Part shown: positions 1 through 64,000 of the stretch, piece after piece
How the letters are laid out: each line of letters starts with the position of its first letter
How positions within the stretch are numbered: the first letter of the stretch is position 1
Source: Clostridiales bacterium
GTDB lineage: Bacteria > Bacillota > Clostridia > Christensenellales > Borkfalkiaceae
Direction of reading: 5' to 3'
Length of the DNA: 64,000 bases
NCBI GenBank assembly: GCA_015055965.1
Contig: SVHG01000006.1
Span: 57,234-121,233 of the forward strand
Notes under the pieces: model-generated
Database searches by the model: none
What the model saw: the letters and a program-made list of their open reading frames with translations, nothing else
What the model was told of the DNA's origin: nothing
Program-made: the position numbers and the translations under genes

Positions 1-844
1 ATATTGCAAATTGTTCTTCTTCAAAAATCTCACTTTTTTGTTCAAAGGCATCATCATCAATTTCTTTAAAAGAAATCTTTTCATCTTTATATTTTTCTTC
101 ATATTCTTCGCCAAATATTACAGACATTTTTGCCTTTGCACCTATTAAAAGAGCAAGCATTTCTTTTAACTGAGGGGAAGTTGCATTAAAGAGTTTCACT
201 ATCGCCTTCTTTTTATCATTTAATCCCTTGCGTTCCATTGCTAAACTTCTAAATTCTTCAGCTTTTTCAACCAAGAGATATAAATCATCCATCTCTATTT
301 CTTCAACTGCATTGTTATAGTTTTCAAACAATTTTTTAATATCTCTTATACCGTTAACGTCTTCACCCTCGAATAAAAAATGTCCACGATACTTAATGAT
401 ATGATGTAACGCTAAATAGTAATGGCGCAAATCTGCCCTTTCACCACAGCATAACCTTTGACGCAAATGAAAAATGGTAGGATATTCCCTATAAAAATCA
501 ATATCGGTATAGTCTTTTTCGTTAAATAAAGAAAATTGACTACTCAATCTTTCATCTTTATCCTCTTCAAAAAAACCGCTATTGTTTAGACGAATAAAAA
601 ATAATTCATCTTCCATAAAAGGAGCAAATATTCCCTGTAAAAATTCTACGCGCTGTCTTCTGCGCTGCAATCTTCTTCTAGCTGTTCTTTTTATTCTGCG
701 TTCAGATGCATCTTTTGCTTCATCAAACAAACGAACAGCCCATAAGTCTTTGCCTTTTGCACGAAGTAAATTGTAATTCTCATCCGTGCAAGCCATTCCA
801 ACGGATTCCGTTCCTATATCCATGCCTAAATAAAATTTTTTCAT
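1..844 (-). CDS. cas9: Cas9 (type II CRISPR endonuclease), N-terminal ~281 aa; the ORF runs off the left edge
   Basis: Absent from the ORF track because the window edge truncates it. My reverse-complement translation from ATG 844-842 (RBS AGAGG upstream) reads MKKFYLGMDIGTESVGMACTDENYNLLRAKGKDLWAVRLFDEAKDASERRIKRTARRRLQRRRQRVEFLQGIF...FHLRQRL...HYYLALHHIIKYRGHFLFEGED and stays open to nt 1. It shows the RuvC-I DIGTxSVG motif, the Arg-rich bridge helix and the YLALHHIxKxRGHF motif. Confidence 0.9.
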   Translation of the reverse strand, partial: MKKFYLGMDIGTESVGMACTDENYNLLRAKGKDLWAVRLFDEAKDASERRIKRTARRRLQRRRQRVEFLQGIFAPFMEDELFFIRLNNSGFFEEDKDERLSSQFSLFNEKDYTDIDFYREYPTIFHLRQRLCCGERADLRHYYLALHHIIKYRGHFLFEGEDVNGIRDIKKLFENYNNAVEEIEMDDLYLLVEKAEEFRSLAMERKGLNDKKKAIVKLFNATSPQLKEMLALLIGAKAKMSVIFGEEYEEKYKDEKISFKEIDDDAFEQKSEIFEEEQFAI

Positions 845-861
845 TTTTTTTACCTCTTTTA

Positions 862-890
862 TTGACAAGTAGTTTCTTTTGTGCTATACT
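862..890 (+). promoter_or_regulatory. sigma-A type promoter, divergent from cas9
   Basis: TTGACA (862-867), 17-nt spacer, TATACT (885-890). Confidence 0.65.
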
Positions 891-896
891 GATGCT

Positions 897-982
897 ACAG
901 AATAAACAAGACGAGTTCAAATAAAAATTTATTCTAACCACTTGTTCGCATTGGCGACGCGCTCTCTTCGGAGAGCTTTTTT
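897..982 (+). ncRNA. candidate tracrRNA (~86 nt)
   Basis: Starts ~7 nt after the -10 box. Ends in an intrinsic terminator, GCGCTCTC-TTCG-GAGAGC (959-976), followed by TTTTTT (977-982). It has no ORF and is transcribed divergently just upstream of cas9, the usual tracrRNA position. The segment CGAGTTCAAATAA resembles the AAGTTAAAATAA nexus region of known tracrRNAs. The anti-repeat cannot be confirmed because the CRISPR array is off-window. Confidence 0.55.
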
Positions 983-1100
983 CTTGTCAATTTTTTGCAA
1001 ATGTTAACTCGTTTAAGTATAACATATAAAAGTAATTTTGTAAATAGCAAAATTAAAATTTCATGTTTTTTTCAATCAAAAACAATTATTTTGAAAAAAT

Positions 1101-1167
1101 AAAAAACACTTTTTAGGTACGTGCTTATTTTATAAAATAATAAGCGTTCCTTTAAAGTGTTTTTTTA
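1101..1167. terminator. nested hairpin, probable bidirectional terminator 3' of the GNAT pair
   Basis: AACACTTT (1105-1112) pairs with AAAGTGTT (1154-1161). An inner stem is GCTTATT (1123-1129) / AATAAGC (1139-1145). An A-run lies on the left and a T-run on the right. Confidence 0.5.
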
Positions 1168-1261
1168 TTTTTTGTTTAATATTGTTAAAAAAGATATTTT
1201 GCACACTTAATATGTACCTTTTGTGCTTTTTGGTTTTTTGTGTACCTATAAGGTGTTGATT

Positions 1262-1807
1262 TTAGTCGAAAACAGTTTTTTCTTTGGTTAAATCGAATTC
1301 GTAAAGGCAAAAGGTGGGAATATGCTCAAAATTGCGGGATAAATCCTTATTGCCGGCATAAGAAAAGCCTAAGGATTCGTAAAGTCTTCTTGCGGGATAG
1401 TTATCAGGAACAACGTCTATGCGAACGGCCTTGTAACCAAGCTCTTTGGCAAGATTTTTAGCAAAATTTACCATTTCAGTTGCATAACCCTTTCCGTAAA
1501 AGGAATAATGTACCGCTAAAGTGTGAATAATTAAATATTCACCCTCTTTTAAATTCTGCTTCCATTCCCCAACTGAATAATCGCCTGCAGGATCTTCGTT
1601 AAATACGAACGCGCCCGCAACGAAAGGGCCTATATAACCTATAAACTGCTCCCCCTTTTGAATTCTTTGCCTTATGCTTTCTTCGCAAGGGTAAACGCCC
1701 TTTTCCCAACGGGGATAGTTGACGTTTTCGTATAAATAATCTACTACCTGATCGTAAAATTTAGTTAAAGCAGGCAAATCTGCCATTTCACTTTTTCTTA
1801 TATACAT
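1262..1807 (-). CDS. GNAT family N-acetyltransferase
   Basis: ORF track 1262-1843. I place the start at the internal ATG 1807 (MYIRKSEMADL), which has an AGAGG RBS and avoids overlap with the upstream gene. The acetyl-CoA-binding motif A region is YGKGYATEMVNFAKNLAKELGYKAVRIDV...ARRLYESLGF. Confidence 0.85.
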   Translation of the reverse strand: MYIRKSEMADLPALTKFYDQVVDYLYENVNYPRWEKGVYPCEESIRQRIQKGEQFIGYIGPFVAGAFVFNEDPAGDYSVGEWKQNLKEGEYLIIHTLAVHYSFYGKGYATEMVNFAKNLAKELGYKAVRIDVVPDNYPARRLYESLGFSYAGNKDLSRNFEHIPTFCLYEFDLTKEKTVFD

Positions 1808-1812
1808 TACGG

Positions 1813-2283
1813 CTAAACCTCTTTTTTCATAACGTAATCGCAATTAACCAAGCCCCTTCCAAGGGGAATAATTTCTTCCTTAACAACGGTAAATCCATTT
1901 TTTAAATAACAGCTTATCGCAACCGAATTATTCCTATTAACGTTAAGCGTAAGCGCCTTTTTGCGCTCTGCAATTAATTTATTGAACACCCTTGAAGCAA
2001 TACCCTGCCCGCGGTTTTCGGGGTAAATATACAGCTTATCTATATACACGCTATCCTCGTTCTCAACTATAACGAGCAAGCCATTACCGCCCACGCTAAA
2101 ATATTCGTAGCCCTTTGAAAGGTAATAATTAATTGCTTCTAGCGAAAAGTATTTATCAAGCAAAAGCTCCACCTGCTCCGTTGGCAAAAAGGAATAGGTA
2201 TCAAGCCAAATGGGGCGCATTACTTGGTAAAGTCCCTTAAATTCTTGCTGGGTTAACTTGGTTAAAATAAGCTCATCTAACAT
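1813..2283 (-). CDS. GNAT family N-acetyltransferase (second, tandem)
   Basis: ORF track 1813-2349. The likely start is ATG 2283 (MLDELILTKL). Motif: RGQGIASRVFNKLIAERKKALTLNVNRNNSVAISCYLKNGF. Confidence 0.8.
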   Translation of the reverse strand: MLDELILTKLTQQEFKGLYQVMRPIWLDTYSFLPTEQVELLLDKYFSLEAINYYLSKGYEYFSVGGNGLLVIVENEDSVYIDKLYIYPENRGQGIASRVFNKLIAERKKALTLNVNRNNSVAISCYLKNGFTVVKEEIIPLGRGLVNCDYVMKKEV

Positions 2284-2494
2284 GTTTTTTCCTACCGTTA
2301 AAAATAGTTTAGCATAACTTTTTTTTGCTGTCAAGCAAGCAAAAGGCAAGATATTTAAACTTTAAAAAAGAAGCGTTTTATCCTTCTCCTTATTTAAAAC
2401 ACACCCTTTATTAAAAACTTGTAAAGTATTTGTGAAGCGACTGTGAAAGCACAATGAAAAGTGCATTTTACCTATTTTTAGCGTGCTTTTTGCT

Positions 2495-2523
2495 TTGACA
2501 ATTGCATTTATTAAGTATATAAT
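2495..2523 (+). promoter_or_regulatory. consensus sigma-A promoter for the vanZ-like pair
   Basis: TTGACA (2495-2500), 17 nt, TATAAT (2518-2523). The implied transcription start (~2530) lies downstream of the TTG at 2527, which supports ATG 2560 as the true start codon. Confidence 0.7.
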
Positions 2524-2559
2524 AACTTGGAAATATATGGAAGAAGGAAAAAATTAACA

Positions 2560-3141
2560 ATGCAGCCACTAACGCATAATAGAAAAGATAGAATTTTTAA
2601 AGTTCTGCTTTACCTTTCGTTTTTTGCTTTTGTAGTTCTTCTTATTTGGGGAATTTACTTTAAAGCAAATCAATATTCCTCGGTGATTAAAAACTATAAA
2701 AGAAATTTACACAGAGATCTTTGGGGAAGATTTACCTATAATTTAATACCCTTTGATAAGCTTGCAAAAACACCCAAAAGCGTTATTAAGGATTTCATTT
2801 TAAACACGATTGCCTTTTTACCCTTTGGTATTTACCTACCCTTGCTTAATAAAAAGCATTCACTTTTTAAAGGCGCTTTATTTTGCTTTTGCTTTTCGCT
2901 TTGCTTTGAAGTTGCGCAGCTTTTTACCCGCGTTGGCTCTTTTTCCAGCAACGATTTAATAGCAAACACCCTTGGTTATTTTCTTGGTATTTTAACGTTT
3001 AATTTAACGAAAAGCAAGCTTTCTAAAAGACTAATTGCAGTTGCAAACGCAATAATTATTATCGCAGTCCTTCCATTTTTGGTTTACGAGTTTTCAGATA
3101 CCTTTTCACACCTTTCGGTATATTTATATAAAACGCTATGA
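2560..3141 (+). CDS. VanZ-like family membrane protein
   Basis: ORF track 2527-3141; the first in-frame ATG is at 2560. It is multi-pass hydrophobic. VanZ-type motifs: FLPFGIYLPLL and FEVAQLFTRVGSFSSNDLIANTLGYFLG. Confidence 0.8.
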   Translation: MQPLTHNRKDRIFKVLLYLSFFAFVVLLIWGIYFKANQYSSVIKNYKRNLHRDLWGRFTYNLIPFDKLAKTPKSVIKDFILNTIAFLPFGIYLPLLNKKHSLFKGALFCFCFSLCFEVAQLFTRVGSFSSNDLIANTLGYFLGILTFNLTKSKLSKRLIAVANAIIIIAVLPFLVYEFSDTFSHLSVYLYKTL

Positions 3142-3752
3142 GAGCATTAAGAAGCTATTTAAAAAGCCCAACGGTATTCCGCATTTTAACGGTTTTGGCA
3201 TTTGTTTGCTTCGTTATTTTGCTAAATTGGATTATAATATTTAAAATTAGTAGCGAGCTAATCCTAACGGACTCCTTTTACGGAATGGTGAATAAACCCT
3301 TTAAAGAAAGATTTATGCTTGGCGCTATACCGTTTGTATTCAGCAAAGACTCGTCAAATTCTCTAGTAGACTTTTTATTGAATATAATCATCTTTATTCC
3401 CTTTGGTATTTTATTCCCCACCCTAACCAAAAAGCGCACCTTCTTTAGGTTTTTGCTTGTTTCCTTTTTAATCTCGCTTACCTTCGAGATATTTCAGCTA
3501 ATTACACTTTGGGGGCATTTTGACGTAGACGATTTAATATCAAACACCCTTGGTTTTATAGTTGGCTACCTATTTTACCTTTTTATTTTAAGGGATATGA
3601 AAAAATCAACGGTAACCGCGCTATATACCCTTGCAATCGTTATAGCAATCCCCTTTTGCACTTACGCGATTATATCGGTATTTAACAGATGGGAGATATA
3701 CGACTCTCTTTTACGTCAGCTACCCGCCTATTATTCAAGGCTATTCAACTAA
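3138..3752 (+). CDS. VanZ-like family membrane protein (tandem paralogue)
   Basis: Its ATGA start overlaps the stop of the previous gene. Motifs: FIPFGILFPTL and FEIFQLITLWGHFDVDDLISNTLGFIVG. Confidence 0.85.
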   Translation: MRALRSYLKSPTVFRILTVLAFVCFVILLNWIIIFKISSELILTDSFYGMVNKPFKERFMLGAIPFVFSKDSSNSLVDFLLNIIIFIPFGILFPTLTKKRTFFRFLLVSFLISLTFEIFQLITLWGHFDVDDLISNTLGFIVGYLFYLFILRDMKKSTVTALYTLAIVIAIPFCTYAIISVFNRWEIYDSLLRQLPAYYSRLFN

Positions 3753-3807
3753 AGCAATCGTTTAAAAAAATCAACCGTTGCTTACAATATCGTTTTAACT
3801 AAAAATC

Positions 3808-3837
3808 AAAACCGCTATATTACGTAGCGGTTTTTTA
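3808..3837 (+). terminator. intrinsic terminator after the vanZ-like pair
   Basis: ACCGCTA (3811-3817), loop, TAGCGGT (3825-3831), then a T-run. Confidence 0.7.
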
Positions 3838-3852
3838 TATTAGCTTACAAAC

Positions 3853-3895
3853 AAAAAGCGCTCTTATCTGCTTTTTATCGGCAAGAGCGCTTTTA
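3853..3895 (-). terminator. intrinsic (bidirectional) terminator 3' of the lipoprotein gene
   Basis: GCGCTCTT (3858-3865) pairs with AAGAGCGC (3883-3890). It is flanked by an A-run and a T-run. Confidence 0.7.
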
Positions 3896-3918
3896 TTTTT
3901 TGTTATTAAGTTTACAAA

Positions 3919-5289
3919 TTATTTACTTGCGTATTCTTCAAAAATTTGAGTAAAATCAACCTCTCCAACTACGTAATAGCATTTATTTCCAAACAAGAAA
4001 TGCTTGGGTGATAAAAGCTTTATTTCAAAACCGTTTTCTAAAATGAAGTTATAGCCGAAATCAACTATGGGAACGTTTGAGCTTTCCACCCCTATAAACA
4101 CTATTTCGCCCAAAATATTAGAGTATTCTTTAACCTTTTCGCCCGCAATATAAAGAGTGCTAACATTTTTATAGGTTACAAATCCGTAACATTCTTCATA
4201 TTCGGTAAGCTGTGGAATTCTTTGGCTTACCTCGTAATATTTACCGCCGGTGTAAATAAAGCCGTTGCTTTGCGTTAGGCTAAATTCGCCTTGATTGGTG
4301 TATATAGTTAACGTTGAGCCACCACCGCCGTAAACGGAGGTTTCCGTAAGGGGCGCGTCTTGCATGAATAAGAGCTGTAAATAATCAATTACCGCTTGTA
4401 TATCGTTAGCACCTTTACTTACCTTAACACTGTTAAACGAGCCGGGCGCTACGCCGTAATAACCGCTTTCTACCTTAACGGAAGATATTTCACACTCTTC
4501 TAAAGTGGTTTGCCAATCGAATAACTCGCTTGAATGGTATTGCCGTATTGGCTTAAAAATTAAGGTTACGTCCTCGTAAAACCACATATCCAACTCGTAT
4601 TCCCACTCGTCAAGCCCGCTTTCCGTTTCTATTGGGGGCAATACCCGCGTAATACCGGAATATAGCAATCCGTTTTCTAAATAGAATCCAAGATCCGCAT
4701 CCATAATAATCGTAGAATGCAGCACTATCGTTTGACCGGGACAAAACACGATTTTACCGTTGCTTGGTAAATCGGTTAATCGATTAGAGTTATCTATAAC
4801 CGTTAAGGTAAAAGTGCCCGTAGGGGGCTGAGCCTCTCCGCCTATCCAAGTAAAGTAAAAGGCTTGTGATTTAGTTACTTTAAAGCCAATATAAAAATCA
4901 TTTCTGCTTGCCGGTAAAGACACTTGCAAGGTGGAATAAAACCCCTCAAAGGTATAATATCCGCCTGAATCGTTAGGTATTCTTGCGGTAACCTCTTTAT
5001 ATATTTTATCATATTCCTCTTTAGTTATAACGTGTCCTATTTTAAATTCATATACAAAAGTATATCGTGGCGTTGCAGAGCTTTCCGCCAAATGACCGCT
5101 ACCATCTTCTTCTACGTATTTAAAGGTTAAAACGGCTAATTGCGACAGGTCTTGGTCTATCCATTCCTCTGCCGACCCGCTTTCCGTTAAGGAATTTTCC
5201 GGAAGGGCTGAGTTATTAGAGTCCTTACATCCAACGAATAGCCCCAAAGAAAAAATTATGGCAAATATTAAACAAATTATTTTTTTCAT
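3919..5289 (-). CDS. putative lipoprotein, function unknown
   Basis: 456 aa. The signal peptide has a lipobox: MKKIICLIFAIIFSLGLFVGC|KDS. It is the last gene of the ECF sigma operon. Confidence 0.8.
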   Translation of the reverse strand: MKKIICLIFAIIFSLGLFVGCKDSNNSALPENSLTESGSAEEWIDQDLSQLAVLTFKYVEEDGSGHLAESSATPRYTFVYEFKIGHVITKEEYDKIYKEVTARIPNDSGGYYTFEGFYSTLQVSLPASRNDFYIGFKVTKSQAFYFTWIGGEAQPPTGTFTLTVIDNSNRLTDLPSNGKIVFCPGQTIVLHSTIIMDADLGFYLENGLLYSGITRVLPPIETESGLDEWEYELDMWFYEDVTLIFKPIRQYHSSELFDWQTTLEECEISSVKVESGYYGVAPGSFNSVKVSKGANDIQAVIDYLQLLFMQDAPLTETSVYGGGGSTLTIYTNQGEFSLTQSNGFIYTGGKYYEVSQRIPQLTEYEECYGFVTYKNVSTLYIAGEKVKEYSNILGEIVFIGVESSNVPIVDFGYNFILENGFEIKLLSPKHFLFGNKCYYVVGEVDFTQIFEEYASK

Positions 5290-5350
5290 TTTTACCTCCT
5301 AAATAAAAGTTAAGAGTTTGCTTTATAACTAAGCTGAATTTTTATTTATC

Positions 5351-7606
5351 TTAGCCTATAGGTTGATTATCTAACAAAAAGTAGCTTTCGCCCTGCCAAG
5401 TTAAACTAAACGAGCCGTTATCCTCTAAAAGGGTAAGAGTTACGTGTTGGTCACCGTAATAGCTCTTTATAACGTATTGATTATCCTTAACGGAAAGCAG
5501 ATAACAAAACAGGAATCCGCTTTGATTAAAGCAAATCTTGCCTTGATTAGTTATTTCTATAGTCTTACCGCTTTGGCTCAAATAGCTACCCACGAAGCCC
5601 GCCCCGTTAAAAGGCTCTTCGTTAAGCAAATAGCTTGCTTCGCCCATTTTTATCTCTTTTTGCGTTCTGTTAAGCTCAATATTAAATTTTGAGCCACCGT
5701 CACTTGAGCAAAGCATGGTTACTACATTAGTTAAGCCGTCGTATTTGCTAAACACAACGCTTCCGCTATCACTTAGGAAATAGTCGTTATAAGCCTCGTA
5801 ATAATAGCTTTCCGTAGAGGTTTTTCCCGCGCACCAAGCGTTCTTTATAACAAAATAATTACCTAAATCGCCGTAGATAACGTCGTCTATATCAATCATT
5901 TTTATAGTCCAAACGGTAACGTTATCAAAGGTTGTATCTTCATAAATAGGCTCGCCGTTATATCCCTTAATTTGAAATACGCTTATATTAATAGGCTGCA
6001 CGATAGAGGCGCTAAGGGATTCGCCCTTATTAACCACGTAGCGGTAAACGCCGTAAGATCTATTCATTGTAACTATTGCCTGCTTTTCGCTATTATACCG
6101 GCGAAGCCTTTTGATAAAGGCGTCGTTTCCGTCGCAAACGTCAATTACGTCTAATGCGTGGCGATAATAAAATCTTTCCATATCAGCGCCTATTCTAAGC
6201 AAGGTATCAGCGCCGTCCGATTGCGCAGTGTATTCCTTTTTGGTAGAGCTAGAGCCAATATAAAGCCCGCCTTCTTTTACGGTTAAAAATATCTCACCAT
6301 TACTATCGTAAAACACACCGCAATATTCTCTACCGTTAGCTTGCTCGCTAGCACCAACGAATAGCGTGGTATCTTTTGTAAAAGCTGTATTTTCATCAAC
6401 CGCTTCCTTTTTTTGCTCGTCCTTCCATAATCCGCCGTAGGCTTGTTTTAGGTATTCAACCGTACCCTTAGAAAGCTTACCGTTTTTTGCAACGTAATAT
6501 CTGCCGTCGCCAAAGCTATCGCCTTTAAGATTAATTAAGTAATCGTTTAAGCCAAGCTTAAAGCAGGTAAAATTAGGATCGTCTGCGCTGCCTATAAAGG
6601 TTAAAGTGCCGTTAATCGCGTTATAGAGGGCTTTTTGAGAATGCCAAGCATCCCCGATTACTATTTGCCCGTTATCTATTTGCTTAGTTATTCTACCTTC
6701 TAAAATCACCTCTGAATAGTAAGAAGTAATGAAATTTTGCGTTATTGCAAAGGCTAAATAGGTGGGCGCGTTTAAGAGCTCGTCTTGCGTAAAAGCGTAA
6801 AGCCCGTCTAAATATAAATTACTTAAATCCTGCACTAAAACGGTACAGCTTGAGTTGAATTTTTGGTTGGTGTTTAAAACCACGTTAAGGCTATAAACCC
6901 CCTCGCTTACAAGAAAGCCGTCCGGTTGTTTTATAGAATATTCGGTGGGCTTACCCTCTTTTTTTACCGTAAGCGATTGATTTTCTTTACTTATTTCGCC
7001 ACTAAAATCTTCGCCAACGACATCCTTGCTTATTAGCACCTTGCGAACGGTTATATCCTCTTTTGCAATTTCTTCGCCAACGAAATAGACGCTTCTACCC
7101 AAATCCACCTCTATTCCGCAAAGATAATCATCCGTTACCTTAACGGTGTATTCCGTTTTAATTTTATTGTTAGATTTTAGACTAACCACTATCGGGTATT
7201 CGCCTGCTACCCCCTCTTTAAAGGCAGAATAGTCAATTTCTATTTCATCCTGCAAGCACTCTTCCAAGCTTCCGTTTTTAAACTGCTTTTGAACGGATAT
7301 ACCGCTTGCAATAAAGCTGCCGTTAAGCTGATATTCAACGATTAAATCGTTTAAGTTACTAATTACTATTTTTTCAACGCCATCTCCCTTTATAAAGAAT
7401 AATGAAAGGGGAATAATTAACGCTATTATAGCAATAAAGGTAAGCGCGTAAGCTAAGCTTTTGCGCCAAATGGAAATTTTAAAGGCTTGCTTTGAGCCAT
7501 TAGCGCCTAAATCCACCCCGCTTTTGTTTATTATTCTTTCAAAGGAAGTATTATCTTCAATTTTTTCGTATACGGCGTTTAAAAGATTTTTTTCACTTTT
7601 TTTCAT
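5351..7606 (-). CDS. putative anti-sigma factor: single-pass membrane protein with a large extracytoplasmic domain
   Basis: 751 aa. Its ATG abuts the sigma-factor stop codon. A short cytoplasmic N-terminus is followed by one TM segment (SLAYALTFIAIIALIIPLSLFFI). The anti-sigma role is inferred from position only. Confidence 0.6.
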   Translation of the reverse strand: MKKSEKNLLNAVYEKIEDNTSFERIINKSGVDLGANGSKQAFKISIWRKSLAYALTFIAIIALIIPLSLFFIKGDGVEKIVISNLNDLIVEYQLNGSFIASGISVQKQFKNGSLEECLQDEIEIDYSAFKEGVAGEYPIVVSLKSNNKIKTEYTVKVTDDYLCGIEVDLGRSVYFVGEEIAKEDITVRKVLISKDVVGEDFSGEISKENQSLTVKKEGKPTEYSIKQPDGFLVSEGVYSLNVVLNTNQKFNSSCTVLVQDLSNLYLDGLYAFTQDELLNAPTYLAFAITQNFITSYYSEVILEGRITKQIDNGQIVIGDAWHSQKALYNAINGTLTFIGSADDPNFTCFKLGLNDYLINLKGDSFGDGRYYVAKNGKLSKGTVEYLKQAYGGLWKDEQKKEAVDENTAFTKDTTLFVGASEQANGREYCGVFYDSNGEIFLTVKEGGLYIGSSSTKKEYTAQSDGADTLLRIGADMERFYYRHALDVIDVCDGNDAFIKRLRRYNSEKQAIVTMNRSYGVYRYVVNKGESLSASIVQPINISVFQIKGYNGEPIYEDTTFDNVTVWTIKMIDIDDVIYGDLGNYFVIKNAWCAGKTSTESYYYEAYNDYFLSDSGSVVFSKYDGLTNVVTMLCSSDGGSKFNIELNRTQKEIKMGEASYLLNEEPFNGAGFVGSYLSQSGKTIEITNQGKICFNQSGFLFCYLLSVKDNQYVIKSYYGDQHVTLTLLEDNGSFSLTWQGESYFLLDNQPIG

Positions 7607-8143
7607 TTACTTTTCCATCCGTATTTTTAATTTTTTTAACGCGCGGTAATATTTACTTTTTACCGTTTTTACGTTTTGCTCTTTTTTCAAGGCTATTTCT
7701 TCAAAGTTAAAGCCTTCCGTTACGTGAAGTAAAATTATATCTACGTCCTCGTTGGGTAAGATTTCTTGCATTAGCTTAACCATACGGTTAAACGCATCAT
7801 GCGAGCAAACGCTCTCTTCCACAGATAAACCGCCACAAGCAACGTTAACACCCCTATCAAGCTCTACGGTAGGCCGTTTAGCCTGCCTTCTAAGCATATC
7901 TAAGCAATTATGCTTTGCGGAAACGGATAAATATCCCTTTAAGTTACTGCCCACCCCTAATGGGTTTTTGAATAGCTCTATAAAGGTTTCTTCAACTGCG
8001 TCGTTTATATCAAATTCGCTTTTTAAAAATTTTGAACAAACGAAAAATACCAGCGGTTTATATTTATTATAGATATAACGAAAGACTTCCTCCTTACCTT
8101 TGTTTAAGCGTATTGCCTTGAAGAGCTTCTTTTCATCAGTCAT
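7607..8143 (-). CDS. RNA polymerase sigma-70 family (ECF-type) sigma factor
   Basis: 178 aa. Region 2-like: FRYIYNKYKPLVFFVCSKFLKSEFDINDAVEETFIELF. Region 4 HTH: EDVDIILLHVTEGFNFEEIALKKEQNVKTVKSKYYRALKKLK. Confidence 0.85.
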   Translation of the reverse strand: MTDEKKLFKAIRLNKGKEEVFRYIYNKYKPLVFFVCSKFLKSEFDINDAVEETFIELFKNPLGVGSNLKGYLSVSAKHNCLDMLRRQAKRPTVELDRGVNVACGGLSVEESVCSHDAFNRMVKLMQEILPNEDVDIILLHVTEGFNFEEIALKKEQNVKTVKSKYYRALKKLKIRMEK

Positions 8144-8246
8144 AAAGGGCCCCTTTATTTTTTCTCTTCACATACAAGGCGAAAAAAAATTCAAAAAAGT
8201 TTCAAATCTAAAAAAATTTTTCAAAAATTTATCTTTTAAAACACAA

Positions 8247-8280
8247 AATGCCCAGATAATCGACTTATAGGGGCATTTTT
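8247..8280 (-). terminator. intrinsic terminator 3' of the NYN gene
   Basis: ATGCCC (8248-8253) pairs with GGGCAT (8270-8275). The minus strand has a U-rich tail. The loop carries the dispersed motif GATAATCGACTTATAG. Confidence 0.6.
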
Positions 8281-8301
8281 GTATTTTTTCATATTTTATT
8301 G

Positions 8302-9141
8302 TCAGCCGTTTTTAGGGCGTTTTTTGTGTTGTTTTTTATTATCTTTATTTTCTGCCTTTTTAGGCGCGCGCTTAACCTGCTTGGACTTACTCTTTTTCAC
8401 AGTATCTTCTTGGGGAGCAGCAGGAATTAAGAACATAGTAGTTCCGTCTTGCGCGGTGCGAATATCGTAATTGCCAAGCATGGGTTGAATTTTAAACATT
8501 AGCTCCTTTAAGGATTTGCAGTTATAGTTGCGTGGAATAAAGTCCGAAAACTTGTTTTTCATTTCGGTTGCAATACGCGCAAACAGCGCCCAACCGTCCT
8601 CTTCTATAAGCTTATCTATAACCTCCTTTAGGGCGCTAAGTCTATCGTACTCGATAACGAACTGATGCTTATCCTTCTTCTTTTCAGGAGTGGGCTTGGT
8701 ATCCTTATTCGCTTCGCTATCTAAATAAATAAATTCAGAAAAGGCGTTTACGAATGCTTGTGCGGTTTGCTTTAATCCAAGACCGATAACCGTTTTTTCG
8801 CGCTCACGAAGAACTTGAACTAATCTTGTGAAATCACTATCTGAAGAAGCCAAACAGAACACGTCTATATCGCGTTCAAAAAGCACCATCATAGCGTTTA
8901 TAATAAGTGAAATATCCCCTGAATTTTTGCCCTTAACGGCAGAAAACTGCTGTTCAGCAAGCAAGGAATGGCGGTTTACAACCTCTTTCCACGCCTGAAC
9001 GTTAACGCTAGACCAATCTGCAAAAACTCTGCGAATGATAACGTCGCCGTAATTTGCAGCTTCTGCAAACAAACGGTCTGCAAAGCGGGCGGATATATTT
9101 TCTGCATCTATAAAAACTGCTACCTTTTTATTTTCTTTCAT
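8302..9141 (-). CDS. NYN (LabA-like PIN-fold) domain protein with a C-terminal OST-HTH/LOTUS-like domain and a Lys-rich tail
   Basis: 279 aa. NYN signature: KVAVFIDAENIS...FADWSS...SGDISLIINAMMVLFERDIDVFCLASSDSDFTRLVQVLRE..KTVIGLG. OST-HTH-like: LKEVIDKLIEEDGWALFARIATEMKNKFSDFIPRNYNCKSLKELM. Tail: KKSKSKQVKRAPKKAENKDNKKQHKKRPKNG. Confidence 0.8.
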   Translation of the reverse strand: MKENKKVAVFIDAENISARFADRLFAEAANYGDVIIRRVFADWSSVNVQAWKEVVNRHSLLAEQQFSAVKGKNSGDISLIINAMMVLFERDIDVFCLASSDSDFTRLVQVLREREKTVIGLGLKQTAQAFVNAFSEFIYLDSEANKDTKPTPEKKKDKHQFVIEYDRLSALKEVIDKLIEEDGWALFARIATEMKNKFSDFIPRNYNCKSLKELMFKIQPMLGNYDIRTAQDGTTMFLIPAAPQEDTVKKSKSKQVKRAPKKAENKDNKKQHKKRPKNG

Positions 9142-9212
9142 TTATATAAATCCTTTATAATTATGACTTTTGGTTGTTATTTTTAAATAACGTATTCTTT
9201 TTTTATTAACCT

Positions 9213-9905
9213 TTAACCGTCTATTCCGCGAAGAGCGCAATTAATATTAAGTCCTTTAATAAAAGAGCAAAGCTCCTTCATTTCCACCTCTGAATAAGCG
9301 GAATAGCCCTCTTTTATAACCTTGTGGGAATGCTTGTATTGCTGTAAAAAATATCGCTTACAACCCTTTATAAGGCTTGCAATTTCTTCAAAGTCCTGCT
9401 TGGAATGCAACTGCTTAACGACGGTGGTTCTAAACTCATAATCCACCTTATTTTGAGCAATAAGAAAGGCTATACTTTTTAAAACGTTATCTACGTTTAC
9501 CATTCCACCGCAAGCGATATTATAGCCGTTAGGACTTGATTTAACGTCCATCGCAACGTAATCGCATAAGCCTTCGTTTACGATAGCAACTAATTTGTTA
9601 TGCATACTGCCGTTGGTATCAAGCTTAATTAAAAAACCAAGCTTTCTTATTTTTTGCATAAACTCAACTATATCCGGCTGTAAAAGTGGTTCTCCACCGG
9701 TAATACAAACCCCATCTAGCTTGCCCTTACGGCTAGCTAAAAATTCAAAAAGCTCCTCTTCGCTAACCCCTTCCGTTTTATTATACACCACGTCTGAATT
9801 ATGGCAAAATGGGCAACGGAAATTACACCCCGCCGTAAAAACGGTACAAGCGGTGTGCTCCGGATAATCTAATAAAGTTAATTTTTGCAATCCTGCAATT
9901 TTCAT
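9213..9905 (-). CDS. nrdG: radical SAM activating enzyme, anaerobic ribonucleotide reductase activase (NrdG)-like
   Basis: 230 aa. MKIAGLQKLTLLDYPEHTACTVFTAGCNFRCPFCHNSD carries the CxxxCxxC cluster motif, and ITGGEPLLQ is also present. No nrdD gene is adjacent in this window. Confidence 0.7.
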   Translation of the reverse strand: MKIAGLQKLTLLDYPEHTACTVFTAGCNFRCPFCHNSDVVYNKTEGVSEEELFEFLASRKGKLDGVCITGGEPLLQPDIVEFMQKIRKLGFLIKLDTNGSMHNKLVAIVNEGLCDYVAMDVKSSPNGYNIACGGMVNVDNVLKSIAFLIAQNKVDYEFRTTVVKQLHSKQDFEEIASLIKGCKRYFLQQYKHSHKVIKEGYSAYSEVEMKELCSFIKGLNINCALRGIDG

Positions 9906-10008
9906 ATTTAACCCAACGATTTATAAAAACAATCTTTCCTTATTATAATATAATCTAATTAAAAGACTTATAACTATTATCAAATAACCAATAAAAGCCT
10001 GTAACAAA

Positions 10009-10038
10009 AACGCACTCTTCTTATAGGAAGAATGCGTT
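10009..10038 (-). terminator. intrinsic terminator 3' of 10063-11112
   Basis: Minus-strand RNA: AACGCAUUCUUC, loop, GAAGAGUGCGUU (12 bp including one G-U pair), then UUUUGUU. Confidence 0.65.
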
Positions 10039-10062
10039 TACTTCATCTTTTGTAAAGCTAAA

Positions 10063-11112
10063 TTATTCAGCATCACTGCTTACGTCAACGTCGGTATCAA
10101 CGTCCCCTTCGGGAAGATCTTTTGCAGCTAAAGACTCTTCGATAAGAGCCATAGCGTCAACGATAAAGGGTTTTCTTCTTTCTAACATACCGTGTTGTTC
10201 AGCGCATTGGTCAATAAGAATTTTAGCGTACTTAACTGCTCTACCAGACTTAATACGAAGCATAGTGGGAACGGTTACGTAGGTCTTCTTATCAGACATA
10301 TCCTTACAGTGGAACTTAGGATCGGTAGTATTGATATCCATATTTAAGTAAAGCTTTAAGGTCTTACCGGCAAGGCCAAGCTTAACGAATTGGAATCTAC
10401 CTTGGTTAATACTATCAAACTTTCTTGAAATTCTTGATTTAAGCTTTCTGAAGCGAAGAGCGTAGTTCTTAAGCTCGTCATATCTATCCTGAAGAATTTC
10501 AGAAGCATCACGCATTTTTTCTGCAAAGCAACGGCTTCTTACAGCGGGAGCTTTGGGAGCTTCCTCTACTGCAGGCTCAACGGGAACAACTTCTTGAGCG
10601 GGCTCTTCAACGGGAGCGGGTTCTTCTGCAGGAGCTTCCGTAGCGATAAGAACGATAGTGTTATCGGGTTCTTGAGCGGGTTCAACGAATTCCGTAGCAG
10701 CAACCTCTTCTGCAGGTTCTTCTACAGGAGCGGGTTCTTCTGCGGGAGCAGGAACTTCCTTAACAACAACCTCCTTAACAGAGTTTGCAAGTAAGTCAAT
10801 AATAGCATCACACTTGCCAACAACTTCGCTAAGTAAGGTAATCATACCGCTATCCGTTTGAACGATGGGCGCAATGGGGGTAGTTTCTACAACAACCTTA
10901 ATGGGTTCCATCTTGATAGGAGCAGGCTCTGCTGCAACAACGGGTTCTTGAGCGGGAGCAGGTTCAGCCACAACGGGCTCTACAACCTGCATTGGAGCAG
11001 GTGTGGGAACGTAAACGGGCTTACCGTTTTTATCAACCATTACCTCTTCTACGCGAGCGAAATATCTCTTTCCGCCACTACTCTTACCATCGTTAGATAA
11101 CCAGATTTTCAT
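10063..11112 (-). CDS. hypothetical protein with a Pro/Glu/Ala/Val-rich low-complexity centre and a basic C-terminal domain
   Basis: 349 aa. Internal repeats are PAPAEEPAPVEEPAEEV and APAEEPAPVEEPAQEV. The basic C-terminal ~150 aa includes RFRKLKSRISRKFDSINQGRFQFVKLGLAGKTLKLYL. I do not recognise the family. Confidence 0.7.
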   Translation of the reverse strand: MKIWLSNDGKSSGGKRYFARVEEVMVDKNGKPVYVPTPAPMQVVEPVVAEPAPAQEPVVAAEPAPIKMEPIKVVVETTPIAPIVQTDSGMITLLSEVVGKCDAIIDLLANSVKEVVVKEVPAPAEEPAPVEEPAEEVAATEFVEPAQEPDNTIVLIATEAPAEEPAPVEEPAQEVVPVEPAVEEAPKAPAVRSRCFAEKMRDASEILQDRYDELKNYALRFRKLKSRISRKFDSINQGRFQFVKLGLAGKTLKLYLNMDINTTDPKFHCKDMSDKKTYVTVPTMLRIKSGRAVKYAKILIDQCAEQHGMLERRKPFIVDAMALIEESLAAKDLPEGDVDTDVDVSSDAE

Positions 11113-11270
11113 AATCTACCTCTCACGGACAAATTTGCGACCTTAATCGTTCAGGCAAAGGGTATAAAATACCCCTACGCATATCCTTCTGCTAATATTA
11201 TATAATATATTTTAATAATAATCAAGTGTTAAACGAAAATTTTTTTGATTTTTTTAAAAAATTTCTTACT

Positions 11271-11352
11271 TTATCCACAAAAATATCCCTGTCGAAGTCG
11301 GTTATCAACATTTTTAGAGTTTTTTTATTAAATTTTTGGCAGTTTATCCACA
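11271..11352 (+). promoter_or_regulatory. cluster of three co-oriented DnaA-box-like 9-mers
   Basis: TTATCCACA at 11271-11279 and 11344-11352 match the consensus exactly. TTATCAACA at 11302-11310 has one mismatch. All lie in a 440-bp AT-rich intergenic region. Confidence 0.45.
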
Positions 11353-11499
11353 AAACCAAGAAAACCGACCTATTCAAAGACTTTTTAATTGTTTAACTTT
11401 TTTTAGCCCTTATTAAGCCCTCGTTATTAAATTATTTTAAACGCGCCCCATATATGCTTAACCCTATTAAAAAGACTAATAAGTTAAGGTGTAAAAAAT

Positions 11500-11530
11500 A
11501 AAAAAAGCGCAACGGTTTAATCGCTGCGCC
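11500..11530 (-). terminator. intrinsic terminator 3' of the 11553 lipoprotein gene
   Basis: Minus-strand RNA: GCGCAGCG, loop, CGUUGCGC, then a U-run. Confidence 0.65.
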
Positions 11531-11552
11531 TATTTTTATTAAATATTAACTA

Positions 11553-13037
11553 TTATTCTTCGTCCTTAAAGTTTTCTTCAAGGTAGGTTTCAATAGCTTC
11601 CTTAGTTGCTTCAGACTTAAAGCTGATGCTATGACCTAAGTTAACGTTGATTTGTTCTTCGCTAACTTCCCTGATTTCTGCAATTTGTTCTTCGGTTAAA
11701 GCGCCGTTAGCAGCGATATCAGAAGCGAATACTAAAGCAGTATAGGGTTCTGCACTGTAAACAGAGAAGAAGTATCCGTTAAGAACTTCAGGGGTATACC
11801 AAGCAGAATCTGCAAGAAGAGTAACGGTTGCGGGCTCTACCTTATTGCTGGGGGTAGTTAATAAAGCGTTAACGTCTACTCTGTAATAGTAGTTAGAAGA
11901 ATCGGTTAAGTATACGAAACCGTCTTGCCAGAACTTAACGGTGTAAGTGATTAATTCCTTACCGTAACCGATAAGCTTTCTACCTTCGGGAAGAGTGGTA
12001 TCGGTATAGTTGTATTCAACTAAGCCGTAAGTCTTATCTAAGTAAACGATACTGGTTAAACTTCTGTACCAAGAGTTTGTGCTAAAGATAGTAGCAGCAG
12101 ACTTAGAACCGTTATTTAAAAGAACTAAAGCTTCGCCTTGGTTGCTTTCTACGTTAGCAGAGCTTATGCCGGACTTAACAAGACCGTAGTAGTTGGTAAC
12201 GGTGGTAACTGAAGTATCAACGTAAACAACGCTTAAGAATAGGTTTTCTGCAGTTTCCTTAATAAGAGCGATCTTAGCGCCGGAAATACCAAAGTTCTTA
12301 CCGTTTAAAAGCATTTCCTTAGTACCGTCTAAATTAACGCGCCATAATTCGTTAAACGCTTCGTCCTTATCTAATTCTTCGTCGTGAGCGGTAACGGTGT
12401 AATAAACGTATTCAGATGCACCGTCAGCAAAAAGAACTGATTCTACCTTTTGAGTTTCTACGATAACTTCTTTAGTTTTAGCGCTGATAATCTTAATAAC
12501 GCTTTCGCTATCTTCGTTAACGGTTTTTAAAACAAGGTAAACTTCGCCGTTAGATTCAACGAAACGGTATTGAGTGGTGTTATCTTCAACGGTGGTGATG
12601 ATAACTGAAGTCTTACCGTCTAAAGAAGTTCTGGTGAAGCAAAGCTTGCTATTTTCAATTTCGCCCGCTTTATTCTTAGCGGTAGAAGGAGTTGCATAGT
12701 AAACTTCGTTACCGAAAATATAAAAGCCTGAAGTCTTATCGCCTGCAACAAAAAGTGAAGGAATAACGATTTCGGGATTTTCATAAAGCTTATCTGCTTT
12801 AACTCTTGCTAAAGCGCCCATTTCTACCTTACCGTAGGTATTATCTGAGGTGTGGGTTTCTACGCCGTTAATAAAGTAAATATAGTCACCCTTTTGAACA
12901 ACGAAACCACCGTTTGAAGATACTTCACCTTCAAAGCCGGAAAGCTTGTTTTCGTAACCGGTTGAATCGCCACAGCCTGCAAATACAGCAGTTAAGCAGG
13001 TTAAAACTGCAACGAGTAAGATAATGATTTTTTTCAT
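11553..13037 (-). CDS. putative lipoprotein, beta-propeller-like (DUF5050-like YY repeats)
   Basis: ORF track 11553-13070. The likely start is ATG 13037, with an AGGAG RBS. Lipobox: MKKIIILLVAVLTCLTAVFAGC|GDS. Recurrent strand motifs: GDYIYFING, GNEVYYAT, EYVYYTV, SNYYYRVD. Confidence 0.8.
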   Translation of the reverse strand: MKKIIILLVAVLTCLTAVFAGCGDSTGYENKLSGFEGEVSSNGGFVVQKGDYIYFINGVETHTSDNTYGKVEMGALARVKADKLYENPEIVIPSLFVAGDKTSGFYIFGNEVYYATPSTAKNKAGEIENSKLCFTRTSLDGKTSVIITTVEDNTTQYRFVESNGEVYLVLKTVNEDSESVIKIISAKTKEVIVETQKVESVLFADGASEYVYYTVTAHDEELDKDEAFNELWRVNLDGTKEMLLNGKNFGISGAKIALIKETAENLFLSVVYVDTSVTTVTNYYGLVKSGISSANVESNQGEALVLLNNGSKSAATIFSTNSWYRSLTSIVYLDKTYGLVEYNYTDTTLPEGRKLIGYGKELITYTVKFWQDGFVYLTDSSNYYYRVDVNALLTTPSNKVEPATVTLLADSAWYTPEVLNGYFFSVYSAEPYTALVFASDIAANGALTEEQIAEIREVSEEQINVNLGHSISFKSEATKEAIETYLEENFKDEE

Positions 13038-13243
13038 TTCTATTGCTCCTTTATTGTGCGGAAAAATCATCTTGCGATTCTATCCGCAATTATATACTCG
13101 TATATTATATAACAAATAAAGAAAATAATCAAACATTTTTAGCAAAAAAATTCTATATTCTTAAAAATATTAATATAAATATATTAAACCTTTTACACTT
13201 AAAGGCGTTTTACTACCCTATTTTACCATGCAAGGAGGTATTT

Positions 13244-13609
13244 ATGGAAAATAAAGGCATTTGGGATTTAATAACTAAGCTAAGCGCACCGTTAAAGGAT
13301 AAAACCGCAACCGAAGAAAAGGCTAACGACGCTAATAGTCCACAAGAAAACTCTACCGAAGAAGAACAATCCTTTTTGTTAAGCGGTAGCCACCTAAAAA
13401 GCTATAACCCATTTGCTTCCCCACTTATTAAAAAACCGCAAATATCCTCCGCCAGAGCAGAGCGACCGCCACGCTCCGTTATTGATTTGCGTTCTAGTAA
13501 AAATTTAGCAAACGGCAAAGCTAAGGATAAAACTCACAATATTATAGAGCTTATTAACAGGCATAATTATTATTCCCACAAGATAACCAAAAAACCGCCT
13601 AACGGCTGA
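13244..13609 (+). CDS. small hypothetical protein (121 aa)
   Basis: An internal ATG at 13244 is preceded by AAGGAGG. The upstream part of the 13043-13609 ORF is AT-rich, promoter-like sequence. A terminator follows. No recognisable domain. Confidence 0.5.
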   Translation: MENKGIWDLITKLSAPLKDKTATEEKANDANSPQENSTEEEQSFLLSGSHLKSYNPFASPLIKKPQISSARAERPPRSVIDLRSSKNLANGKAKDKTHNIIELINRHNYYSHKITKKPPNG

Positions 13610-13693
13610 TAATTGCGCTATAGCTCGGTTTTTAATAATCTTAATTTTGTTAAGCTTCCCCTAAAAAAATAATAAAAAGCATATAAAACTCAA

Positions 13694-13735
13694 GCGAGCA
13701 ACAGGTATTTTAAATACGCGTTGCTCGCTTTGTTT
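13694..13735 (+). terminator. intrinsic terminator
   Basis: GCGAGCAAC (13694-13702) pairs with GTTGCTCGC (13720-13728), followed by TTTGTTT. The right arm belongs to the duplicated cassette tail (see the repeat features). Confidence 0.6.
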
Positions 13736-14010
13736 CGTTAAATATTAAATGTTTTGTTACGAATTTGGAACGGGATTGCCTGCATCATCATAATGCCATT
13801 CGTTTGCATAATATACTTTTGCATTTTCAACGGCAAAATCATCCGCCCAGCCATCAGGCTTGCTTTCCGCTTCACAATAGACTATCGTATCAGTAAAGGC
13901 CTCTAAACCAATCATCTGCACACTGCTTGGAATTACTATTTGTTTTAAATTTTTACACCCTTGAAATGCTTTAGCTCCTATTTCCTTCAATCCATCATTT
14001 AAAGAAATAT
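13717..14010 (-). repeat. direct repeat copy A (3' end of the LRR gene plus ~40 nt of 3' tail)
   Basis: Aligns with 14878-15171 at a constant offset of 1161 nt. The first ~150 nt are near-identical, including the non-coding GTTGCTCGCTTTGTTTCGTTAAATATTAAATGTTTTGTTAC. Confidence 0.8.
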
Positions 14011-14686
14011 CTTCAAGAGTTTTGTGTTTTGAAAAAGTTAACATTCCAATTCTTTGCAGATCTGAACCACACACTATTTTCTTAATTGCTAAATTAGTAA
14101 ACACACTACCAGTAAGAGCTTTAATCTCATTAGGTAAAGCAAGTTCTCCCTCTCGCGTAATAACCTCTTTAGAAATCCATAACAATACATTACCTTTTTC
14201 TGAAATCGAAAAATAGTCGCTAATACTATTTATCCCAAACAAAAAATACGGCAATCCAATATCGGCACAAACATAATCTTCAAAATGATAATAACTTTTT
14301 AAAAAATCAGCCCCAGCATATTGAATAAAGGCATTTAATTCGCCTTTATAAATAATTATATAATAATTATCTTTCTCTTCTGATACCACTAAAACAATCT
14401 CTTCAAACTCTGGCAGATTTTTATAATATGCCTTACAATCATCATATTCATCTGCTGAAAGAGTGTCCTTGTTTAAAAAAACAAATTTATAACTTTCGCC
14501 AAAACTTACGTTTTTTAACCTATTTAATGAAATCCTATCTCGAAGATAATTTTCTTCCATTTCTGTTCCACTTTTGTTAAACCAACTGCAAGACGGATAA
14601 CTTATTATTAGAACAAATGCCAATATAATTACTGCTATAACAGATACAACTACGAGCAATACCTTTCTTTTCCCTCTTCTCAACAT
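13757..14686 (-). CDS. membrane-anchored leucine-rich-repeat (BspA-type) protein; candidate immunity protein
   Basis: ORF track 13757-14707. The likely start is ATG 14686, after an AAAGGAG RBS. N-terminal TM: KVLLVVVSVIAVIILAFVLIISY. LRR: LEDISLNDGLKEIGAKAFQGCKNLKQIVIPSSVQMIGLEAFTDT. The immunity role is inferred from position only. Confidence 0.75.
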   Translation of the reverse strand: MLRRGKRKVLLVVVSVIAVIILAFVLIISYPSCSWFNKSGTEMEENYLRDRISLNRLKNVSFGESYKFVFLNKDTLSADEYDDCKAYYKNLPEFEEIVLVVSEEKDNYYIIIYKGELNAFIQYAGADFLKSYYHFEDYVCADIGLPYFLFGINSISDYFSISEKGNVLLWISKEVITREGELALPNEIKALTGSVFTNLAIKKIVCGSDLQRIGMLTFSKHKTLEDISLNDGLKEIGAKAFQGCKNLKQIVIPSSVQMIGLEAFTDTIVYCEAESKPDGWADDFAVENAKVYYANEWHYDDAGNPVPNS

Positions 14687-14700
14687 TATATAATCTCCTT

Positions 14701-14880
14701 TTACCATACAGGATCAAATAATAACTTCAACACCCAATCTTCTTGACATGCGCGCGCCAATCCTAAAGATCCACCACCGTGACCTAGCCCATTCATAAGC
14801 CAATGCATATTATTTAAATTTGAAACATATAACGAATCGTTATCAGAACTTAAAATTGCCTCATTTAGATCTTGTTGCGC
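14701..14880 (-). pseudogene. remnant of a polymorphic-toxin C-terminal tail (~60 codons, no start)
   Basis: My translation ends ...NGLGHGGGSLGLARACQEDWVLKLLFDPVW*. This aligns with the end of the 15911-17737 ORF (...CNYGFGGGAFKLAYANKNDWDVQSLLFKPYW*). The same ATGGTAA-type junction joins it to the downstream LRR gene. Confidence 0.6.
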
Positions 14881-15171
14881 GTTGCTCGCTTTGTTTCGTT
14901 AAATATTAAATGTTTTGTTACAAATTTGGAACGGGATTGCCTGCATCATCATAATGCCATTCGTTTGCATAATATACTTTAGCATTTTCAACAGCAAAAT
15001 CATCCTCCCAGCCATCAGGCTTGCTTGCCGCTTCACAAAATACCATTGTATCCGTAAACGCGTACGCACCAATTATTTCCACACTTTTAGGAATCACTAT
15101 TTGTTTTAAATTTTTACACCCTTGAAATGCTTGTGCTGCTATACTAACTAAACCGTCATTTAAAGAAATAT
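14878..15171 (-). repeat. direct repeat copy B
   Basis: See copy A. Copy B lacks the left arm of the terminator hairpin, so the duplication boundary is at ~14877. Confidence 0.8.
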
Positions 15172-15895
15172 TTTCTAAACTCGAATGATAAAATGTTATT
15201 TGCCCTATCCTAATCATATTGGGCGAGCACTTTACATGCTTTATTTTAGATGACTTGTAAAATGGCGCGCTGGATATATGTGTCACCTCTAATGGAATTT
15301 CAAATATACCATTTTGATAACATTCCTCCTTAAAACCTATCAAAACTTTCCCGCCCATAGTTGTTGCGATACCTTCCTCATTATAAGATATATCTCCTAA
15401 TAGGAAATATGCACACTCGTCATCCAACACGCAATAATCTTCATATTTAACATAATGAGATTTATTGCAAAAATCATGCATTTTTAATAAATTTATAACA
15501 TCACCCTTAAAAACAATAAATGTATATTTATGTTTTTGGACTAAGCCTCCATTATTTTTATCAATAACAATAGATTTATCATCAAGCTCAAATATACAAA
15601 CTTCTTCATAATCAGGCAATTGGTAATACTCTTTACTAGCATTATATTGTTTTTTTGAAAGAGATTTTTTACTTAAAAAAATCAATTCGCCCTTATTTTC
15701 TTGGCCAAATAAGGATTCGAATCCTTTATCGAAATATTCTTTATCTGACAAATATTCCTTTTCCATTTGAGTTCCACTTTTACCAAATCGGCTGCAAGAC
15801 TGATAAGTTATTATCCCAACCAAAGTTAATATAATTGTTGCTATAATAGATACAGCTATAAGTAAAATCTTTCTTTTTCTTCTCCACTTAAACAT
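14918..15895 (-). CDS. membrane-anchored LRR (BspA-type) protein, paralogue of 13757-14686; candidate immunity protein
   Basis: 325 aa. N-terminal TM: ILLIAVSIIATIILTLVGIITY. The C-terminal ~90 aa are near-identical to the paralogue (...FQGCKNLKQIVIP.SV..IG..AFTDT.V.CEA.SKPDGW.DDFAVENAKVYYANEWHYDDAGNPVPN). The gene lies 15 nt downstream of the RHS-tip ORF. Confidence 0.8.
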   Translation of the reverse strand: MFKWRRKRKILLIAVSIIATIILTLVGIITYQSCSRFGKSGTQMEKEYLSDKEYFDKGFESLFGQENKGELIFLSKKSLSKKQYNASKEYYQLPDYEEVCIFELDDKSIVIDKNNGGLVQKHKYTFIVFKGDVINLLKMHDFCNKSHYVKYEDYCVLDDECAYFLLGDISYNEEGIATTMGGKVLIGFKEECYQNGIFEIPLEVTHISSAPFYKSSKIKHVKCSPNMIRIGQITFYHSSLENISLNDGLVSIAAQAFQGCKNLKQIVIPKSVEIIGAYAFTDTMVFCEAASKPDGWEDDFAVENAKVYYANEWHYDDAGNPVPNL

Positions 15896-15910
15896 TTTAT
15901 AATCTCCTTT

Positions 15911-17737
15911 TTACCAATATGGTTTAAATAATAACGATTGTACATCCCAATCATTTTTATTAGCATATGCTAATTTAAATGCTCCACCGCCGAAACCATA
16001 ATTACATCCTGATCCAACCACAGCATTAGAAATACTAGTTGCACCCTCCGCCAAACTTTGAATAAACTCCTTTTTTACCTCAATTTGATACGACTCTTCT
16101 GCGTTATTAAGATTTGAGGAATCCGTATTTTCACCGTTTAGAGTAGATTGCTCCTCTTTCACAAAAAACTCAGATACTGAAGTCCACGCATCTACAAAAA
16201 ATCCACTTACTGAATCCCATGCATTTGTAGCATATTCTTTAATCGAGCCCCATGTGTTTACAAAAAAGTTTCGTGTTGAATTGTAACCTCTTTCTAATCC
16301 TGTTGTAATTATATTTTTTAAGGAATTGTAGTCAGATATTAGGGAGTTCTTAATATTCTTAATACCTTTATCGATAGTATGTAATACTTTCTTTGCTGCA
16401 GGAATTATGTCTTCCTCTACATGTTTAACTATTACAATAGCTGCAACGATTGCACACACGGCTATGACTCCAGCAACAATAATTGCCCAGGTTGGGAAAT
16501 TACCATTTTCATCAGCATACATAACAGGGTTGTTATTACAGTAAGAATAAAGGTTAACACCGTTAAAGGAGTTTACATCCATATAAGTGATAGCATCCAT
16601 AGAAATAAATCTACCGATAACAGGTGCATAATATCTACTTTTTAGGTAATAAAAGCCTGTTTCTTCATCATAGAAGTAGCCTTTAAACATAAAGGGGTTA
16701 TGGATAACGTCTAAAGATTCACAGCCTTGAGTGATGGTTTGTGTGGGAACACCCCATGCATCATAATTGTATTTTACCACATAATCACCCTCACTGTCAA
16801 ATATTCCGGTAATATTTCCTAATATATCCCTATGATAGAAATATACCCCATTAGAAGTGTTTACCCCCACTAATTTACCACCAACATCATAAATAACGCC
16901 TTTAAACTTCATAACTCCACGAATTAATGATTTATTTTGAATCCACCCAACTTTATCGGCAAAGTTTTTGCCAAAAATTTTTGATAAAACCCTATGGCTT
17001 TTTAGACCATCGTAATAAGCAGTTCCAGATAATTTTGCAACTTCTTTATAAGTGACTCCCTTCCCTATAGTTAATCCTTTTGAAGCATAATTTGCAACTC
17101 TAATAACTCTAAAAAGAGATTGCCCTAATGCAAAAATTCCTCCTGTTAATGCTCCATTGGCGGCACCTTCTACAAATCCTTCCCAAAAATTTTCACCATT
17201 AATTGTATTAACAACACCTTGCGTTAAACCACCTAAAACTATACTAGAACCCATTTGAATAAACATTGGAGCAAGTGCTCCGCCTGTAAAAGCCGTTAAT
17301 AATAGAGCAGCTGTAAATGCACCCCCACCAATTAACCATTTTGCCCATTCAGGCATATTACCACTTGGGTCGGTGTACATTATTGGGTTGTTTAAGCAGT
17401 AAGCGTATAGGTTTAAGCCACCGATAGTTTCGGGGTCTAGGTATTCATAAGAGTCTGGGCTGATAAAGCGACCAATTGTGGGATCATACCAACGAGTTTG
17501 TAAATGGTACATTTGAAGCGCTTCACACCAGTAATAGCCACGGTATCTAAACGGGTTTAGATTGCCAATTGAGAAATCCTCATCCGTTCCTTCTAACGGG
17601 AAATTTTCTACCTCGCAATTACCCCACGCATCATATTTATAGCTTGCAACGCGGGTGCTACCATAATATATATCTGTAATATCGCCAAATAGGTTTTTAC
17701 TTATTGATATATTAACATAATCAAAACCTTTTGTCAA
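15911..17737 (-). pseudogene. 5'-truncated chimeric RHS/YD-repeat toxin tip: two RHS core ends, each followed by a different C-terminal domain, fused in frame
   Basis: 608 codons. The frame opens immediately after the upstream gene's terminator and has only a TTG start, with no RBS. There are two copies of the RHS core-end signature: NPFRYRGYYW..LQTRWYDPTIGRFISPD...LNLYAYCLNNPIMYTDPSGN (aa 61-127) and NPFMFKGYFYDEETGFYYLKSRYYAPVIGRFISMD...VNLYSYCNNNPVMYADENGN (aa 347-413). Each is followed by a Gly/Ala-rich hydrophobic or TM-containing tail. It could still be expressed, so 'pseudogene/orphan cassette' is an inference. Confidence 0.7.
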
Positions 17738-17748
17738 TATACGGTAAA

Positions 17749-17783
17749 GAAAAAGGCGGTGGCCATATAAAAAGCCCCGCCTG
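17749..17783 (-). terminator. intrinsic terminator 3' of the cytidylate-kinase-like gene
   Basis: Minus-strand RNA: AGGCGGGGC, loop, GCCACCGCCU (one bulge), then UUUUUCUUU. Confidence 0.65.
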
Positions 17784-17804
17784 TTAACTTATTAAACTAT
17801 TTTA

Positions 17805-18398
17805 TTAACCAAGCTTATTGTAAGCGGAAACGATTAGCTCCACACAAGAATCTATGCCAAGAACACCGCTATCTAAGCAAAGGTGGTAGTTGTTAACGTC
17901 ACCCCAAGCGGTATCCGTGTAATATTGATAATATGCCTTACGGCGTTTATCTTTATCCTTTAAACGGCGTTCCGTGGGCTGTTCCGTTTCGCCGTATACG
18001 TTTACGATACGCTCCATTCTTTTTTGCATATCTGCGTGAATAAACACCTTTAAGCATTGCGCTTTATCCCTTAAAATAACGTCTGCACAGCGACCTACTA
18101 TAACGCAATCGCCCTTTGAAGCAAGCTCCGTTATAATTCTTTCTTGCTCTATCCACAATCTATCCTGTAAGGAAAGTCCGTTTGCATAGCCTGCGGAAAG
18201 GGCGTTAAAAAATCTGCTGCCGGTGTTAGCATATTCCCCTTTTTCGCGAATAAATTCTTCACAAAAGCCTGATTCTTTTGCTATTTTATCTATAATTTCT
18301 TGATCGTAGCAAGCAATTCCAAGCTTTTCCGCCACCCTTTTTGCTATAGTTCTGCCACCGCTACCAAATTCACGGCTTACGGTAATGATTTTGCTCAT
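17805..18398 (-). CDS. cytidylate kinase-like family protein
   Basis: 197 aa. MSKIITVSREFGSGGRTIAKRVAEKLGIACYDQEIIDKIA has a P-loop-like GSGG and is typical of the cytidylate-kinase-like family. RBS is AAGGAGG. Confidence 0.75.
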   Translation of the reverse strand: MSKIITVSREFGSGGRTIAKRVAEKLGIACYDQEIIDKIAKESGFCEEFIREKGEYANTGSRFFNALSAGYANGLSLQDRLWIEQERIITELASKGDCVIVGRCADVILRDKAQCLKVFIHADMQKRMERIVNVYGETEQPTERRLKDKDKRRKAYYQYYTDTAWGDVNNYHLCLDSGVLGIDSCVELIVSAYNKLG

Positions 18399-18416
18399 AT
18401 TAAAACCTCCTTAAGG

Positions 18417-19895
18417 TTATTTTACAACTGAAATATAATTACTTTCGCCTTCCCCGCCAATGATTTTGCAACCCTTTTTCTTGGCGTATTCTACGTGCCC
18501 TATGATTTCATCCGTAATGACTTCACCGGGGGCAAGCAAGGGAATTCCCGGCGGATAACAGGTTACGTATTCACCGCTAATTCTACCCTTGGCGCTCGTT
18601 ATACTTATTTTTTCCTTGGGATAATAAAAGGCATCCCTTGGCGGAATTTTTACGATTGGCTTAATATATTCGTAAACGTAGGCGGGCTTTTCTTCCCTAG
18701 AATACTTTTTAGATATATCGTTAAGAGCATCCACTAGCTTAGCGCAATAATCAAAGCCGTCGCCAATAGCCGGGATTGCCAAAATATTACTTATATCGCC
18801 AAATTCAAGCTGTATATTATATTCTTTTCTTAGTAAATTATACACTTCTATACCCGTTAAACCCGTTTTATAGGTGTTAACGGCAAGCTTAGTGCTATCA
18901 AAGGCGAAAACCGCCTTATTTACAACTGTATTTTGCGCGGTTAGCGGAGTAAACCCGGGAATTTCCTTTATTGCGTTTACCGCGTTATTTACCCTTTGTT
19001 TAACCCTTTCTATTAACTTGTTACCTTCAAGCGCAAGCGTTTTTCTTGCTATATCTAAGGAAGCAAGCAGTAAATAGGAAGCACTTGTTGTCATGGTTAA
19101 ATTGATTATGCTTCTAACGTATTCCTTATCTACCCCAGCCCCTATTAAAAGAACAGAGCTTTGAGTTAAAGAACCGCCCGTTTTGTGAATGCTAACGGCA
19201 GAATAATCTGCCCCTGCGCTCATTGCGGAAGCGGGCAAGCCGTTACCAAAATAAAAATACGTTCCGTGAGCTTCATCCACAAGCACCTGCATATTGCGCT
19301 TATGCGCAAGCTCTACTATTTTCTTTAAAGAAGAACAAACGCCGTAATAGGTGGGGTTATTTATTAAAATAGCCCTTGCTTCGTTATTGCTTTCTATTGC
19401 GGATATTATATCTTCTTCGCTAACGCCAAGCGGAATACCAAATTCTTCATGCACGCCGGGATCTACGTAAACGGGAATACCGCCTGCTAAAATAACTGCG
19501 TTTATTACGCTAAGATGCACGTTCCTTGGCAAAATTATTCTTTCGCCCGGCTTAATAGCGCTCATTACCATAGCCTGCACGGCAGAGGTAGTGCCGTTAA
19601 CCATAAAGAAGGCGTGCTTTGCCCCAAAGGCTTCCGCAGCAAGCTCTTCCGCTTCCTTTATAACGCCCGTGGGGGAGGTAAGGTTATCTATTTCCGGCCT
19701 AGAGTTTTTATCTAATGCGACTGCCCTTTCCCCAAAATACTCACTTAACGGGGTAAAAACCCCTTTATGCCCGGGTACGTCAAGCGCAATACGGTTTAAT
19801 TTGCATTCTTCAACCAGCGCGGTTGCTATTGGCGTTTGTGCTTGGCGGGTTTTATTTAGTTGTTTTATCGGAGTAGAAGTCAATCCAATATTCAT
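18417..19895 (-). CDS. PLP-dependent Orn/Lys/Arg decarboxylase family protein
   Basis: ORF track 18417-19916 begins at a TTG; the first in-frame ATG is at 19895. The PLP-lysine motif is SIHKTGGSLTQSS. Fold-type I features: FFMVNGTTSAVQAMV and VDEAHG. Confidence 0.8.
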   Translation of the reverse strand: MNIGLTSTPIKQLNKTRQAQTPIATALVEECKLNRIALDVPGHKGVFTPLSEYFGERAVALDKNSRPEIDNLTSPTGVIKEAEELAAEAFGAKHAFFMVNGTTSAVQAMVMSAIKPGERIILPRNVHLSVINAVILAGGIPVYVDPGVHEEFGIPLGVSEEDIISAIESNNEARAILINNPTYYGVCSSLKKIVELAHKRNMQVLVDEAHGTYFYFGNGLPASAMSAGADYSAVSIHKTGGSLTQSSVLLIGAGVDKEYVRSIINLTMTTSASYLLLASLDIARKTLALEGNKLIERVKQRVNNAVNAIKEIPGFTPLTAQNTVVNKAVFAFDSTKLAVNTYKTGLTGIEVYNLLRKEYNIQLEFGDISNILAIPAIGDGFDYCAKLVDALNDISKKYSREEKPAYVYEYIKPIVKIPPRDAFYYPKEKISITSAKGRISGEYVTCYPPGIPLLAPGEVITDEIIGHVEYAKKKGCKIIGGEGESNYISVVK

Positions 19896-20340
19896 ACATC
19901 TTTTTTGCCCCTTCAAAGCAACCTTCGTAATTTTTTAAATCACTCCACGCGTTATCCGTAAAGCCCTCGCACTCTATAGCGCAAAGCCCGGAAAACATAT
20001 CAAAATAGAAGGGAAATGCCACGCATAAAGTGGGTTTATCCTTGTTTATACTGCACATTCCGTTAATGAACGCCTTACAAGTTCCGTCCTCTTCTAAAGC
20101 CATTTTATAGTATTCCTTTTTCATGGCCTCTGAATACCCGCGTTCTACAAAATGAAGCAGACCTGCGTTATAAAAACGCTCGTAATCCTCGTTAGTTAAA
20201 ACTATTTCTTCAAACGGTCTGTTATCTATACTGCCAAGCTCGTTAGTTATTCCACCAAAGGGCCCGCAGCAGCTATGATCACATTCGCTCATTTTACAGC
20301 AAAAATTTATTTTACCGTCCTTAATTTTCACCTTAGACAT
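19852..20340 (-). CDS. YkgJ-family Cys-cluster (CxxCxxCC-type) protein
   Basis: 162 aa. FCCKMSECDHSCCGPF...GMCSINKDKPTLCVAFPF. Its ATG lies 3 nt after the stop codon of the TIR-domain gene. Confidence 0.7.
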   Translation of the reverse strand: MSKVKIKDGKINFCCKMSECDHSCCGPFGGITNELGSIDNRPFEEIVLTNEDYERFYNAGLLHFVERGYSEAMKKEYYKMALEEDGTCKAFINGMCSINKDKPTLCVAFPFYFDMFSGLCAIECEGFTDNAWSDLKNYEGCFEGAKKMYEYWIDFYSDKTTK

Positions 20341-20343
20341 CTA

Positions 20344-23013
20344 TTAGTCCTCTTTTTCGCCCATAAATTTATCGTAGCTAATAAGCAACGGCTCTACCAT
20401 CCACGAACAGTTTTCGCCCACCGTTTTGTAGTTAGGTAAGCAATAATACTCGTCTACTGCAAGCTTTTTAGAAGAAAGTATGTAGTTAGAGGTTTTGTTC
20501 GCCCTACCCTTGCCCCTAATGATTTCATAGCCTATTACAGTTATGTTATCACGCTTAATCCTGGTTTCCCTAACGGATGCAAGCATGGGGAATATGCAGT
20601 AAGATATATCAACGTTTTCTGCGTTAAAATATTCGTCTACACTTTCGCTTTCCTGCCATTCGTAATTCTTGCCGTACTTTAAGAAGCAGAAGAAGTTCTT
20701 AATTTGTAATCTTACAGGCTCGTTTTGAACAAGCTCGTTGCTTACTGCAAGCTCTCCGCTGGCTTCCTTAAATTCCTTCACGTTGTTTAAAAGATTTTCC
20801 ATAATCTTTTCCTTTTCGTGAATTCTTCTGTACGTTTTAGGCGCTATTATATTGTGATATTTGGTTATTCTTAGCTTTTGTGTTTCGTCGTAAGCAGAAT
20901 CCGTCCACATTTCGTCTACGAAGTCGGCAATATTCTCGTTTTCCAAGTCTACTGCAAGAATAAAGTGGTTTCTTCTGTCTTTATCTTCCTTGCTATCGCC
21001 GGGGAAACGGTTTAACGCTTCCTTATGCGCCGTTAATAGCTCGTATTCCACGCTTTCACGCAGTACGGAGGACTTACTAACGAACATTACTACCATTACG
21101 GTATTCTTATCTGTAATTGCGGAGTGTACCCGTTCCATCCAACCGTCGCTTGAATCAATAGAAGAGGTATCGAAGAATACGTTTATACCGCGCTCTTTAT
21201 AATATTCTGCAAAGCGGGTTATCTTGCAGTCGGGCTCTTTATTATCGTCACGGCAGTAGCTTATGAACATACCCGGCTTATCACCGCTTTCTATGATAGA
21301 ATTGGGGTTAGAAGATCTGTTAAACATCTCTTGATTTTCTTCCCTTAATTCTAATATTTTCTTTTTAAAGCCAGTAAGCTTGGTTAAATCACAAATACAT
21401 TCTCTGCCGATAAGCTTTGCTATAACCTCGTTACCGCTTGATCTTTCTACTATGGAATGAAAGGCGTTAAATAAATATTCTACACCTTTTTCGGGTAAAT
21501 ATTCCTTCTTTAACTGCGCAACGTCCTTATAATACTTTTCTGCGTTAAAATCTACGCGGTTTTTAAGTAACGCGCCGTAGAATGAGCAAAGTAATGATAA
21601 AAGTGAGCTTAAATCCTCTTCCATAGAGGTTGCAGGATTGGTGAACATATCGTAAAAATCGTCTATAGAAAGAATTTCTTCTGCATCTGCAACGATTTTA
21701 TTATTTCTAATACCTGCAGTATAAAGTAAGCAAATGGTTCTTTGCTCTGCCTTTATTTCGTTTGCTCTTAAAATGAACGCCATACTGTTCATTTGAACTA
21801 TCTTTTTAAGCTTTAAAATATGCCCTTCTATCTTTTCCTTGCAAATAGCAAGCCTTTCTTCACAATCCTGTTCGCTTATGATACCGCTCTTAACAAAGCT
21901 CTTCATCATAATTTTGAACATTTTTTCGCTACTTTGCGCGCTATCGCTACCTTCGCCTGCGTGCATTAAGCAGTATACCGTTTTAAAAATACCCTGAGTT
22001 ATAAATAACTCGTAAATAAACATCTTTACCTGTGAAGGATAAAAGGTCTTATTTTCCGGAACTACACCCTCTAGGCTTGTTCCCTTAAACATACCCTTAA
22101 GCTGCTTACTAACGTCTGAAGTGGCGCGTTGGGGGGTATCTAAATCCAGCGCCTTTAACAAGCTGGAATCTGTAATATCCGCAAGCTTTTTAATAAATGC
22201 AAAGTCACACCAATAGGTATCTTCAAGCCATTGAATTTTTATGCCTAAAGAACGGCAAATCATAATTAGATTTTCGTCGTCGTAAATCTTACCCGTTTCC
22301 CTGCTTCTTCTTCCGTTTTTATCCGCGCTGTTTATCTTGGTATAATAAAAGTGTAACTCGCCGTCACGCTCGCCCTTGGTAACGGTGGTTAAAAGGTAAC
22401 AGTTTTCGGTTACCTTGCGTGATAAACAGTCGTCGTCTAGCTCGGGATTAAATTCGTAAAAGGCAAAATACGGAGCGTATTTACATTCCACCCTGTGCTT
22501 GCCGGTATCTATGATTAAATTACCGCTCTTAGCGTCAAATTCCGTTTGACTAAGAAGGGGTAATGCAGCTAATAGCTCTTTAAATTTTGCAAAGCTTACG
22601 GGCGAAGCCTTCATAACCGATCTGGAATTTATCTTAAGATAAGCATCCCTTAAACCGCCGATTATATTTGATATTTCGCCCCTTACAAGCTCTTCGCTAC
22701 CAATAGACGCGCAAAGGGTTATAAAAGAGAATATACGCTCGTCGTCGCCAATGCTCTTTCCTTCCGTCCAAAGCTTAGAAATAGCATCCGCCACCCCGCC
22801 GTATTCCTTTAATTCCTTAACCTCTACTCCCTTTTTTTGCGCCACGCCAATAACGTACGCCTGAACTAAGGCAGAGTAAAATAAACACACCTCGTGCGCG
22901 GTTTTAGGTAACATATCGCTCATAAGAACGATTCTTCTGTTGTAAGCGTTGCCAAATAACCTTTCGCCAACCGATTGAGTTATTAGCTTTTCGTTTATCA
23001 ATTTATTAAACAT
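20344..23013 (-). CDS. 889-aa protein with an internal TIR-like domain (about aa 582-700; nt ~20930-21275); remainder unrecognised
   Basis: The segment PGMFISYCRDDNKEPDCKITRFAEYYKERGINVFFDTSSIDSSDGWMERVHSAITDKNTVMVVMFVSKSSVLRESVEYELLTAHKE follows the bacterial TIR pattern. That pattern is hFISYxxxD at the start, then G-h-x-VFxD, then I-x-x-G/W, then hhVhhS..S..S, and finally a conserved Glu-containing helix. No P-loop or other known motif is seen in the ~580-aa N-terminal or ~190-aa C-terminal regions. Confidence 0.6.
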   Translation of the reverse strand: MFNKLINEKLITQSVGERLFGNAYNRRIVLMSDMLPKTAHEVCLFYSALVQAYVIGVAQKKGVEVKELKEYGGVADAISKLWTEGKSIGDDERIFSFITLCASIGSEELVRGEISNIIGGLRDAYLKINSRSVMKASPVSFAKFKELLAALPLLSQTEFDAKSGNLIIDTGKHRVECKYAPYFAFYEFNPELDDDCLSRKVTENCYLLTTVTKGERDGELHFYYTKINSADKNGRRSRETGKIYDDENLIMICRSLGIKIQWLEDTYWCDFAFIKKLADITDSSLLKALDLDTPQRATSDVSKQLKGMFKGTSLEGVVPENKTFYPSQVKMFIYELFITQGIFKTVYCLMHAGEGSDSAQSSEKMFKIMMKSFVKSGIISEQDCEERLAICKEKIEGHILKLKKIVQMNSMAFILRANEIKAEQRTICLLYTAGIRNNKIVADAEEILSIDDFYDMFTNPATSMEEDLSSLLSLLCSFYGALLKNRVDFNAEKYYKDVAQLKKEYLPEKGVEYLFNAFHSIVERSSGNEVIAKLIGRECICDLTKLTGFKKKILELREENQEMFNRSSNPNSIIESGDKPGMFISYCRDDNKEPDCKITRFAEYYKERGINVFFDTSSIDSSDGWMERVHSAITDKNTVMVVMFVSKSSVLRESVEYELLTAHKEALNRFPGDSKEDKDRRNHFILAVDLENENIADFVDEMWTDSAYDETQKLRITKYHNIIAPKTYRRIHEKEKIMENLLNNVKEFKEASGELAVSNELVQNEPVRLQIKNFFCFLKYGKNYEWQESESVDEYFNAENVDISYCIFPMLASVRETRIKRDNITVIGYEIIRGKGRANKTSNYILSSKKLAVDEYYCLPNYKTVGENCSWMVEPLLISYDKFMGEKED

Positions 23014-23074
23014 AATACTTCCCGTTTTAGTCTTTGGTATTTACTCAAAAACCTGCTTTTAAATCTCTTTGTTA

Positions 23075-23210
23075 ATGAATTGAATTACCTTATTCTTTTT
23101 ATGCTCCACGGAGCAATTCATGACGGAACGTCAATTCACGCGCGTTAGCGCAATTCATGCCATCGGCAATTCATTGTTGAAAAATCGTGTAATTTACACG
23201 CGTTTTCAAC
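23075..23210 (-). repeat. array of four abutting 'GC-rich mini-hairpin + AATTCA[T/C]' units, plus a flanking long hairpin and an inverted copy of the 7-mer
   Basis: Plus-strand units: GCTCCACGGAGC-AATTCAT (23103-23121), GACGGAACGTC-AATTCAC (23122-23139), GCGCGTTAGCGC-AATTCAT (23140-23158), GCCATCGGC-AATTCAT (23159-23174). The four stems differ in sequence but each is self-complementary. A long hairpin pairs GTTGAAAA (23176-23183) with TTTTCAAC (23203-23210), with an inner stem CGTGT/ACACG. The inverted ATGAATTGAATT lies at 23075-23086. Confidence 0.75.
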
Positions 23211-23215
23211 TTATA

Positions 23216-24481
23216 TTAAGTATTTTCTATAAGTCTTTTTGCAAGCTCTAAGTAAATTCCGTATGCCTTAGAAGCGTCTTCGGGCATAGTTTTTACGTCT
23301 GCGTATAGGTCGGATATCCTTCTTACCTCATCTGAAAGCTCGTGCGCATCCTTAACCCCTAATATTTGTTCACGCCATTTGAATAAGCCAACCTCGTGAA
23401 CGCTCTTTTCTACCTTACAGAAATATCCATCCGTAACGTGAGCGAAGTCCTTTGCAATTTTAGAAATTTCTGCAAAGCTTGCCTTTTGAAGCTCTTTGGT
23501 TTGTTCGCTTTCTTCAGGAACTGCGGTGGGAAGAATAATAACCATTTTCTTATTATCGTCACTCTTATATTCCTTCTTTTCTGCAAGCTGAGCTTCGTAG
23601 GTTACAAGCTGTAATCTAGTGCCGTTAATAAACTGTTGAGAAGGTCTCATACAGCAAACGATAACGTCTGACGTTTTATGTAATGCGTTTGCAGAGCTTT
23701 GCACGCCCGCACCGCTATCAAATAATATTGCGCCGTATTCCCTTTTTTCACATTCGCCAACAAGCTGCATAATTGCAAAAACGGAAGTGTTTGCAACCAA
23801 CTGCTCTCCACTATAAGAAACGTCTACCCCTAAGAACTTAACCGTTCCTTCTTCTTTTCCGAAGAAGCGTGAAACGTCCATAAAGCTATAGGCGGGTAAA
23901 AAGTCGGTAATAGCCTTGCGCTTTGAAGAAAGCTTTTCTTCTAAAGAAAGCTCGCTTTTTTCTATTTTATCAAGCGCGGTTAAAAGTCTGCCTAACGCGC
24001 TTATATACTTTTCTACGATTTCAAGATCTTGACCTTCAACGCAGGCGGTGTTTTCCATATAACGGCTACACTCATCCGCTATTTTTTGCAATATCTTTTG
24101 TTCCGTTAAGGGAAGCTCTAAATCGCCGAAAATCGCTTGAATATCTACCTGCTTAAAATGGGGAGATAAAGCCTTAATTACCGCGTTTAGATTTCTTTCA
24201 TCCCCGTAAGTTGCGCCGAAAACGCTTTCGTTTCTGCTTAAATATTCACCGCTGTTTATAATTTTGCAGGTGTGAATGCTCTTGGGGAATAAATCGGTAA
24301 ACTTATCTTGCGCGTTAAAAAAGTAGGTAAGACCGGCGCTTTCTAAGTCCGCATCAACAAGCAATAACGGCTTTTGGGGATTAGAGCCCAATTCATCTAT
24401 AAGATGCTTTGCCGTGTTTAGTAAGGTGGTCGTTCTACCTGAACCGCCCTTATATGAATAAAAAGTATAACATGCAGTCAT
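23216..24481 (-). CDS. ParA/MinD-like (SIMIBI-class) P-loop ATPase with a variant Walker A (KGGSGRTT) and a large insertion
   Basis: 421 aa. The N-terminus FYSYKGGSGRTTTLLNTAKHL...LLVDADLESAG resembles the deviant Walker A KGGxGK[ST], but Arg replaces the second Lys (nt 24428-24451). A Walker-B-like AILFDSGAG follows ~240 aa later, after a helical insertion. Confidence 0.7.
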   Translation of the reverse strand: MTACYTFYSYKGGSGRTTTLLNTAKHLIDELGSNPQKPLLLVDADLESAGLTYFFNAQDKFTDLFPKSIHTCKIINSGEYLSRNESVFGATYGDERNLNAVIKALSPHFKQVDIQAIFGDLELPLTEQKILQKIADECSRYMENTACVEGQDLEIVEKYISALGRLLTALDKIEKSELSLEEKLSSKRKAITDFLPAYSFMDVSRFFGKEEGTVKFLGVDVSYSGEQLVANTSVFAIMQLVGECEKREYGAILFDSGAGVQSSANALHKTSDVIVCCMRPSQQFINGTRLQLVTYEAQLAEKKEYKSDDNKKMVIILPTAVPEESEQTKELQKASFAEISKIAKDFAHVTDGYFCKVEKSVHEVGLFKWREQILGVKDAHELSDEVRRISDLYADVKTMPEDASKAYGIYLELAKRLIENT

Positions 24482-24503
24482 TTTTCTTCTTCCGCCTTAG
24501 TTA

Positions 24504-26654
24504 TTATTTCTGTTGGTTAAGTAATTCCTTAAGTACGCTGTATAAATTGATTAAGTAGTTAGAATCGTTTCTGGAAATATCGGTTACGAACGCGTTGAAT
24601 AGGTTGGGGAATCTTGCTTCAAAGCTTTCCATCTTTTCAATAGCGCCTTCGGTATATCTGCGGAAGGTTCTATCGTCTTCAACGGTAAATAATTCGTTGC
24701 CGTCCTTCGCCTTTTCGCCAGCCAAGAAGCCCTGCTTTGCAATAGTTGCGCGGTTTGCGCAGTTTTGCATAGCCATAAAGAATCTAAGCAATTCGTAAGC
24801 AAGCTTTTCCTTTTCGCTTTCCCCGTTTGCGCTGGGAATATCAGTTTTAACGAATGCTGCAACCTCGCCAAGCTTTGCGCAAATAGTTCCCATATCGCAA
24901 GATGCGCTTGAACCGCTTACTCCTTCTAAACGCTTTTCTACCGCGCTGTTAATAAGCGCTTCTATATCGTTATTTTTCTTACCGCCAAGCTCTTTTTCTA
25001 CGCAAGCCTGAACGGTTTTTCCCATGCTTTCTGCGGTTAAAACCTTCTTTAACGCGCTTTCTATACGCTTATCAACTAGGTTTGCGATATATTCTTCTAT
25101 CATTCCGCCACCCGCTTGAGTGGTTGCGCCCTCTGCTTCCTCTTGCTTTTCGTACTTACAAACGTAATCGTAAGAGTCGATTATAGCTTCTATAGCGCGC
25201 TCTGTGATAAGTAGGTTGTAGTTTTCGGTATCCCATAGGTTGGTTACGCAAGCGGGGTTTCCGCTATCAACGTATCTATCCCCCATAATCTTATCAAACA
25301 TATCGTCTACAACCTTATCGGGCTGACCGGATACGTAATAGCAATACTGAACGTTTACGCGAAGCGCCATGGGTACTAACGCAGGCTCTTTAATATCCAC
25401 CTTAGCGCCTGCAACCTGTTGCATAATTTCGTGATCGTCGCCGTATTCCCATTCAATTTCAAATTCAGAGTTGCCAATCCAGAATGCGTAACGCGTTCTT
25501 GATGCGTTCATGTAGCTGGTTCTTGCAGAGTGAATTGCCTGAGCAACGTATTCACGGCAGAAGTTAACTGCGTTTTTACCGTTTTCATCTATGAAATAGT
25601 AATACAAGTCGTCTACGGGAAGCTTCATATCGCTCTTTGCACCGCCAACGCCGTAATGCTTTTTAAGCGCCTCAAATTCCTCTTCGTTGTTAACGATACT
25701 TTCGTAACGTAAGTCCGCAGCGCCGTCAATTAGCATATCTATCAAATAGTAGGTATGGTATAGGTTGAAGTAGTTGTATTCTTGCTCTGAATTGTTTTTC
25801 TTCTTTCCAATGTATAAAATTTCCTTTTCTGCATCAGTAAGGCTTTGGCAGGTTGCTAGCTTGGGAAGAAGGGGTAAACAGTTTTTAATAAGCCAATCTT
25901 GAACCTTTGCTCTTGCTTGGTTAACGGCTTCAACAACGTCTTCAAATCCACCCTTATCGTTAAGGTAATCAATAAACTTATCGTCACGGCCACCGCCTAA
26001 AAGTTCAGCGTCGTTATTCTTTTCTACCTCGTCTATTTCGCCTAACGCATAGTTAAAGAAATCCGCAAGAGCGGCGTTAACTGCGTAAGTGAAGTATAAA
26101 GACCCGCGTGAAGGATTGCCGGCGTCTGCTCTAAAGCCCCAAGTGCCGTCCTCTCTTTGCCCCTTTAGTAATTTTAGAAGGGTATCTGCGCCGATATGTA
26201 ATAATCTATCCCTAACCTCTTCCGTTAAAGAAAGCACACCCTTTCTTTGAGCGTAACGGGCTAATATACATGAAGAAGAAACCCACGTCATAACGTCGGT
26301 ATAGCCGTATTCGCCAAAAAGACCTTTGGTTACCTCCGCTCTCTTATAAGGGGTAATAGAATAGCCTTCTTTTTCTACCATGTTTAGCATGGTGGTAATC
26401 ATTTTGTTTACCTTTTGGTTGATATCTGCCTTTTCGCTATCTGGGAAAATGCTCTTGTTATCGCCAAAAACAACCAATAACAGTAATGCGGAAGCAACCC
26501 CGATAGACTGGGGAATTAAGCCTTCGCTCATCATGTGGTTTTTATCAACGAATTTTTCGCCGCACTTAGACCATTCTTCAAATAGCGCCGTTTTCGTTGA
26601 TGACGCTGCTTCTAATACGGTTGATAGGTTAAGAATGTGTGAACGCATATCCAT
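24504..26654 (-). CDS. 716-aa hypothetical protein; possible alpha/alpha-toroid (prenyltransferase / terpene-cyclase-like) repeat
   Basis: First gene of the cluster, with RBS CAGGAG. The only motif I recognise is KGQREDGTWGFRAD (nt ~26110-26175), which resembles the QxxDGGWG repeat of squalene-cyclase/prenyltransferase folds. The fold assignment is weak. Confidence 0.75.
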   Translation of the reverse strand: MDMRSHILNLSTVLEAASSTKTALFEEWSKCGEKFVDKNHMMSEGLIPQSIGVASALLLLVVFGDNKSIFPDSEKADINQKVNKMITTMLNMVEKEGYSITPYKRAEVTKGLFGEYGYTDVMTWVSSSCILARYAQRKGVLSLTEEVRDRLLHIGADTLLKLLKGQREDGTWGFRADAGNPSRGSLYFTYAVNAALADFFNYALGEIDEVEKNNDAELLGGGRDDKFIDYLNDKGGFEDVVEAVNQARAKVQDWLIKNCLPLLPKLATCQSLTDAEKEILYIGKKKNNSEQEYNYFNLYHTYYLIDMLIDGAADLRYESIVNNEEEFEALKKHYGVGGAKSDMKLPVDDLYYYFIDENGKNAVNFCREYVAQAIHSARTSYMNASRTRYAFWIGNSEFEIEWEYGDDHEIMQQVAGAKVDIKEPALVPMALRVNVQYCYYVSGQPDKVVDDMFDKIMGDRYVDSGNPACVTNLWDTENYNLLITERAIEAIIDSYDYVCKYEKQEEAEGATTQAGGGMIEEYIANLVDKRIESALKKVLTAESMGKTVQACVEKELGGKKNNDIEALINSAVEKRLEGVSGSSASCDMGTICAKLGEVAAFVKTDIPSANGESEKEKLAYELLRFFMAMQNCANRATIAKQGFLAGEKAKDGNELFTVEDDRTFRRYTEGAIEKMESFEARFPNLFNAFVTDISRNDSNYLINLYSVLKELLNQQK

Positions 26655-26964
26655 TTTACTGCTCCTGTTTTTGGCTTTTGCCTTTTTTATTTTTTTGGCT
26701 ACTACGCCATTATATAAATATAATATTATTTATTATATACTATAAGTAGAGTAAAGTCAAGTGCAAAAATTATTTTATTACAAGAAGTTTAAAAACAGTA
26801 GTTTTTAAATGACCGCCCCCCGTTTTTCTGCAATTACTTGCAAAGTTGGGCTATACGGCGGTTATTCGCTTTTTGGGGCTGTTTTTGCTTAAAAAATAGG
26901 GTTTTTGCTATAAAATGAGCAAAAAATAGGGCTATAACGCGATTATCGGCACTTTAAAATTTAA

Positions 26965-27004
26965 CAAAATAAAAATTCGAGCAGTAAAACGCCACCCGAA
27001 TTTT
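26965..27004 (-). terminator. intrinsic terminator 3' of the third vanZ-like gene
   Basis: AAAATTCG (26972-26979) pairs with CGAATTTT (26997-27004). The minus-strand RNA has a U-rich tail. Confidence 0.55.
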
Positions 27005-27052
27005 CTTTTAATATATTCTTTTTATTTGTTATAAGACCGTTATTATAAGCTT

Positions 27053-27634
27053 TTATTTTGTGATAATAGCAATATAAATATCTATATTAGAAGCAAAGTT
27101 AAAGAATAAATAAGCAAAAATAGTAAGAGCAAGGATTAAAAATATAATAAGTAGCACGTTATAAATTTTATACCTTTCGCCCCTTGTTACTATTAAGTAA
27201 ATAACCGCACCTAACGCACCGCCAAGAGTATTTAAGATTAAATCGTTTAGCATAAACGAGCCTATTACGCTACTTAGCTGAAAAAGCTCTATTATTAAAG
27301 AGAATAAAAAGCTAACTATAAATGCCTTTAACAGCCTTTTACTTTGGAATAAGCCAGCCGTAAAAATACCAAATGGAATAAACACGGCAAGGTTTAAAAA
27401 ATCTAAAAGAAGAGTTTTTTTAATTACCCCTATTTGCGCTTCTATCTTATAAAACTCAATTAGCTTTAATCCCCTAACGAGCCTTTGCTTTAAGCTCATA
27501 GTGGATAAGAAGTTATAATTAGCTATTAAATCCTTAGGCATAATCGCCTTTAGTGCTATACCCCAAATAAGTAGTAACGCAAACAATGCAAAAGATGCCT
27601 TTATTAAATAATTAAAGATTTTTTTACTATTCAT
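27053..27634 (-). CDS. VanZ-like family membrane protein (third copy in the window)
   Basis: 193 aa. Motifs: FIPFGIFTAGLF and IELFQLSSVIGSFMLNDLILNTLGGALG. Confidence 0.85.
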   Translation of the reverse strand: MNSKKIFNYLIKASFALFALLLIWGIALKAIMPKDLIANYNFLSTMSLKQRLVRGLKLIEFYKIEAQIGVIKKTLLLDFLNLAVFIPFGIFTAGLFQSKRLLKAFIVSFLFSLIIELFQLSSVIGSFMLNDLILNTLGGALGAVIYLIVTRGERYKIYNVLLIIFLILALTIFAYLFFNFASNIDIYIAIITK

Positions 27635-27711
27635 ATATTTATTACCTTTTTATAATTATATATTTATTATAATCCTTTACAGTTATTAAATCAACCACTA
27701 TAAGCATATTT

Positions 27712-29176
27712 GGTACTGTCAAGCATTTTTCGCAAAATTGAAACTGATAAAACAGAAATAATTTGAAATTGCCTAAGGCGAGGCGTTCAGCCTCGTTAGT
27801 TGCTCACAAGCATTTCGGGGCGGCGGTGTCAAGGACAGCGCAGCTGCTCGTTCTTATCCTTGACTCCGCCCGCACGAAATGCTATGCTACTTGCTCCGTT
27901 TCGTACAGATATTTCATGCACAAATATCTTTTCGTTCCCCAATCTTTTCCCGATACGTATCGCAGTCTCGCACATACCAGCATCAACGCCGATTTCCCGT
28001 CCGGAAAAGCTCCCACCACTCGCGTCCGTCTCCGTATCTCACGGTTCATTCGCTCTATCACGTTATTCGTACGTATTTTCAGCCAATGTTGCGTGGGAAA
28101 TTCCATATACGTCAGCGTCTCTTCTATCGATTCTTCTACCTTTTTCGCCGCTTCCTTTAACCTCATGCCTTTCAGCGCCTCTACCACGTCCTTTGCCTTC
28201 TTTCTCGCCGATTCTTTGCTCTCCTGCGCGTGGATCGCTTTCAGCATCCGCGTTACTTCACGCATCCTGTTTCTCGGCGTTACCGACATTACGTTCCGAT
28301 AGAAATGTACCGTACACCGTTGATATTTCGCTTGCGGATATACTTCCTGTACGGCGTTATTCATTCCAAGACATTTATCTCCTACAATCAACCGTACCCC
28401 TTCTAATCCCCGTCCTTTCAGCCATTTCAGAAAGTTTCTCCAACTTTCTGCGTCTTCTTTCATTCCTTCCGCCGCGCCGATTACTTCCCGATAGCCTTCT
28501 TCGTCTACTCCGATAGCCACCAGCACGCTTACGTTTTCATACTCTCCGCCCCAGTTTCGTTTCAGACAAATCCCGTCTACGTATACGTACGGATATCGAC
28601 CCGTAAGCTTTCTGTTTCGCCATTCTTCTATATGTACGTAGGCTTTTTGATTCAAGTCGCTGATCGTAGAAGCCGAAACCCGACTTCCCCAAAGCGCTTC
28701 GGATATGTCTTCTACCCGCCGTACCGATACCCCTGCCAGATACATTTCGATTAAAGCTTCTTCCACCGAACTTTCTCTACGCTTATACCGTTCGATGATT
28801 GCCGTTTCAAAGGGGATTCCTTTGAGCTTCGGCACTTCTAATTTCACCTCGCCCGACGTGGTCGTTAATTTTCGGGCGTAGTGTCCGCTGCGGTAACCCT
28901 GACGGGTTTCGTTGCGTTCGTATTTCGCCGCACCCGTCAATTCGTCGGCTTCTTTGTCTAATAGTTCGTTTAACGTCTCTTCTACGCTTTTTCTTACCAA
29001 TTCTTTCAATTCCGACTTGACAGCCGCCTCGTTTAGTTGTATAATTTTATCAGACATGTTGCAATACTCCTTTGAATGTTGTTTTTTTTTGCTTATTCCA
29101 TTCTATCAGAGTTTTGCTTACATGTCTATTTTTTTGTATGCCTTTCTTCATTTTGCGAAATTTATTATACCTTATC
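27712..29176 (-). mobile_element. intact IS256-family insertion sequence (1,465 bp) with an 8-bp target-site duplication
   Basis: Imperfect 27-bp terminal inverted repeats: GGTACTGTCAAGCATTTTTCGCAAAAT at 27712-27738 against the reverse complement of 29150-29176, GATAAGGTATAATAAATTTCGCAAAAT. They match at 18 of 27 positions, and the inner 11 bp are identical. The direct repeat GCATATTT flanks both ends (27704-27711 and 29177-29184). The element looks visibly more GC-rich than the surrounding DNA. Confidence 0.8.
27882..29057 (-). CDS. IS256 family (Mutator-type) transposase
   Basis: 391 aa. Typical IS256 transposase blocks: YPYVYVDGICLKRNWGGEYENVSVLVAIGVDEEGYREVIG...ESWRNFLKWLKGRGLEGVRLIVGDKCLGMNNAVQEVYPQAKYQRCTVHFYRNV...EMYLAGVS. 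Confidence 0.9.
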   Translation of the reverse strand: MSDKIIQLNEAAVKSELKELVRKSVEETLNELLDKEADELTGAAKYERNETRQGYRSGHYARKLTTTSGEVKLEVPKLKGIPFETAIIERYKRRESSVEEALIEMYLAGVSVRRVEDISEALWGSRVSASTISDLNQKAYVHIEEWRNRKLTGRYPYVYVDGICLKRNWGGEYENVSVLVAIGVDEEGYREVIGAAEGMKEDAESWRNFLKWLKGRGLEGVRLIVGDKCLGMNNAVQEVYPQAKYQRCTVHFYRNVMSVTPRNRMREVTRMLKAIHAQESKESARKKAKDVVEALKGMRLKEAAKKVEESIEETLTYMEFPTQHWLKIRTNNVIERMNREIRRRTRVVGAFPDGKSALMLVCARLRYVSGKDWGTKRYLCMKYLYETEQVA

Positions 29177-29249
29177 GCATATTTCTTAAATAAAGGAATT
29201 TTTGTTATTGTAAACTTCTAAATTTACTTATTACAATAATAAAAAAGTA

Positions 29250-29281
29250 TAAAAAAACTCGACTATTTTTTATAGCCGAGT
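29250..29281 (-). terminator. intrinsic terminator of the rpsF-ssb-rpsR operon
   Basis: Minus-strand RNA: ACUCGGCUAU, AAAAA loop, AUAGUCGAGU (10 bp including one G-U pair), then UUUUUUU. Confidence 0.75.
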
Positions 29282-29301
29282 TATTTTTATTTTTTTGTTG
29301 A

Positions 29302-29595
29302 TTATTCACCTTTGAAGGGAAGTAATGCAACGATTCTTGCTCTTTTAACAGCTTCTGCAAGCATTCTTTGGTGCTTAGCGCATACGCCGGTCATACGTCT
29401 GGGGAGCATTTTACCCTTTTCGGTAACGTATTTTCTTAATTTGCCAACTTCTTTATAATCAATAGAGGTTGCTTTTTCAACACAGAATTGGCAAACTTTT
29501 TTCTTGTTTACTCTTTTGAAAGGCTTTTTTGCAGATGCTACGGGAGCAGAAGCTTCGGTAGCAGGAGCAGCCGTGTTTACGGTGTTTTCTTCCAT
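29302..29595 (-). CDS. rpsR: 30S ribosomal protein S18
   Basis: 97 aa. [63 protein letters not shown] is a canonical S18 core. The N-terminal extension is Ala-rich. Confidence 0.95.
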
Positions 29596-29741
29596 TTTTA
29601 TTTCTCCTTATGATATTCTTTGTTTTCGCGTTTACGCGATTTTTTTACGCTTTTTAAGCGCCGTGTTTTGCTTTTTTAGAGCATAAAATGCCTACCCCGC
29701 CCTTTTTACGCGAGGTAATAGGCTTAATGAAGGTTTGTTAA

Positions 29742-30158
29742 TTAGAAGGGAAGCTGATCGTCGTCTGCCATAACCTCTAACTCGGGTTTCTTTGAACCGG
29801 AGCTTATGGGACGGGGTTCTTCTTCCTGACCTTCCCCTGAACCTTTTGAGGATAGGAATTCCACTTCGTTTGCCACGATATCCGTTACCGTGCGCTTATT
29901 ACCGTCTTTATCTTCATAAGTACGGTTTTGTAAGCTACCCACGATTGCAACCTTGCTACCCTTTTTAAGGTATCTTCCGCAATTTTCTGCCTGAGTTCTC
30001 CAAACGGTGATATTAAAGAAGTCTGTTTGGCGTTCGCCGTCACTGCTAGAGTAATTGCGATTTACAGCAATTGAAAAACGGCAAAGAGCAATACCGCTAG
30101 GGGTTTCGGAAAGCTCGGGATCACGTGTTAAATTACCAATAAGATATACTTTATTCAT
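29742..30158 (-). CDS. ssb: single-stranded DNA-binding protein
   Basis: 138 aa. OB-fold N-terminus MNKVYLIGNLTRDPELSETPSGIALCRFSIAVNR, a Gly/Glu-rich linker, and an acidic tip DDDQLPF. Confidence 0.95.
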   Translation of the reverse strand: MNKVYLIGNLTRDPELSETPSGIALCRFSIAVNRNYSSSDGERQTDFFNITVWRTQAENCGRYLKKGSKVAIVGSLQNRTYEDKDGNKRTVTDIVANEVEFLSSKGSGEGQEEEPRPISSGSKKPELEVMADDDQLPF

Positions 30159-30206
30159 CTTTATTCCTCTGTTGTTTTTTCTTGTTTAATAACCTTTAGC
30201 TAATTA

Positions 30207-30491
30207 TTAAGCTCTTTTGGTTACCATTTGTCTTAACATACCTTCGGTGATGCCTGCAACACGGGTGATTTCCGCGATAACGCTGGTTTCACATTCGAAC
30301 GTCATAAGAACGTAGTAGCCTTCGGTTTGGTAGTTGATAGCGTAAGCGAGCTTCTTAACACCCCACTTATCAATACCTTCAACCTTTCCGCCTGCTTCAG
30401 TTACGATTCCTTCAAACTTAGCAATAATTGCATCCCTAGCTTCGTCTTCAAGCTTGGTTGAAAGAATGTAAAGCATTTCGTACTTCGTCAT
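30207..30491 (-). CDS. rpsF: 30S ribosomal protein S6
   Basis: 94 aa. MTKYEMLYILSTKLEDEARDAIIAKFEGIVTEAGGKVEGIDKWGVKKLAYAINYQTEGYYVLMTFE. Confidence 0.95.
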   Translation of the reverse strand: MTKYEMLYILSTKLEDEARDAIIAKFEGIVTEAGGKVEGIDKWGVKKLAYAINYQTEGYYVLMTFECETSVIAEITRVAGITEGMLRQMVTKRA

Positions 30492-30647
30492 GATTTTTTT
30501 ACCTCCTGGTCTTAATCGGCTTGCGTTTTCATCGTTTTATATTCCTCGCAAGCAAGGTTTGCCTTTCGGCATATAATTAAAAGCTTAACGCCTTAATTAT
30601 TAGAGTAACGGGTTACCCCGCCCTCGGCTCGCTACGAGCCGAAGGCA
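30492..30647 (-). promoter_or_regulatory. structured rpsF 5' leader (possible S6:S18 autoregulatory leader)
   Basis: The ~150-nt UTR contains strong hairpins on the minus strand: GCCUUCGGCUC, loop, GAGCCGAGGGC; GCCGAAAGGC; and GCUUGCG, loop, CGCAAGC next to the RBS. The functional assignment comes from knowledge of Firmicutes rpsF leaders and is not verified here. Confidence 0.4.
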
Positions 30648-30676
30648 AGTATAACACTTTTAGTTTGTTTTGTCAA
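30648..30676 (-). promoter_or_regulatory. sigma-A promoter of rpsF-ssb-rpsR
   Basis: Minus strand: TTGACA (30676-30671), 17 nt, TATACT (30653-30648). The -35 box lies only ~28 nt downstream of the giant ORF's stop codon. Confidence 0.7.
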
Positions 30677-30704
30677 CTGTTTTAACGCTTAGTTTATAAT
30701 CTGC

Positions 30705-33700
30705 TTAGGGAAGAACGGGAGCGCTATCAATTAGACCGAATACGATATCGAAGAAGTCAGCCATTGTGATTTGTTCCCAAGTCTTCTTTTCGCTATCAGC
30801 TTTACCGAAGTTATAAAGTTCAGTAATCTTAGCCTTTCTAGCGTCGGTTAAATCAGTTTCTTTTACTATGCCGATTTGAACTAATACGTCAAGTGATGCA
30901 TCCTTAGATAGCTTCTTTTCAAACTCAGTTGAAAGTGAGGTTAAGGTTAACGCGTTGTATTCAGCTTCAGTAAATACCTTGAATACGTCACAGTCGTCGT
31001 ATCCAATGAAGGTGCTTAACTTAACGTCAGTCTTAATCTTAGCACGTAAGTCGGTGCTAAAGTCAGCATCTAAGTCCTTAATCTTGTAATCAACAAGTAT
31101 CTTAACGATATCGTCGGTTACTTCTTCGCCAGCATCGTATAAGCCGTCCGCATCAGTATCGGTGTACCAAGTGCCCGTTAACTGATCTTTCTTGTAGCCC
31201 ATTACTTCACCAATGTATAGCTCGTCGATTGCACTGCTTAACTGGCCAATCTTCTTGTCTTCAAGTAGTTCAAGTAGAGATCCGTCGGTTACTTCAATTA
31301 CGTCGCCTAAAGTGAATTCATTAACAATGCCACCAAAGTCATTCTTAACCTCGCTTAAGGTGTAATCGCAAAGCTTACCAAGTAGTCCGGTTACAAGAGT
31401 AGTACCGTCATACCAGCCGTCTGCGCCTTCGGTGTATCTGAAGATGTCACCAATCTTAAGCGCTTCAACCTTATCCATGATAGTACCGATTCCGTCGCCG
31501 TGGGTAATATCCTTAACAAGTATTCCGGCAAGAGCGTTAGTTAATTTATCAGCAGGCTTAGCTAGGTCAACGATTAAGAATGCATATCCGTTTTCATCAA
31601 GAACTACTTCGTTTAATCCGTCCTTAGTCTTGAAGCTGTAATATACGTCTTCGCTACCACTGTATGAAACTCTTGCTAAGTGCATTAGCTCGCCAAGAGT
31701 GATTTCTTCAACCACGCTGATTATATCTAACGTTCCTTCTATTAGCTCGTGAGCGTCAAGAGAAGAAATACGTTGTGTTAATGTATCAACTTGAGTATAT
31801 GCGTTAATTACGCCTACACCCTCTACGTAAACGTCTTGCTTGCTGAACCATACGCAAGATGCATCGTGAACGTGACCGTCTACTAGGTTGCCTTCACAGG
31901 TGTAGCCAAGTAGCTCGCCCATATAGAAGCCGTCCATTAATGCGTCGTAATCGATATTCTTATTGATTACGTTAGCAAGCTTCATTTCGTAAATAACTTG
32001 TTTTACGTGATCCTTGATGCCGTAACCAAATTCTATCTTTTCGCCCTTGTTGGTCCAAACCTTATTAACTTCGTCGTATACGTTATAACCGTCTAATAGC
32101 TCGCCAACACGCATATCGCCAAGAACAGCGGTTAATAAGTATTCCTTACCTTGAGCCTTAGTATTGATTATGAAGTCGTATGCGCTTATGTTACATACGG
32201 TTGCAATTAGTTTAGCGTAAGCTTCGGTTGATAGCCACTTACCGGTTGCTTCATCATAAATTGCATTGTAAGTAGCAACTTGACCGGCTTTTTCTGCGCG
32301 ATTGTTAAGAGCTATTAACGCTTCGCCAACGATATCACCCATCGTTAAGTGGCTAATTGCATCAATTACTAATAACTTAATTCCGCCTAAACCGCCGTCG
32401 ATAGCAGCCTTAACGTCACCAACCGTGTAGTTTAGAGTTACTTCAAGTAGTTTTTCGAATGAACCTTCGAAATCCCACTTTCCGTTTTCTAGCTTAGTTG
32501 AGGTAATGTTTACACCTAACTGATCAGCTAAGGGGTGAACGCCTGACTGTAATCTGCCAAGCATATCAGCAAATACGATATCGCCTACTCTTAATTGTTC
32601 AACTAGGCTTAATGCGTATCCCTTTAGGTCATCCTTGTTATCAAGAATATCCTTTAAGCTTACGTTTAGAATAATATCCATTACGCTAACCATGCTGTTT
32701 ACCATAGTCCACTCTTCGTATGACTTCTTGGTTAAGGGTGCTTCGCCGGGTAGGATACCTTCTGCCTTAGCTTGGATATCGCTAGTTACGGTTAACAAGT
32801 TACCAAGAGTTACGTGAGTGAATATCTTATTACCAAAATCGTAACCGGTAGCTACTAAATCAATAGCTCTTTCATTAAATACTTCGTTCATTAAGCTATT
32901 AACGATGCCATCTCTTGAGTAAATACCGTCGTTTACAGTGTAACCTAAGTTATCAGCAAGAACGTCGCCTACGGTTGCATCAGCTACTACCTTGTTAACA
33001 AGACTTACTAATAGGTCGTTTGCTGCGAAGTATAGAACTGCGCCAACACCTACGCCAGCCGCGATTGCGAAAGGTCTGTAGTTTTCGGGTGTTGCTGCCC
33101 AAACGTCTGCTGCGTTGAATTTAATTGAACCAAGAGTTCCGCTTAGACCTGCGTGAAGTAGACTGTATACGAAATCAATCATGCTATGAGCAAAGATTTC
33201 ATCAGTAACAGAGTGTACTGCAGTAATTACTCTATCTACGTCAAGACCTAAAGTTCCAGCCTTAATATTTCTGAAGTTAATATCTTGATATAGGTTGATA
33301 AGCTCTGCGAATACTGCGTCTATTATTCTATGTTGTACCACGTGATCTAAGGTATTCCATACGTCGATTATAATATCAGATACCTTGCTGTCACCGTTTA
33401 AGGTTATACCGTTTAGAGGACCGGTAATTAAGCTGTTTGTTAATCTTACTATATCTCTTACTAAGCACTCGTCTAGGCTGGGAAGAGCGGTTACAACTAC
33501 GTTTGCAGTTGAATCTAGTAGATCGTTTACGTTAATTGCTAACGTGCCTTCTAATACTCTACCAATGATTACGCCTTCGTATAGACGGCCAAGCTCAGTA
33601 AATACGCTATCTATAACGTCGTGTCTTACGATATGGTCTAAGATTGCCTTACCGTTGATTAACGCGTCGGTTATTAGCTGTTCAGCGTGGAGATATACGT

Positions 33701-36700
33701 CTCTTAATTCGCCACCAATGCCGAATTTTGCAATTCTTGCAATATCGGTAACGAAGCATTCGTGTCCTACAAAGGCAATTGCTACCTCTGCAAGATAATC
33801 TACAACGTCATCAAATTCAAGACCTAAAGTACCTTCTACGATTTCATACTTAATATGAGTATCGCCGTATAGCTCAATTAGTCCTTCAATTACAACGTCT
33901 GCCTTTTGGCTAGGTCTGTACTTAGTTACTACAGCGTCTACCATGCCAAGAACGTTTTCTACGCTCATCTTATGATAGTATGCAGCCTTGAAGTCAAATC
34001 CAAGAGTTAACGCGTCTGCTACCTTCGTTCTGAAGATTGCGCTTGCTAATTCATTTTCTTCGCCTTCGAATAAGTAAGTTCCGATTTCGTATCCTAAGCG
34101 GTGCGCTAAGAAGTCGCCAAGTAATGCGTCTTCACCAAGTACGCGTTTAACAATCTTAACTAGTAAGGGGTTAGCTAATACGTACATATGAGCGCCAACG
34201 TCTACAGCTGCGATTATTGCTAAAGGTCTTAGATCTTCAGGAACTGCCGCCCATGCTGCTGATACGTTGAATACGATTGAACGTAACTGACCGTCCATGC
34301 CTTCGTGCGCTACGTTGAAGATAGCTTCAATAACGTCGTGAGTTATGAATAGTTTAGTTATATTGTGTACAGTAGTAATTACGTCGTCTACGTATAGGTC
34401 AAGTAAATCTTCCTTAACGTTTCCTACGTATACCTCTGCAAGTAGGGTTGAAAGCTCGTCGATTGCTGCTGCAAATCTGGTTGACTTAATATAGTCGGTA
34501 GCGATTGCCTTTGCAAGCTGTAAGGTTACGCCTACGCTTGCGTTTGCTTCAAGAGCAATATGAGCTAAGTTGCCTGCTAATACGTAAGTTAATAACGCTG
34601 CGCTTTCGTTAATTAATTCTACGTGTGCGCTTAACGCGTTGATGCTTACAAGTACCCTTGCAGCTGCGCCGATTACGTCGTCAACTAAGAAGGCGGGGAT
34701 TACGTTAATTACGTTAGCCGCAATAGTTTCACCGTATAAGCCCTTAACCTCTTCGCAGAATACGTTAACCGTTTCGCTTTCACGATAGAATGCGGTAAAT
34801 ACTGCGTTTGCGTCGTCTACTAGGTCTTTAACTAGTGCTTGTCCGTCTAATCTAATAGCTCTTAACTCGCCTGCTAGTACGCCTTCTAATAGATTTGCAA
34901 CTGAAATTATCTTAGCTTCGTGTGCAGCAATTGCATCTATGCTTGCTACTATTCTTCCGGCTGCGCCGATTACGTCGTCAACTAAGAAGCCGGGGATTAC
35001 GTTAATTACGTTAGCCGCAATAGTTTCACCGTATAGTGCCTTTGCTTCATCACAAATTAAGTTTGCAGTTAAGCTTTCGCCTACGAATGCGGTGTAAATA
35101 GCGTTTGCATCGTCGATTAAGTCTTTAACCAGTACGCTGCCGTCTAATCTAATAGTTCTTAATTCGCCGTCTAATGCGTCTACTAATAAGTCTTCAATTG
35201 CTACTATCTTAGCTTCGTGTGCCTTTAATGCTTCTACACTTGCTACTACGTTTGCAATTGAGTTAATTACGTCGTCTACCTTGAAGCCAAGTATTGCATT
35301 GAAGATATCCTTAGTTAAGGTTTCGCCGTATAATTTAGCAATTTCTACAAACATTGCTTCAATAGTATCACTTTCTGTGAAGTGACGTACTACTTCGTAC
35401 GTTTCATTTACTAAATCTGCTACCTTTTGTGTTCCGTCCATTCTAGTTTCGGGAAGCTTGCCTTCTACTATAATTTCCAGAACGTCTGCTATATCACTTA
35501 TTAATTCTGCTTGTTCTGATAGTATTACGCCCGTTACGTTTGCTACTGATCTGATTACTTCATCAATTTCAATTGCTAACGTGCCTTCTACTATACCAAG
35601 TACGGTTACGCCGTCGTATAACTTATTAATTTCATTGAAGATTGCTTCGCTTGCGTCGCTAATGTAATAGTTGCCGATAATTGCTTCTACTAATCTTGCA
35701 GTTTCGCTTACCTTTGCTTTTTCTTCAAATACGGGAGCGGTAATAGTTTCAGCTACTAAGTATTGTACTAACGCTGCGCTATCACTAATGATTCCTTCGT
35801 GTGCCTTTAACGCTTCTACGGCTACAAGTACGTTTACAATTGAGTTAATTGCATCGTCAACTTCAATTGCTAACGTGCCTTCTACGAAGGTATTTACGGT
35901 TACGCCTTCGTATAGCTTAGTTAGCTCTGCAAATACTGCTTTAACTATTGCATTTTCGCCAACCATATGGTCTACGATTGCCTTAACGTTAGCTAAAGCT
36001 ACGGAAATTTGTTGTTCGCCGTGATATCCTACGTTAGCTAGCTCGTTACCAATTGAATCGGTTAGAAGCTGAGCAATATCTCTTACTAAGCATTCGTTTT
36101 CTACGCCAACGATTGCTACTACTACGTCTGCTAAGTAATTAATTACGTCGTCTATTTCAAGCGCTAGGGTTGTTTCTACGATTTCGTCTACGATATGAGT
36201 TTGACCGTAAAGCTCAATTAAGCCTTCTATAGCGGCATCTGCAATTTCGTTTGCTGCGTACTTAGTTACAACCGCATCTGCTATTCCAAGAATATTTTCA
36301 ACGGTTAGTAATTCATAGTATGCTGCCTTGAAGTCATAGCCAAGAGTTAAAGCATCTGCTACCTTAGTGTTGAAGATTGCGCTTGCTAACGCATTTTCTT
36401 CGCCTTCAAATAGGTAGGTTTCAGCTTCGTATCCTAGAGGCTCTGCTATATAATCGCCAAGAATTGCATCTTCGCCAAGTGCCATCTTAGCAAGCTCTAC
36501 TAACGCGGGGTTAGCTAGTACGTACATATGAACTAGTACGTCTGCAAGAGCAATTACTACGATAGGTCTTAAATCTTCAGGAATTGCTTCCCAAGCAGCT
36601 AACGCGTTAAAGGTTAGGTTGCCTAAAGCACCGTCTAATCCTTCGTGAGCTACGTTGAAGATTACGTCTACTATATCGTTTTCTACGAATACGTTTACTA

Positions 36701-39700
36701 TATTGTGTGCAGTGTCTAAAGTAACGTCTACGTCAAGCGCAAGAGTATCTTGGCCGATAGTTACGATATAAACCTCTGCAAATAGGGTTGAAAGTTCGTC
36801 AAATACTGCTTCTAACTGTTCAGATTCAACGTAGTCACTTACGATTGCCTTAACTAGTTCAAGCGTCTTGCCTACCGTTGCTTGTGATTCAAAGCCGATA
36901 GAACCAATCTTGCCTGCTACTAAGTAAGTTAGTAGGTCGCCAACGTGTTTAGCGTTAGCTTCTAGTTCGTTGAACGCAGTTACTACTACGCTTTCTACTG
37001 AACGAATTAGATCGTCCATAACGATTGCTAAAGTACCTTCCGCAATACCTATTAAGGTTACGCCGTCGTATAGCTCGATTACTTCTGCAAAGGCTACGTC
37101 TACAACGTCGTTTTCTACGCCGAAGCTATCTACGATTGCCTTAACGTCTACAAGCACTACGGATACTAGCTGTTCAAGTACGAATACGGGTTCAGCAATA
37201 GTTCCGTCTACTAAGTCCTTTGCTAATGTTGCAAACGCATCAACGATTGCTGCGTTACCTGTTACAGGCTCTTCATCTGCTAAAGCAACAACGCTTGCTT
37301 CATTACCCGCAACGAATATCTTAACAATACTTGCAACGGTATCGATTACGTTATCAAGAGTTAAACCAAGAGTTCCGTTAACGATATCAAGTAATAATAC
37401 GCCGTCGTATAGCTTAGATAGCTCGTTAAATACTGCGTCTACTTCAACGTATGCTAAGTAATCCATAGCGATTAATTTAGCAAGATCTAACGTTCCGCTT
37501 ACGGTTGCGCTTTCTTCAAATACGGGAGCGGTAATAGTTCCGGCTACTAAGTACTTAGCTAGTTCTTCTACGTGTTGTACCTTATGTTCGTTACCTACTA
37601 AAGCTACTTCAACAACGTCTGCTACGGAAGCAATTAGATCGTCCATAGTAATTGCTAAAGTGCCTTCTACGATAGCGTTTAAGGTTACGCCGTCGTATAA
37701 CTCGGTAAGCTCTGCAAATACTGCGGTTACAACGCCGTTATCCACAAAGTGATCTACGATTGCCTTAACGTCTGCTATAACTACTGCAACCTCTTTATCA
37801 CCGTGGTAGCCGATTAATCTTAATTCACCGCCGATTACGTCGTTGATAAGCTTAGCTACGTCTCTTACTATACATTCGTTTTCTTCACCAAGTGCAACTA
37901 CTACTACGTTTGCAATTGAGTTGATTACGTCTGCTAGTTGAATTGATAAAGTACCTTCTACAATAGTGATTAAGGTTACGCCGTCGTATAGACCAATTAA
38001 TTCTTCAAATACTGCGTTAACTATTGCATTTTCTGCTACTAAGTGATCTACGATTGCCTTAACGTCTACTATGAGTCCGCTTACTGATTGTTCACCGTGG
38101 TAGCCTAATTCCTTTATTGTGCCACCGATCGCGTCGGTTAGAAGCTTAGCAATATCTCTTACTATGCATTCGTTTTCTTCGCCAACGATTGCTACTGCTA
38201 CGTCTGCTAAGTAATTAGTTACGTCGTCTATTTCTAAAGCTAAGGTTGCTTCTACGATTTCATCAATAATATGAGTTTGACCGTATAGCTCAATTAAGCC
38301 TTCGATTGCAACGTCTGCTATTTCGTTTGCTGCATACTTGGTTACAACCGCGTCTGCTATTCCAAGAATATTTTCTACGGTTAGTAATGCGTAGTATGCT
38401 GCTTCAAAGTCGAAGTCGTCGTTTGCAATATCAACAAGCTTGGTGTTAAATACTGCGCTTGCTAACGCGTTTTCTTCGCCTTCGAATAAGTAAGTGTCCT
38501 TAGTGTATCCTAAGGGTTCTGCTAAGTAGTCGCCAATAACGGCGTCTTCACCAAGTAACTGACCAACTAAATCTACTAAAGTATCGTTTGCAGCTACGTA
38601 TAGAACGCCTACGGTAGTTGCTAATACTACAACCGTAACTATTTGAGCTGCTTGAGGCATGGTTTCAAAGGCTGCTAAAGGATCAAATCCTAAGTTGCCT
38701 AAAGTGCCGTATAAGCCGGCGTGTGCTACTGCGTAAATAGTATCTAATACTTCGTTGGTAACGAATACGTTGGTTATGTTGTTAACGGTATCTATTACGT
38801 CGTCAATATCAAGCGCAAGAGTATCTTCGCCAATATTAACGATTACTACTTCTGCAAATAAAGCTGAAAGCTCGTCAAATACCGCTTCAAGCTCTTCAGA
38901 TTCTACGTAGTCGCTTACGATTTCCTTAACTAGATCAAGAGCTCCACCTACCGTTGCAGCCTCATCTAATGCAGGAGCGCCGATAGAGCCGGTTACTAAG
39001 TACTTAACTAATTCTTCTGAGTGTTGTACCTTTGCTTCGTGACCGGGGATAACTGCTTCTAATACGTCTGCTACTGATCCGGTTAAATCATCCATAGCAA
39101 TTGCTAACGAGTAGTCTACTATATCTCTTACTAGTACGCCTTCGTATAGACCGATTAGTTCTTCAAATACAGCGTCTACTACCGCGTTATCTTGTACGAA
39201 GTTACCTACGATTGCTTCTACGTCTTCTAATAAGGTGCTTACGTAAGCATCGTCGTGATAGCCTAATCTATTTAAGTTAGTTCCGAACGCATCTGCTATT
39301 AATTTAGCAATATCGTTTACAAGCTTAGCTTCTGCAGGAATTGCAGTTGCTACTACTGCTGCTACTGAATATACTAACGCGTCGAAATCAAGACTCGTTG
39401 TGTGAGCTACTACGTCTTTTAGTAGTACGCCTTCGTATAACTTAGCAAGTTCTTCAAACGCTACGCTTACTACGTCGTTAATTACGAAGTTTTCTACTAT
39501 TTTACGTGTGATTGCTAATAAATCGGTTACTAAAGCTAAATCGTTGAATACGGGTTCGCTAATAGTACCAAAGACTAATTCCTTAACTAATGCAGCTACG
39601 TCGTTTACAAGAATTTCTGCCGTGGGAATAGCTACGCCTAATACTCTTGCAGTTGAATCAACTAAATCGTGAATTTCAATTGCTAAAGTTCCTTCTACTA

Positions 39701-42700
39701 TAGCGTTTAATACAACGCCTTCGTATAGACCGATTAATTCTGCAAATACAGCGTCTACTACTGCATTTTCTACGCCGAAGCTATCTACGATTGCCTTAAC
39801 GTCTGCAAGTACTACGGTTACTAACTGTACGTCGTTGAATAAGGGAGCGCTTACAGTTCCGTCTACTAGGTCTTTAGCTAGTTGAGCTACTGCGTTAACG
39901 GTTGCCGTTTGTTCTACTGCAAATGCGTTTACGATATTTGCAAGGGTATCAATTACGTTATCAACGGGTAGATCAACGGTTGCTTGAACTACGTCAAGTA
40001 CTAGTACGCCTTCGTATAGCTTAGCTAATTCGTTAAAGATCGTTTCTACTTCTACGAATGCTGCGTAGTCAAGAACGATAGTCTTAACAAGACCAAGAGC
40101 TCCGTCTACCGTTGCGCTTTCTTCAAATGCAGGAGCGCCGATAGTTCCGGCTACTAAATACTTAACTAATTCTTCTACGTGTTGTACGTTATGTGCGTTA
40201 GCGGGAATACCTGCTTCAACAACGTCTGCTACGGAAGCGATTAGATCGTCCATAGTGATTGCTAAAGTACCTTCTGCAATCTTTTCTAGGATCACGCCTT
40301 CGTATAACTCGATAAGCTCTGCAAATACTGCGTCTACTACTGCGTTTTCTACGCCGAAGCTATCTACGATTGCTTCTACGTCTGCAATTAGCTCGCTTAC
40401 TAATACGTTACCGTTATAACCAATCTTGCTTACCGTACCGCCAACAGCGTCTACCACTAATTCAGCTACTGCGTTAACGGTTGCTGCGTTTTCAGGTAGC
40501 GCTACTGCAAGCACGCTTGCTACTGCCTTAACGGTTGCGTCAAAGTCTAAAGCTACGGTTGCGTTAACGAATTCGTCTACTATTACGCCTTCGTATAATC
40601 CGCTTACCTGTGCAAACGCTTCGTTTACTACTGCATTTTCTACGCCAAAGCTATCTACGATTGCCTTTACGTCTGCTAGGATTACGGTGATTAACTGTTC
40701 GCCGTGATATCCTATCTTTTCTATCTTACCGCCAAGAACGTCTTTTGCTAGAGCTGCAAATGCGTTAATCTTTTCTTCTTCGCCAAGTCCTGCAATTAGA
40801 ACGTTTGCAACAGAAGTGATTACTGCATCTACCTCTAAGCCTAAGGTGGTCTCGCCAATTAGGTTAATAGCGCTATCGCCGTATAATCCGCTTAGTTCGC
40901 TAATTACTGCATTTAATACTGCATTTTCGCCAACGAGATGTTGGATAATGTACTTAAGATCGCTTAGGATTAGGCTTACTGACTGTTCGCCGTTATAACC
41001 TGCTTTTTCTACCCTACCGTCGAACAGATCGGTTAGAAGCTTAGCGATATCTGATACTAGACATTGATCTTCCGTGAAGATTGTCTTTGCAACGCCTTCG
41101 CCTGCAGCAATTACAGCGTCAATATTTAACGCTAGAGTGCCTTCTACGATAGCGTTTAAGGTTACGCCTTCGTATAACTTAATAAGCTCTGCAAATACTG
41201 CGTCTACTATTGCGTTTTCTACGTCTAAGCTATCTACGATTGCCTTTACGTCTGCTAGAATTAAGCCAACTTCGTGATCACCGTGGAAACCAATTAATCT
41301 TAATTCGCCGCCTAATACGTCTTTCACTAGGGTTGCTGCTGCGTAAACGGTATCTGCGTGGGGCTTTAACGCGTCAACGCTTGCTACAACGTTTGCAATT
41401 GCATCAACTGATTTATCAAAGTCAAATCCGGGAATTACGCTGAAGATTTGGTAGGTTAAGGTGTCGCCGTACATAGCTGCTATTTCATCAAATGCAACCG
41501 CTACAGCTTCGTATTTTACAAAATAGGTTACAACTTCCTTGGTTGCTATAACTAAGTCTGCTACCTTTTGGCTACCGTCTAATCTTAATTCGCCAAGAGC
41601 GCCGTCTAGCATGATTACTAGTACGTCTGCTATATCTGCAATTAGGGCTTCCTCTTCAGGTAAGAATACGTTAACTACTGCTGCTACTGATGCGATTACG
41701 TCGTCAATTTCAATAGCTAAAGTACCTTCTACGATAGTTGCTACCGTTACGCCTTCGTATAGCTTAATAAGCTCTGCAAAGATTACTTCGCTTGCATCAC
41801 TAATATAATAGTGGCTTAAAATTTCTTCTACGTCTGCTAGAAGTACGGGAACTAATTGTTCACCGTGGAATCCTAGTTCGCCTAAGTCAATACCGAATGC
41901 ATCTGCTAATAGCTTAGCAACGTCTCTAATAACGCATTCATCTTCGGGGAATGCAACTACTAATACGTTTGCGATTGAGTTAACTAGTACGTCAAATTCA
42001 ATAGCTAAAGTACCTTCTACGATAGTTGCTACCGTTACGCCGTCATATAGAGCGGTTAACTCTTCAAATACTGCGTTAACTATTGCATTTTCTGCTACTA
42101 AGTGATCTACGATTGCCTTTACGTCTGCTAGAAGCACGCTAATTAACGCGCCACTGTGGTAGCCTACGTTTGCTAGCTCGTTACCGAATGCGTCGGTTAG
42201 AAGCTTAGCGCTATCTCTTACTATGCATCCGTTTTCTACGCCAACGATTGCTGATGCTACGTCTGCTAAGTAATTAACTACGTCGTCTAATTCTAAAGCT
42301 AAGGTTGCTTCTACGATTTCATCAATAATATGAGTTTGACCGTATAGCTCAATTAAGCCTTCGATTGCAACGTCTGCTATTTCGTTTGCTGCATACTTGG
42401 TTACAACCGCGTCTGCTATTCCAAGAATATTTTCTACGGTTAGTAATGCGTAGTATGCTGCTTCAAAGTCGAAGTCGTCGTTTGCAATATCAACAAGCTT
42501 AGTGTTAAAGATTGCGCTAGCTAACGCGTTTTCTTCGCCTTCAAATAAGTAAGTGTCCTTAGTGTATCCCATGGGTTCTGCGATATAATCGCCAAGAACG
42601 GCGTCTTCACCAAGGAATTGACCAACTAAATCTACTAAAGTATCGTTTGCTGCAAAGTATAGAACGGCTACGGTAGTTGCTAACGCTGCAATCGTTACGA

Positions 42701-45700
42701 TTTGCGCGGTTTGAGGCATTTCTTCGTAAGCAGCTAAAGCGTCAAATCCTAAGTTGCCTAAAGTGCCGTATAAACCAGCGTGAGCTACTGCGTAAATGGT
42801 ATCTAATACTTCGTTGGTAACGAATACGTTGGTTATGTTGTTAACGGTATCTATTACGTCGTCTACGTCTAATTCAAGAACGTCTTCTGCAATATTTGCA
42901 ATAGTTACGTTTTCGAATAGAGCTGCCAGCTCGTTAAATACTGCGTCTACTTCTACGAATGCTGCGTAATCAAGAACTACGTCCTTAGCTAATAATAGAG
43001 CTTCGCCAACGGTTGCGGTTTCTTCTAATACGGGAGCGCCTACCGTGCCTGCTACTACATACTTAACTAATTCTTCTACGTGTTGTACGTTATGTGCGTT
43101 AGCGGGAATAACTGCTTCAACAACGTCTGCTACGGAAGCGATTAGATCATCCATAGCGATTGCTAAAGTGCCTTCTGCAATCTTTTCTAGGATCACGCCT
43201 TCGTATAGAGCAATTAGTTCTTCAAATACAACGTCTACTATTGCGTTTTCTACGCCGAAGCTATCTACGATTGCCTTTACGTCTGCAATTAGCTCGCTTA
43301 CTAATACGTTACCGTTATAACCAATCTTGCTTACCGTACCGCCAACAGCGTCTACCACTAATTCAGCTACTGCGTTAACGGTTGCTGCGTTTTCAGGTAG
43401 CGCTACTGCAAGCACGCTTGCTACTGCCTTAACGGTTGCGTCAAAGTCTAAAGCTACGGTTGCGTTAACGAATTCGTCTACTATTACGCCTTCGTATAAT
43501 CCGCTTACTTGAGCAAACGCTTCGTCCACGATTGCATTTTCTACGCCAAAGCTATCTACGATTGCCTTTACGTCTGCTAGGATTACGGTGATTAATTGTT
43601 CGCCGTGATATCCTATCTTTTCTATCTTACCGCCAAGAACATCTTTTGCTAGAGCTGCAAATGCGTTAATCTTTTCTTCTTCGCCAAGTCCTACAATTAG
43701 AACGTTTGCAACAGAAGTGATTACTGCATCTACCTCTAAGCCTAAGGTGGTCTTGCCAATTAGGTTAATAGCGCTATCGCCGTATAATCCGCTTAGTTCG
43801 CTAATTACTGCATTTAATACCGCATTTTCGCCAACGATATGTTTAATAATGCACTTAAGGTCGCTTAGGATTACGCTTACTGACTGTTCGCCGTTATAAC
43901 CTGCTTTTTCTACCCTTCCGTCGAATAGATCGGTTAGAAGCTTAGCTATATCTGATACTAGACATTGATCTTCCGTGAAGATTGCCTTTGCAACGCCTTC
44001 GCCTGCTGCGATTACAGCGTCAATATTTAACGCTAAAGTGCCTTCTACGATACCTTCTAAGGTTACACCGTCGTATAGAGTAATTAGTTCTGCAAATACA
44101 GCGTCTACTACCGCGTTTTCTACGCCGAAGCTATCTACGATTGCTTCTACGTCTGCAAGTACAACAGTTACTAGTTGCTCTCCGTTGAATACGGGTGCGC
44201 TTACAGGACCGTCTACTAAGTCTTTAGCTAGTTGAGCTACAGCATTAACGGTTTCTTCGTTTTCAGGTAGTGCTACTGCAAGTACGCTTGCTACTGAATC
44301 GATAACGTCGTCGATTTCAAGAGCTAAGGTTTCATCAGCAATTGCTACTAACTCTACGCCTTCATAAAGCTCAATTAGTTCTGCAAATACTGCATCTACT
44401 ACCGCGTTATCTACGAAGTTACCTACGATTGCTTCTACGTCTGCAATTAGCGTGCTTACTAATGCGTTGCCGTGGATACCGAAGGTCTTAATTTGTACGC
44501 CGAATACGTCGGTTAGAAGTTTTGCAATATCTTCAAATAGTTCTGCTTGAGCAGGTACTGCTACTGCAAGTACGCTTGCTACTGAGTTGATAATATCGTC
44601 AACGTATAGGTTCTTAGTGCCTTCTACGATAGCGTTAAGAGCTACGCCTTCGTATAGTACGGTTAACTCTTCAAATACAGCGTCTACTACCGCGTTATCT
44701 ACGAAGTTATCTAAGATTGCCTTTACGTCTGTTAATACTACGGGTACTAACTGAACGTCGTTGAATAAGGGAGCACTTACAGTTCCGCTGATTAGATCTA
44801 CTAATAGCTGTTCTATATCTCTAATTAATTCTTCCTGTTCAGGTAGTGCTGCCGCAAATACGTTTGCTTCCACGCTGATTACCTTAGACATTTCTATTGC
44901 TAACGAGTAGTCTACGAAATCTCTTACTAATACGCCTTCGTATAAAGCGATTAGTTCTTCAAATATAGTATCTACTACTGCGTTTTCTACTACGAATCTG
45001 TCTAAGATTGCCTTTACGTCTCTTAATAAGGTGCTTACGTAAGTATCGTCGTGGTATCCTAATCTATCTAAGTTAGTTCCGAACGCATCTGCTATTAATT
45101 TAGCAATATCGTTTACAAGCTTAGCTTCTGCAGGAATTGCAGTTGCTACTACTGCTGCTACTGAATATACTAATGCGTCGAAATCAAGACTTGTTGTGTG
45201 AGCTACTACGTCTTTTAGTAGTACGCCTTCGTATAGCTTGTTAAGCTCTTCAAACGCTACGGTTACCGCATCGTGAATTACGAAGTTTTCTACTACGTTA
45301 TAGATAATATCTAATAATTCGGTCACGTACGCGAGGTCGTTGAAGATGGGCTCGCCAATAGTACCGTAAACTAGCTCTTTAATTAAATCTGCAGAATCGG
45401 TTACAAGAATTTCAGCCGTGGGAGCTGCTACGATTAATACTCTTGCAACTGCATCAACTAAATCGTGGATTTCAATTGCTAAAGTTCCGTCTGCAATATC
45501 TTTTAGCATTACGCCGTCGTAAAGAGCAATTAACTCGTTAAAGATTGCATCAACTACTGCGCTTTCTACGAAGTTATCTAAGATTGCCTTAACGTCTGCA
45601 AGTACGTATGCAACGTATTGAGTATCGTTAAATAAGGGAGCTTTGATAGTTCCGTCTACTAGGTCAGCTACAAGTTGAGATGCTTCTCTAATAACTGATT

Positions 45701-48700
45701 CATATTCGGGGAATGCAACTACTAATACGTTTGCAACTGCATCAACTAAATCGTGAATTTCAATTGCTAAAGTTCCGTCTGCAATTCCGCCTAAGGTTAC
45801 GGCCTCGTATAGCTTAGCAAGCTCTGCAAATACAGCGTCTACTACTGCGTTTTCTACGCCAAAGCTATCTACGATTGCCTTAACGTCTGCAAGAACTACG
45901 GTTACTAACTGTACGTCGTTGAATAAGGGAGCGCTTACAGTTCCGTCTACTAGGTCTTTTGCTAGTTGAGCTACTGCGTTAACGGTTGCCGTTTGTTCTA
46001 CTGCAAATACGTTTACGATATTTGCAAGGGTATCAATTACGTTATCAACGGGTAGATCAAGAGTTGCTTGAACTACGTCAAGTACTAGTACGCCTTCGTA
46101 TAGCTTAGCTAATTCGTTAAATACTGCTTCTACTTCTACGAATGCTGCGTAGTCAAGAACGATAGTCTTAACAAGACCAAGAGCTCCATCTACCGTTGCA
46201 CTTTCTTCAAATGCAGGAGCGCCGATAGTTCCGGCTACTAAATACTTAACTAATTCTTCTACGTGTTGTACGTTGTGTTCGTTACCTACTAGAACTACTT
46301 CAACAACGTCTGCTACGGAAGCAATTAGATCGTCCATAGCAATTGCTAAAGTGCCTTCTGCAACAGCGTTTAGAGTTACGCCTTCGTATAACTCAATTAG
46401 TTCGTTAAATACAGCGTCTACTACTGCGTTTTCAACGTCTAAGCTATCTACGACTGCCTTAACGTCTGCAAGTACTACGGTTACTAATTGATCGCCGTGA
46501 ATACCAATTAATCTTAATTCGCCACCTAATACGTCTTTTACTAGGGTTGCTACTGCGTAAACGGTATCTGCATGGGGCTTTAACGCGTCTATACTTGCAA
46601 CTACTCTTGCAAATGAATCAGCAGATTCGTCAAAGTCAAATCCGGGGATTGCGCTGAAGATTTGGTAGGTTAAGGTGTCGCCGTACATATGAGCAATTTC
46701 TCTAAAGATTGCTAATACGGTGTCACTTTCCGTGAAGTGGTATACTACGTCGTAAGTAGCGTTAACTAAATCTGCTACCTTTTGGCTACCGTCTAATCTT
46801 AATTCGCCAAGAGCGCCGTCTAGCATAATTACTAGTATGTCTGCTATATCTGCAATTAGAGCTTCTTCTTCAGGTAAGAATACGTTAACTACTGCTACTA
46901 CTGATGCGATTACGTCGTCAATTTCAATAGCTAAAGTACCTTCTACTATACCTTCTAAGGTTACGCCTTCGTATAGCTTAATAAGCTCTGCAAATACAAC
47001 TTCGCTTGCATCACTAATATAATAGTGGCTTAAAATTTCTTCTACGTCTGCAAGTACTACGGTTACTAATTGTTTACCGTGATATCCTAGCTCGCCTAAG
47101 TTAATACCCAATAGGTCTGCTAATAACTTAGCAACGTCTCTAATAACGCATTCATCTTCGGGGAATGCTACTGCTAATACGTTTGCAATTGAGTTAACTA
47201 ACGCGTCAAATTCAATAGCTAAAGTACCTTCTACGATAGTTGCTACCGTTACGTCTTCGTATAGAGTAATTAATTCAACGAAAATTGCGTTTACTACGTC
47301 GTTGTTTACGAAGTGAGCCAAGATTCCCTTAACGTCTGCTAGAAGTACGCTAATTAACGCGCCACTGTGGTAGCCTACGTTTGCTAGCTCGTTACCGAAT
47401 GCGTCGGTTAGAAGCATAGCGATATCTCTTACTAAGCATTCGTTTTCTACGCCAACGATTGCTGATGCTACGTCTGCTAAGTAATTAACTACGTCGTCTA
47501 ATTCTAAAGCTAAGGTTGCTTCTACGATTTCATCAATAATATGAGTTTGACCGTATAGCTCAATTAAGCCTTCGATTGCAACGTCTGCTATTTCGTTTGC
47601 TGCATACTTGGTTACAACCGCGTCTGCTATTCCAAGAATATTTTCTACGGTTAGTAATGCGTAGTATGCTGCTTCAAAGTCGAAGTCGTCGTTTGCAATA
47701 TCAACAAGCTTAGTGTTAAAGATTGCGCTAGCTAACGCGTTTTCTTCGCCTTCAAATAAGTAAGTGTCCTTAGTGTATCCCATGGGTTCTGCGATATAAT
47801 CGCCAAGAACGGCGTCTTCACCAAGGAATTGACCAACTAAATCTACTAAAGTATCGTTTGCTGCAAAGTATAGAACGGCTACGGTAGTTGCTAATGCAGC
47901 TATTACGTAAGGTTGAACCTCTGCAGGAAGCTCTTCGTAAGCAGCTAAAGGATCAAATCCTAAGTTGCCTAAAGTGCCGTATAAGCCGGCGTGAGCTACT
48001 GCGTAAATGGTATCTAATACTTCGTGAGTAACGAATACGTTAGTTATATTATTGATAGAGTCGATTACCTCATCAACGTCTAAATCAAGGGTTGCTTGAA
48101 CAACGTCCTTAACCATAGCGCCTTCGTATAGCTTGTTAAGCTCTGCAAAGATTACTTCGCTTGCGTCACTTACGTAGTAGTTGCCAATAATTGCTTCTAC
48201 GTCTGCAAGTACTACGGTAATTAGCTGTTCGCCGTTGAATACGGGTGCGCCTAAAGTTCCGTCTACTAAATCGTCTACTAGCTTAGCAATTTGATCTACC
48301 AGTGCTTCTTCAGGTAAGAATACCTTAACAACGTTTACTACTGAAGAAATTACTTCTTCTACCGGTAAATCAAGAGTTTCTTGAACAACGTTAACGACTA
48401 ACGCGCCTTCGTATAGCTTGTTAAGCTCTGCAAATACTGCTTCGCTTGCATCACTAATATAGTGCTTACTAATAATTGCTTCAACGTCCGCAAGAATGGT
48501 AGTTACAAGAACGCTTTCATCAATAATGGGCGCGCTTATAGTACCGTCTAATAAGTCGGTTAGAAGTTTTTCTATATCGTCTATATTAATAATGTTACGG
48601 CCAACAACGTAAGACGCTGCCTCAATTACGTCATCAACGGGTAAATCAAGAGTTGCTTTAACAAACTCTTCTAAGGTTACGCCTTCGTATAAATCCTTAA

Positions 48701-51700
48701 GAGCGGTGCAAACGTCAGTTATTAACTTAATTTCGCCTACGTATAGGTCAATTAGAGTTTCTACGTCTTCAATTACTACGGGTACTAACTGCTTGTAGTC
48801 TACAACGGGGTTGGTAACCGTGCCTTCTAATAAGTCAATTAGAAGCTTAGCTATAGCGTCTATATCTATAAAGTTGTAACCTACAACGTACGCAATTGCG
48901 CTAATTACTTCGTCTACGTCTAAGTCGTAGCTTGCTTGAACGAATTCGTTAAGAGTTACGCCTTCGTATAGGTCTTTTAATACGTAGCAAATATCAGTTA
49001 TTAAAGTAATTTCGCCTGCTAAAGTATCTATAATAGCTTCAGTATCTTCAATTACTACGCTTACTAGCTGTTCGCCGTTGAATACGGGTGCGCTTATAGT
49101 ACCGTCTACTAAATCGTCTACTAGCTTAGCAATTTGATCTACCAGTGCTTCTTCAGGCATAAATACCTTAACGATAGCAACGGTTGATGCAATTACTTCT
49201 TCTACGGGTAGGTCAAGGGTTGCTTGAACAACGTCCTTAACCATTACGCCTTCGTATAGCTTAATAAGCTCGTCAAATACTACTTCGCTTGCTTCACTTA
49301 CGTAGTAGTTGCCGATAATTGCTTCTACGTCTTCAAGTACTACGGTTACTAGCTGTTCGCCGTTGAATACGGGTGCGCTTACAGTACCGTCTACTAAATC
49401 GTCTACTAGCTTAGCAATTTGATCTACCAGTGCTTCTTCAGGTAAGAATACCTTAACAACGTTTACTACTGAAGAAATTACTTCTTCTACCGGTAAATCA
49501 AGAGTTTCTTGAACAACGTTAACGACTAACGCGCCTTCGTATAGCTTAATAAGCTCTGCAAAGATTACGTCAATAAGCTTGTTATCCTCTACGTATTTGT
49601 CAACGATAACCTTAACGTCTGCAAGAATGGTAGTTACAAGAGCGCTTTCATCAATAATGGGCGCGCTTATAGTACCGTCTAATAAGTCGGTTAGAAGCTT
49701 TTCTATATCGTCTATATCAATGAAGTTATAGCCTACAACGTAAGATACTGCCTTAATTACGTTATCAATGGGTAAATCAAGAGTTGCTGAAGCAAACTCT
49801 GCAAGAGTTACGCCTTGGTATAGGTCTTTTAATACGTAACAAATATCGGTTATTAACTGAATATCTTCTACGTATAAGTCTAATATTGCTTCTACGTCTT
49901 CAACTACTACGGGTACTAGCTGATCCATATATACGTAAGGAGCGCTAATAGAGCCTTCTAATAAATCGGTTAGAAGCTTAGCAATAGTATCTACGTCCAT
50001 TAGGTTGTAGCCTACTACGTATGCAACTGCGTTAATTACGTTATCAACGGGTAAATCAAGAGTTGCTGAAGCGAAGTTGGCTAGAGTTACGCCTTCGTAT
50101 AGATCTTTTAATACCTTGCAAATATCGGTTATTAGAAGTATTTCGCCTGCTACGGTATCAATAATTGCTTCTACGTCTTCAACTACTACGGGTACTAACT
50201 GTTCGCCGTTAAATACGGGAGCGCCTAAAGTACCGTCTACTAAGTCGTCTACTAGCTTAGCAATTTGATCTACTAATACTTCTTCAGGTAAGAATACCTT
50301 AACAACGTTTACAACTGAAGAAATTACTTCTTCTACGGGTAGGTCAAGAGTTGCTTGAACAGCATCCTTAACCATAGCGCCTTCGTATAGCTTAATAAGC
50401 TCTGCAAATACAACGTCGCTTACATCACTTATATAATAATTGTAAAGAATTGCCTTAACGTCTTCTATTACAACGGTAATTAACTGTTCGCCGTTGAATA
50501 CGGGTGCGCCTAAAGTACCGTCTACTAAGTCGTCTACTAGCTTAGCAATTTGGTCTACTAATACTTCTTCAGGTAAGAATACCTTAACAACGTTTACAAC
50601 TGAAGAAATTACTTCTTCTACGGGTAGGTCAAGAGTTGCTTGAACAGCATCCTTAACCATAGCGCCTTCGTATAGCTTAATAAGCTCTGCAAATACAACG
50701 TCGCTTACATCACTTATATAATAATTGTAAAGAATTGCCTTAACGTCTTCTATTACAACGGTAATTAACTGTTGACCTTGAAGACCGGGAGCATTTAATC
50801 TTCCATCTAGTAAATCCATAACAAGCTTAGCAGCTTGATCTACTACAGGTTCGTCGGGGAATATTTCGTTAATTACGTTTGCAGCTGCAACCACAACGTC
50901 ATCAATAAAGAATCCGGGAATTGCAGTTAAGAATTCTCTAGTTAATGCGTCGCCGTATAAGCCTGCGATTTCTTCAAAGATTACTTTTACAAACTCTTCT
51001 TCAGTAAAGTGAGCTACTACGTCGTACGCTGCCATTACTAGGTCAGCCATCTTACGAGTACCGTGTAATCTTACTTCGCCAAGAGTTCCTTCTAATATAA
51101 TTTCTAGAACTTCTTCGATATCGTTAACTAAAACAGCGTGCTTCTTTAACGCGTCAACGCTTTCTACTACGTTTGCAGTTGCTGTTATAACGTCGTTAAC
51201 GTCAAAATCGGGAATTGCGGTTAAGAATTCTCTAGTTAATGCGTCGCCGTATAAGCCTGCGATTTCTTCAAAGATTACTTTTACAAACTCTTCTTCAGTA
51301 AAGTGAGCTACTACGTCGTACGCTGCCATTACTAGGTCAGCCATCTTACGAGTACCGTGTAATCTTACTTCGCCAAGAGTTCCTTCTAACATAATTTCTA
51401 GAACTTCAGCTATATCGTAAACTAATTCTGAACGATCTCTTATTGCCTTAACGCTTACTAGTACGTTCGTAATTGAATTGATTACGTCGTTTACGTCAAA
51501 GTCAAGTATTGCCGTGAAGATATTCTTAGCAATGGTATCGCCGTATAAGCCCTTTAGTTCTTCAAAGAATACATTTAGAGTTTCGCTATCATAGAAGAAT
51601 GCGTCTGCTAATAAATCTGCATCGTCTATTAATTCGCATACGGGAACTGAACCGTCTAATCTGATGGTTCTTAAAGTTCCGTCTAGCACATCCTCTAAGG

Positions 51701-54700
51701 TTGCTGCTACTGCATTAATCTTATCACTATGTTCTCTTATTGCTTTAATACTTGCTAGTACCTTTGCTAATGAATCAATAACGCTATCTACGTAGAAATC
51801 TAAGGTTGCGTCTACTACGTTCATAGCAACGGCATCGCCGTATAATCCTGCTAATTCTTCAAACGCTACTCTCATAGCTTCACTTTCGGTTATTAGTTTT
51901 ACAACGTCGTAAGTTGCAAGTATTAAATCTGCTATCTTCGCGTTGCCGTTTAGGTGTGCGTCAGCTAGAGTACCTCTATGCATTATTGCAATTACGTTTG
52001 CTACACCCTTGATTATTCCAGCTACCTTTTCGTCTTCTACTGCAGCTGCTCCTACGTTACCCATTGCGCGAATTACTTGAGCTACGGGGAAGTCGGGGAT
52101 TGCAGATAGGAATTCTCTGCTTAACGCATCGCCGTATAGAGCTGCTAACTCTTCCATTCCTACGTTTACTGCATCTATAGTTACAAAGTAGTTTAATATT
52201 TCTTTTGCTCTTAATATTAAGCCAGCCATCTTAGTTACGCCGTTTAATGAAACGTTTGCTAACGTTCCTTTTAGCATATCCTTAAGAAGAGCTTCTATTT
52301 CTGCAATTACTACTACGTCTTCAGGGAATGCAACGACTGCTACGTTTGCTAATGCAGTTATAACGTCGTCAATTAAGAAGTTGGGGATTACGTTAAAGAT
52401 GTCTTTAGTTAAGGTTTCACCGTATATCTTTGCGATTTCATCAAAGATAGCTAATACTGCCGCGTTATCCACAAAGTGATCAACCACGTCCTTAGTTGCT
52501 AGAACTAAGTCTGCCACCTTTTGATGTCCGTCTAATCTTACCTCAACAAGCGCGCCTTCGTGCATTATGGTTATAACGCCAGCGATACTGTTTACAAGCT
52601 CAGCATCCTCGGGTAATACTAATGCTACTACTACCTTTGCCATTGCAAATACCACGTCATCAATAGAGAATCCGGGAATAACACTGAATATATCTTTGGT
52701 TATAGTATCGCCATAAATAGCTGCTAATTCATCAAATGCAACCGCTACAGCCTCGTGTTTTACAAAGTAAGTTGCTACCTCCTTGGTTGCTAGAACTAAA
52801 TCTGCAACTAATTGACTTCCGTCTAATCTAATAGTTCTTAGCGTTCCGTCTAACATTATTATTAGAACGTCTGCTATTTCGTGAACTACTACCGCATCTT
52901 TCTTTAACGCTTTAACACTTGCTACTACGTTTGCAATTGAATTAATTACGTCGTCTACTAAGAAGTCAGGTATTGCCGTGAAGATATGCTTAGCAATAGT
53001 ATCGCCGTATAAGCCCTTTACTTCTTCAAAGAATACGTTTAGAGTTTCGCTATCATAGAAGAATGCGTCTGATAATAGATTTGCGTCGTCTATTAATTCG
53101 CATACGGGAACTGAACCGTCTAATCTGATGGTTCTTAAAGTTCCGTCTAGCATATCCTTTAAGGTTACTGCTACTGCGTTAATCTTATCGCTATGCTTTC
53201 TTATTGCTTTAACACTTGCTACTACGTTTGCAATTGAATTAATTACGTCGTCTACTAAGAAGTCAGGTATTGCCGTGAAGATATTCTTAGCAATAGTATC
53301 GCCGTATAAGCCCTTTACTTCTTCAAAGAATAGGTTTAAAGTTTCGCTATCGTAGAAGAATACGTCTGATAATAGATTTGCGTCGTCTATTAATTCGCTT
53401 ACAGGAACTGAACCGTCTAATCTAATAGTTCTTAAAGTTCCGTCTAGCATATCCTTTAAGGTTACCGCTACTGCGTTAATCTTATCGCTATGCTTTCTTA
53501 TTGCTTTAACACTTGCTACTACGTTTGCAATTGAATTAATTACGTCGTCTACTAAGAAGTCAGGTATTGCCGTGAAGATATGCTTAGCAATAGTATCGCC
53601 GTATAAGCCCTTTACTTCTTCAAAGAATACGTTTAGAGTTTCGCTATCATAGAAGAATGCGTCTGATAATAGATTTGCGTCGTCTATTAATTCGCATACG
53701 GGAACTGAACCGTCTAATCTGATGGTTCTTAAAGTTCCGTCTAGCATATCCTTTAAGGTTACTGCTACTGCGTTAATCTTGTCTTCATATTTTTCTAATC
53801 TAGCAATGCTTACTAGAATTCTTGCAGCAGAATCAATTAAATCATCTACTAAGAAGCCAGGAATTGCCTTGAAGATATCCTTGGTTAAGGTGTCGCCGTA
53901 CATGTTAGCGATTTCTTCAAAGATAATTCTGGGGGTATCGCCGAATGTAAAATGCGTTACTATATCGTAGGTTTCATTTACTAGATCTGCTACCTTTTGG
54001 CTACCGTCTAATCTAACGGTTCTTAAAGTGCCTTCTAGCATAATTACCAGAACGTCTTCGATATCGTTAATGAAAACAGAGTATTTCTTTATTGCGTCAA
54101 CACTTTCTGCTACGTTTGCAATTGCAGCTATAACGTCGTTAACGTCAAATTCAGGAATTGCCTTGAAAATATCTTTACTTAAAGTATCGCCGTATAAGAT
54201 TACTAACTGATCGAGAGCAGTATTTAAAGTAACGTTAGTGAAGTATAGGTTAATAATGGCTTTGGTGCTTAGAATTAAAGAAGCTACTTTTACGTAACCT
54301 GATAATTCGGGCTTACCAAGAGTTCCGTGAAGCATATCCTTAAGAAGAGCTTCTAACTCTACGACTAATTCAACCTCTTCAATACCGGTTGCTAAGATAA
54401 CGTTAGCAAGAGAGGTGATTACCGCGTCAATATCAAACTCGGGAATTGCCTTAAAGATATCCTTGGTTAAGGTGTCGCCGTATAAAGCAGCGATTTCTTC
54501 AAATGCAACCGCCACTACTTCGTTTACGGTAGCGGATGCTCTATCCTTAATAATATAATTAATTATATCATAAGTTTCTAATACTAAATCTCTTACTAAT
54601 TGATAGCCGTCTAGGTGAGCAGTTTCTAAAGTGCCGGCGTGCATAACTACTAGAACGTCTGCAATTTCGTGGATTAAAGTAGCTTCATCCTTAATAGCAA

Positions 54701-57700
54701 CCGCTAATACGTTTGCTAGCATTCTAATAACTGCGTCTATATCAAGATTTAGCGTGCCTTTTGCTATATCAACTACCAATACGTCGCCGTAAAGAGCAGT
54801 AAGCTCTGCAAATATTGCATCAACAAGCTCGTTATCTTCTACGTATTCGTCAACTATAGCTTTAATATCAGCAAGAAGCTGTGCAACGGTGCAATCCTTG
54901 AAGAATTCGGGCGCGTTTAAAGTACCGCCAAAGGTGTCTTTTGCAAGAGCTGCCACTTTGCCAATCATTTCTTCGTATTCTTCGCCGATTATTGCTAAAA
55001 CAAGGTCTGCAACGGCATCTATAACGTTTGCAACAAGCTCGTCCCCGTGGTAGCCGATAAAGTTCAATCTACCGCCAAATACCATCTTAACCAGCTCTGC
55101 AGCTTCCGTAATTATCTCTTGGTACTGTTCGTTAGTGATAAATGCGTTTGCAACCTCTGCAACGTAATCAATAACGCTATCTAATTCAAGATTTAAGGTT
55201 GCTTCTACGATTTCATCCACAACGTGGGTTTGACCGTATAGCTCTACTAAACCGTCAATAACGACGTCTACTCTTTCGTCGCCTAAATGCTTGGTTAAAG
55301 CAGCGTCTGCAATACCAAGAATATTTTCAACGGTTAATAGATCGTAATATGCGGCTTCAAAGTCAAAGTCGTCGTTAACGATATCAACAACCTTGGTTCT
55401 GAAGATTGCGCTCGCTAAGGCGTTTTCTTTACCTTCAAATAGGTAAGTATCTTCGGTAAATCCTAAGGGCTCTGCTAAGTAATCACCCACTAAAGCGTCT
55501 TCGCCAAGAATTTGCGCAACCGCCTCTACAAGGGTGTCGTTTGCAACGAAGTATAATACTCCGCCGAGTACAGCGCCTGCAGCTATTACGTAGGGTTGAT
55601 ATTCTTCAGGAATTGCATCCCAAATAACCTCACCGTCTACGGTTAGGTCGTTAAGAGTTCCTTCAAATGCTTCGTGAGCAACTTCATAAATTTCATCAAG
55701 GATTTCTGAATCATCTACGAATAGATCGGTTATAGAATTAACAACGTCTATAATTTCGTCTACGTCAAGCTCTAAAATATCCTCTTCTATATTGCCAATG
55801 GTTACGTCTTCTAATAAGTCAGCAACCTCTTCAACAACGTCAACAACGTCTTGGTCAACACCAAGCTCGTCAATAATTACTGCAACGTTTTCTAAGATTT
55901 CGCCAATGGTAGCATCCTCGTAAACAAGCTCGGGATCGCTAATGCTTCCATCTACAACCAGATCAACGATATTAGAAACGGCATCAAGAATTTCAGCGTA
56001 TTCGTCATCCGTTACAACGTTAACGATATCTACTACGCTGTTTACGATATCAGAGATTTCTAAATCGCTTAGACCTTCTTCGATATTGCCAAGCTCAACG
56101 TCGCCAAGTAAATCTGCAACGATACCCGCAATTTCGGTAACCGTGCCGTCCTCGTCTAATTCAAGAACGTCTACGATATCTATTACTTCGTTAATGATTT
56201 CACCAATAGTGGTTTCTTCATAAACAAGCTCGGGATCGCCAACGCTTCCACCTACTACTAGGTCTACTAAATCGGTTACTTCTTCTAATAAATCAGAGTA
56301 TTCGTCATCCGTTACAACGTTAACGATATCTACTACGCTGTCTACGATATCAGAGATTTCTAAATCGCTTAGACCTTCTTCGATATTACCAAGCTCAACG
56401 TCGCCAAGTAAATCTGCAACGATACCTGCAATTTCGGTAACAGTTCCGTCCTCGTCTAATTCAAGAACGTCTACGATATCTATTACTTCGTTAATGATTT
56501 CGCCAATGGTAGTTTCTTCGTAAACAAGCTCGGGATCGCTAATGCTTCCGCCTACTACTAGGTCTACTAAATCGGTTACCTCTTCTAATAGATCAGCGTA
56601 TTCGTCATCAGTTACAACGTTAACGATATCTACTACGCTGTCTACGATATCAGAGATTTCTAAATCGCTTAGACCTTCTTCGATATTACCAAGCTCAACG
56701 TCGCCAAGTAAATCTGCAACGATACCTGCAATTTCGGTAACCGTGCCGTCCTCGTCTAATTCAAGAACGTCTACGATATCCATTACTTCGTCAATGATTT
56801 CACCAATAGTGGTTTCTTCATAAACAAGCTCGGGATCGCCAATGCTTCCGCCTACTACTAGGTCTACTAAATCGGTTACCTCTTCTAATAAATCAGCGTA
56901 TTCGTCATCCGTTACAACGTTAACGATATCTACTACGCTGTCTACGATATCAGAGATTTCTAAATCGCTTAGACCTTCTTCGATATTACCAAGCTCAATG
57001 TCGCCAAGTAAATCTGCAACGATATCTAAGATTTCGGTAACAGTTCCGTCCTCGTCAACACCAAGTTCGTCAACGATTACGGCAACGCTTTCTAAAATAT
57101 CGCCGATAGTTGCGTCTTCATAGTTAAATTCGGGGTTGCCGATAGTTCCATCTACGAATTCCTTAACTAAATCAGCTATTTCTTCAACTGCGTCTGCGTA
57201 TTCGTCTTCCGTTGCGATATTAACGATTTCACTAGCGGTATCAACTAGGTCGTGAATCTTAATATCGGTAATACCTTCTTCAAGCTCGCTTAAAGTGATA
57301 TCTTCAAGTAGCTCTTGAACAACGTCTATAATTTCGTTTACGGCAGGATCTACGTCAACTGCTTCGTTTAAAATATTTTGAGCGTGTTCAACGATTTCAT
57401 CAAGAGTAATTAAATCGTTAAATATAACGTCGCCAAGCTCGCCGTAGAATAGGTCTGAAGCTAAATCTTCTAAAGCGTCAACTAAATCCTCGTATTCGCC
57501 GTCGGTTAAGATATCAACGATATCGCCAACTGCTTCAACTAATTCACTAACCGTTTTTTCTTGAATTCCTTCAACTGCTTCGTCTACGGGAATACCCTTT
57601 AAGAATTCTTCAATTCTATCAATAATGGGGTTAGCGTAAGTATCGTCCAGCACTTCAAAGGGAAGCGCGTTAATAACCTCTTGAACGTCGTTAATTAGTT

Positions 57701-60700
57701 CGTCTAAGGTGTAAGAATCAAAGGTGATTTCTACGTTTTCTATTCTACCGCCCAGAATTTCGTGAAGAATCTCTTCTAATTCTTCTAAAGCATCACCAAG
57801 CTCTGAATCGCCGTAAAGCTCGTCTACCTTATTAGCAATATTGAATAGCGAGTCAATAACTTTGTCTACGAAAAGCTTCTTAGTGGTTTCAACGAAATCT
57901 TCAAGCTCTGAATCGCCGTATAAACTGGTAAATTCATCTAAAACGGTATCAATAAGCTCGGTTGCGTCGCCTAAAGCGTCTGCAACGATTTCGGTGTTAA
58001 TAATATCCTTTAAGTCGCCTATTAATTTGTCTAGGGCAAGAGCTTCATTAACGTCAAGCTCAACCATCTTACTACCTGTAAATAAATCGGTAAGAAGCTG
58101 TTCAACGGCGTCAATAAGCTCGTGTGCCTTGGCGGGTTCGTCTTCGTAATCGTACCAAGCCTTGGCAACTACCGCTAAGCTTGCGATTACGTTATCCATT
58201 TCAAATTCTTTTATGTAATCAAGAGCTTCATTAACAAGCTTTTCTTCGCCGAATAGATTTCTTATTTCGGTTAAAGCGGCGTTAACGGTGTCTATAATTT
58301 GTTCGGTCAAATTCTTAGATACCAGTTCGGTATTAAAGATAGTTTGAACAACGTCTATAACCTCTGCAACCTTAACACCCTTGTTAACCTGGACGTTATT
58401 TAACGTTCCGTCAAACATTGCCTTTAGAACTACTTCTAATACTGCTAACGCTTCAATAATATCTTCGTTGCCATCTCTTAAGCCCATATCGTCTAAAACA
58501 AAGAAGGTAACGTTGAATATTGAGGTAATCGTTGCGTCAACGCCAAAATCGCCGATTGCGCTAAAGATGTTAGCGGCAATTTCTTCTGCTTTATAGTGAT
58601 TTTTAGCTTCTTCGCATATCTTTAGAAGAATACCGGTATCTACCCTACGGATAATAGCGGGGTTAACTAAAATTTCCTCTAAGTCTTCAATTAAGGTATG
58701 AACTAAAACTCTACCGTCTAAACGGATGCCAAGCTCGTAGCCTGCTTCTAAGCTACCTTCTAAAACAGTTCCTGCAAGCATATCGCAGGTAAGAGCTTCA
58801 ACTGAAGCAAGGAATGCTAAAAGATTTTTAGAATCTCTGTTTCCCTCCATTTCAGCAACGGCAAATTCTACGGTGTTAAAGAAGGCTTCAATAACCGCTT
58901 CAACCTGAGTTTCGGTAAGCTTATCGAAGATGTGTTTAGCAATAGTTTCTTCGCCGTAAATAGCCTTAATTTCGTCAAGCGCTTTAGCAACTATGTCACG
59001 GTTAATAAAGTCACCGGTTACGGCATCCCAATTTAAAATATCGGTAAATATTGCCTTAGTAACGGTATCTAATTTTGCAATAACTGCATCTAGCTTTACC
59101 CAAACGGAATTATTATTTAGAAGCTCCTTAACGTCCTCTATTAAGGTAGCAACTAAAACTCTGCCGTCTAAGGTGGGTTGTTCCTTTAAACCACCGCGAA
59201 GCATATCGCAAGCTATCTTTTCTAAATCGTTAATAAGCTTTTCTTTATCGGAAGAAGAGTTATCGGTAAGTCTTAAAGCAAAGGTAGTAAGGTCTGCTAC
59301 AATGCTTACGTAAACGTCTATTTCCTTAGTTAGTAGCTTTTCGCCACCGTTTAATAAGTCTTGAACGATTAGTAAAACGGAGGTATTTAAAAGCTCGGTA
59401 GTACCGCTTTCGGTATTTCCGTCCCAAACGAATAAATCGCCGTCGTCCTCAAATTCGCTGTAGTCCATATCTAAAACGATAAGAACTAGTTGGAGTAAAT
59501 CGCCCACTCTAATATCCATGATTTCAGGATAGGTATCAACGGGTGAATCTTCATTTAAAACGGTTTCTAAAACGTCTGCAATCTTAAGGTTTAGTAAGTT
59601 AGACCAAGAGTCGGAAAGAGGTCTTTCACTTACGCCTTCCTTATAGTATTCGTTGGTAACTTCGTTATATTCAAAGCCAAGAGCCATGCAGAATATATCG
59701 CCAACGGTAAGGGTGGGGAATAAATCTCTAAATATTTCTTCAGGCGCAACGTCGCCTTCTACGAATGAAAGTGCAAGGTCAAATATATTATTAAATGAGA
59801 AGTCTAAAACTAGAGTTAAGTATTCGTTGTCACAAATCCAAGCGCCGGTTTCAGCGTCCTTTTCGTAACCTAGAATATCGCCTAAAGAAACGTTACCGAG
59901 GGCATTTCTGAACGCTTCAACGATTTCATCAATACTTTCTGCAGAATATTCGTCTAAAATTAAATCTGCAACGCATAAATCGAACAAGCCGTCCACTAAG
60001 GGGTTGTTCGTCTTTTCAAGATTAAATAATTCACCTAAGGTAGTTTCGCCAAGCTCTTCCTTTAAGCTATCCTTTAAAGCAGAAAGGAAAAGCGCGCCGT
60101 CAAACTCTTCGCCTTGGCCGGCAAGAAGCTTACCAACGTTAAGTCCGCCTAAAACTTGTAAAATTACGCTATCTTCGGTACTTAAACCAACGGCTTCAAA
60201 TACGTACGCAAGATCTACGTCACCGAATAGGGATTGGATTTTAACTAGAATAGCATCGTCACTTAATAAAGTTCCAATATCCATTCCTGCAATAACCTGT
60301 AGCATATCGCTAGCAGGCTCGCCGTCCTTTTCCCAAATACCGTTGCCGTCTTCATCCGTTAAGCCTAAGATATAGCCAACCTTAACGTTTGATAAAACGC
60401 CAAGAACAGCAAGCGTGTTAAAGCTATAACCGCCCTCTTCGGTGGGAACGATTAAATCAGCTAACGTTGCGCCGTTTAAGAACTTTAAGAATGAGCCGTA
60501 TTCAGAAGAAATGCTGTTTCCGCTACCGTCTACGGTATCCAATAAATCGTAAAGGATATCCTCTAAAGGCATTTTAGCGATAGAAGAAAGTGAGCCCTCC
60601 ATAAGCTCTGCCATAACGTCGTCTGCGAAATTCTTACTGTTGAATAAAACGGAAATAACCTCAAGTGAAACGTTACCCAATAATCTGATTATGGGAAGAG

Positions 60701-61367
60701 CTTGAGCCTTTTCGCTTTCTTCGTTAAGCACGTATGTATATTCGTGTAATACGGGATCGTAAACGGAGGTAAAGTATCCGGGTAAGAAAGCGCCTAGCTT
60801 TAAGGGCTTAATCGCTCTGATAAGACCTAAAGCGTCAACTCCTTCACCTTCTTTAGTAATAAGCTCTAATAGGGTGTAATCGCCCAATCTTTCCTGAGCT
60901 TCCCTTGAAAGGATCATGTCAAGATCCTTACCTCCGAACACGGCGGGAAGGAAGTTGTAAAGAGCCCTTACTCTAATGCTGCCTAAAAGCGCGTCAAATC
61001 CGTCCGATATATTGAAAAGAGAAATACCAAGTAAGGCTTCCCAATTTTCACCTTCGGTATCAACGTTTTCTACGCCTAAACCTGCAAGCAGTTTTTCAAG
61101 GTCTAATCCATATTCGCCCTGTAAGCGGTCAAGCGTGTAAGCATTAGGATCTTCCAATGCCTTCGTTAACAGCATTACCAGGTCTTCTATGGACTGGTCA
61201 CGAAGGTCATTCAAGCCGTCGTCAGGCTTGCTAACCATCGATAGGGGTTTGAGGTTTTTATAAGACCAAAATAGGCCGCCAACTATAGAGCCGACTACGG
61301 CCGCAATGGTAAAAACCACACCGAGTACAAATGCCAGTACTCTTCTTAAAAAGCTTCTCATCAACAT
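30705..61367 (-). CDS. giant (10,220 aa) acidic repeat protein with an N-terminal membrane anchor; family unrecognised
   Basis: An uninterrupted 30,663-nt frame. An AAGGAG RBS precedes ATG 61367. The N-terminus MLMRSFLRRVLAFVLGVVFTIAAVVGSIVGGLFW looks like a signal-anchor. The centre is built from ~96-100-aa units with the recurring pattern VVDAVFAELI.LYEGV.L..IVEGTLAIEIDDVI.SVA.VL.VA.PE.E..V.DIAKLL.DL..G.L....Y.G.QLV.VVLADVKAIVD. By eye it is rich in V/A/D/E/L/I, poor in R/W/C, and D+E clearly outnumber K+R. Confidence 0.9.
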   Translation of the reverse strand: MLMRSFLRRVLAFVLGVVFTIAAVVGSIVGGLFWSYKNLKPLSMVSKPDDGLNDLRDQSIEDLVMLLTKALEDPNAYTLDRLQGEYGLDLEKLLAGLGVENVDTEGENWEALLGISLFNISDGFDALLGSIRVRALYNFLPAVFGGKDLDMILSREAQERLGDYTLLELITKEGEGVDALGLIRAIKPLKLGAFLPGYFTSVYDPVLHEYTYVLNEESEKAQALPIIRLLGNVSLEVISVLFNSKNFADDVMAELMEGSLSSIAKMPLEDILYDLLDTVDGSGNSISSEYGSFLKFLNGATLADLIVPTEEGGYSFNTLAVLGVLSNVKVGYILGLTDEDGNGIWEKDGEPASDMLQVIAGMDIGTLLSDDAILVKIQSLFGDVDLAYVFEAVGLSTEDSVILQVLGGLNVGKLLAGQGEEFDGALFLSALKDSLKEELGETTLGELFNLEKTNNPLVDGLFDLCVADLILDEYSAESIDEIVEAFRNALGNVSLGDILGYEKDAETGAWICDNEYLTLVLDFSFNNIFDLALSFVEGDVAPEEIFRDLFPTLTVGDIFCMALGFEYNEVTNEYYKEGVSERPLSDSWSNLLNLKIADVLETVLNEDSPVDTYPEIMDIRVGDLLQLVLIVLDMDYSEFEDDGDLFVWDGNTESGTTELLNTSVLLIVQDLLNGGEKLLTKEIDVYVSIVADLTTFALRLTDNSSSDKEKLINDLEKIACDMLRGGLKEQPTLDGRVLVATLIEDVKELLNNNSVWVKLDAVIAKLDTVTKAIFTDILNWDAVTGDFINRDIVAKALDEIKAIYGEETIAKHIFDKLTETQVEAVIEAFFNTVEFAVAEMEGNRDSKNLLAFLASVEALTCDMLAGTVLEGSLEAGYELGIRLDGRVLVHTLIEDLEEILVNPAIIRRVDTGILLKICEEAKNHYKAEEIAANIFSAIGDFGVDATITSIFNVTFFVLDDMGLRDGNEDIIEALAVLEVVLKAMFDGTLNNVQVNKGVKVAEVIDVVQTIFNTELVSKNLTEQIIDTVNAALTEIRNLFGEEKLVNEALDYIKEFEMDNVIASLAVVAKAWYDYEDEPAKAHELIDAVEQLLTDLFTGSKMVELDVNEALALDKLIGDLKDIINTEIVADALGDATELIDTVLDEFTSLYGDSELEDFVETTKKLFVDKVIDSLFNIANKVDELYGDSELGDALEELEEILHEILGGRIENVEITFDSYTLDELINDVQEVINALPFEVLDDTYANPIIDRIEEFLKGIPVDEAVEGIQEKTVSELVEAVGDIVDILTDGEYEDLVDALEDLASDLFYGELGDVIFNDLITLDEIVEHAQNILNEAVDVDPAVNEIIDVVQELLEDITLSELEEGITDIKIHDLVDTASEIVNIATEDEYADAVEEIADLVKEFVDGTIGNPEFNYEDATIGDILESVAVIVDELGVDEDGTVTEILDIVADLLGDIELGNIEEGLSDLEISDIVDSVVDIVNVVTDDEYADLLEEVTDLVDLVVGGSIGDPELVYEETTIGEIIDEVMDIVDVLELDEDGTVTEIAGIVADLLGDVELGNIEEGLSDLEISDIVDSVVDIVNVVTDDEYADLLEEVTDLVDLVVGGSISDPELVYEETTIGEIINEVIDIVDVLELDEDGTVTEIAGIVADLLGDVELGNIEEGLSDLEISDIVDSVVDIVNVVTDDEYSDLLEEVTDLVDLVVGGSVGDPELVYEETTIGEIINEVIDIVDVLELDEDGTVTEIAGIVADLLGDVELGNIEEGLSDLEISDIVNSVVDIVNVVTDDEYAEILDAVSNIVDLVVDGSISDPELVYEDATIGEILENVAVIIDELGVDQDVVDVVEEVADLLEDVTIGNIEEDILELDVDEIIDVVNSITDLFVDDSEILDEIYEVAHEAFEGTLNDLTVDGEVIWDAIPEEYQPYVIAAGAVLGGVLYFVANDTLVEAVAQILGEDALVGDYLAEPLGFTEDTYLFEGKENALASAIFRTKVVDIVNDDFDFEAAYYDLLTVENILGIADAALTKHLGDERVDVVIDGLVELYGQTHVVDEIVEATLNLELDSVIDYVAEVANAFITNEQYQEIITEAAELVKMVFGGRLNFIGYHGDELVANVIDAVADLVLAIIGEEYEEMIGKVAALAKDTFGGTLNAPEFFKDCTVAQLLADIKAIVDEYVEDNELVDAIFAELTALYGDVLVVDIAKGTLNLDIDAVIRMLANVLAVAIKDEATLIHEIADVLVVMHAGTLETAHLDGYQLVRDLVLETYDIINYIIKDRASATVNEVVAVAFEEIAALYGDTLTKDIFKAIPEFDIDAVITSLANVILATGIEEVELVVELEALLKDMLHGTLGKPELSGYVKVASLILSTKAIINLYFTNVTLNTALDQLVILYGDTLSKDIFKAIPEFDVNDVIAAIANVAESVDAIKKYSVFINDIEDVLVIMLEGTLRTVRLDGSQKVADLVNETYDIVTHFTFGDTPRIIFEEIANMYGDTLTKDIFKAIPGFLVDDLIDSAARILVSIARLEKYEDKINAVAVTLKDMLDGTLRTIRLDGSVPVCELIDDANLLSDAFFYDSETLNVFFEEVKGLYGDTIAKHIFTAIPDFLVDDVINSIANVVASVKAIRKHSDKINAVAVTLKDMLDGTLRTIRLDGSVPVSELIDDANLLSDVFFYDSETLNLFFEEVKGLYGDTIAKNIFTAIPDFLVDDVINSIANVVASVKAIRKHSDKINAVAVTLKDMLDGTLRTIRLDGSVPVCELIDDANLLSDAFFYDSETLNVFFEEVKGLYGDTIAKHIFTAIPDFLVDDVINSIANVVASVKALKKDAVVVHEIADVLIIMLDGTLRTIRLDGSQLVADLVLATKEVATYFVKHEAVAVAFDELAAIYGDTITKDIFSVIPGFSIDDVVFAMAKVVVALVLPEDAELVNSIAGVITIMHEGALVEVRLDGHQKVADLVLATKDVVDHFVDNAAVLAIFDEIAKIYGETLTKDIFNVIPNFLIDDVITALANVAVVAFPEDVVVIAEIEALLKDMLKGTLANVSLNGVTKMAGLILRAKEILNYFVTIDAVNVGMEELAALYGDALSREFLSAIPDFPVAQVIRAMGNVGAAAVEDEKVAGIIKGVANVIAIMHRGTLADAHLNGNAKIADLILATYDVVKLITESEAMRVAFEELAGLYGDAVAMNVVDATLDFYVDSVIDSLAKVLASIKAIREHSDKINAVAATLEDVLDGTLRTIRLDGSVPVCELIDDADLLADAFFYDSETLNVFFEELKGLYGDTIAKNIFTAILDFDVNDVINSITNVLVSVKAIRDRSELVYDIAEVLEIMLEGTLGEVRLHGTRKMADLVMAAYDVVAHFTEEEFVKVIFEEIAGLYGDALTREFLTAIPDFDVNDVITATANVVESVDALKKHAVLVNDIEEVLEIILEGTLGEVRLHGTRKMADLVMAAYDVVAHFTEEEFVKVIFEEIAGLYGDALTREFLTAIPGFFIDDVVVAAANVINEIFPDEPVVDQAAKLVMDLLDGRLNAPGLQGQQLITVVIEDVKAILYNYYISDVSDVVFAELIKLYEGAMVKDAVQATLDLPVEEVISSVVNVVKVFLPEEVLVDQIAKLVDDLVDGTLGAPVFNGEQLITVVIEDVKAILYNYYISDVSDVVFAELIKLYEGAMVKDAVQATLDLPVEEVISSVVNVVKVFLPEEVLVDQIAKLVDDLVDGTLGAPVFNGEQLVPVVVEDVEAIIDTVAGEILLITDICKVLKDLYEGVTLANFASATLDLPVDNVINAVAYVVGYNLMDVDTIAKLLTDLLEGSISAPYVYMDQLVPVVVEDVEAILDLYVEDIQLITDICYVLKDLYQGVTLAEFASATLDLPIDNVIKAVSYVVGYNFIDIDDIEKLLTDLLDGTISAPIIDESALVTTILADVKVIVDKYVEDNKLIDVIFAELIKLYEGALVVNVVQETLDLPVEEVISSVVNVVKVFLPEEALVDQIAKLVDDLVDGTVSAPVFNGEQLVTVVLEDVEAIIGNYYVSEASEVVFDELIKLYEGVMVKDVVQATLDLPVEEVIASTVAIVKVFMPEEALVDQIAKLVDDLVDGTISAPVFNGEQLVSVVIEDTEAIIDTLAGEITLITDICYVLKDLYEGVTLNEFVQASYDLDVDEVISAIAYVVGYNFIDIDAIAKLLIDLLEGTVTNPVVDYKQLVPVVIEDVETLIDLYVGEIKLITDVCTALKDLYEGVTLEEFVKATLDLPVDDVIEAASYVVGRNIINIDDIEKLLTDLLDGTISAPIIDESVLVTTILADVEAIISKHYISDASEAVFAELNKLYEGALVVNVVQETLDLPVEEVISSVVNVVKVFLPEEALVDQIAKLVDDLVDGTLGAPVFNGEQLITVVLADVEAIIGNYYVSDASEVIFAELNKLYEGAMVKDVVQATLDLDVDEVIDSINNITNVFVTHEVLDTIYAVAHAGLYGTLGNLGFDPLAAYEELPAEVQPYVIAALATTVAVLYFAANDTLVDLVGQFLGEDAVLGDYIAEPMGYTKDTYLFEGEENALASAIFNTKLVDIANDDFDFEAAYYALLTVENILGIADAVVTKYAANEIADVAIEGLIELYGQTHIIDEIVEATLALELDDVVNYLADVASAIVGVENECLVRDIAMLLTDAFGNELANVGYHSGALISVLLADVKGILAHFVNNDVVNAIFVELITLYEDVTVATIVEGTLAIEFDALVNSIANVLAVAFPEDECVIRDVAKLLADLLGINLGELGYHGKQLVTVVLADVEEILSHYYISDASEVVFAELIKLYEGVTLEGIVEGTLAIEIDDVIASVVAVVNVFLPEEEALIADIADILVIMLDGALGELRLDGSQKVADLVNATYDVVYHFTESDTVLAIFREIAHMYGDTLTYQIFSAIPGFDFDESADSFARVVASIDALKPHADTVYAVATLVKDVLGGELRLIGIHGDQLVTVVLADVKAVVDSLDVENAVVDAVFNELIELYEGVTLNAVAEGTLAIAMDDLIASVADVVEVVLVGNEHNVQHVEELVKYLVAGTIGAPAFEESATVDGALGLVKTIVLDYAAFVEVEAVFNELAKLYEGVLVLDVVQATLDLPVDNVIDTLANIVNVFAVEQTATVNAVAQLAKDLVDGTVSAPLFNDVQLVTVVLADVKAIVDSFGVENAVVDAVFAELAKLYEAVTLGGIADGTLAIEIHDLVDAVANVLVVAFPEYESVIREASQLVADLVDGTIKAPLFNDTQYVAYVLADVKAILDNFVESAVVDAIFNELIALYDGVMLKDIADGTLAIEIHDLVDAVARVLIVAAPTAEILVTDSADLIKELVYGTIGEPIFNDLAYVTELLDIIYNVVENFVIHDAVTVAFEELNKLYEGVLLKDVVAHTTSLDFDALVYSVAAVVATAIPAEAKLVNDIAKLIADAFGTNLDRLGYHDDTYVSTLLRDVKAILDRFVVENAVVDTIFEELIALYEGVLVRDFVDYSLAIEMSKVISVEANVFAAALPEQEELIRDIEQLLVDLISGTVSAPLFNDVQLVPVVLTDVKAILDNFVDNAVVDAVFEELTVLYEGVALNAIVEGTKNLYVDDIINSVASVLAVAVPAQAELFEDIAKLLTDVFGVQIKTFGIHGNALVSTLIADVEAIVGNFVDNAVVDAVFAELIELYEGVELVAIADETLALEIDDVIDSVASVLAVALPENEETVNAVAQLAKDLVDGPVSAPVFNGEQLVTVVLADVEAIVDSFGVENAVVDAVFAELITLYDGVTLEGIVEGTLALNIDAVIAAGEGVAKAIFTEDQCLVSDIAKLLTDLFDGRVEKAGYNGEQSVSVILSDLKCIIKHIVGENAVLNAVISELSGLYGDSAINLIGKTTLGLEVDAVITSVANVLIVGLGEEEKINAFAALAKDVLGGKIEKIGYHGEQLITVILADVKAIVDSFGVENAIVDEAFAQVSGLYEGVIVDEFVNATVALDFDATVKAVASVLAVALPENAATVNAVAELVVDAVGGTVSKIGYNGNVLVSELIADVKAIVDSFGVENAIVDVVFEELIALYEGVILEKIAEGTLAIAMDDLIASVADVVEAVIPANAHNVQHVEELVKYVVAGTVGAPVLEETATVGEALLLAKDVVLDYAAFVEVDAVFNELAALFENVTIANIAEDVLELDVDDVIDTVNNITNVFVTNEVLDTIYAVAHAGLYGTLGNLGFDALAAYEEMPQTAQIVTIAALATTVAVLYFAANDTLVDLVGQFLGEDAVLGDYIAEPMGYTKDTYLFEGEENALASAIFNTKLVDIANDDFDFEAAYYALLTVENILGIADAVVTKYAANEIADVAIEGLIELYGQTHIIDEIVEATLALELDDVVNYLADVASAIVGVENGCIVRDSAKLLTDAFGNELANVGYHSGALISVLLADVKAIVDHLVAENAIVNAVFEELTALYDGVTVATIVEGTLAIEFDVLVNSIANVLVVAFPEDECVIRDVAKLLADAFGIDLGELGFHGEQLVPVLLADVEEILSHYYISDASEVIFAELIKLYEGVTVATIVEGTLAIEIDDVIASVAAVVNVFLPEEEALIADIADVLVIMLDGALGELRLDGSQKVADLVIATKEVVTYFVKYEAVAVAFDEIAAMYGDTLTYQIFSVIPGFDFDKSVDAIANVVASVDALKPHADTVYAAATLVKDVLGGELRLIGFHGDHEVGLILADVKAIVDSLDVENAIVDAVFAELIKLYEGVTLNAIVEGTLALNIDAVIAAGEGVAKTIFTEDQCLVSDIAKLLTDLFDGRVEKAGYNGEQSVSLILSDLKYIIQHLVGENAVLNAVISELSGLYGDSAINLIGETTLGLEVDAVITSVANVLIAGLGEEEKINAFAALAKDVLGGKIEKIGYHGEQLITVILADVKAIVDSFGVENAVVNEAFAQVSGLYEGVIVDEFVNATVALDFDATVKAVASVLAVALPENAATVNAVAELVVDAVGGTVSKIGYNGNVLVSELIADVEAIVDSFGVENAVVDAVFAELIELYEGVILEKIAEGTLAITMDDLIASVADVVEAGIPANAHNVQHVEELVKYLVAGTIGAPAFEESATVDGALGLVKTIVLDYAAFVEVETIFNELAKLYEGVLVLDVVQATVDLPVDNVIDTLANIVNAFAVEQTATVNAVAQLAKDLVDGTVSAPLFNDVQLVTVVLADVKAIVDSFGVENAVVDAVFAELIGLYEGVVLNAIVEGTLAIEIHDLVDSTARVLGVAIPTAEILVNDVAALVKELVFGTISEPVFNDLALVTDLLAITRKIVENFVINDVVSVAFEELAKLYEGVLLKDVVAHTTSLDFDALVYSVAAVVATAIPAEAKLVNDIAKLIADAFGTNLNRLGYHDDAYVSTLLEDVEAIVGNFVQDNAVVDAVFEELIGLYEGVLVRDIVDYSLAIAMDDLTGSVADVLEAVIPGHEAKVQHSEELVKYLVTGSIGAPALDEAATVGGALDLVKEIVSDYVESEELEAVFDELSALFAEVVIVNIGEDTLALDIDDVIDTVNNITNVFVTNEVLDTIYAVAHAGLYGTLGNLGFDPLAAFETMPQAAQIVTVVVLATTVGVLYVAANDTLVDLVGQLLGEDAVIGDYLAEPLGYTKDTYLFEGEENALASAVFNTKLVDIANDDFDFEAAYYALLTVENILGIADAVVTKYAANEIADVAIEGLIELYGQTHIIDEIVEATLALEIDDVTNYLADVAVAIVGEENECIVRDIAKLLTDAIGGTIKELGYHGEQSVSGLIVDVKAIVDHLVAENAIVNAVFEELIGLYDGVTLITIVEGTLSIQLADVINSIANVVVVALGEENECIVRDVAKLINDVIGGELRLIGYHGDKEVAVVIADVKAIVDHFVDNGVVTAVFAELTELYDGVTLNAIVEGTLAITMDDLIASVADVVEVALVGNEHKVQHVEELAKYLVAGTITAPVFEESATVSGTLDLAKLIAMDYLAYVEVDAVFNELSKLYDGVLLLDIVNGTLGLTLDNVIDTVASIVKIFVAGNEASVVALADEEPVTGNAAIVDAFATLAKDLVDGTIAEPVFVLEQLVSVVLVDVKAIVDSFGVENDVVDVAFAEVIELYDGVTLIGIAEGTLAIVMDDLIRSVESVVVTAFNELEANAKHVGDLLTYLVAGKIGSIGFESQATVGKTLELVKAIVSDYVESEQLEAVFDELSTLFAEVYIVTIGQDTLALDVDVTLDTAHNIVNVFVENDIVDVIFNVAHEGLDGALGNLTFNALAAWEAIPEDLRPIVVIALADVLVHMYVLANPALVELAKMALGEDAILGDYIAEPLGYEAETYLFEGEENALASAIFNTKVADALTLGYDFKAAYYELLTVENILGIADAVVTKYAANEIADAAIEGLIELYGQTHIVDEIVETTLALEIDDVINYLADVVVAIVGVENECLVRDIAQLLTDSIGNELANVGYHGEQQISVALANVKAIVDHMVGENAIVKAVFAELTKLYEGVTVNTFVEGTLAIEVDDAINSIVNVLVAVEALKAHEGIISDSAALVQYLVAETITAPVFEEKAKVSETARLVEAIIGNYYISDASEAIFNEINKLYDGVTVLGIVEGTLAIEIDEVIRSVANVTGVILSEQAELISDIADVLEIIVEGKLPETRMDGTQKVADLVNETYEVVRHFTESDTIEAMFVEIAKLYGETLTKDIFNAILGFKVDDVINSIANVVASVEALKAHEAKIVAIEDLLVDALDGELRTIRLDGSVLVKDLIDDANAIYTAFVGESLTANLICDEAKALYGETIAANVINVIPGFLVDDVIGAAGRIVASIDAIAAHEAKIISVANLLEGVLAGELRAIRLDGQALVKDLVDDANAVFTAFYRESETVNVFCEEVKGLYGETIAANVINVIPAFLVDDVIGAAARVLVSINALSAHVELINESAALLTYVLAGNLAHIALEANASVGVTLQLAKAIATDYIKSTRFAAAIDELSTLLAEVYVGNVKEDLLDLYVDDVITTVHNITKLFITHDVIEAIFNVAHEGMDGQLRSIVFNVSAAWAAVPEDLRPLAIIAAVDVGAHMYVLANPLLVKIVKRVLGEDALLGDFLAHRLGYEIGTYLFEGEENELASAIFRTKVADALTLGFDFKAAYYHKMSVENVLGMVDAVVTKYRPSQKADVVIEGLIELYGDTHIKYEIVEGTLGLEFDDVVDYLAEVAIAFVGHECFVTDIARIAKFGIGGELRDVYLHAEQLITDALINGKAILDHIVRHDVIDSVFTELGRLYEGVIIGRVLEGTLAINVNDLLDSTANVVVTALPSLDECLVRDIVRLTNSLITGPLNGITLNGDSKVSDIIIDVWNTLDHVVQHRIIDAVFAELINLYQDINFRNIKAGTLGLDVDRVITAVHSVTDEIFAHSMIDFVYSLLHAGLSGTLGSIKFNAADVWAATPENYRPFAIAAGVGVGAVLYFAANDLLVSLVNKVVADATVGDVLADNLGYTVNDGIYSRDGIVNSLMNEVFNERAIDLVATGYDFGNKIFTHVTLGNLLTVTSDIQAKAEGILPGEAPLTKKSYEEWTMVNSMVSVMDIILNVSLKDILDNKDDLKGYALSLVEQLRVGDIVFADMLGRLQSGVHPLADQLGVNITSTKLENGKWDFEGSFEKLLEVTLNYTVGDVKAAIDGGLGGIKLLVIDAISHLTMGDIVGEALIALNNRAEKAGQVATYNAIYDEATGKWLSTEAYAKLIATVCNISAYDFIINTKAQGKEYLLTAVLGDMRVGELLDGYNVYDEVNKVWTNKGEKIEFGYGIKDHVKQVIYEMKLANVINKNIDYDALMDGFYMGELLGYTCEGNLVDGHVHDASCVWFSKQDVYVEGVGVINAYTQVDTLTQRISSLDAHELIEGTLDIISVVEEITLGELMHLARVSYSGSEDVYYSFKTKDGLNEVVLDENGYAFLIVDLAKPADKLTNALAGILVKDITHGDGIGTIMDKVEALKIGDIFRYTEGADGWYDGTTLVTGLLGKLCDYTLSEVKNDFGGIVNEFTLGDVIEVTDGSLLELLEDKKIGQLSSAIDELYIGEVMGYKKDQLTGTWYTDTDADGLYDAGEEVTDDIVKILVDYKIKDLDADFSTDLRAKIKTDVKLSTFIGYDDCDVFKVFTEAEYNALTLTSLSTEFEKKLSKDASLDVLVQIGIVKETDLTDARKAKITELYNFGKADSEKKTWEQITMADFFDIVFGLIDSAPVLP
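38061..38811 (-). repeat. dispersed repeat (punctuation module, copy 4), slightly more diverged
   Basis: Encodes ...DTYLFEGEENALASAVFNTKLVDIANDDFDFEAAYYALLTVENILGIADAVVTKYAANEIADVAIEGLIELYGQTHIIDEIVEATLALEIDDV.... Confidence 0.75.
40150..41160 (-). repeat. dispersed ~1-kb near-identical repeat, copy B
   Basis: See 43051-44061. Confidence 0.8.
42120..42870 (-). repeat. dispersed ~750-nt near-identical repeat (punctuation module, copy 3)
   Basis: See 47331-48081. It also aligns with 38061-38811 at an offset of 4,059 nt. Confidence 0.8.
43051..44061 (-). repeat. dispersed ~1-kb near-identical repeat, copy A
   Basis: Aligns with 40150-41160 at an offset of 2,901 nt. The antisense track ORFs at 43327 and 40426 begin with the same 61 aa, and those at 43717 and 40816 are near-identical. 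Confidence 0.8.
47331..48081 (-). repeat. dispersed ~750-nt near-identical repeat (punctuation module, copy 2)
   Basis: Aligns with 42120-42870 at a constant offset of 5,211 nt (1,737 codons). Example: GCCAACGATTGCTGATGCTACGTCTGCTAAGTAATTAACTACGTCGTCTAATTCTAAAGC occurs in both. Confidence 0.8.
50230..50810 (-). repeat. 2 tandem near-identical 288-nt units inside the giant ORF
   Basis: The protein segment ITVVIEDVKAILYNYYISDVSDVVFAELIKLYEGAMVKDAVQATLDLPVEEVISSVVNVVKVFLPEEVLVDQIAKLVDDLVDGTLGAPVFNGEQL occurs twice without change. Confidence 0.8.
50930..51420 (-). repeat. 2 tandem near-identical 294-nt units inside the giant ORF
   Basis: The string GTTAATGCGTCGCCGTATAAGCCTGCGATTTCTTCAAAGATTAC... 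occurs at 50941 and at 51235. The protein segment HGTRKMADLVMAAYDVVAHFTEEEFVKVIFEEIAGLYGDALTREFLTAIP occurs twice. Confidence 0.8.
52920..53830 (-). repeat. 3 tandem near-identical 297-nt (99-aa) units inside the giant ORF
   Basis: The unit AIPDFLVDDVINSIANVVASVKAIRKHSDKINAVAVTLKDMLDGTLRTIRLDGSVPVCELIDDANLLSDAFFYDSETLNVFFEEVKGLYGDTIAKHIFT occurs three times. The antisense ORFs at 53128 and 53722 are 594 nt (2 x 297) apart. Confidence 0.85.
55900..57150 (-). repeat. about 4 tandem near-identical 300-nt (100-aa) units inside the giant ORF
   Basis: The protein unit ELDEDGTVTEIAGIVADLLGDVELGNIEEGLSDLEISDIVDSVVDIVNVVTDDEYADLLEEVTDLVDLVVGGSIGDPELVYEETTIGEIINEVIDIVDVL repeats with 1-3 substitutions. 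The antisense track ORFs at 55942, 56542 and 56842 recur at multiples of 300 nt. Confidence 0.85.
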
Positions 61368-61454
61368 GTTGTCATCTCCTTAGTGTTTTTGGCTGTTTTA
61401 CACCTCTTTTTTTAAAAAAGGGCATAATACGGCCTTTTCTAATGACTAAGTAAT

Positions 61455-61483
61455 ATTATAACATCACTAAGGGAAAGTGTCAA
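61455..61483 (-). promoter_or_regulatory. perfect consensus sigma-A promoter upstream of the giant ORF
   Basis: Minus strand: TTGACA (61483-61478), exactly 17 nt, TATAAT (61460-61455). It lies ~90 nt upstream of ATG 61367. Confidence 0.75.
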
Positions 61484-61905
61484 TAGTAATTGTTAAAAAA
61501 ATATAAATATTTTTAATTTTTCTCAAAATTTTCACACAGTAAAGCACGCGCCCTCGCCCTTTTACTTTTTTAGGGATAAAAAGGGGCAAAAAAGTGTTTT
61601 TTATTAAAATAAACCCTAAAATTGTTTTACAAAAACAGAAGAGTTTCTTGTTCGGGCGGTAGAGTCCCGCTCTTCTTGCCAAAATTAAATAAAATATTTT
61701 TCGTTTTGCTAAAAATTTTGCTATTTTACTCCCCAATATGGCGATAATCGCGCTATAGAGCCACTTTTTAAATCCTTTAAGAGTTAAAAATAGCTATAAA
61801 TTACCAAATTTTGACATTTTTGGCTAAAAGCGGTTGCTTTTTTTATCTTTCTAAGGTATAATTTAAAAAGAGCGAGCGTTTTTTTCGCTTCATTGGGGAG
61901 AGTTT

Positions 61906-62775
61906 ATGATTGATTTTATTGTCAACGGTAAAGCCGGATACGCAAGATCTTGGCTAAAAACAAAAAGAAAAATAACCGAAATTTTGGAAAGTAAAGGGAT
62001 TGAATACCGCTTCCATTTTACGGAATACGCAAAGCATGCAACAAAAATCGCTAAAGATCTTTGCGAACAAGGCGCTACTGATATAGTCGCTATTGGCGGT
62101 GACGGAACGGTAAACGAGGTTCTTAACGGTTTAGCGGTAGAAAAGGTAAACTTCGGCATTATTCCCCACGGTAGCGGAAACGACTTCGTAGATAGCGTAT
62201 CAATCCCCCACAAGGTTGCAGACGCCTTAAACGTTATTCTAAACGAAAGCCCCAAGCCCACCGACTTTTTGGTTTGTGACGGCGTTCGCGGTTTAAATAT
62301 TATAGGCACGGGAATAGACGTTGAAATTTTACAGCGTTGCGAAAATAATAAAATATTTAAAGGCAAACTAAAATATTTCATTTCGCTAATAATAAGTCTT
62401 ATTAAATTTAGATTTTACGATTTTAAATTAAAGAAAGAAGATGGCTACCACGATAAAAGCGCCATGATTATTTGTTGCTGTAACGGAAGGAACTTTGGCG
62501 GTGGAATCCCAATTTGCCCCATTGCCGTTGCAGACGATAACAAAATGGAGTTTATTTTGGTTAACAAAATGAATAAGGCTAAAATGGTTGGCTACTTAAT
62601 TAAGCTTATGCAGGGCAAGCTTTTAGAGCAAACCTTTTGCGAGCACGTAACCCAAGACGAGGTTGAGGCCATTTTTGATCACCCCGTAACCATAGAAATA
62701 GACGGCGAGCTTTATAACGACTTAAAGTTTGATATACATATTGAAAAGGGCGCTTTAAAGCTTTACAGACCTTAA
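61906..62775 (+). CDS. diacylglycerol/lipid kinase family protein (YegS/DagK/BmrU type)
   Basis: 289 aa. Motifs: IVNGKAG, VAIGGDGTVNEVLNGL and GIIPHGSGNDF. A TTGCTT-17-TATAAT promoter lies at ~61,835-61,865. Confidence 0.85.
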   Translation: MIDFIVNGKAGYARSWLKTKRKITEILESKGIEYRFHFTEYAKHATKIAKDLCEQGATDIVAIGGDGTVNEVLNGLAVEKVNFGIIPHGSGNDFVDSVSIPHKVADALNVILNESPKPTDFLVCDGVRGLNIIGTGIDVEILQRCENNKIFKGKLKYFISLIISLIKFRFYDFKLKKEDGYHDKSAMIICCCNGRNFGGGIPICPIAVADDNKMEFILVNKMNKAKMVGYLIKLMQGKLLEQTFCEHVTQDEVEAIFDHPVTIEIDGELYNDLKFDIHIEKGALKLYRP

Positions 62776-62791
62776 ATTGAATAAAGCAAAA

Positions 62792-62816
62792 GGAAGGCAA
62801 ACGGCCTTCCTTTTTT
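62792..62816 (+). terminator. intrinsic terminator after the lipid kinase gene
   Basis: GGAAGGC, loop AAACG, GCCTTCC, then TTTTTT. Confidence 0.75.
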
Positions 62817-63016
62817 GTTTTTTGCTAAATTTTTAAAAAACTATGCCTTTACTGCAATTACTTTATTAAAACGAACGAAAATCATGGCAATTTTAATATA
62901 TTTTTAACACAAAAACCCCGCTATAAGTCGATTATCGGCACTTTCGCATTTTTTACAACCTAATTTCAACACCCAAAATAAACCCAAATTTACAATAAAA
63001 AATTTAATTTTAACAC

Positions 63017-63052
63017 AAAAACCCCGCCGTTTTTATGCCCGGCGGGGTTTAT
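63017..63052 (-). terminator. intrinsic (bidirectional) terminator 3' of the surface protein gene
   Basis: CCCCGCCG (63022-63029) pairs with CGGCGGGG (63040-63047). It is flanked by A-runs and T-runs. Confidence 0.75.
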
Positions 63053-63071
63053 TTTTATTATTTACCCTGTT

Positions 63072-64000
63072 TTAGTTTTCTTTTGACTTTTTAACAACCG
63101 TAAATAGAGCTACTGCTAATCCTAAGCTACCTAATAAAGAACCGCTTAAGCTTGAGCTACAGCCTTGAGCCTTAGGTCTTTCTGAAGTGCTATCTTGATT
63201 TGAAGATGAAGAGCTATCCTGAGTACCTAAAACGGGAATAGTTTCACTAACCTCATCACCGCAATGACGGCAGGTTTTAACTTTTAAACCTTCTTCCGTT
63301 TCGGTTGCGGGCTCAACAACTACCCAATCACCGTAAGAGTGCTTACAGGGCTCGTTTTCACCGCCGCCTTCATTACCGCCACCTTGGTTTCCACTATTAG
63401 AAAACTCCATAATCCAAGCGTTCTTAAGCTGCGCGCCGTTATAGTTTCCTACAACCGTTAATAGCTTAACGGTATCGCCTGCAACGGGGGTGTTTTCCAT
63501 TTCACCAAAGCGCTTATCACCGTCTGCGCTGAAAGAGCCGTATACTAAAATGGTGTTGCCCTGTTCGTCCTTTATAGTCATATTACCGTAATAAGTATCC
63601 TTTACTTCCACGATAACGCCTTCTACGTAGTATTTAACAGGGGTTACGGTGTTATGAGTTAACGCCGCGCCCATTTCTAATGCTTGACTAATAGTAATAG
63701 TTTCAGCTTCTACGGGAGGAGTTACCTCACCGCCACCTTGGTTTCCGCCTTCACCGGGGGTTATTTCAATAATCCAAGCGTTCTTAAGCTGTGCGCCGTT
63801 AAAGTTTCCTACAACCGTTAATAGCTTAACGGTATCGCCAACCTTGGGTTGAACGGATAAAGAATCAAATCTGGTTTCTCCGTCTGCGCTCCAAGTGCCG
63901 TAAACTAAAATGCTTGAACCGCTTTCATCTTTAATACACATATTACCGTATTGAGTATTAGTTATTTCCGTAACAACACCGCTTACGTAATATTGAACGT
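63072..64000 (-). CDS. secreted/surface repeat protein (OB-fold-like repeats), C-terminal part; the ORF continues past the right edge
   Basis: The track starts at M 63941, but my translation of 63942-63998 (VQYYVSGVVTEITNTQYGN) matches the internal repeat VKYYVEGVIVEVKDTYYGNMTIKDEQGNTILVYG...GDTVKLLTVVGNYNGAQLKNAWI. At least three repeat copies are therefore present. The C-terminus carries a CxH...CRHC Cys motif, a Ser-rich linker and a hydrophobic anchor GSLLGSLGLAVALFTVVKKSKEN. Confidence 0.75.
   Translation of the reverse strand, partial: VQYYVSGVVTEITNTQYGNMCIKDESGSSILVYGTWSADGETRFDSLSVQPKVGDTVKLLTVVGNFNGAQLKNAWIIEITPGEGGNQGGGEVTPPVEAETITISQALEMGAALTHNTVTPVKYYVEGVIVEVKDTYYGNMTIKDEQGNTILVYGSFSADGDKRFGEMENTPVAGDTVKLLTVVGNYNGAQLKNAWIMEFSNSGNQGGGNEGGGENEPCKHSYGDWVVVEPATETEEGLKVKTCRHCGDEVSETIPVLGTQDSSSSSNQDSTSERPKAQGCSSSLSGSLLGSLGLAVALFTVVKKSKEN

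Follow-up and report, generated by a model that had tools for sequence, protein, structure and literature searches.

Does the 608-codon RHS frame at positions 15911-17737 on the minus strand of the window analysed here (a 64-kb stretch of DNA from a gut Christensenellaceae bacterium) encode a protein, and if not, what is it for? The frame has a TTG at its 5′ end (all features given below lie on the minus strand except where stated) and is annotated as a gene in the recorded gene calls of the JGI assemblies. It has no Shine-Dalgarno sequence and stands open from 17 codons 5′ of the TTG, right behind a hairpin and U-run, just as the first-pass annotation had described a TTG-started frame without ribosome-binding site that opens straight after the terminator of the upstream gene. 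This intrinsic terminator (17745..17782) consists of a GC hairpin (17754-17782) and a U-run (17745-17753), with an RNA fold of -18.5 kcal/mol (z -3.4); the TIR/decarboxylase/cytidylate-kinase-like operon upstream ends at it, and a cassette boundary element begins with it. The same annotation had called the frame promoter-less, which has to be revised: the TTG "start codon", located 8 nt past the U-run, is made up of the first three bases of the -35 hexamer of a predicted sigma-A promoter, P1 (17709..17737), with a -35 TTGACA at 17732-17737, a 17-nt spacer, a TG and a -10 TAATAT at 17709-17714. P1 scores 10/12 plus TG, and sites scoring at least that number 8 in the 64-kb window versus 1.9 ± 1.4 in shuffles, with perfect 12/12 sites occurring once per 52 kb of strand. 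The 608-codon frame with its TTG start is, most likely, no gene.

Three genomes of the genus together hold six copies of the combination of hairpin, promoter and KNLFGD start; the P1 hexamers, the TG and the 17-nt spacing are invariant across these six cassette copies while the spacer sequence varies, and the hairpins at all six copies of the boundary element differ in sequence. Half of these copies (3/6) directly precede immunity-like lipoprotein or LRR genes, the KNLFGD stub alone remaining. Other orphans and every full-length RHS gene in those genomes carry consensus promoters of 11-12/12: independent orphan edges follow the same logic with perfect 12/12 promoters, and full-length RHS genes hold theirs within the coding sequence, ~650-685 codons from the stop, with the rare Asp codon GAC used in 7/7 cases at this embedded promoter. 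A metagenome scan for the boundary pattern, which serves as a control and not a census, returned 50 matches, all of them ordinary promoters of unrelated genes 20-60 nt before a ribosome-binding site and ATG, and no further RHS cassettes. The conserved P1 element is a predicted promoter, most likely serving the antidote genes. No in-frame start with a Shine-Dalgarno sequence was found 3′ of the promoter in the four orphans checked, and in the 608-codon frame none of the in-frame ATG, GTG or TTG codons that follow P1, or the internal site P2 described below, has a good ribosome site before the last 50 codons are reached. Translation from internal in-frame starts was considered as a candidate and set aside, none of the starts being convincing.

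The frame itself consists of remnants of RHS, a contact weapon of bacteria. TIGR03696 (Rhs_assc_core) matches it twice, with an E-value of 2.9e-41 and 139.8 bits for the whole protein (cut-off 32.5) and with 79 and 76.4 bits for the individual copies in a six-frame genome search; the repeats do match an RHS profile, and the two core ends that had been read in one frame are both there. Core end 1, NNPIMYTDPSGN, spans aa 116-127 and conforms to the PxxxxDPxG-type core-end cleavage motif, and core end 2, NNPVMYADENGN, spans aa 402-413 with DExG, as in the homologues P0004 and P0005. The YD repeat 5′ of each core end covers only ~25-40 residues, with a marginal PF05593 match (E 1.4e-4), and Pfam and NCBIfam scans revealed no shell, plug, export or other N-terminal domain. 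The frame therefore does not have the shell of ~1000 aa or more and the N-terminal plug/trafficking region of a full-length RHS/YD protein; it has the composition of an orphan rhs-CT/immunity module, in which the core end is kept and the shell and translation start are absent.

In a reading that we hold jointly with the full explanation given below, and consider fairly likely, the frame belongs to an orphan RHS toxin/immunity island at 13.65-17.79 kb that has inserted between a cytidylate-kinase-like gene and conserved neighbours. The order of its parts is terminator, predicted sigma-A promoter, core end 1, CT1, core end 2, CT2, LRR1, a CT2′ tail and LRR2. At its right edge, self-comparison finds a palindromic inverted repeat (13692..13730, assigned to neither strand) where LRR2 and the conserved neighbour gene converge, probably a bidirectional terminator. 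Synteny with G007:C44, where the island flanks are conserved and the cassette content is different, picks up again at 13650-14003; the syntenic site of a related species (L049) is without the island, and there is no recombinase gene near it. The genome, a 21-contig metagenome-type assembly that is 96% complete, has exactly three RHS core ends, two in the 608-codon frame and one in its only full-length RHS gene, which encodes 1580 aa at 20295-25037 of contig C12. The island is located at 73-75 kb of contig C21, that is, not directly 3′ of the main rhs gene and at least ~80 kb from it even if the contigs abut, as calculated from the contig coordinates. The first-pass annotation had found no full-length RHS shell gene in the window, had proposed an orphan array detached from its main gene and had advised a search for that gene in the rest of the genome, and the gene on C12 agrees with it on each count. 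A scan of viral contigs with the N-terminus of the main RHS protein found no relative.

Module 1, a 5′-truncated RHS core end (17357..17698; aa 14-127, KNLFGD...NNPIMYTDPSGN; first TIGR03696 copy), shares 50% identity with the end of the 1580-aa protein, and at the DNA level 72% with the main gene across 176 nt, where the longest stretch of exact identity, 21 nt, falls at YDAWGNC. It is followed by CT1 (16877..17356; aa 128-287), composed of a Gly-rich three-helix membrane module (~128-205) and a truncated alpha/beta domain (~206-287). Five homologues, P0002-P0006, end in ...KGVIYDCGGELTGAYAKEIALTKGYQYFVNIWLL, and CT1 is without the last ~21 residues; the intact homologues have the Gly-rich module and then a separate ~110-residue alpha/beta domain. 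The hydrophobic Gly-rich stretch had been seen at first reading, where both tips were taken for membrane-active toxins. For CT1 this does not stand, the Gly-rich module being common to RHS proteins with differing end domains, and the region looks like a shared pre-toxin or membrane-entry module and not the toxin itself. The CT1 Gly-zipper was accordingly rejected as the toxin proper, since relatives have this module in front of unrelated end domains. No Pfam family, the pre-toxin TG domain PT-TG (Pfam PF14449) included, was listed for CT1 up to E 5 (HMMER filters drop most matches above ~0.1), nor was any for the CTs of six relatives. With the AF2 model of an intact CT1 homologue (pLDDT 70.7), Foldseek returned no PDB match below E 1, the CT1 end-domain profile reached at best E 0.4 against PDB sequences, and CT1, CT2 and the tips of seven relatives gave nothing significant in Pfam or NCBIfam; the description of both tips as being of unrecognised type is consistent with all of these searches.

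CT1 homology stops at a fusion junction with module 2 (16862..16880, within GGKLVGV), homology to the module-2-type orphan of G012:C108 begins at ~16843-16860, and RHS-derived sequence resumes at ~K288. Since KGVIYD.GG is conserved in CT1 homologues, IYDVGG is part of CT1, and YDVGGKLVGV does not mark the beginning of new YD repeats as had been supposed. CT1 and module 2 have no gene between them, and a search of the 96%-complete genome with the candidate CT1 immunity genes of L044 and L046 found no relative. As judged from where homology breaks off and resumes, the fusion is a real deletion scar, joining CT1 in frame to the RHS stub of the next cassette: CT1 has lost its C-terminal ~21 residues and its immunity gene because the deletion ran from CT1 into that 5′-truncated stub, which bears out the in-frame fusion scar proposed earlier.

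Module 2, likewise a 5′-truncated RHS core end (16499..16876; aa 288-413, ...NNPVMYADENGN; second TIGR03696 copy), shares 82% DNA identity with the G012:C108 orphan and 95.6% with the metagenome contig L197. Its codons FDS...VVKY, just before YDAWG, contain the promoter-like site P2 (16771..16800; TTGACA-18-TAAAAT plus TG, 11/12), and embedded sites of this type are also present in L016 and in two RHS units of L046. CT2 (15914..16498; aa 414-608; stop codon 15911-15913) is built of a TM helix, a long helix in which an 11-residue Trp-periodic repeat occurs three times, and a variable end of ~80 residues that carries an FGGG...W tail. As the first-pass annotation had it, core end 2 is followed by the strong TM helix (aa ~412-445). 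In a set of 1.84 billion representative proteins, matches to CT2 that extend past the repeats are limited to P0007 (67%) and the 69-aa P0008; the others cover aa ~45-115 only and belong to long proteins, one of which, P0010, has the 11-residue W repeats and no family match and looks like a phage tape-measure protein. A search against 400 genomes of the order likewise gave only tape-measure-like repeat matches apart from P0007 and P0008. The AF2 model of CT2 was too poor to search with (pLDDT 56). Given its TM helix, its Trp-repeat helix and its extracytoplasmic LRR partners, CT2 could be membrane-active, and to this extent the earlier view of the tips may stand.

The CT2 stop is followed after 15 nt by LRR1 (14918..15895), a 325-aa membrane-anchored BspA-type LRR protein (PF13306, E 1.8e-18) with an N-terminal TM anchor and with AAAGGAG 8 nt 5′ of its ATG. 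Further along lies the CT2′ remnant (14701..14779), the last ~26 codons and stop of a variant tip (...GGGSLGLARACQEDWVLKLLFDPVW, then stop), which is 96% identical to the end of an intact CT2′ gene in L197. LRR2 (13757..14686), a 309-aa paralogue of LRR1 (PF13306, E 9.2e-16) whose real start at 14686 is preceded by AAAGGAG, is 47% identical to LRR1, with near-identical C-terminal ~85 aa. In L197, which is from another metagenome, an intact CT2′ is directly followed by LRR2, and in G003:C51 a CT2-like tip is followed by a homologous LRR gene; the pairs CT2-LRR1, G003:C51 and L197 and the CT2′ remnant with LRR2 all have the same stop-RBS-ATG layout. The LRR proteins are predicted to be anchored with their bulk outside the cell, and the variable CT ends co-vary with the variable LRR middles. 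In CT2-LRR1, CT2′-LRR2 and the G003 pair, a co-varying LRR gene thus directly follows a tip, as expected of Imm-LRR proteins, and we propose that LRR1 is probably the immunity protein for CT2 and LRR2 the cognate partner of CT2′, the toxin and immunity roles being assigned from gene context only.

Further alleles stand beside the 608-codon one, itself known from one clonal sequence only: in L197, module 1 is joined to module 2 by a crossover at YDAWG, the motif of the 21-nt match to the main gene, with intact CT2′ and LRR2, and in P0008 the same 5′ edge is fused directly to the CT2 tail. We propose that recombination reshuffles the cassettes, acting at conserved RHS motifs, YDAWG above all, and where the 3′ ends of the LRR genes are conserved. 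In Enterobacteria, the orphan rhs-CT/rhsI and cdiA-CT/cdiI modules are similarly 5′-truncated, with an immunity gene behind a conserved core end and a variable toxin tip (Poole et al. 2011, PMC3150448; Koskiniemi et al. 2014, PMC3967940), and the island shares with them the missing shell and start codon, the remnant-bearing arrays and, probably, recombination in the conserved core. Unlike these modules (PMC3150448; PMC3967940), the island array is not beside the main gene but on another contig, at another chromosomal site between housekeeping-type genes; it has two modules fused in frame by deletion; its host belongs to the Gram-positive-type Clostridia, with tips and immunity proteins of other families; and any recombination with the main gene would be limited to a 21-nt identical stretch.

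As a whole, the explanation that we favour, with a confidence somewhat above even but far from certainty, is an orphan island in which a transcribed but silent toxin frame is headed by a promoter that feeds the LRR_5 genes. As the TTG sits in the predicted -35 box, a P1 transcript would begin ~35 nt inside the "ORF" and, over more than 800 nt from there, would meet neither a ribosome site nor a start codon. The RHS part would then be an untranslated or barely translated leader, a silent store and recombination arm, and the promoter would serve the two genes for LRR_5 membrane proteins, both with strong ribosome sites. LRR1 and LRR2 would shield the outer face of the membrane from CT2-type toxins delivered by neighbours. 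Both P1 and the "immunity-only" output are predictions from sequence, and two points speak against the leader: 1.8 kb of untranslated RNA might be prone to premature termination, and the toxin frame is still open.

An alternative that would account for the open frame is a working intracellular toxin-antitoxin-like unit in the style of Salmonella rhs, in which P2, or P1, together with a weak non-canonical start yields small quantities of a core-end-CT2 protein restrained by LRR1. In Salmonella Typhimurium, main and orphan rhs genes have internal promoters, with starts mapped 89 nt before PxxxxDPxGL, and a CTG start gives the toxin (PMC7043789), so that rhs tips are made there in just this manner; here, too, the promoters are found within RHS coding sequence or at its edge, in a conserved region that precedes the tip, and are predicted to drive tip and immunity transcripts that do not depend on the full-length gene. 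Strong promoter-like sites are indeed found inside the frame, P2 recurs in related RHS units, and module 2 with the N-terminal part of CT2 has a dN/dS of ~0.3 against L197 (27 differences), which argues for recent protein-level selection and suggests that translation by a non-canonical start may persist. Unlike those of Salmonella (PMC7043789), however, the promoters here are predictions and are differently placed: they stand at the cassette edge just ahead of KNLFGD, or, in the case of P2, ~230 nt ahead of the core-end motif, or, in full-length genes, ~650-685 codons from the stop, and there is no evident start codon. The lack of a well-placed in-frame start with a ribosome site between P1/P2 and the last 50 codons, and LRR partners that are largely extracellular and ill-suited to neutralising a cytoplasmic toxin, make this alternative unlikely.

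The RHS part could otherwise be a decaying pseudogene, with promoter-like sites that are relics or chance occurrences in AT-rich DNA and with LRRs that are ordinary surface proteins. The truncated CT1 with its lost immunity gene, the further deletion alleles (P0008 and the remnant at 14701-14779) and the fact that BspA-type LRR proteins are common at cell surfaces fit such decay, but against it stand the P1 hexamers and spacing, kept in 6 copies while the spacer varies, the perfect promoters at independent orphan edges and the use of GAC in 7/7 cases at the embedded RHS promoter. The LRR genes, moreover, follow CT2-type tips in the window, G003:C51 and L197, the CT2′ remnant precedes LRR2, and the variable CT and LRR regions co-vary, and we accordingly give simple decay only a small probability. 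That the TTG at 17737 starts a 608-aa protein which acts as a small RHS protein with two tips is very unlikely: the frame is open for 608 codons and annotated as a gene in the JGI assemblies, but the TTG has no ribosome site, belongs to the -35 box of the only nearby predicted promoter and stands 8 nt after the U-run, and the product would have no shell, plug or export domain and a truncated CT1. An assembly chimera created from repeated RHS core sequence, conceivable in a 21-contig metagenome-type assembly, we consider ruled out for practical purposes, as 7 independent metagenome assemblies agree at 100% identity across the region, and between modules 1 and 2 there is neither a blastn match nor an exact match of 12 nt or more.

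The pairing of tips with LRR genes recalls the Imm-LRR immunity proteins and polyimmunity loci of polymorphic toxin systems (Zhang et al. 2012, PMC3482391) and the acquired interbacterial defence arrays of gut Bacteroidales (bioRxiv 10.1101/471110), with which the island has in common LRR genes right after tips, immunity arrays without a working toxin and repetitive intergenic elements. In contrast to these systems (PMC3482391; bioRxiv 10.1101/471110), the LRRs here are BspA-type PF13306 proteins with membrane or lipid anchors, their partner tips form a family for which Pfam has no model, and the repeated element is a terminator with a consensus promoter, not integron-like, with no recombinase near. 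More tentatively, and with rather less than even confidence in the whole, we suggest that every RHS unit in the genus may have its own consensus promoter, that orphan cassettes may be autonomous immunity-expression units and that CT2 and its BspA-type LRR lipoprotein may be a new toxin/immunity pair acting at the outer face of the membrane. Orphans would begin with a terminator, a strong promoter and an untranslated toxin stub, and every full-length gene would hide, ~650-685 codons from its stop, a perfect TTGACA-17-TATAAT kept by codon bias; as part of the same tentative suggestion, the silent toxin fragment would double as leader and recombination arm, in a Gram-positive counterpart of the acquired interbacterial defence arrays.

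The locus itself is ordinary, orphan tips being standard in RHS and CDI loci. Its analysis corrects an annotation trap, in which a predicted -35 box had passed for a "gene start", and brings out two toxin-tip families and one LRR-type family of probable antidotes that escape current domain libraries. For gut Clostridia, it offers a possible account of how silent fragments persist: a strong promoter of their own, as predicted here, without a start codon could keep the antidotes on, and under this silent-fragment reading the weapon part would stay silent yet ready for recombination.

The minus-strand frame at 15911-17737 spans 608 codons and begins with a TTG, upstream of which it stays open for just 17 further codons; these are made up of the GC hairpin and U-run that end the preceding cytidylate-kinase-like gene (fold -18.5 kcal/mol, z -3.4). 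TIGR03696, the NCBIfam model for the RHS repeat-associated core, matches the frame twice (E 2.9e-41), and the two core-end motifs reported in the first-pass annotation were recovered as described, with NNPIMYTDPSGN ending at residue 127 and NNPVMYADENGN at residue 413. RHS repeats are only marginal in the Pfam scan, and neither Pfam nor NCBIfam detects a shell region in the 608 codons. The first-pass annotation had viewed the frame as detached from a main gene, and a search outside the window indeed found one full-length RHS gene (1580 aa, contig C12), which carries the third of exactly three core ends in the source genome (2.06 Mb, 21 contigs, 96% complete), the other two being those of the frame. 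Contig coordinates put it ~80 kb or more away from the island at 13.65-17.79 kb. An assembly error as the source of the fusion is ruled out, because the region is 100% DNA-identical in seven independent metagenome assemblies and the two core-end modules are not similar at the DNA level; the fusion is thus a genuine feature of the DNA. The main RHS gene itself (C12:20295-25037, corresponding to L198:12296-17038) is directly preceded by phage-like structural genes (C12:14764-20168, L198:6765-12169), including a major head protein (phrog_14242, E 6e-67) and a virion structural protein. Its product has no signal peptide visible by eye and an N-terminus without relatives among viral contigs, and its 333-aa upstream neighbour is also kept beside the orthologous RHS gene of the related genome G007.

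In the first toxin tip, CT1, residues ~128-205 are Gly-rich with three predicted helices and had been taken for the Gly-zipper of a membrane-active toxin. Same-genus RHS proteins align with the ORF only to residue ~190-218 and carry end domains unlike that of CT1, so this shared stretch looks like a common pre-toxin or membrane module and not the toxin itself. The end domain proper is a small alpha/beta unit of ~110 aa when intact, with no match in Pfam, PDB sequences or Foldseek. In five homologues (P0002-P0006, two of them together with their contigs) native CT1 ends in ...KGVIYDCGGELTGAYAKEIALTKGYQYFVNIWLL; the window copy tracks them as far as KGVIYDVGGKLVG and continues thereafter as RHS sequence (VNTSNGVYFYHRDILGNITG...), which from about nt 16860-16843 is homologous to a separate module-2-type orphan on G012:C108. 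Given the CT1 homology and the later onset of the G012:C108 homology, 'IYDVGG', previously read as a new YD repeat, is assigned to CT1, and the fusion junction is at aa ~287-290, with the last ~21 residues of CT1 gone. A small gene of 103 or 135 aa follows the tip in the CT1 homologues, and neither has a relative in the source genome; together with the truncation of CT1, this shows that a deletion took the CT1 end along with its immunity gene and the 5' edge of the cassette behind it, the frame being kept by chance. The G012:C108 fragment (L016:1132-1222) sits directly downstream of tRNA-Ser(CGA), which suggests that the same cassette type occupies another insertion site in this sister species.

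The second tip, CT2, opens with a strong TM helix, followed by a long helix with three 11-residue Trp-periodic repeats (16160-16290, CT2 aa ~78-112; FFVNTWGSIKE / YATNAWDSVSG / FFVDAWTSVSE) and a variable C-terminal part of ~80 residues whose tail reads FGGG...W. In a search of 1.84 billion representative proteins, the repeats match repeat arrays of long proteins, which are the sole matches besides two close relatives; P0010 (922 aa, without a family match) we take to be phage tape-measure-like from its repeats. Past the repeats only the two relatives match, namely P0007, 95% identical in the first 113 residues and diverged over the last ~80, and P0008, whose 69-aa product has the same 5' edge fused straight to the CT2 tail. 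The ATG of LRR1 (14918..15895, minus strand) lies 15 nt past the CT2 stop, with AAAGGAG in between. Both LRR1 and LRR2 (13757..14686, minus strand) are BspA-type LRR proteins (PF13306) anchored in the membrane at the N-terminus; the two share 47% identity, having diverged in the middle and remained near-identical over the C-terminal ~85 aa and the 3' tail. The end of a variant tip, its final ~26 codons, lies between their genes. On the metagenome contig L197 this variant, CT2' (P0007), is intact with LRR2 directly after it, and on G003:C51 a distant CT2-like tip precedes a homologous LRR lipoprotein. Tip ends thus co-vary with LRR middles, the pattern expected of toxin/immunity pairs, and LRR proteins are an established class of immunity protein (PMC3482391). 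Because the bulk of the LRR lies outside the membrane, the outer face of the envelope is the probable site of action of a CT2-type toxin.

Comparison with relatives bears on the history of the island. In a species with an 84%-identical cytidylate-kinase-like protein, the syntenic slot is occupied by an unrelated membrane-protein gene, and RHS and LRR genes are absent from it. G007:C44 retains the flanks, with 94% identity over the frame's first 68 codons and again from the LRR 3' end, and encloses different contents: a broken core end, a 130-aa gene, a second stub and one LRR gene. In L197 the module 1/module 2 crossover falls precisely in the YDAWG codons, and the orphan and the main RHS gene (72% identity over 176 nt) share at most 21 identical consecutive nt, again at YDAWG. 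On these comparisons the island is a reshuffled, partly decayed cassette store. Its left-edge terminator closes the upstream operon at 20344-26654 (TIR protein, ParA-like ATPase, decarboxylase and others).

The frame had also been described as promoter-less. The TTG at 17737, however, forms the first bases of a predicted TTGACA-17 nt-TAATAT promoter with a TG before the -10 (17709..17737), and a second strong site (11/12 plus TG, 16771..16800), embedded in module 2, recurs in related RHS units. Counting both strands, the 64-kb window has only eight sites of the quality of the first, versus 1.9 +/- 1.4 in shuffles; two lie in the frame and several others are intergenic, ahead of genes. A single 10,220-codon open reading frame (30705-61367, minus strand) has, 116 nt ahead of it, the window's sole perfect 12/12 promoter (61483). 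A block consisting of GC hairpin and U-run, TATTGACAAA, 17-nt spacer, TGnTAAWAT and AAAAAC-CTATTTGG (KNLFGD) occurs in six copies in three genomes of the genus, with hexamers, TG and spacing constant and spacer and hairpin sequences differing; in three copies the RHS is reduced to a stub, and an immunity-like lipoprotein or LRR gene follows immediately. In L146 (G012:C118:32900-36400) three consecutive copies lie upstream of feoB, the gene after the main RHS locus in the source genome, and two of them retain just a stub ahead of a lipoprotein gene, which makes this an immunity-only array. Three further orphan edges with different truncation points have a perfect 12/12 promoter at or near the 5' edge, either with a terminator hairpin directly upstream (L017:5796, L044 ~2735) or 54 codons into the orphan frame, ~130 nt downstream of the terminator (L015, minus strand, 3120), and repeat the logic of the window's boundary element. 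Scans of metagenomes for the boundary pattern yielded nothing but ordinary promoters, lying 20-60 nt before the RBS and ATG of unrelated genes. In each of four orphans, more than 800 nt past the predicted transcript start are free of in-frame start codons with a ribosome site.

In the genus, all six full-length RHS genes (the main gene on L198 and relatives in L017, L018, L015, L022 and L023) as well as one long orphan carry an in-frame TTGACA-17-TATAAT motif (11-12/12) at a homologous 'KLR..[VL]D[KM]..YN' site, 644-685 codons before the stop, with differing spacers. The Asp codon at this site is GAC in 7/7 cases, versus 26% of Asp codons in these genes, and perfect sites in the source genome number one per 52 kb of strand; this bias and rarity support selection that would act on the DNA motif itself. 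Internal rhs promoters have been mapped in Salmonella (PMC7043789) and provide a parallel to the embedded consensus sites, here predicted from sequence.

A dN/dS of about 0.3 between the window allele and L197 counts against a wholly untranslated toxin store, as does the long untranslated leader, which is unusual; the dN/dS leaves room for low-level translation of the toxin frame, as in Salmonella. Orphan RHS cassette loci of this kind are well known, and the best-supported reading of the present one is a toxin store that would be transcribed and left untranslated or barely translated, whereby a transcript from the predicted promoter at the cassette edge would run across the silent store and keep the LRR immunity genes expressed.

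Follow-up and report, generated by a model that had tools for sequence, protein, structure and literature searches.

The locus examined here raises the question of whether three adjacent genes, encoding a 716-aa toroid-like protein, a ParA/MinD-like ATPase and an 889-aa protein with a TIR domain, make up a complete defence system or belong to something larger. The initial annotation, made from the letters of the window (the whole stretch of DNA analysed, 64,000 nucleotides of Clostridiales contig SVHG01000006.1), had taken them to be a candidate three-gene conflict or defence system. Its ORFs, gaps, motifs and folds stood up to analysis. Its boundaries were too narrow, and the cas9 gene that it gave as context was looked for throughout the window and not found.

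A five-gene operon conserved among Clostridia

The three genes, referred to here as g1 (26654..24504; 716 aa), g2 (24481..23216; 421 aa) and g3 (23013..20344; 889 aa), run in the same direction on the minus strand, as do all operon features below, and are separated by 22 and 202 nt, as first described. Only 3 nt after g3 follows g4 (20340..19852; 162 aa), which encodes a Cys-rich protein, and g4 overlaps by 44 nt with g5 (19895..18417; 492 aa), for which an ATG at 19895 was used and a TTG at 19916 is an alternative start. The order g1-g2-g3-g4-g5 is repeated in no fewer than 15 non-redundant loci that span several clostridial families (hereafter type A, with the TIR domain within g3), with unrelated flanks, protein identities of 30–45% and frequent 4-nt overlaps between genes. 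Co-occurrence of the trio, proposed earlier as a check, therefore extends well outside the source genome and, given the number of loci, their divergence and their unrelated flanks, lies far beyond chance. Since g4 and g5 are conserved together with g1–g3 across distant relatives, the unit comprises five genes rather than three. The locus is thus a five-gene operon and represents a hitherto undescribed module family, found mainly in gut Clostridia.

A promoter-like site (TTGACT-17-TATAAT, 26732..26760) located 78–106 nt 5' of the g1 ATG is only an 11/12 consensus match, and such sites are no more numerous in the region than expected from shuffled sequence. Further upstream, a VanZ gene ends in a terminator-like hairpin (27005..26971). 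The spacer between g2 and g3 (23014..23215; 202 nt) contains three exact copies and one degenerate copy of ATGAATTGC (23113–23174). Across the whole window, exact copies are confined to this spacer, and the repeats may be an operator or an internal regulatory site. A search of the spacer for a credible peptide ORF yielded none.

Three core proteins

In an AlphaFold model (pLDDT 84), the first ~500 residues of g1 (aa 1–500) form an (alpha/alpha)6 toroid, followed by a helical C-terminal region of ~210 aa. The toroid-like character ascribed to this protein was therefore confirmed, by the model and by Foldseek fold matches, which have a probability of 1.00 but E values of at least 3.5e-3, target-normalised TM scores of ~0.5 and ~10% identity. 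The QxxDGxWG-like motif noted at the outset is also present, as the QW-like QREDGTWGF (aa 166–174, nt 26133–26159). No family in Pfam, NCBIfam or PADLOC includes g1, and its profile gave nothing significant against the PDB. Invariant residues of g1 are limited to Trp, Asp, Tyr, Arg, Asn and Glu, with Cys and His absent among them. A G1-like protein was present alongside the ATPase in 77 of 82 loci. One G1-like protein from a sister module has a faint match to VMAP-M1 (E = 0.024).

The Walker A motif of g2 is KGGSGRTT (nt 24428–24451), with Arg replacing the canonical Lys, and its assignment as a ParA/MinD-like P-loop NTPase of the SIMIBI class is supported by the motif (YKGGSGRTT). Among 39 homologues FYSYKGGSGR is invariant: the signature K11 is kept, R16 stands in place of the P-loop Lys, and the switch/Walker B acidic residues D43, D45, E47 and D255 are invariant as well. 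g2 does not fit KGGxGK[ST] with both Lys, the hallmark of deviant-Walker-A ATPases. It scores 17.6 bits against Pfam AAA_31 (cut-off 27) and 27.5 against NCBIfam ParA_partition (cut-off 180), and the ATPase profile (A1) had no PDB match at E ≤ 0.01. Against NCBIfam NF047398 (KGGVGR-motif variant AAA ATPase) it scores 73 bits, below the cut-off of 90; the best stretch is the N-terminal ~55 residues (aa 4–60), a second stretch was also matched, and g2 carries the KGG[VS]GR P-loop (Arg for Lys) by which that family is recognised. In other phyla, four of the five distant proteins examined have the KGGSGR domain fused to TIR, and these fusions include ParA-like-TIR-NB-ARC-TPR STAND architectures (Dactylosporangium). 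This coupling matches the "inactive MinD/ParA-like" domains described from VMAP/AP-ATPase conflict systems (Kaur et al, 2020; PMC7159879).

g3 is made up of a C2-like helical/beta core (aa 4–551), the TIR domain (aa 571–732; 20818..21303) and, at the C-terminus, a beta-rich domain that is strongly conserved (aa ~800–889). The internal TIR-like domain suspected earlier is well founded, as it passes the gathering cut-off of Pfam PF13676 TIR_2 (31.0 bits against 28, aa 583–664). The structure search that had been suggested for this protein also recovered the fold: nearly all of the top 30 Foldseek matches in the PDB are TIR domains, including those of SPARTA, RPP1, SNC1, RUN1 and AbTir (target-normalised TM 0.73 for AbTir). 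Model confidence is locally 65–88 pLDDT in the TIR and poor outside it (59.7). Residue E658 (nt 21040–21042) is invariant in nine close homologues, and its column is at least 90% Glu across 53 fused or stand-alone TIRs of the family; against TIR_2, 43.8 and 32.5 bits were obtained for stand-alone TIR proteins encoded in sister modules. Placed by motif position, E658 would be the catalytic Glu of AbTir/SARM1, and NAD+ cleavage or ADP-ribosyl transfer is the chemistry expected of this domain.

A Cys-rich protein and a dedicated decarboxylase

Nine of the 11 Cys in g4 are each retained by at least 80% of the family; g4 matches Pfam CxxCxxCC (PF03692) weakly and is probably a Zn- or Fe-S-binding protein. 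g5 is a fold-I PLP decarboxylase of the Orn/Lys/Arg decarboxylase family (OKR_DC_1). Pfam OKR_DC_1 and OKR_DC_1_C were recorded for the window's copy (L136) and for orthologues in related loci, the best PDB match is 2x3l (5e-36), and the PLP-Lys motif (SIHK, 235–238) is kept in 18/18 module copies. Module-linked g5 proteins are monophyletic with respect to 23 stand-alone relatives (bootstrap 50/50), which are located in AdoMetDC-SpeA-SpeE-SpeB-CASDH-CASDC operons, and their sister group comprises SpeA arginine decarboxylases from canonical polyamine operons. Judged by this module-specific clade, g5 is dedicated to the module. We infer L-arginine to be its substrate because it is sister to SpeA of agmatinase-containing operons. 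No polyamine gene lies 3' of g5 in any type A locus.

A constant core with exchangeable enzymes

Across 79 related modules the g1-ATPase-C2 core is constant and the accessory enzymes are swapped. In type B modules an enzyme slot lies upstream of g1, and TIR and agmatine-hydrolysing enzymes share this one position. The two are mutually exclusive in the whole set: 51 modules have a TIR only, 19 an agmatinase or agmatine deiminase only, and none has both. A decarboxylase, either PLP type or pyruvoyl SpeD-like, is found in 55/79 modules and is always the last or second-to-last gene, while six complete rSAM-G1-ATPase-C2-tir modules do without one. Sister modules also contain radical SAM/SPASM enzymes (best NCBIfam match PapB-like) and arginase-family and PAD_porph-family proteins. 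A three-protein core of g1, the Arg-variant g2 and the C2-type g3 is thus combined with enzymes acting on central metabolites.

The family is small: 1.84 billion proteins yielded 232 representative clusters, and ~130 species genomes out of 185,579 carry it. The window's species always has the operon (20–23 contigs), and no member of the family turned up in phage, plasmid or IMG/VR collections. Around the window's copy, the IS256 element reported upstream of the trio is indeed there (PF00872 transposase, 27882–29057), and the reported RHS sequence is an RHS/YD-shell fragment (15911–17737). PADLOC models match approximately 8–10 of 105 flanking proteins; the rest are mostly encoded by housekeeping genes, which also make up most of the type A flanks (valS, gidA, typA, ligA, hsp33). 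At L002-L004, two paralogous modules lie in tandem and adjoin SIR2, and several loci adjoin transposases, MazE, Cas6 or TIR-LRR genes. The anticipated enrichment in defence islands is modest. As first supposed, the gene combination corresponds to no named system in PADLOC, NCBIfam, Pfam or the literature searched. PADLOC and the literature likewise contained nothing that ties a polyamine-type decarboxylase to defence, and besides the TIR no killing effector is recognisable in the operon.

What the module may do

Our preferred reading, held tentatively and somewhat short of probable, is that the operon is a conflict module of an undescribed kind, built on TIR and coupled to the production of an arginine-derived amine. 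This is suggested by the conserved operon order, the dedicated g5 and the TIR with its conserved Glu, by a constant core that carries swappable enzymes in a small and patchy family, by the tandem modules next to SIR2 and the transposases, MazE, Cas6 and TIR-LRR genes nearby, and by the fusion of the g2-type KGGSGR domain to TIR elsewhere. It is weakened by the 19/79 sister modules without TIR, which look metabolic, and by the housekeeping flanks, the invariable presence within the species and the absence from phage and plasmid collections. With modest defence-island enrichment, a missing cas9 context and a dedicated arginine-decarboxylase-type enzyme as the most consistent partner, a defence role is something we infer rather than observe. 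The earlier reading of the locus as NTPase, sensor and TIR effector is supported as to the TIR, its catalytic-position Glu, the SIMIBI/ParA-like nature of g2 and the toroid, but a plain abortive-infection layout with NAD depletion is insufficient, because sister modules swap the TIR for agmatinase or agmatine deiminase.

ParA/MinD proteins typically form a nucleotide-sandwich dimer, and g2 would bind ATP and dimerise in this manner, with the Lys-to-Arg change in its P-loop favouring binding over hydrolysis. Dimerisation would gather g3 molecules and let their TIR domains self-associate, a step that TIR NADases need for activity, and the assembled TIR would cleave NAD+. In parallel, g5 would convert arginine to agmatine. 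Either NAD+ and arginine would both be drained, arresting the infected cell, or agmatine would be the acceptor in a TIR base exchange that yields ADP-ribosyl-agmatine, by analogy with type II Thoeris, for which histidine-ADPR is the reported product. Trigger or ligand binding and metal-dependent accessory functions may fall to g1, the toroid, and g4, the Cys-rich protein. A more specific version, in which a TIR with its own amine supply makes an ADP-ribosyl-agmatine-type conjugate that is an immune signal or a toxic or blocking metabolite, we regard as improbable. Dimerisation of the Arg-variant ParA-like protein would then switch the TIR on, and the sister modules in which agmatinase or agmatine deiminase stands in for the TIR would follow variants of one amine-based logic.

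The best-surviving alternative, which we consider unlikely but take seriously, is that the module serves a specialised, polyamine-type metabolism of arginine and agmatine instead of immunity. The PLP-type g5 or the pyruvoyl SpeD-like protein would make agmatine, and the slot enzyme would convert it to putrescine (agmatinase), N-carbamoylputrescine (agmatine deiminase) or an NAD-derived conjugate (TIR). g1, the ATPase and the C2 protein would be a regulatory or scaffolding complex or novel enzymes using the arginine-derived amine, and the pathway would end in a special polyamine, a conjugated polyamine or a cofactor. The decarboxylase at or next to the end of most modules, the single slot shared by TIR and agmatine hydrolases, and an accessory set of agmatinase, agmatine deiminase, AdoMetDC-fold protein and SpeA-type decarboxylase all argue for this, as do the housekeeping flanks at many loci and the stability of the operon within the window's species. 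There is also precedent, since SpeD homologues have been neofunctionalised into Arg/Orn decarboxylases, and clustering with speB or aguA is a mark of arginine decarboxylase activity (Li et al, 2023; PMC10407285). Against it, the core proteins are large, fast-evolving and without recognisable enzyme signatures, enzymes for polyamine elongation, aminopropyltransferases included, are missing, the family is very rare as metabolic pathways go, the six complete modules mentioned above have no decarboxylase, and the KGGSGR domain occurs elsewhere in TIR-NB-ARC-TPR immune-type proteins. To our knowledge, prokaryotic TIRs with the catalytic Glu have so far been tied to immunity or virulence and not to metabolism, which also speaks against this alternative.

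A self-contained abortive infection system that depletes NAD, with g1 as sensor, g2 as switch, g3 as effector and g4/g5 unrelated, is highly improbable. The TIR fold with its catalytic-position Glu, the ParA-like g2 and the joint occurrence of g1–g3 would all suit it, but g4 and g5 accompany g1–g3, translationally coupled, in nearly every type A locus, g5 falls within a fully supported clade specific to the modules, and sister modules always hold a decarboxylase or another enzyme at the g4/g5 positions. A three-gene block was never observed as a complete conserved unit, the order G1-ATP-G3 being recorded at one locus (L016), on a 5.9-kb contig that ends inside G3. Least credible is a gene cluster that makes a modified peptide or a natural product (RiPP-like), which the tailoring-like enzymes (radical SAM/SPASM, arginase-family "peptide arginase", PAD-type deiminase, decarboxylases) and the LanC-like alpha/alpha toroid of g1 bring to mind, but against which stand the absence of a precursor-like small ORF from the window's operon gaps, of a transporter, leader peptidase or immunity gene, and of invariant Cys/His for a LanC-type zinc site in g1, rSAM scores that are all far below family cut-offs, and the fact that we know of no RiPP role for TIR or ParA-like proteins.

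Implications

If the module is immune, it adds a new architecture to TIR-based defence and ties defence to arginine/polyamine metabolism, a link unrecorded in the databases and literature searched; it would also give "inactive" Lys-to-Arg ParA-like domains a role as partners that gate TIR assembly. Were the amine-supply version true, polyamine-pathway enzymes would be linked to TIR immunity for the first time. If the module is instead metabolic, it would be the first case known to us of a catalytically intact TIR in metabolism and would suggest that abundant gut Clostridia (Christensenellaceae, Oscillospiraceae) make a hitherto unknown product from agmatine. Either way, G1 and C2/G3 are two sizeable protein families currently without annotation, and the tandem AdoMetDC-fold protein of sister modules informs the evolution of fused, pseudo-dimeric AdoMetDC enzymes.

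Comparison with known systems

g3 shares the TIR fold and the conserved catalytic-position Glu with Thoeris ThsB/ThsA, SPARTA TIR-APAZ, TIR-STING and retron-TIR. Unlike these anti-phage systems, the operon has an amino-acid decarboxylase and no ThsA, Argonaute, STING, SAVED or reverse-transcriptase partner, and its TIR lies within an 889-aa protein whose family has no annotation. g3 was not recognised as a Thoeris ThsB-type TIR (PADLOC ThsB, E = 0.019), scores 18 bits against NCBIfam ThcB4 (cut-off 220) and is insignificant against retron-TIR profiles. A ThsA-type effector (SIR2, Macro or TM with a SLOG-type sensor) is absent from g1, g2, g4, g5 and the immediate neighbours.

g5 resembles canonical clostridial polyamine SpeA in its OKR_DC_1 family, its ~54% identity and its conserved PLP-Lys, but forms a separate clade outside the SpeA operon context, and the window's operon contains no SpeE, SpeB or CASDH/CASDC. 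The sister modules recall the polyamine pathway and SpeD-type decarboxylases through their agmatinase, agmatine deiminase and AdoMetDC-fold proteins. Their SpeD-like protein, however, is built as a tandem pseudo-dimer and has no similarity by BLAST to the canonical SpeD of clostridia, and their agmatinase is only ~30% identical to canonical SpeB.

g1 has the fold class of AGE sugar 2-epimerases, GH76, the complement C3/alpha2-macroglobulin thioester domain and class II terpene cyclases, and it carries the QW-like motif QxxDGxWG. It differs from them in an additional 210-aa helical tail and in lacking their catalytic signatures. PADLOC PDC-M28 component B resembles g2 in the N-terminal P-loop segment (aa 5–59, E 4.5e-9), but the match spans 55 residues that are differently placed in the 438-residue model. 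No operon protein matches component A, leaving g2 as the only match to PDC-M28, a system for which we found no description in the literature.

The remaining comparison is with the KGGxGR MinD/ParA-like conflict domains. g2 is set apart from them as a stand-alone protein of 421 aa with a long helical insert. The operon, in turn, has no STAND/NB-ARC, TPR, vWA or MoxR component, and no MoxR, vWA or VMAP domain of the vWA-MoxR (VMAP) ternary systems was detected in it at a significant score; conversely, the known KGGxGR systems do not have a toroid g1, C2-type g3, Cys-rich g4 or decarboxylase g5 as partners. What g2 and these domains share is the P-loop F/YSYKGGSGR[TS], with Arg for the Walker A Lys, a D-x-D-x-E-[AS]-P/A-G switch placed alike, and a repeated partnership with TIR.

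Organization of the operon

The initial annotation described a three-gene unit of a toroid-like protein, a ParA-like ATPase and a TIR protein. We confirmed the three minus-strand ORFs, namely g1 (26654..24504, 716 aa), g2 (24481..23216, 421 aa) and g3 (23013..20344, 889 aa), along with their spacers of 22 nt (g1-g2) and 202 nt (g2-g3). The series continues unbroken into two further genes: g4 (20340..19852), which encodes a Cys-rich protein of 162 aa and starts 3 nt past the g3 stop, and g5 (19895..18417; 492 aa according to public gene callers), which encodes a PLP decarboxylase and overlaps g4 by 44 nt. The region's best promoter candidate (TTGACT-17-TATAAT) is located 78-106 nt ahead of g1, just past a terminator-like hairpin behind VanZ, the upstream gene. 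No riboswitch or known RNA leader was matched in Rfam (E ≤ 1) across 17000-30500.

The g2-g3 spacer, which is merely 10-50 nt in most other loci, contains ATGAATTGC four times at 23113-23174, three times exactly and once in degenerate form, spaced 16-19 nt apart. There are no other exact copies in the 64-kb window, and the repeats may serve as an operator or as a regulatory site within the operon. A Cytidylate_kin2-family gene (17805-18398, minus strand) starts 18 nt beyond the g5 stop and may be co-transcribed with the operon in the window's species; in other taxa it is not kept beside the module.

For the surroundings, the IS256 element reported upstream was located as an IS256-family transposase at 27882-29057. 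An RHS/YD-shell fragment lies at 15911-17737, and the reported cas9 could not be confirmed: a search of the window found no cas9-sized or Cas9-like ORF. When the region downstream of the operon (8302-17737) was compared with the loci of other strains (L136-L145), the RHS/YD-shell fragment and BspA-type LRR genes varied between strains whose operon and flanking proteins were identical. Radical SAM and NYN/OST-HTH genes lie further downstream, and they also follow the module in the distant locus L006. These observations point to a later insertion of the RHS/LRR genes. Elsewhere in the window, ORFs of 751, 456, 505 and 349 aa (3919-13070) have no Pfam family, and a single minus-strand ORF of 10,220 aa spans 30705-61367. 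Searched against Pfam as two 5000-aa pieces, this giant protein gave one weak match (PF14203 TTRAP, 37.8 bits); a protein of this size almost without recognisable domains is unusual.

Features of the encoded proteins

For g1, no family was found in Pfam, NCBIfam, PADLOC or PHROG. Its AlphaFold model (mean pLDDT 84, mostly above 90 across aa 1-500) predicts an (alpha/alpha)6 toroid over aa 1-500, in agreement with the toroid-like fold first proposed. The best PDB fold matches were sugar 2-epimerases, GH76 mannanases, the C3/alpha2-macroglobulin thioester domain, GH105 and oxidosqualene cyclase; as all are weak (E ≥ 3.5e-3, ~10% identity), they establish the fold class alone. Viral structures gave no match. 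The invariant residues of g1 are W, D, Y, R, N and E, with Cys and His absent among them.

The assignment of g2 as a ParA/MinD-like P-loop protein also held: FYSYKGGSGR is present in 39/39 aligned homologues, in which the switch and Walker B aspartates do not vary either. Arg replaces the canonical Walker A Lys, and the signature Lys is retained. The protein scored below the cut-off of the NCBIfam "KGGVGR-motif variant AAA ATPase" model (73 bits, cut-off 90), and its match to the PADLOC candidate PDC-M28B was confined to 55 residues. Searching the g1, g2 and g3 profiles against the PDB returned only weak TIR matches.

The TIR domain of g3 was verified by a score above the Pfam TIR_2 cut-off. 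Although the g3 model is too poor to interpret outside this domain (overall pLDDT 59.7), its confident segment matched TIR structures only, with a target-normalised TM of up to 0.73 (AbTir), and conservation of the TIR motif, Glu658 included, reaches at least 90% among 53 related TIRs. In g4, nine Cys are conserved across 80% or more of the family, and there is a weak match to CxxCxxCC (PF03692).

Finally, g5 belongs to the Orn/Lys/Arg family of fold-I PLP decarboxylases and retains an intact PLP-Lys motif. Beyond the module, its nearest relatives share 50-55% identity and occur as stand-alone genes in canonical AdoMetDC-SpeA-SpeE-SpeB-CASDH-CASDC operons; given this sister relationship, the most likely activity of g5 is arginine decarboxylation. 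In a tree, 14 module-linked copies formed their own clade apart from 23 stand-alone copies in 50/50 bootstrap replicates. This separate, well-supported clade and the translational coupling to g4 rule out a chance housekeeping neighbour.

The five genes form a conserved cassette

Homologues of g1 (24-45% identity) were located in their own contigs, and 80 loci from species-representative genomes were collected by g2 alignment; all ORFs were then analysed by HMM scans and clustering. The g1-g2-g3-g4-g5 order (type A) recurs in 15 or more non-redundant loci, whose hosts are Christensenellaceae, Acutalibacteraceae, Oscillospiraceae, Faecousia and other Clostridia, frequently with a 4-nt g4/g5 overlap. 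The first three genes thus do co-occur outside this genome, and the boundaries originally drawn around them were too narrow, since g4 and g5 are conserved with them. The flanks are wholly different from locus to locus (valS/gidA/typA; glycosidases; transposase/MazE/TIR-LRR), which argues that the five genes act as a single cassette. All 20-23 contigs from the window's own species carry the operon.

Searches of phage, plasmid and IMG/VR collections yielded no family members and P-loop-level matches only, and PHROGs gave no specific match, which argues against carriage by phage or plasmid. Among the P-loop matches were 11 IMG/VR viral contigs (L091-L101; query aa ~6-60); in 6/6 translated stretches the sequence is FYSYKGGVGRT, with the KGGVGR motif in its strict form. 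One 82-kb contig, binned as a Candidatus Methanomethylophilaceae archaeon (L022, CALUOK010000009.1), carries g1-g2-g3-g4 and lacks g5; either an archaeon acquired the block horizontally or a clostridial contig was mis-binned.

Sister modules with variable enzymes

The G1 family is small (232 representative clusters among 1.84 billion proteins, every one full-length G1-like), and a G1-like protein lies beside the ATPase in 77/82 loci. Type A is outnumbered by a sister module, type B, in which a G1-like protein, a 290-335-aa ATPase and a ~760-aa core protein (C2) are usually followed by a ~265-aa tandem AdoMetDC-fold protein (C3). Upstream of G1, type B carries a gene for a TIR protein, an agmatinase-family protein, an agmatine deiminase or a radical SAM/SPASM enzyme. 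Because g3 shares homology with C2 across aa 4-551 (hhalign probability 99.2) and with the stand-alone ~380-aa type B TIR proteins over aa 571-732 (probability 99.5), the two types share the same building parts. Among 79 non-redundant modules, a TIR without an agmatine-hydrolysing enzyme occurs in 51, the reverse in 19, and the two are never combined; 55 modules encode a decarboxylase. The sister-module agmatinase is just ~30% identical to SpeB, ruling out an ordinary polyamine gene.

C3 (L024 13222-14019 and 41 other loci) has zero BLAST similarity to canonical clostridial SpeD and so is not an ordinary clostridial SpeD. Its N-terminal half keeps H.TIHTFP..C and is missing the cleavage Ser; its C-terminal half keeps the Ser (AQSH) and is missing the HTxPE motif. 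Judged by these motifs, C3 is a predicted pseudo-dimer whose halves hold complementary sets of active-site residues, which bears on models of how fused AdoMetDC enzymes evolve (PMC10407285). SpeD homologues have repeatedly been converted to Arg/Orn decarboxylases and also form fusions (PMC10407285), supporting functional equivalence of C3 and g5.

In L002-L004 (the P0035/P0036 loci, ~10000-22000), a type A module without g5 is directly followed by a type B module (tir-G1-ATPase-C2). The opposite strand upstream encodes a SIR2 protein and two unannotated proteins of ~1000 and ~1140 aa, and the cluster resembles a defence island. The most divergent module, L005 (G1 of 618 aa, ATPase, C2, G4, AdoMet_dc), adjoins genes at 15086-20035 for a vWA protein (717 aa) and then a Tubulin_2 protein of >1100 aa, a pair that recalls the tubulin/vWA conflict systems of Kaur et al. 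2020 (PMC7159879).

Conflict or metabolism

Several features favour a role in biological conflict: a TIR with an intact catalytic-position Glu alongside a KGGSGR-type ATPase, a constant core with variable enzymes, rarity and patchy spread, two paralogous modules in tandem beside SIR2 in L002-L004, and transposases, MazE, Cas6, Cmr1, Cas9, MADS-like and TIR-LRR genes near several loci. Against it are the absence from phage, plasmid and IMG/VR collections, the presence throughout the window's species, and the flanks, where defence-island enrichment was modest: ~8-10/105 flanking proteins match PADLOC models and the remainder are mostly housekeeping.

ParA/MinD proteins bind ATP and dimerise, and TIR NADases require self-association. 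By analogy, g2 would bind ATP and dimerise, with its Lys-to-Arg change suggesting ATP binding with little hydrolysis. Dimerisation would gather g3, allowing its TIR domains to self-associate and become active on NAD+, and g5 would convert arginine to agmatine. The NAD+ and arginine reactions might then jointly drain essential metabolites, or a TIR base-exchange reaction might use agmatine as its acceptor. In this scheme, g1 and g4 would be accessory parts. We propose this g2-gated TIR chemistry with agmatine supply tentatively, giving it somewhat less than an even chance as a whole.

The main rival, somewhat less likely but a serious contender, is a specialised agmatine/polyamine pathway with TIR, agmatinase and agmatine deiminase as alternative consumers of agmatine. 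About 1/3 of the sister modules lack a TIR and resemble agmatine metabolism, which favours this pathway and counts against a conflict role. Both readings rank above the three-gene abortive-infection model of the initial annotation, whose TIR and ATPase assignments stand and which is itself improbable given the wider cassette. A RiPP-like biosynthetic cluster is slightly more doubtful still, as a search of the operon gaps for small ORFs found no credible precursor-like peptide gene.

Comparison with known systems

As the initial annotation anticipated, the operon matched no named defence system: PADLOC, NCBIfam and Pfam gave no system-level match, and matches to PDC-M28B and ThsB were partial or insignificant. 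Literature searches on TIR/ParA-like conflict systems, PDC-M28, polyamine gene clusters and defence islands likewise turned up no account of the gene set. The locus is a member of an undescribed module family, most safely classified as a putative TIR/NTPase conflict-system variant whose tie to arginine-derived amine enzymes is new and unprecedented. The pairing of ATPase and TIR has parallels elsewhere. In the most distant genome matches of the g2 profile, similarity is confined to the P-loop region, and 4/5 of those examined join the KGGSGR domain to a TIR in one protein. Two of these, from Dactylosporangium, have the architecture ParA-like-TIR-NB-ARC-TPR, and another is a 473-aa ParA-like-TIR protein from a Bacteroidia MAG. 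This agrees with Kaur et al. 2020 (PMC7159879), who noted "inactive MinD/ParA-like" domains in TIR/AP-ATPase conflict systems, making the g2-TIR pairing in the window one case of a recurrent partnership.

Follow-up and report, generated by a model that had tools for sequence, protein, structure and literature searches.

What kind of protein is encoded by an open reading frame that fills almost half of a 64,000-nucleotide stretch of clostridial DNA (the window), and is such a frame a gene at all? The question matters for its host lineage as much as for the protein. Christensenellaceae and their relatives inhabit ruminant guts as well as human ones, and to our knowledge their cell surface is essentially unstudied. 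In humans they rank with the gut bacteria that are most heritable and most associated with health (PMC6819567). The frame and its expression signals are the following.

30705..61367, minus strand: coding sequence of 10,220 aa plus stop, with an ATG start and one terminal stop
61376..61381, minus strand: Shine-Dalgarno sequence AAGGAG, 8 nt 5' of the ATG
61455..61483, minus strand: sigma-70-type promoter, TTGACA-17 nt-TATAAT with extended TG, 12/12 consensus positions

The frame covers 30,663 of the 64,000 bases (47.9%), and given the base composition of the window the probability of 10,220 open codons arising by chance is ~1e-322. An earlier note on this DNA had proposed a single frame of 10,220 residues that could not be accidental and that was preceded by a good ribosome binding site, and all three points hold. 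The end of the -10 element lies 88 nt from the ATG, and an identical 12/12 promoter at equal distance is found in the orthologous loci L001 and L005, i.e., in three loci including the window. The -35 and -10 elements, leader and ribosome binding site align and are kept in five loci, and the sequence around the Shine-Dalgarno element, CAAGGAGAT, does not vary across five orthologous loci. Judged from this conservation, the gene is expressed-looking. It lies on the G-rich, presumably leading strand, as do 26 of the 30 large ORFs. A consensus structure test of the conserved 5' leader gave weak support (-5 kcal/mol, positive covariation term), so that no structure is claimed; Rfam returned no matches across the whole window. 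Comparison with the orthologues L001 and L006 yielded dN/dS values of 0.27 and 0.38 against a strain 93–97% identical and of 0.24 against a species 65% identical. The giant ORF is a genuine, conserved gene under selection.

Could the frame nevertheless be an assembly artefact or a decaying pseudogene? The longest exact DNA repeat within the gene measures 454 nt (spaced 5.2 kb) and neighboring repeat units of the protein are up to 96–97% identical, which makes the copy number, given here as assembled, error-prone. Because the repeats are in frame, collapse or expansion during assembly would still read as an open frame. In short-read metagenome-assembled genomes (MAGs) the gene is shattered into 1–3-kb contigs, and in one orthologous species (L003, L004) it is interrupted by an in-frame TAA, after which comes an ATG. 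The part 3' of this TAA has no signal sequence, yet its frame is still open, and the stop may be no more than a nonsense mutation of recent origin. Set against these points are the absence of any stop over 10,220 codons, the dN/dS values of 0.24–0.38, the conserved promoter and ribosome binding site, intact orthologues of 3–6.4 kaa from many independent assemblies, and a median identity between units of only 27%. We consider it very improbable that the frame is anything other than a functional gene.

The gene occupies a conserved position between two further features.

61906..62775, plus strand: divergent DAGK_cat/YegS_C lipid-kinase-like gene, syntenic in all orthologous loci
29302..30491, minus strand: rpsF-ssb-rpsR, directly 3' of the giant gene, syntenic in L005 and L006

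The order dagK-like gene, divergently transcribed giant gene and rpsF-ssb-rpsR (with its own promoter, 30676-30648) is found in the window and the related loci L002-L006, a 175-kb Hadza gut contig among them; the distant relative L009 has not kept this position. Among 1.84 billion representative proteins, 64 match the profile of the repeat unit, with up to 49 stretches each. All names encountered for the family in public data are "hypothetical protein", and the sources are given as Candidatus Borkfalkiaceae, Christensenellaceae or Clostridia MAGs. The earlier note, which had recommended a survey of homologues and their lengths, had not remarked on the conserved synteny or on the narrow taxonomic range. 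Full-length relatives span 2,959–6,360 aa. The family, small and unnamed, belongs to gut Christensenellaceae/"Borkfalkiaceae", and no member is known that is longer than the protein studied here. The N-terminal domains of orthologues are 47–73% identical and the C-terminal domains of homologues 27–97%, and the window protein carries the family signature, an N-terminal anchor of the form RRVLAFVLG...GGxxWxYK followed by the N-domain. Because short-read MAGs fragment the gene into pieces annotated as hypothetical proteins, public data hardly show that the family exists.

The members share one plan: an anchor helix, a membrane-proximal N-domain of ~670 aa, a variable array of ~97-aa units and a C-domain of ~700–900 aa. 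In the window protein these parts are placed as follows.

61260..61340, minus strand: N-terminal membrane anchor, aa 10-36, RRVLAFVLGVVFTIAAVVGSIVGGLFWSYKN
59256..61259, minus strand: N-terminal domain, aa 37-704, not built from units
33099..59255, minus strand: repeat body, aa 705-9423, 91 HMM matches in 7 blocks
30708..32810, minus strand: C-terminal domain, aa 9520-10220, helix-helix-beta-hairpin modules in series
31854..31898, minus strand: motif CEGNLVDGHVHDASC, C-x7-GHxH-x3-C, within the C-domain

The protein begins MLMRSFLRRVLAFVLG..., with R4, R8 and R9 ahead of a 27-residue uncharged hydrophobic stretch (aa 10-36), in agreement with the signal-anchor-like helix noted earlier. In an alignment of six sequences (A4) the residues R8-G16, W34, Y36 and K37 are invariant, the helix thus ending in an invariant W-x-Y-K. 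The arginines before the helix suggest, on sequence grounds, an N-in/C-out orientation, and BspA-type LRR proteins of the same window have the same kind of N-terminal anchor. The N-domain contains helix/hairpin motifs of the hGDhhGY type at aa 495 and 555, and the modules of the C-domain follow the related pattern hGDhhGY...G.W, with the last ~110 aa conserved. An AlphaFold model of the C-domain reached moderate scores (pLDDT 75, pTM 0.41, from 8 sequences). This modular helix/beta-hairpin architecture of both terminal domains is an addition to what had been described. The chain ends ...FGLIDSAPVLP; an LPXTG-like motif (LP.[TSA]G) is absent across the whole protein and no hydrophobic span is found in the C-terminal 700 aa, which bears out the claim that a C-terminal sorting signal is lacking. 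The C-x7-GHxH-x3-C motif is shared by the window protein, P0005, P0015, P0068 and P0069 and could be a metal site or a disulfide; it is also compatible with a cytoplasmic zinc site. EF-hand-like calcium loops were also considered, and the one strict match (aa 10070) was dropped as evidence since shuffled sequences are expected to give 0.25 and it is not conserved in the family.

Between aa 705 and 9423 an iterated HMM search recovers a ~97-aa unit 91 times, 74 of these matches being complete, with a median pairwise identity of 27% and a maximum of 97%; the autocorrelation of the protein peaks at 96–100, 193 and 967 aa. The body had been described as roughly 90 tandem units of ~96–100 aa. Count and size stand, and the picture of one uniform array does not: the array is interrupted by seven ~95-aa hydrophobic modules and flanked by the ~670-aa N-domain and ~700-aa C-domain. 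Each unit is predicted to fold as a small helical bundle. The best AlphaFold model of three units (pLDDT 91.6, pTM 0.70) is 71% helix, as the helix-favoring composition had led the earlier reader to expect, with five helices per unit plus short bridges; one of the five models was confident, the remaining four scoring 59–70. How units pack against one another is uncertain, given that the underlying alignment is made of paralogous repeats. The window protein has 91 unit matches, and relatives of 6,360–2,959 aa have 47, 46, 30, 22, 12 and 11. Within one strain cluster, seven variants measure exactly 6,261 aa and one measures 6,360 aa, the equivalent of one extra unit. Two distant relatives have no units and retain the N-terminal anchor and N-domain, one of them (2,420 aa) the C-terminal region too. 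With the termini kept where units are absent, the array behaves like an expandable spacer.

Neither the ~97-aa unit nor the terminal domains match a known family or solved fold. Pfam searches of all 10,220 aa in thirds (E<=0.1) found no FIVAR, GA, spectrin, Big, cadherin or RTX domain and, over the whole protein at the same threshold, no Ig-like and no NRPS/PKS domains; SecA_DEAD, dockerin, peptidase, RCC1, beta-propeller, LRR and fibronectin domains were likewise not found by Pfam. NCBIfam returned nothing real for both termini, three units and one H-module region, and Pfam gave no match for the homologues P0021, P0013, P0015 and the L009 ORF. Profiles of the unit, C-domain and N-domain had no credible match among PDB sequences, the unit profile giving no Ebh match. 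In Foldseek the best E value was ~1–2 for the three-unit model, searched in PDB and BFVD, and for the C-domain model, searched in PDB; for the three-unit model against PDB it was 2.1, with no Ebh chain listed. Pfam and motif searches revealed no cell-wall-binding, sortase or S-layer module, and we found no prior description of giant proteins in Christensenellaceae or Borkfalkia in the literature. The profile and structure searches that had been proposed thus place unit and termini in no described family or fold, and within the tools used (and with 64 carriers in 1.84e9 proteins) the suspicion of an undescribed repeat family, free of Ebh/FIVAR, Ig-like, cadherin, RTX, NRPS or PKS signatures, agrees with Pfam and NCBIfam.

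Composition and anchor bear on the likely location of the protein. Val (13.5%), Leu (11.9%), Ala (10.9%), Asp (9.5%), Glu (8.7%) and Ile (8.5%) dominate and the net charge is -1341. Of the residues said to be scarce, Arg (1.3%), Trp (0.2%), Cys (0.3%) and Pro (1.5%) are so, and Gly (6.3%) is not. Cysteine amounts to 0.32% compared with 1.74% in neighboring genes. We favor, at a probability of about 0.5, an exported polyanionic rod that is anchored at its N-terminus and displays the conserved C-domain, similar in mode to Ebh and outside the Ebh family. The N-terminal helix would insert into the membrane N-in/C-out, and the very acidic chain, poor in Lys, Arg and Cys, would be exported through Sec. 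There the units would fold and together form a long, polyanionic rod or brush on the membrane's outer face, estimated at 0.2–0.3 μm when fully extended, which would hold the C-domain off the cell and whose length would evolve through in-frame gain and loss of units. Export is inferred from the arginines before the 27-residue helix, the Cys depletion, the charge of -1341 and the similar anchors of the BspA-type LRR proteins; the rod shape would follow from the three-unit model (pLDDT 91.6, 71% helix). The fiber- or spacer-type envelope protein suggested earlier draws indirect support from the N-terminal anchor, Cys depletion, conserved termini and variable unit count. Such a rod may have a role in spacing or adhesion.

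The same helical units could also build a membrane skeleton on the cytoplasmic face, with the N-terminal helix as anchor and the bulk of the chain inside the cell as a spectrin-like scaffold. The ~97-aa bundles are similar to spectrin-type rods both in their size and in their secondary structure, no wall-anchoring domain emerges from Pfam or motif searches, the Cys/His motif of the C-domain suits a reducing compartment, and the part 3' of the stop in L003/L004 remains open though it has no signal sequence. However, that stop may be a recent nonsense mutation, arginine on the N-side of the anchor favors C-out, cysteine is 5-fold depleted relative to neighboring genes, the extreme acidity and very low Lys/Arg content favor export, and neither Pfam nor fold searches give a spectrin match. 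We regard a cytoplasmic location as unlikely.

A complication for the exported rod comes from hydrophobic modules within the repeat body, which the earlier note had overlooked.

55338..55622, minus strand: H1, aa 1916-2010, PYVIAAGAVLGGVLYFVANDTLV...LGEDALVGDYLAEPLGF...
47655..47939, minus strand: H2, aa 4477-4571
42444..42728, minus strand: H3, aa 6214-6308
38385..38669, minus strand: H4, aa 7567-7661
36309..36593, minus strand: H5, aa 8259-8353, Asp and His inside the hydrophobic stretch
33966..34253, minus strand: H6, aa 9039-9134, Asp and His inside the hydrophobic stretch
32811..33101, minus strand: H7, aa 9423-9519, start of the C-terminal domain

The seven modules (~95 aa) are mutually homologous, and each contains a transmembrane-like helix of 18 uncharged residues rich in Gly, Ala, Val and Ile, the helices lying 290–2,560 aa apart. 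Their segments fall within the top 0.1% of the protein's 19-mers by hydrophobicity, H3 and H4 being the most hydrophobic internal segments. On a crude scale some internal segments match the N-terminal anchor (+1.4/+1.5 for H3/H4 of the window; the hydrophobic segments of relatives score -1.85 and -2.28). Such segments could halt Sec transfer, which would speak against the rod. The flank is conserved as LGEDxxLGDYxAEPxGY (LGxDxxhGxhhAExhGY in the family form).

If all eight hydrophobic helices spanned the membrane, blocks of 290–2,470 aa would alternate between inside and outside. The length and hydrophobicity of the internal segments are transmembrane-like, and giants of Omnitrophota with many predicted transmembrane helices offer a precedent (doi 10.1101/2023.11.21.568195). 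Alternation would, however, put the same module with the same flank on opposite sides of the membrane; odd and even blocks between modules are alike in composition and charge, and the flanks carry no positive charge and hence no positive-inside signal. The counts of H-modules (7 in the window; 4, 4, 3, 3, 2 and 0 in relatives) would flip the side of the one conserved C-domain, an argument weakened by the fact that H-to-H periods are nearly identical and that their collapse in assembly could shift some counts, so that the case against spans rests instead on the homologous flanks. These make successive membrane spans unlikely, and we judge a multi-pass protein improbable. The H-helices are more probably buried or packed chain to chain, or act as one-sided membrane staples.

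The staples suggest a different surface arrangement, in which the protein lies along the membrane, held by eight pins (the N-terminal helix, and the seven H-helices, which would enter the membrane from one side or form bundles with neighboring chains), as a spectrin- or exoskeleton-like mesh. The homology, spacing and hydrophobicity of the modules are consistent with this arrangement, as are their recurrence through the family, with one H-like segment even in a unit-less relative, and the AlphaFold prediction for H7, a long unpacked helix with pLDDT below 50. Against it, the H-helices are not amphipathic, unlike the usual in-plane anchors, Asp and His occur in H5 and H6, a distant relative has Glu within its H-like segment, and positive charge is missing from the flanks. 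We keep this arrangement as a tentative, rather unlikely alternative to the exported rod. Equally speculative, and doubtful at present, is its extension to a new kind of envelope scaffold, a polyanionic rod of ~10,000 residues pinned to the membrane or zipped chain to chain by periodic staple helices that would serve as exoskeleton or ruler. If true, length and staple number would be tuned by in-frame gain and loss of repeats, in a repeat fold without a solved counterpart.

An almost 31-kb gene with a conserved consensus promoter represents a large cellular investment. If its product is a surface rod, as we favor, it probably dominates contact with mucus, host cells, phages and neighboring bacteria. 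Since the unit and terminal modules have no counterpart in Pfam, NCBIfam or PDB, they provide structural biology with new fold families, and the array of ~97-aa units would be a natural helical rod of tunable length.

Among known systems, the metagenome-derived giants of Omnitrophota and gut Clostridia (West-Roberts et al. 2023, doi 10.1101/2023.11.21.568195) are likewise giant ORFs with transmembrane-like segments, some from mammalian gut Clostridia. They carry SecA_DEAD, dockerin, RCC1, beta-propeller, LRR or fibronectin domains, whereas Pfam detects none of these in the window protein (doi 10.1101/2023.11.21.568195). Giant1-5 of Apilactobacillus kunkeei are lineage-restricted, elongated extracellular proteins of 3,000–8,000 aa subject to intragenic recombination (PMC12863079), and resemble the present family as very large, lineage-restricted proteins of a host-associated Firmicute with intragenic recombination. 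Giant1-4 are described as having an N-terminal beta-solenoid related to serine-rich-repeat adhesins (PMC12863079), and no comparable beta-solenoid was detected in the window protein. Spectrin rods of the eukaryotic membrane skeleton are also elongated, membrane-associated tandem arrays of ~100-aa helical bundles. They differ in that spectrin has three long helices per ~106-aa repeat, whereas our unit is predicted to have five short helices and beta bridges, lacks a Pfam spectrin or fold match and is probably located outside the cytoplasm.

The closest parallel is provided by Ebh of Staphylococcus aureus and Embp of S. epidermidis, proteins of ~10,000 aa with tens of all-helical repeats of ~100–130 aa. 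They have a YSIRK signal peptide, tandem FIVAR and GA modules and a C-terminal transmembrane anchor; they are attached to the membrane and not by sortase, are expected to form rods of hundreds of nanometers, and differ in copy number between strains. Does the window protein then belong, as a divergent form, to an adhesin or repeat family already described (Ebh/Embp FIVAR-GA, spectrin, Ig-like, cadherin or RTX)? Its size and all-helical rod design resemble what is generally known of Ebh, and two Pfam families exceed their cut-offs as whole-sequence scores, TTRAP (44 bits) and LepB_GAP_C (36 bits). These and other such scores contain no individually significant stretch and are therefore sums of weak matches, artefacts of repetition and composition; together with the lack of FIVAR, GA, spectrin, Big, cadherin and RTX matches and of any PDB sequence or fold match, this leaves membership hardly credible. 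The window protein has neither FIVAR/GA repeats nor a YSIRK signal peptide, its anchor is N-terminal instead of C-terminal, its unit model matches no PDB chain, and it is far more acidic, with seven internal hydrophobic modules and a different architecture of the terminal domains. What it shares with Ebh and Embp is the general design: a membrane-anchored Firmicute protein of ~10,000 aa built mostly from helical units on the ~100-aa scale in variable copy number.

The ORF list of the window places a single frame of 10,220 aa at 30705..61367 on the minus strand, opening with ATG, and its translation contains one stop, the terminal one, behind a C-terminus of ...FGLIDSAPVLP, as the earlier note had claimed. 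At the base composition of the window stops should occur once in ~14 codons, and a run of 10,220 open codons has a probability of ~1e-322, which upholds the claim that the frame is not due to chance. The ribosome-binding site proposed at the same time is present as AAGGAG 8 nt 5' of the ATG, behind a promoter (TTGACA-17-TATAAT, 12/12 match, extended TG; window 61483-61455, minus strand), and the signal-anchor-like helix corresponds to an uncharged hydrophobic helix at aa 10-36 with three Arg on its N-side. The protein has a net charge of -1341, is rich in V/L/A/D/E/I and low in R (1.3%), W (0.2%), C (0.3%) and P (1.5%), as the note had described it; the scarcity of Gly that the note added was wrong (6.3%).

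The gene is real and conserved. Relative to orthologous locus L006, from a 93-97%-identical strain, dN/dS (Nei-Gojobori) is 0.27 and 0.38; relative to L001, from a 65%-identical species, it is 0.24 over 2,593 codons. A perfect promoter stands 81-88 nt 5' of the start in the window, L001 and L005, and the -35, the -10, a leader segment and CAAGGAGAT are kept in five loci where identity of the N-domain (aa 37-704) is just 47-73%. GC skew of the plus strand is negative across the window, and 26 of the 30 large ORFs, the giant gene among them, lie on the minus strand; genes of Firmicutes are usually co-directional with replication, and by this rule the giant gene would be too. Given these rates, the conserved promoter and leader and the strand, an artefact or a pseudogene is therefore unlikely. 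The leader segment GTCATTAGAAAAGGCCGTATTATGCCCTTTTT (window 61384-61449, minus strand) is kept between species in the aligned leaders of L001, L002, L003 and L005; a consensus fold of these leaders and that of the window is weakly supported. L003 and L004, two assemblies from different samples, carry an orthologue (N-domain 54% identical) in which codon 956, within a unit, is an in-frame TAA in both (L003:5161-5166, L004:5330-5335), directly followed by ATG (GCA TAA ATG TAC) and by >2,000 further open codons; this would be a recent nonsense mutation or else a gene that has become two coupled cistrons.

Autocorrelation of the protein peaks at 96-100, 193 and 967 residues, Tandem Repeats Finder reports periods of 279-300 nt in the gene, and an iterated HMM finds 91 unit matches across aa 705-9423 (74 complete) with a median pairwise identity of 27% (maximum 97%). 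The roughly 90 units of ~96-100 aa counted by eye are thus recovered, but not as one continuous array, which seven H-modules break. The unit number is given as assembled: because an exact 454-nt repeat, the longest such DNA repeat, recurs at 5.2-kb spacing and the repeats are in frame, a collapse would go unseen. Units group into subtypes, and the identical subtype order opening the blocks after H2, H3 and H4 indicates segmental duplication. Acidity is similar in every block (-8 to -23 net charge per 100 aa).

The seven homologous H-modules (~95 aa; aa 1916, 4477, 6214, 7567, 8259, 9039 and 9423) each contain an 18-residue helix that is uncharged, rich in Gly/Ala/Val/Ile and closes with ...LYF.AN(D/P).LV, followed by LGEDxxLGDYxAEPxGY...FEGEEN.LA. 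The motif hGDhhGY, with a G.W hairpin behind it, is also present twice in the N-domain (aa 495, 555) and three times in the C-domain (aa 9754, 9816, 10052); from this resemblance, an H-module appears to be one module of the terminal-domain type to which a hydrophobic helix has been joined. On a crude sum with the Hessa biological hydrophobicity scale, the N-terminal anchor scores -1.6, H3 +1.4, H4 +1.5 and the remaining window segments >4; some relatives' hydrophobic segments score -1.85 and -2.28. Successive membrane spans are unlikely, because the modules share one conserved folded flank that alternation would place on opposite membrane sides, because Asp/His lie within the helices of H5 and H6 and Glu within the H-like segment of the distant-relative locus L009, and because no charge difference was found between odd and even blocks of the protein. 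The helix may instead be a buried core helix, an inter-chain zipper or a one-sided membrane staple.

AlphaFold2 was run on three consecutive units with an alignment of 52 paralogous triplets. The best model (pLDDT 91.6, pTM 0.70; four others 59-70) has five helices and short beta bridges per unit and is 71% helix overall, in agreement with the helix-favouring composition noticed earlier. The C-terminal 840 aa (8-sequence alignment; pLDDT 75, pTM 0.41) are modelled as a row of helix-helix-beta-hairpin modules, and the hydrophobic segment of H7 as a 34-residue helix at pLDDT <50. A single canonical 12-residue loop of the DxDxDG type (DTDADGLYDAGE; aa 10070-10081, window 31125-31160), followed by a helix, resembles an EF-hand or dockerin and is found in close relatives and the homologues P0015 and P0085, not family-wide.

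Foldseek with the predicted models (PDB, BFVD) gave no match at E<1, profile searches of PDB sequences no credible match, and Pfam and NCBIfam no genuine match; by these sequence and model searches, family and fold are unrecognised; for the family this had been proposed. Whole-sequence Pfam sums, scanned over window 51369-61367 and 41370-51368, did rise above the gathering cut-offs of TTRAP (44.4 vs 27 bits) and LepB_GAP_C (35.9 vs 25 bits), yet no single stretch was significant; such sums on long biased repeats are a trap for automatic annotation.

Word-indexed searches returned few proteins, mostly truncated; when HMMER was run with the unit profile against all 1.84 billion representatives, just 64 matched at E<=1e-3 (46 at E<=1e-10). 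They are named "hypothetical protein", come from MAGs of Candidatus Borkfalkiaceae, Christensenellaceae or Clostridia (NCBI places Borkfalkiaceae as Christensenellaceae), and mostly lie on 1-3-kb contigs; the genome of one GTDB species and three loci from metagenomes were obtained. Full-length members measure 6,360, 6,261 (seven sequence variants), 4,955, 4,530, 4,475 and 2,959 aa, and in every one the N-terminal anchor, the N-domain, units and the C-domain are present. They contain 47, 46, 30, 22, 12 and 11 unit matches, so unit number varies. H-modules (4, 4, 3, 3 and 2) are recognisable in all but the divergent 4,955-aa member, where the H-module HMM found no match. L009 (2,420 aa) and P0087 (1,513 aa) keep the anchor and weakly resemble the terminal domains; no units were found in either, and L009 still has one H-like segment. 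L006 (4492-8499, against window 30708-33227), 97% identical, has an extra ~135-aa C-domain segment duplicating roughly residues 557-692 of the 840-aa query, so the terminal helix/hairpin modules vary by duplication too.

Close relatives keep the order of a divergently transcribed lipid-kinase-like gene (dagK-like), the giant gene and rpsF-ssb-rpsR, which is absent at L009; L005 has gyrB and gyrA a few kb upstream, and no conserved partner gene was evident at the loci compared. A near-perfect rpsF promoter (TTGACA-17-TATACT, extended TG; window 30648-30676, minus strand) lies 29 nt past the giant-gene stop. No terminator was detected between that stop and this promoter on scanning the window, so transcription of the 30.7-kb gene may run on into rpsF-ssb-rpsR. 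An IS256/Mutator-family transposase (27882-29057, minus strand; Pfam E = 5e-108) is inserted just 3' of rpsR, where it separates the ribosomal operon from a VanZ-like gene (27053-27634). Three adjoining genes (window 20344-26654, minus strand) are a possible defence island:

Gene 1: 889 aa, TIR_2 domain, weak bSEFIR match
Gene 2: 421 aa, P-loop (KGGSGRTT), weak PDC-M28B match
Gene 3: 716 aa, no matches

A group of probable surface proteins lies at 13757-17737 (minus strand): two BspA-type LRR_5 proteins, each with a signal-anchor helix at its N-terminus, and next to them a 608-aa protein that scores weakly for RHS repeats and CBM_10.

The family combines conserved termini, a variable number of units predicted to be helical and an N-terminal hydrophobic anchor. 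We infer that this anchor inserts N-in/C-out and that the body would then be exported via Sec, because Arg lies on the N-side of a helix ending in invariant W-x-Y-K, Cys is 5-fold depleted relative to neighbouring genes, Lys/Arg are very scarce in an extremely acidic chain, and the BspA-type LRR proteins of the window have the same anchor style. Scarce Lys/Arg and acidity ease translocation when the membrane potential is positive outside. The units would make a polyanionic rod or brush carrying the C-domain away from the membrane; from helices of 12-17 residues, we estimate 2.5-3.5 nm per unit and ~0.2-0.3 um overall. We consider such an envelope rod plausible, at about even odds.

The closest functional analogue is Ebh/Embp, a membrane-anchored Firmicute envelope protein of similar size forming a helical-repeat rod, but every one of its defining features testable here is absent. 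Giant proteins described from Clostridia and Omnitrophota are built from other domains, and the Giant proteins of A. kunkeei carry beta-solenoids; we found no literature description of the present family. We rate the protein as a repetitive envelope protein of giant size whose repeat family is new, its unit probably a new fold, and which has periodic hydrophobic modules.
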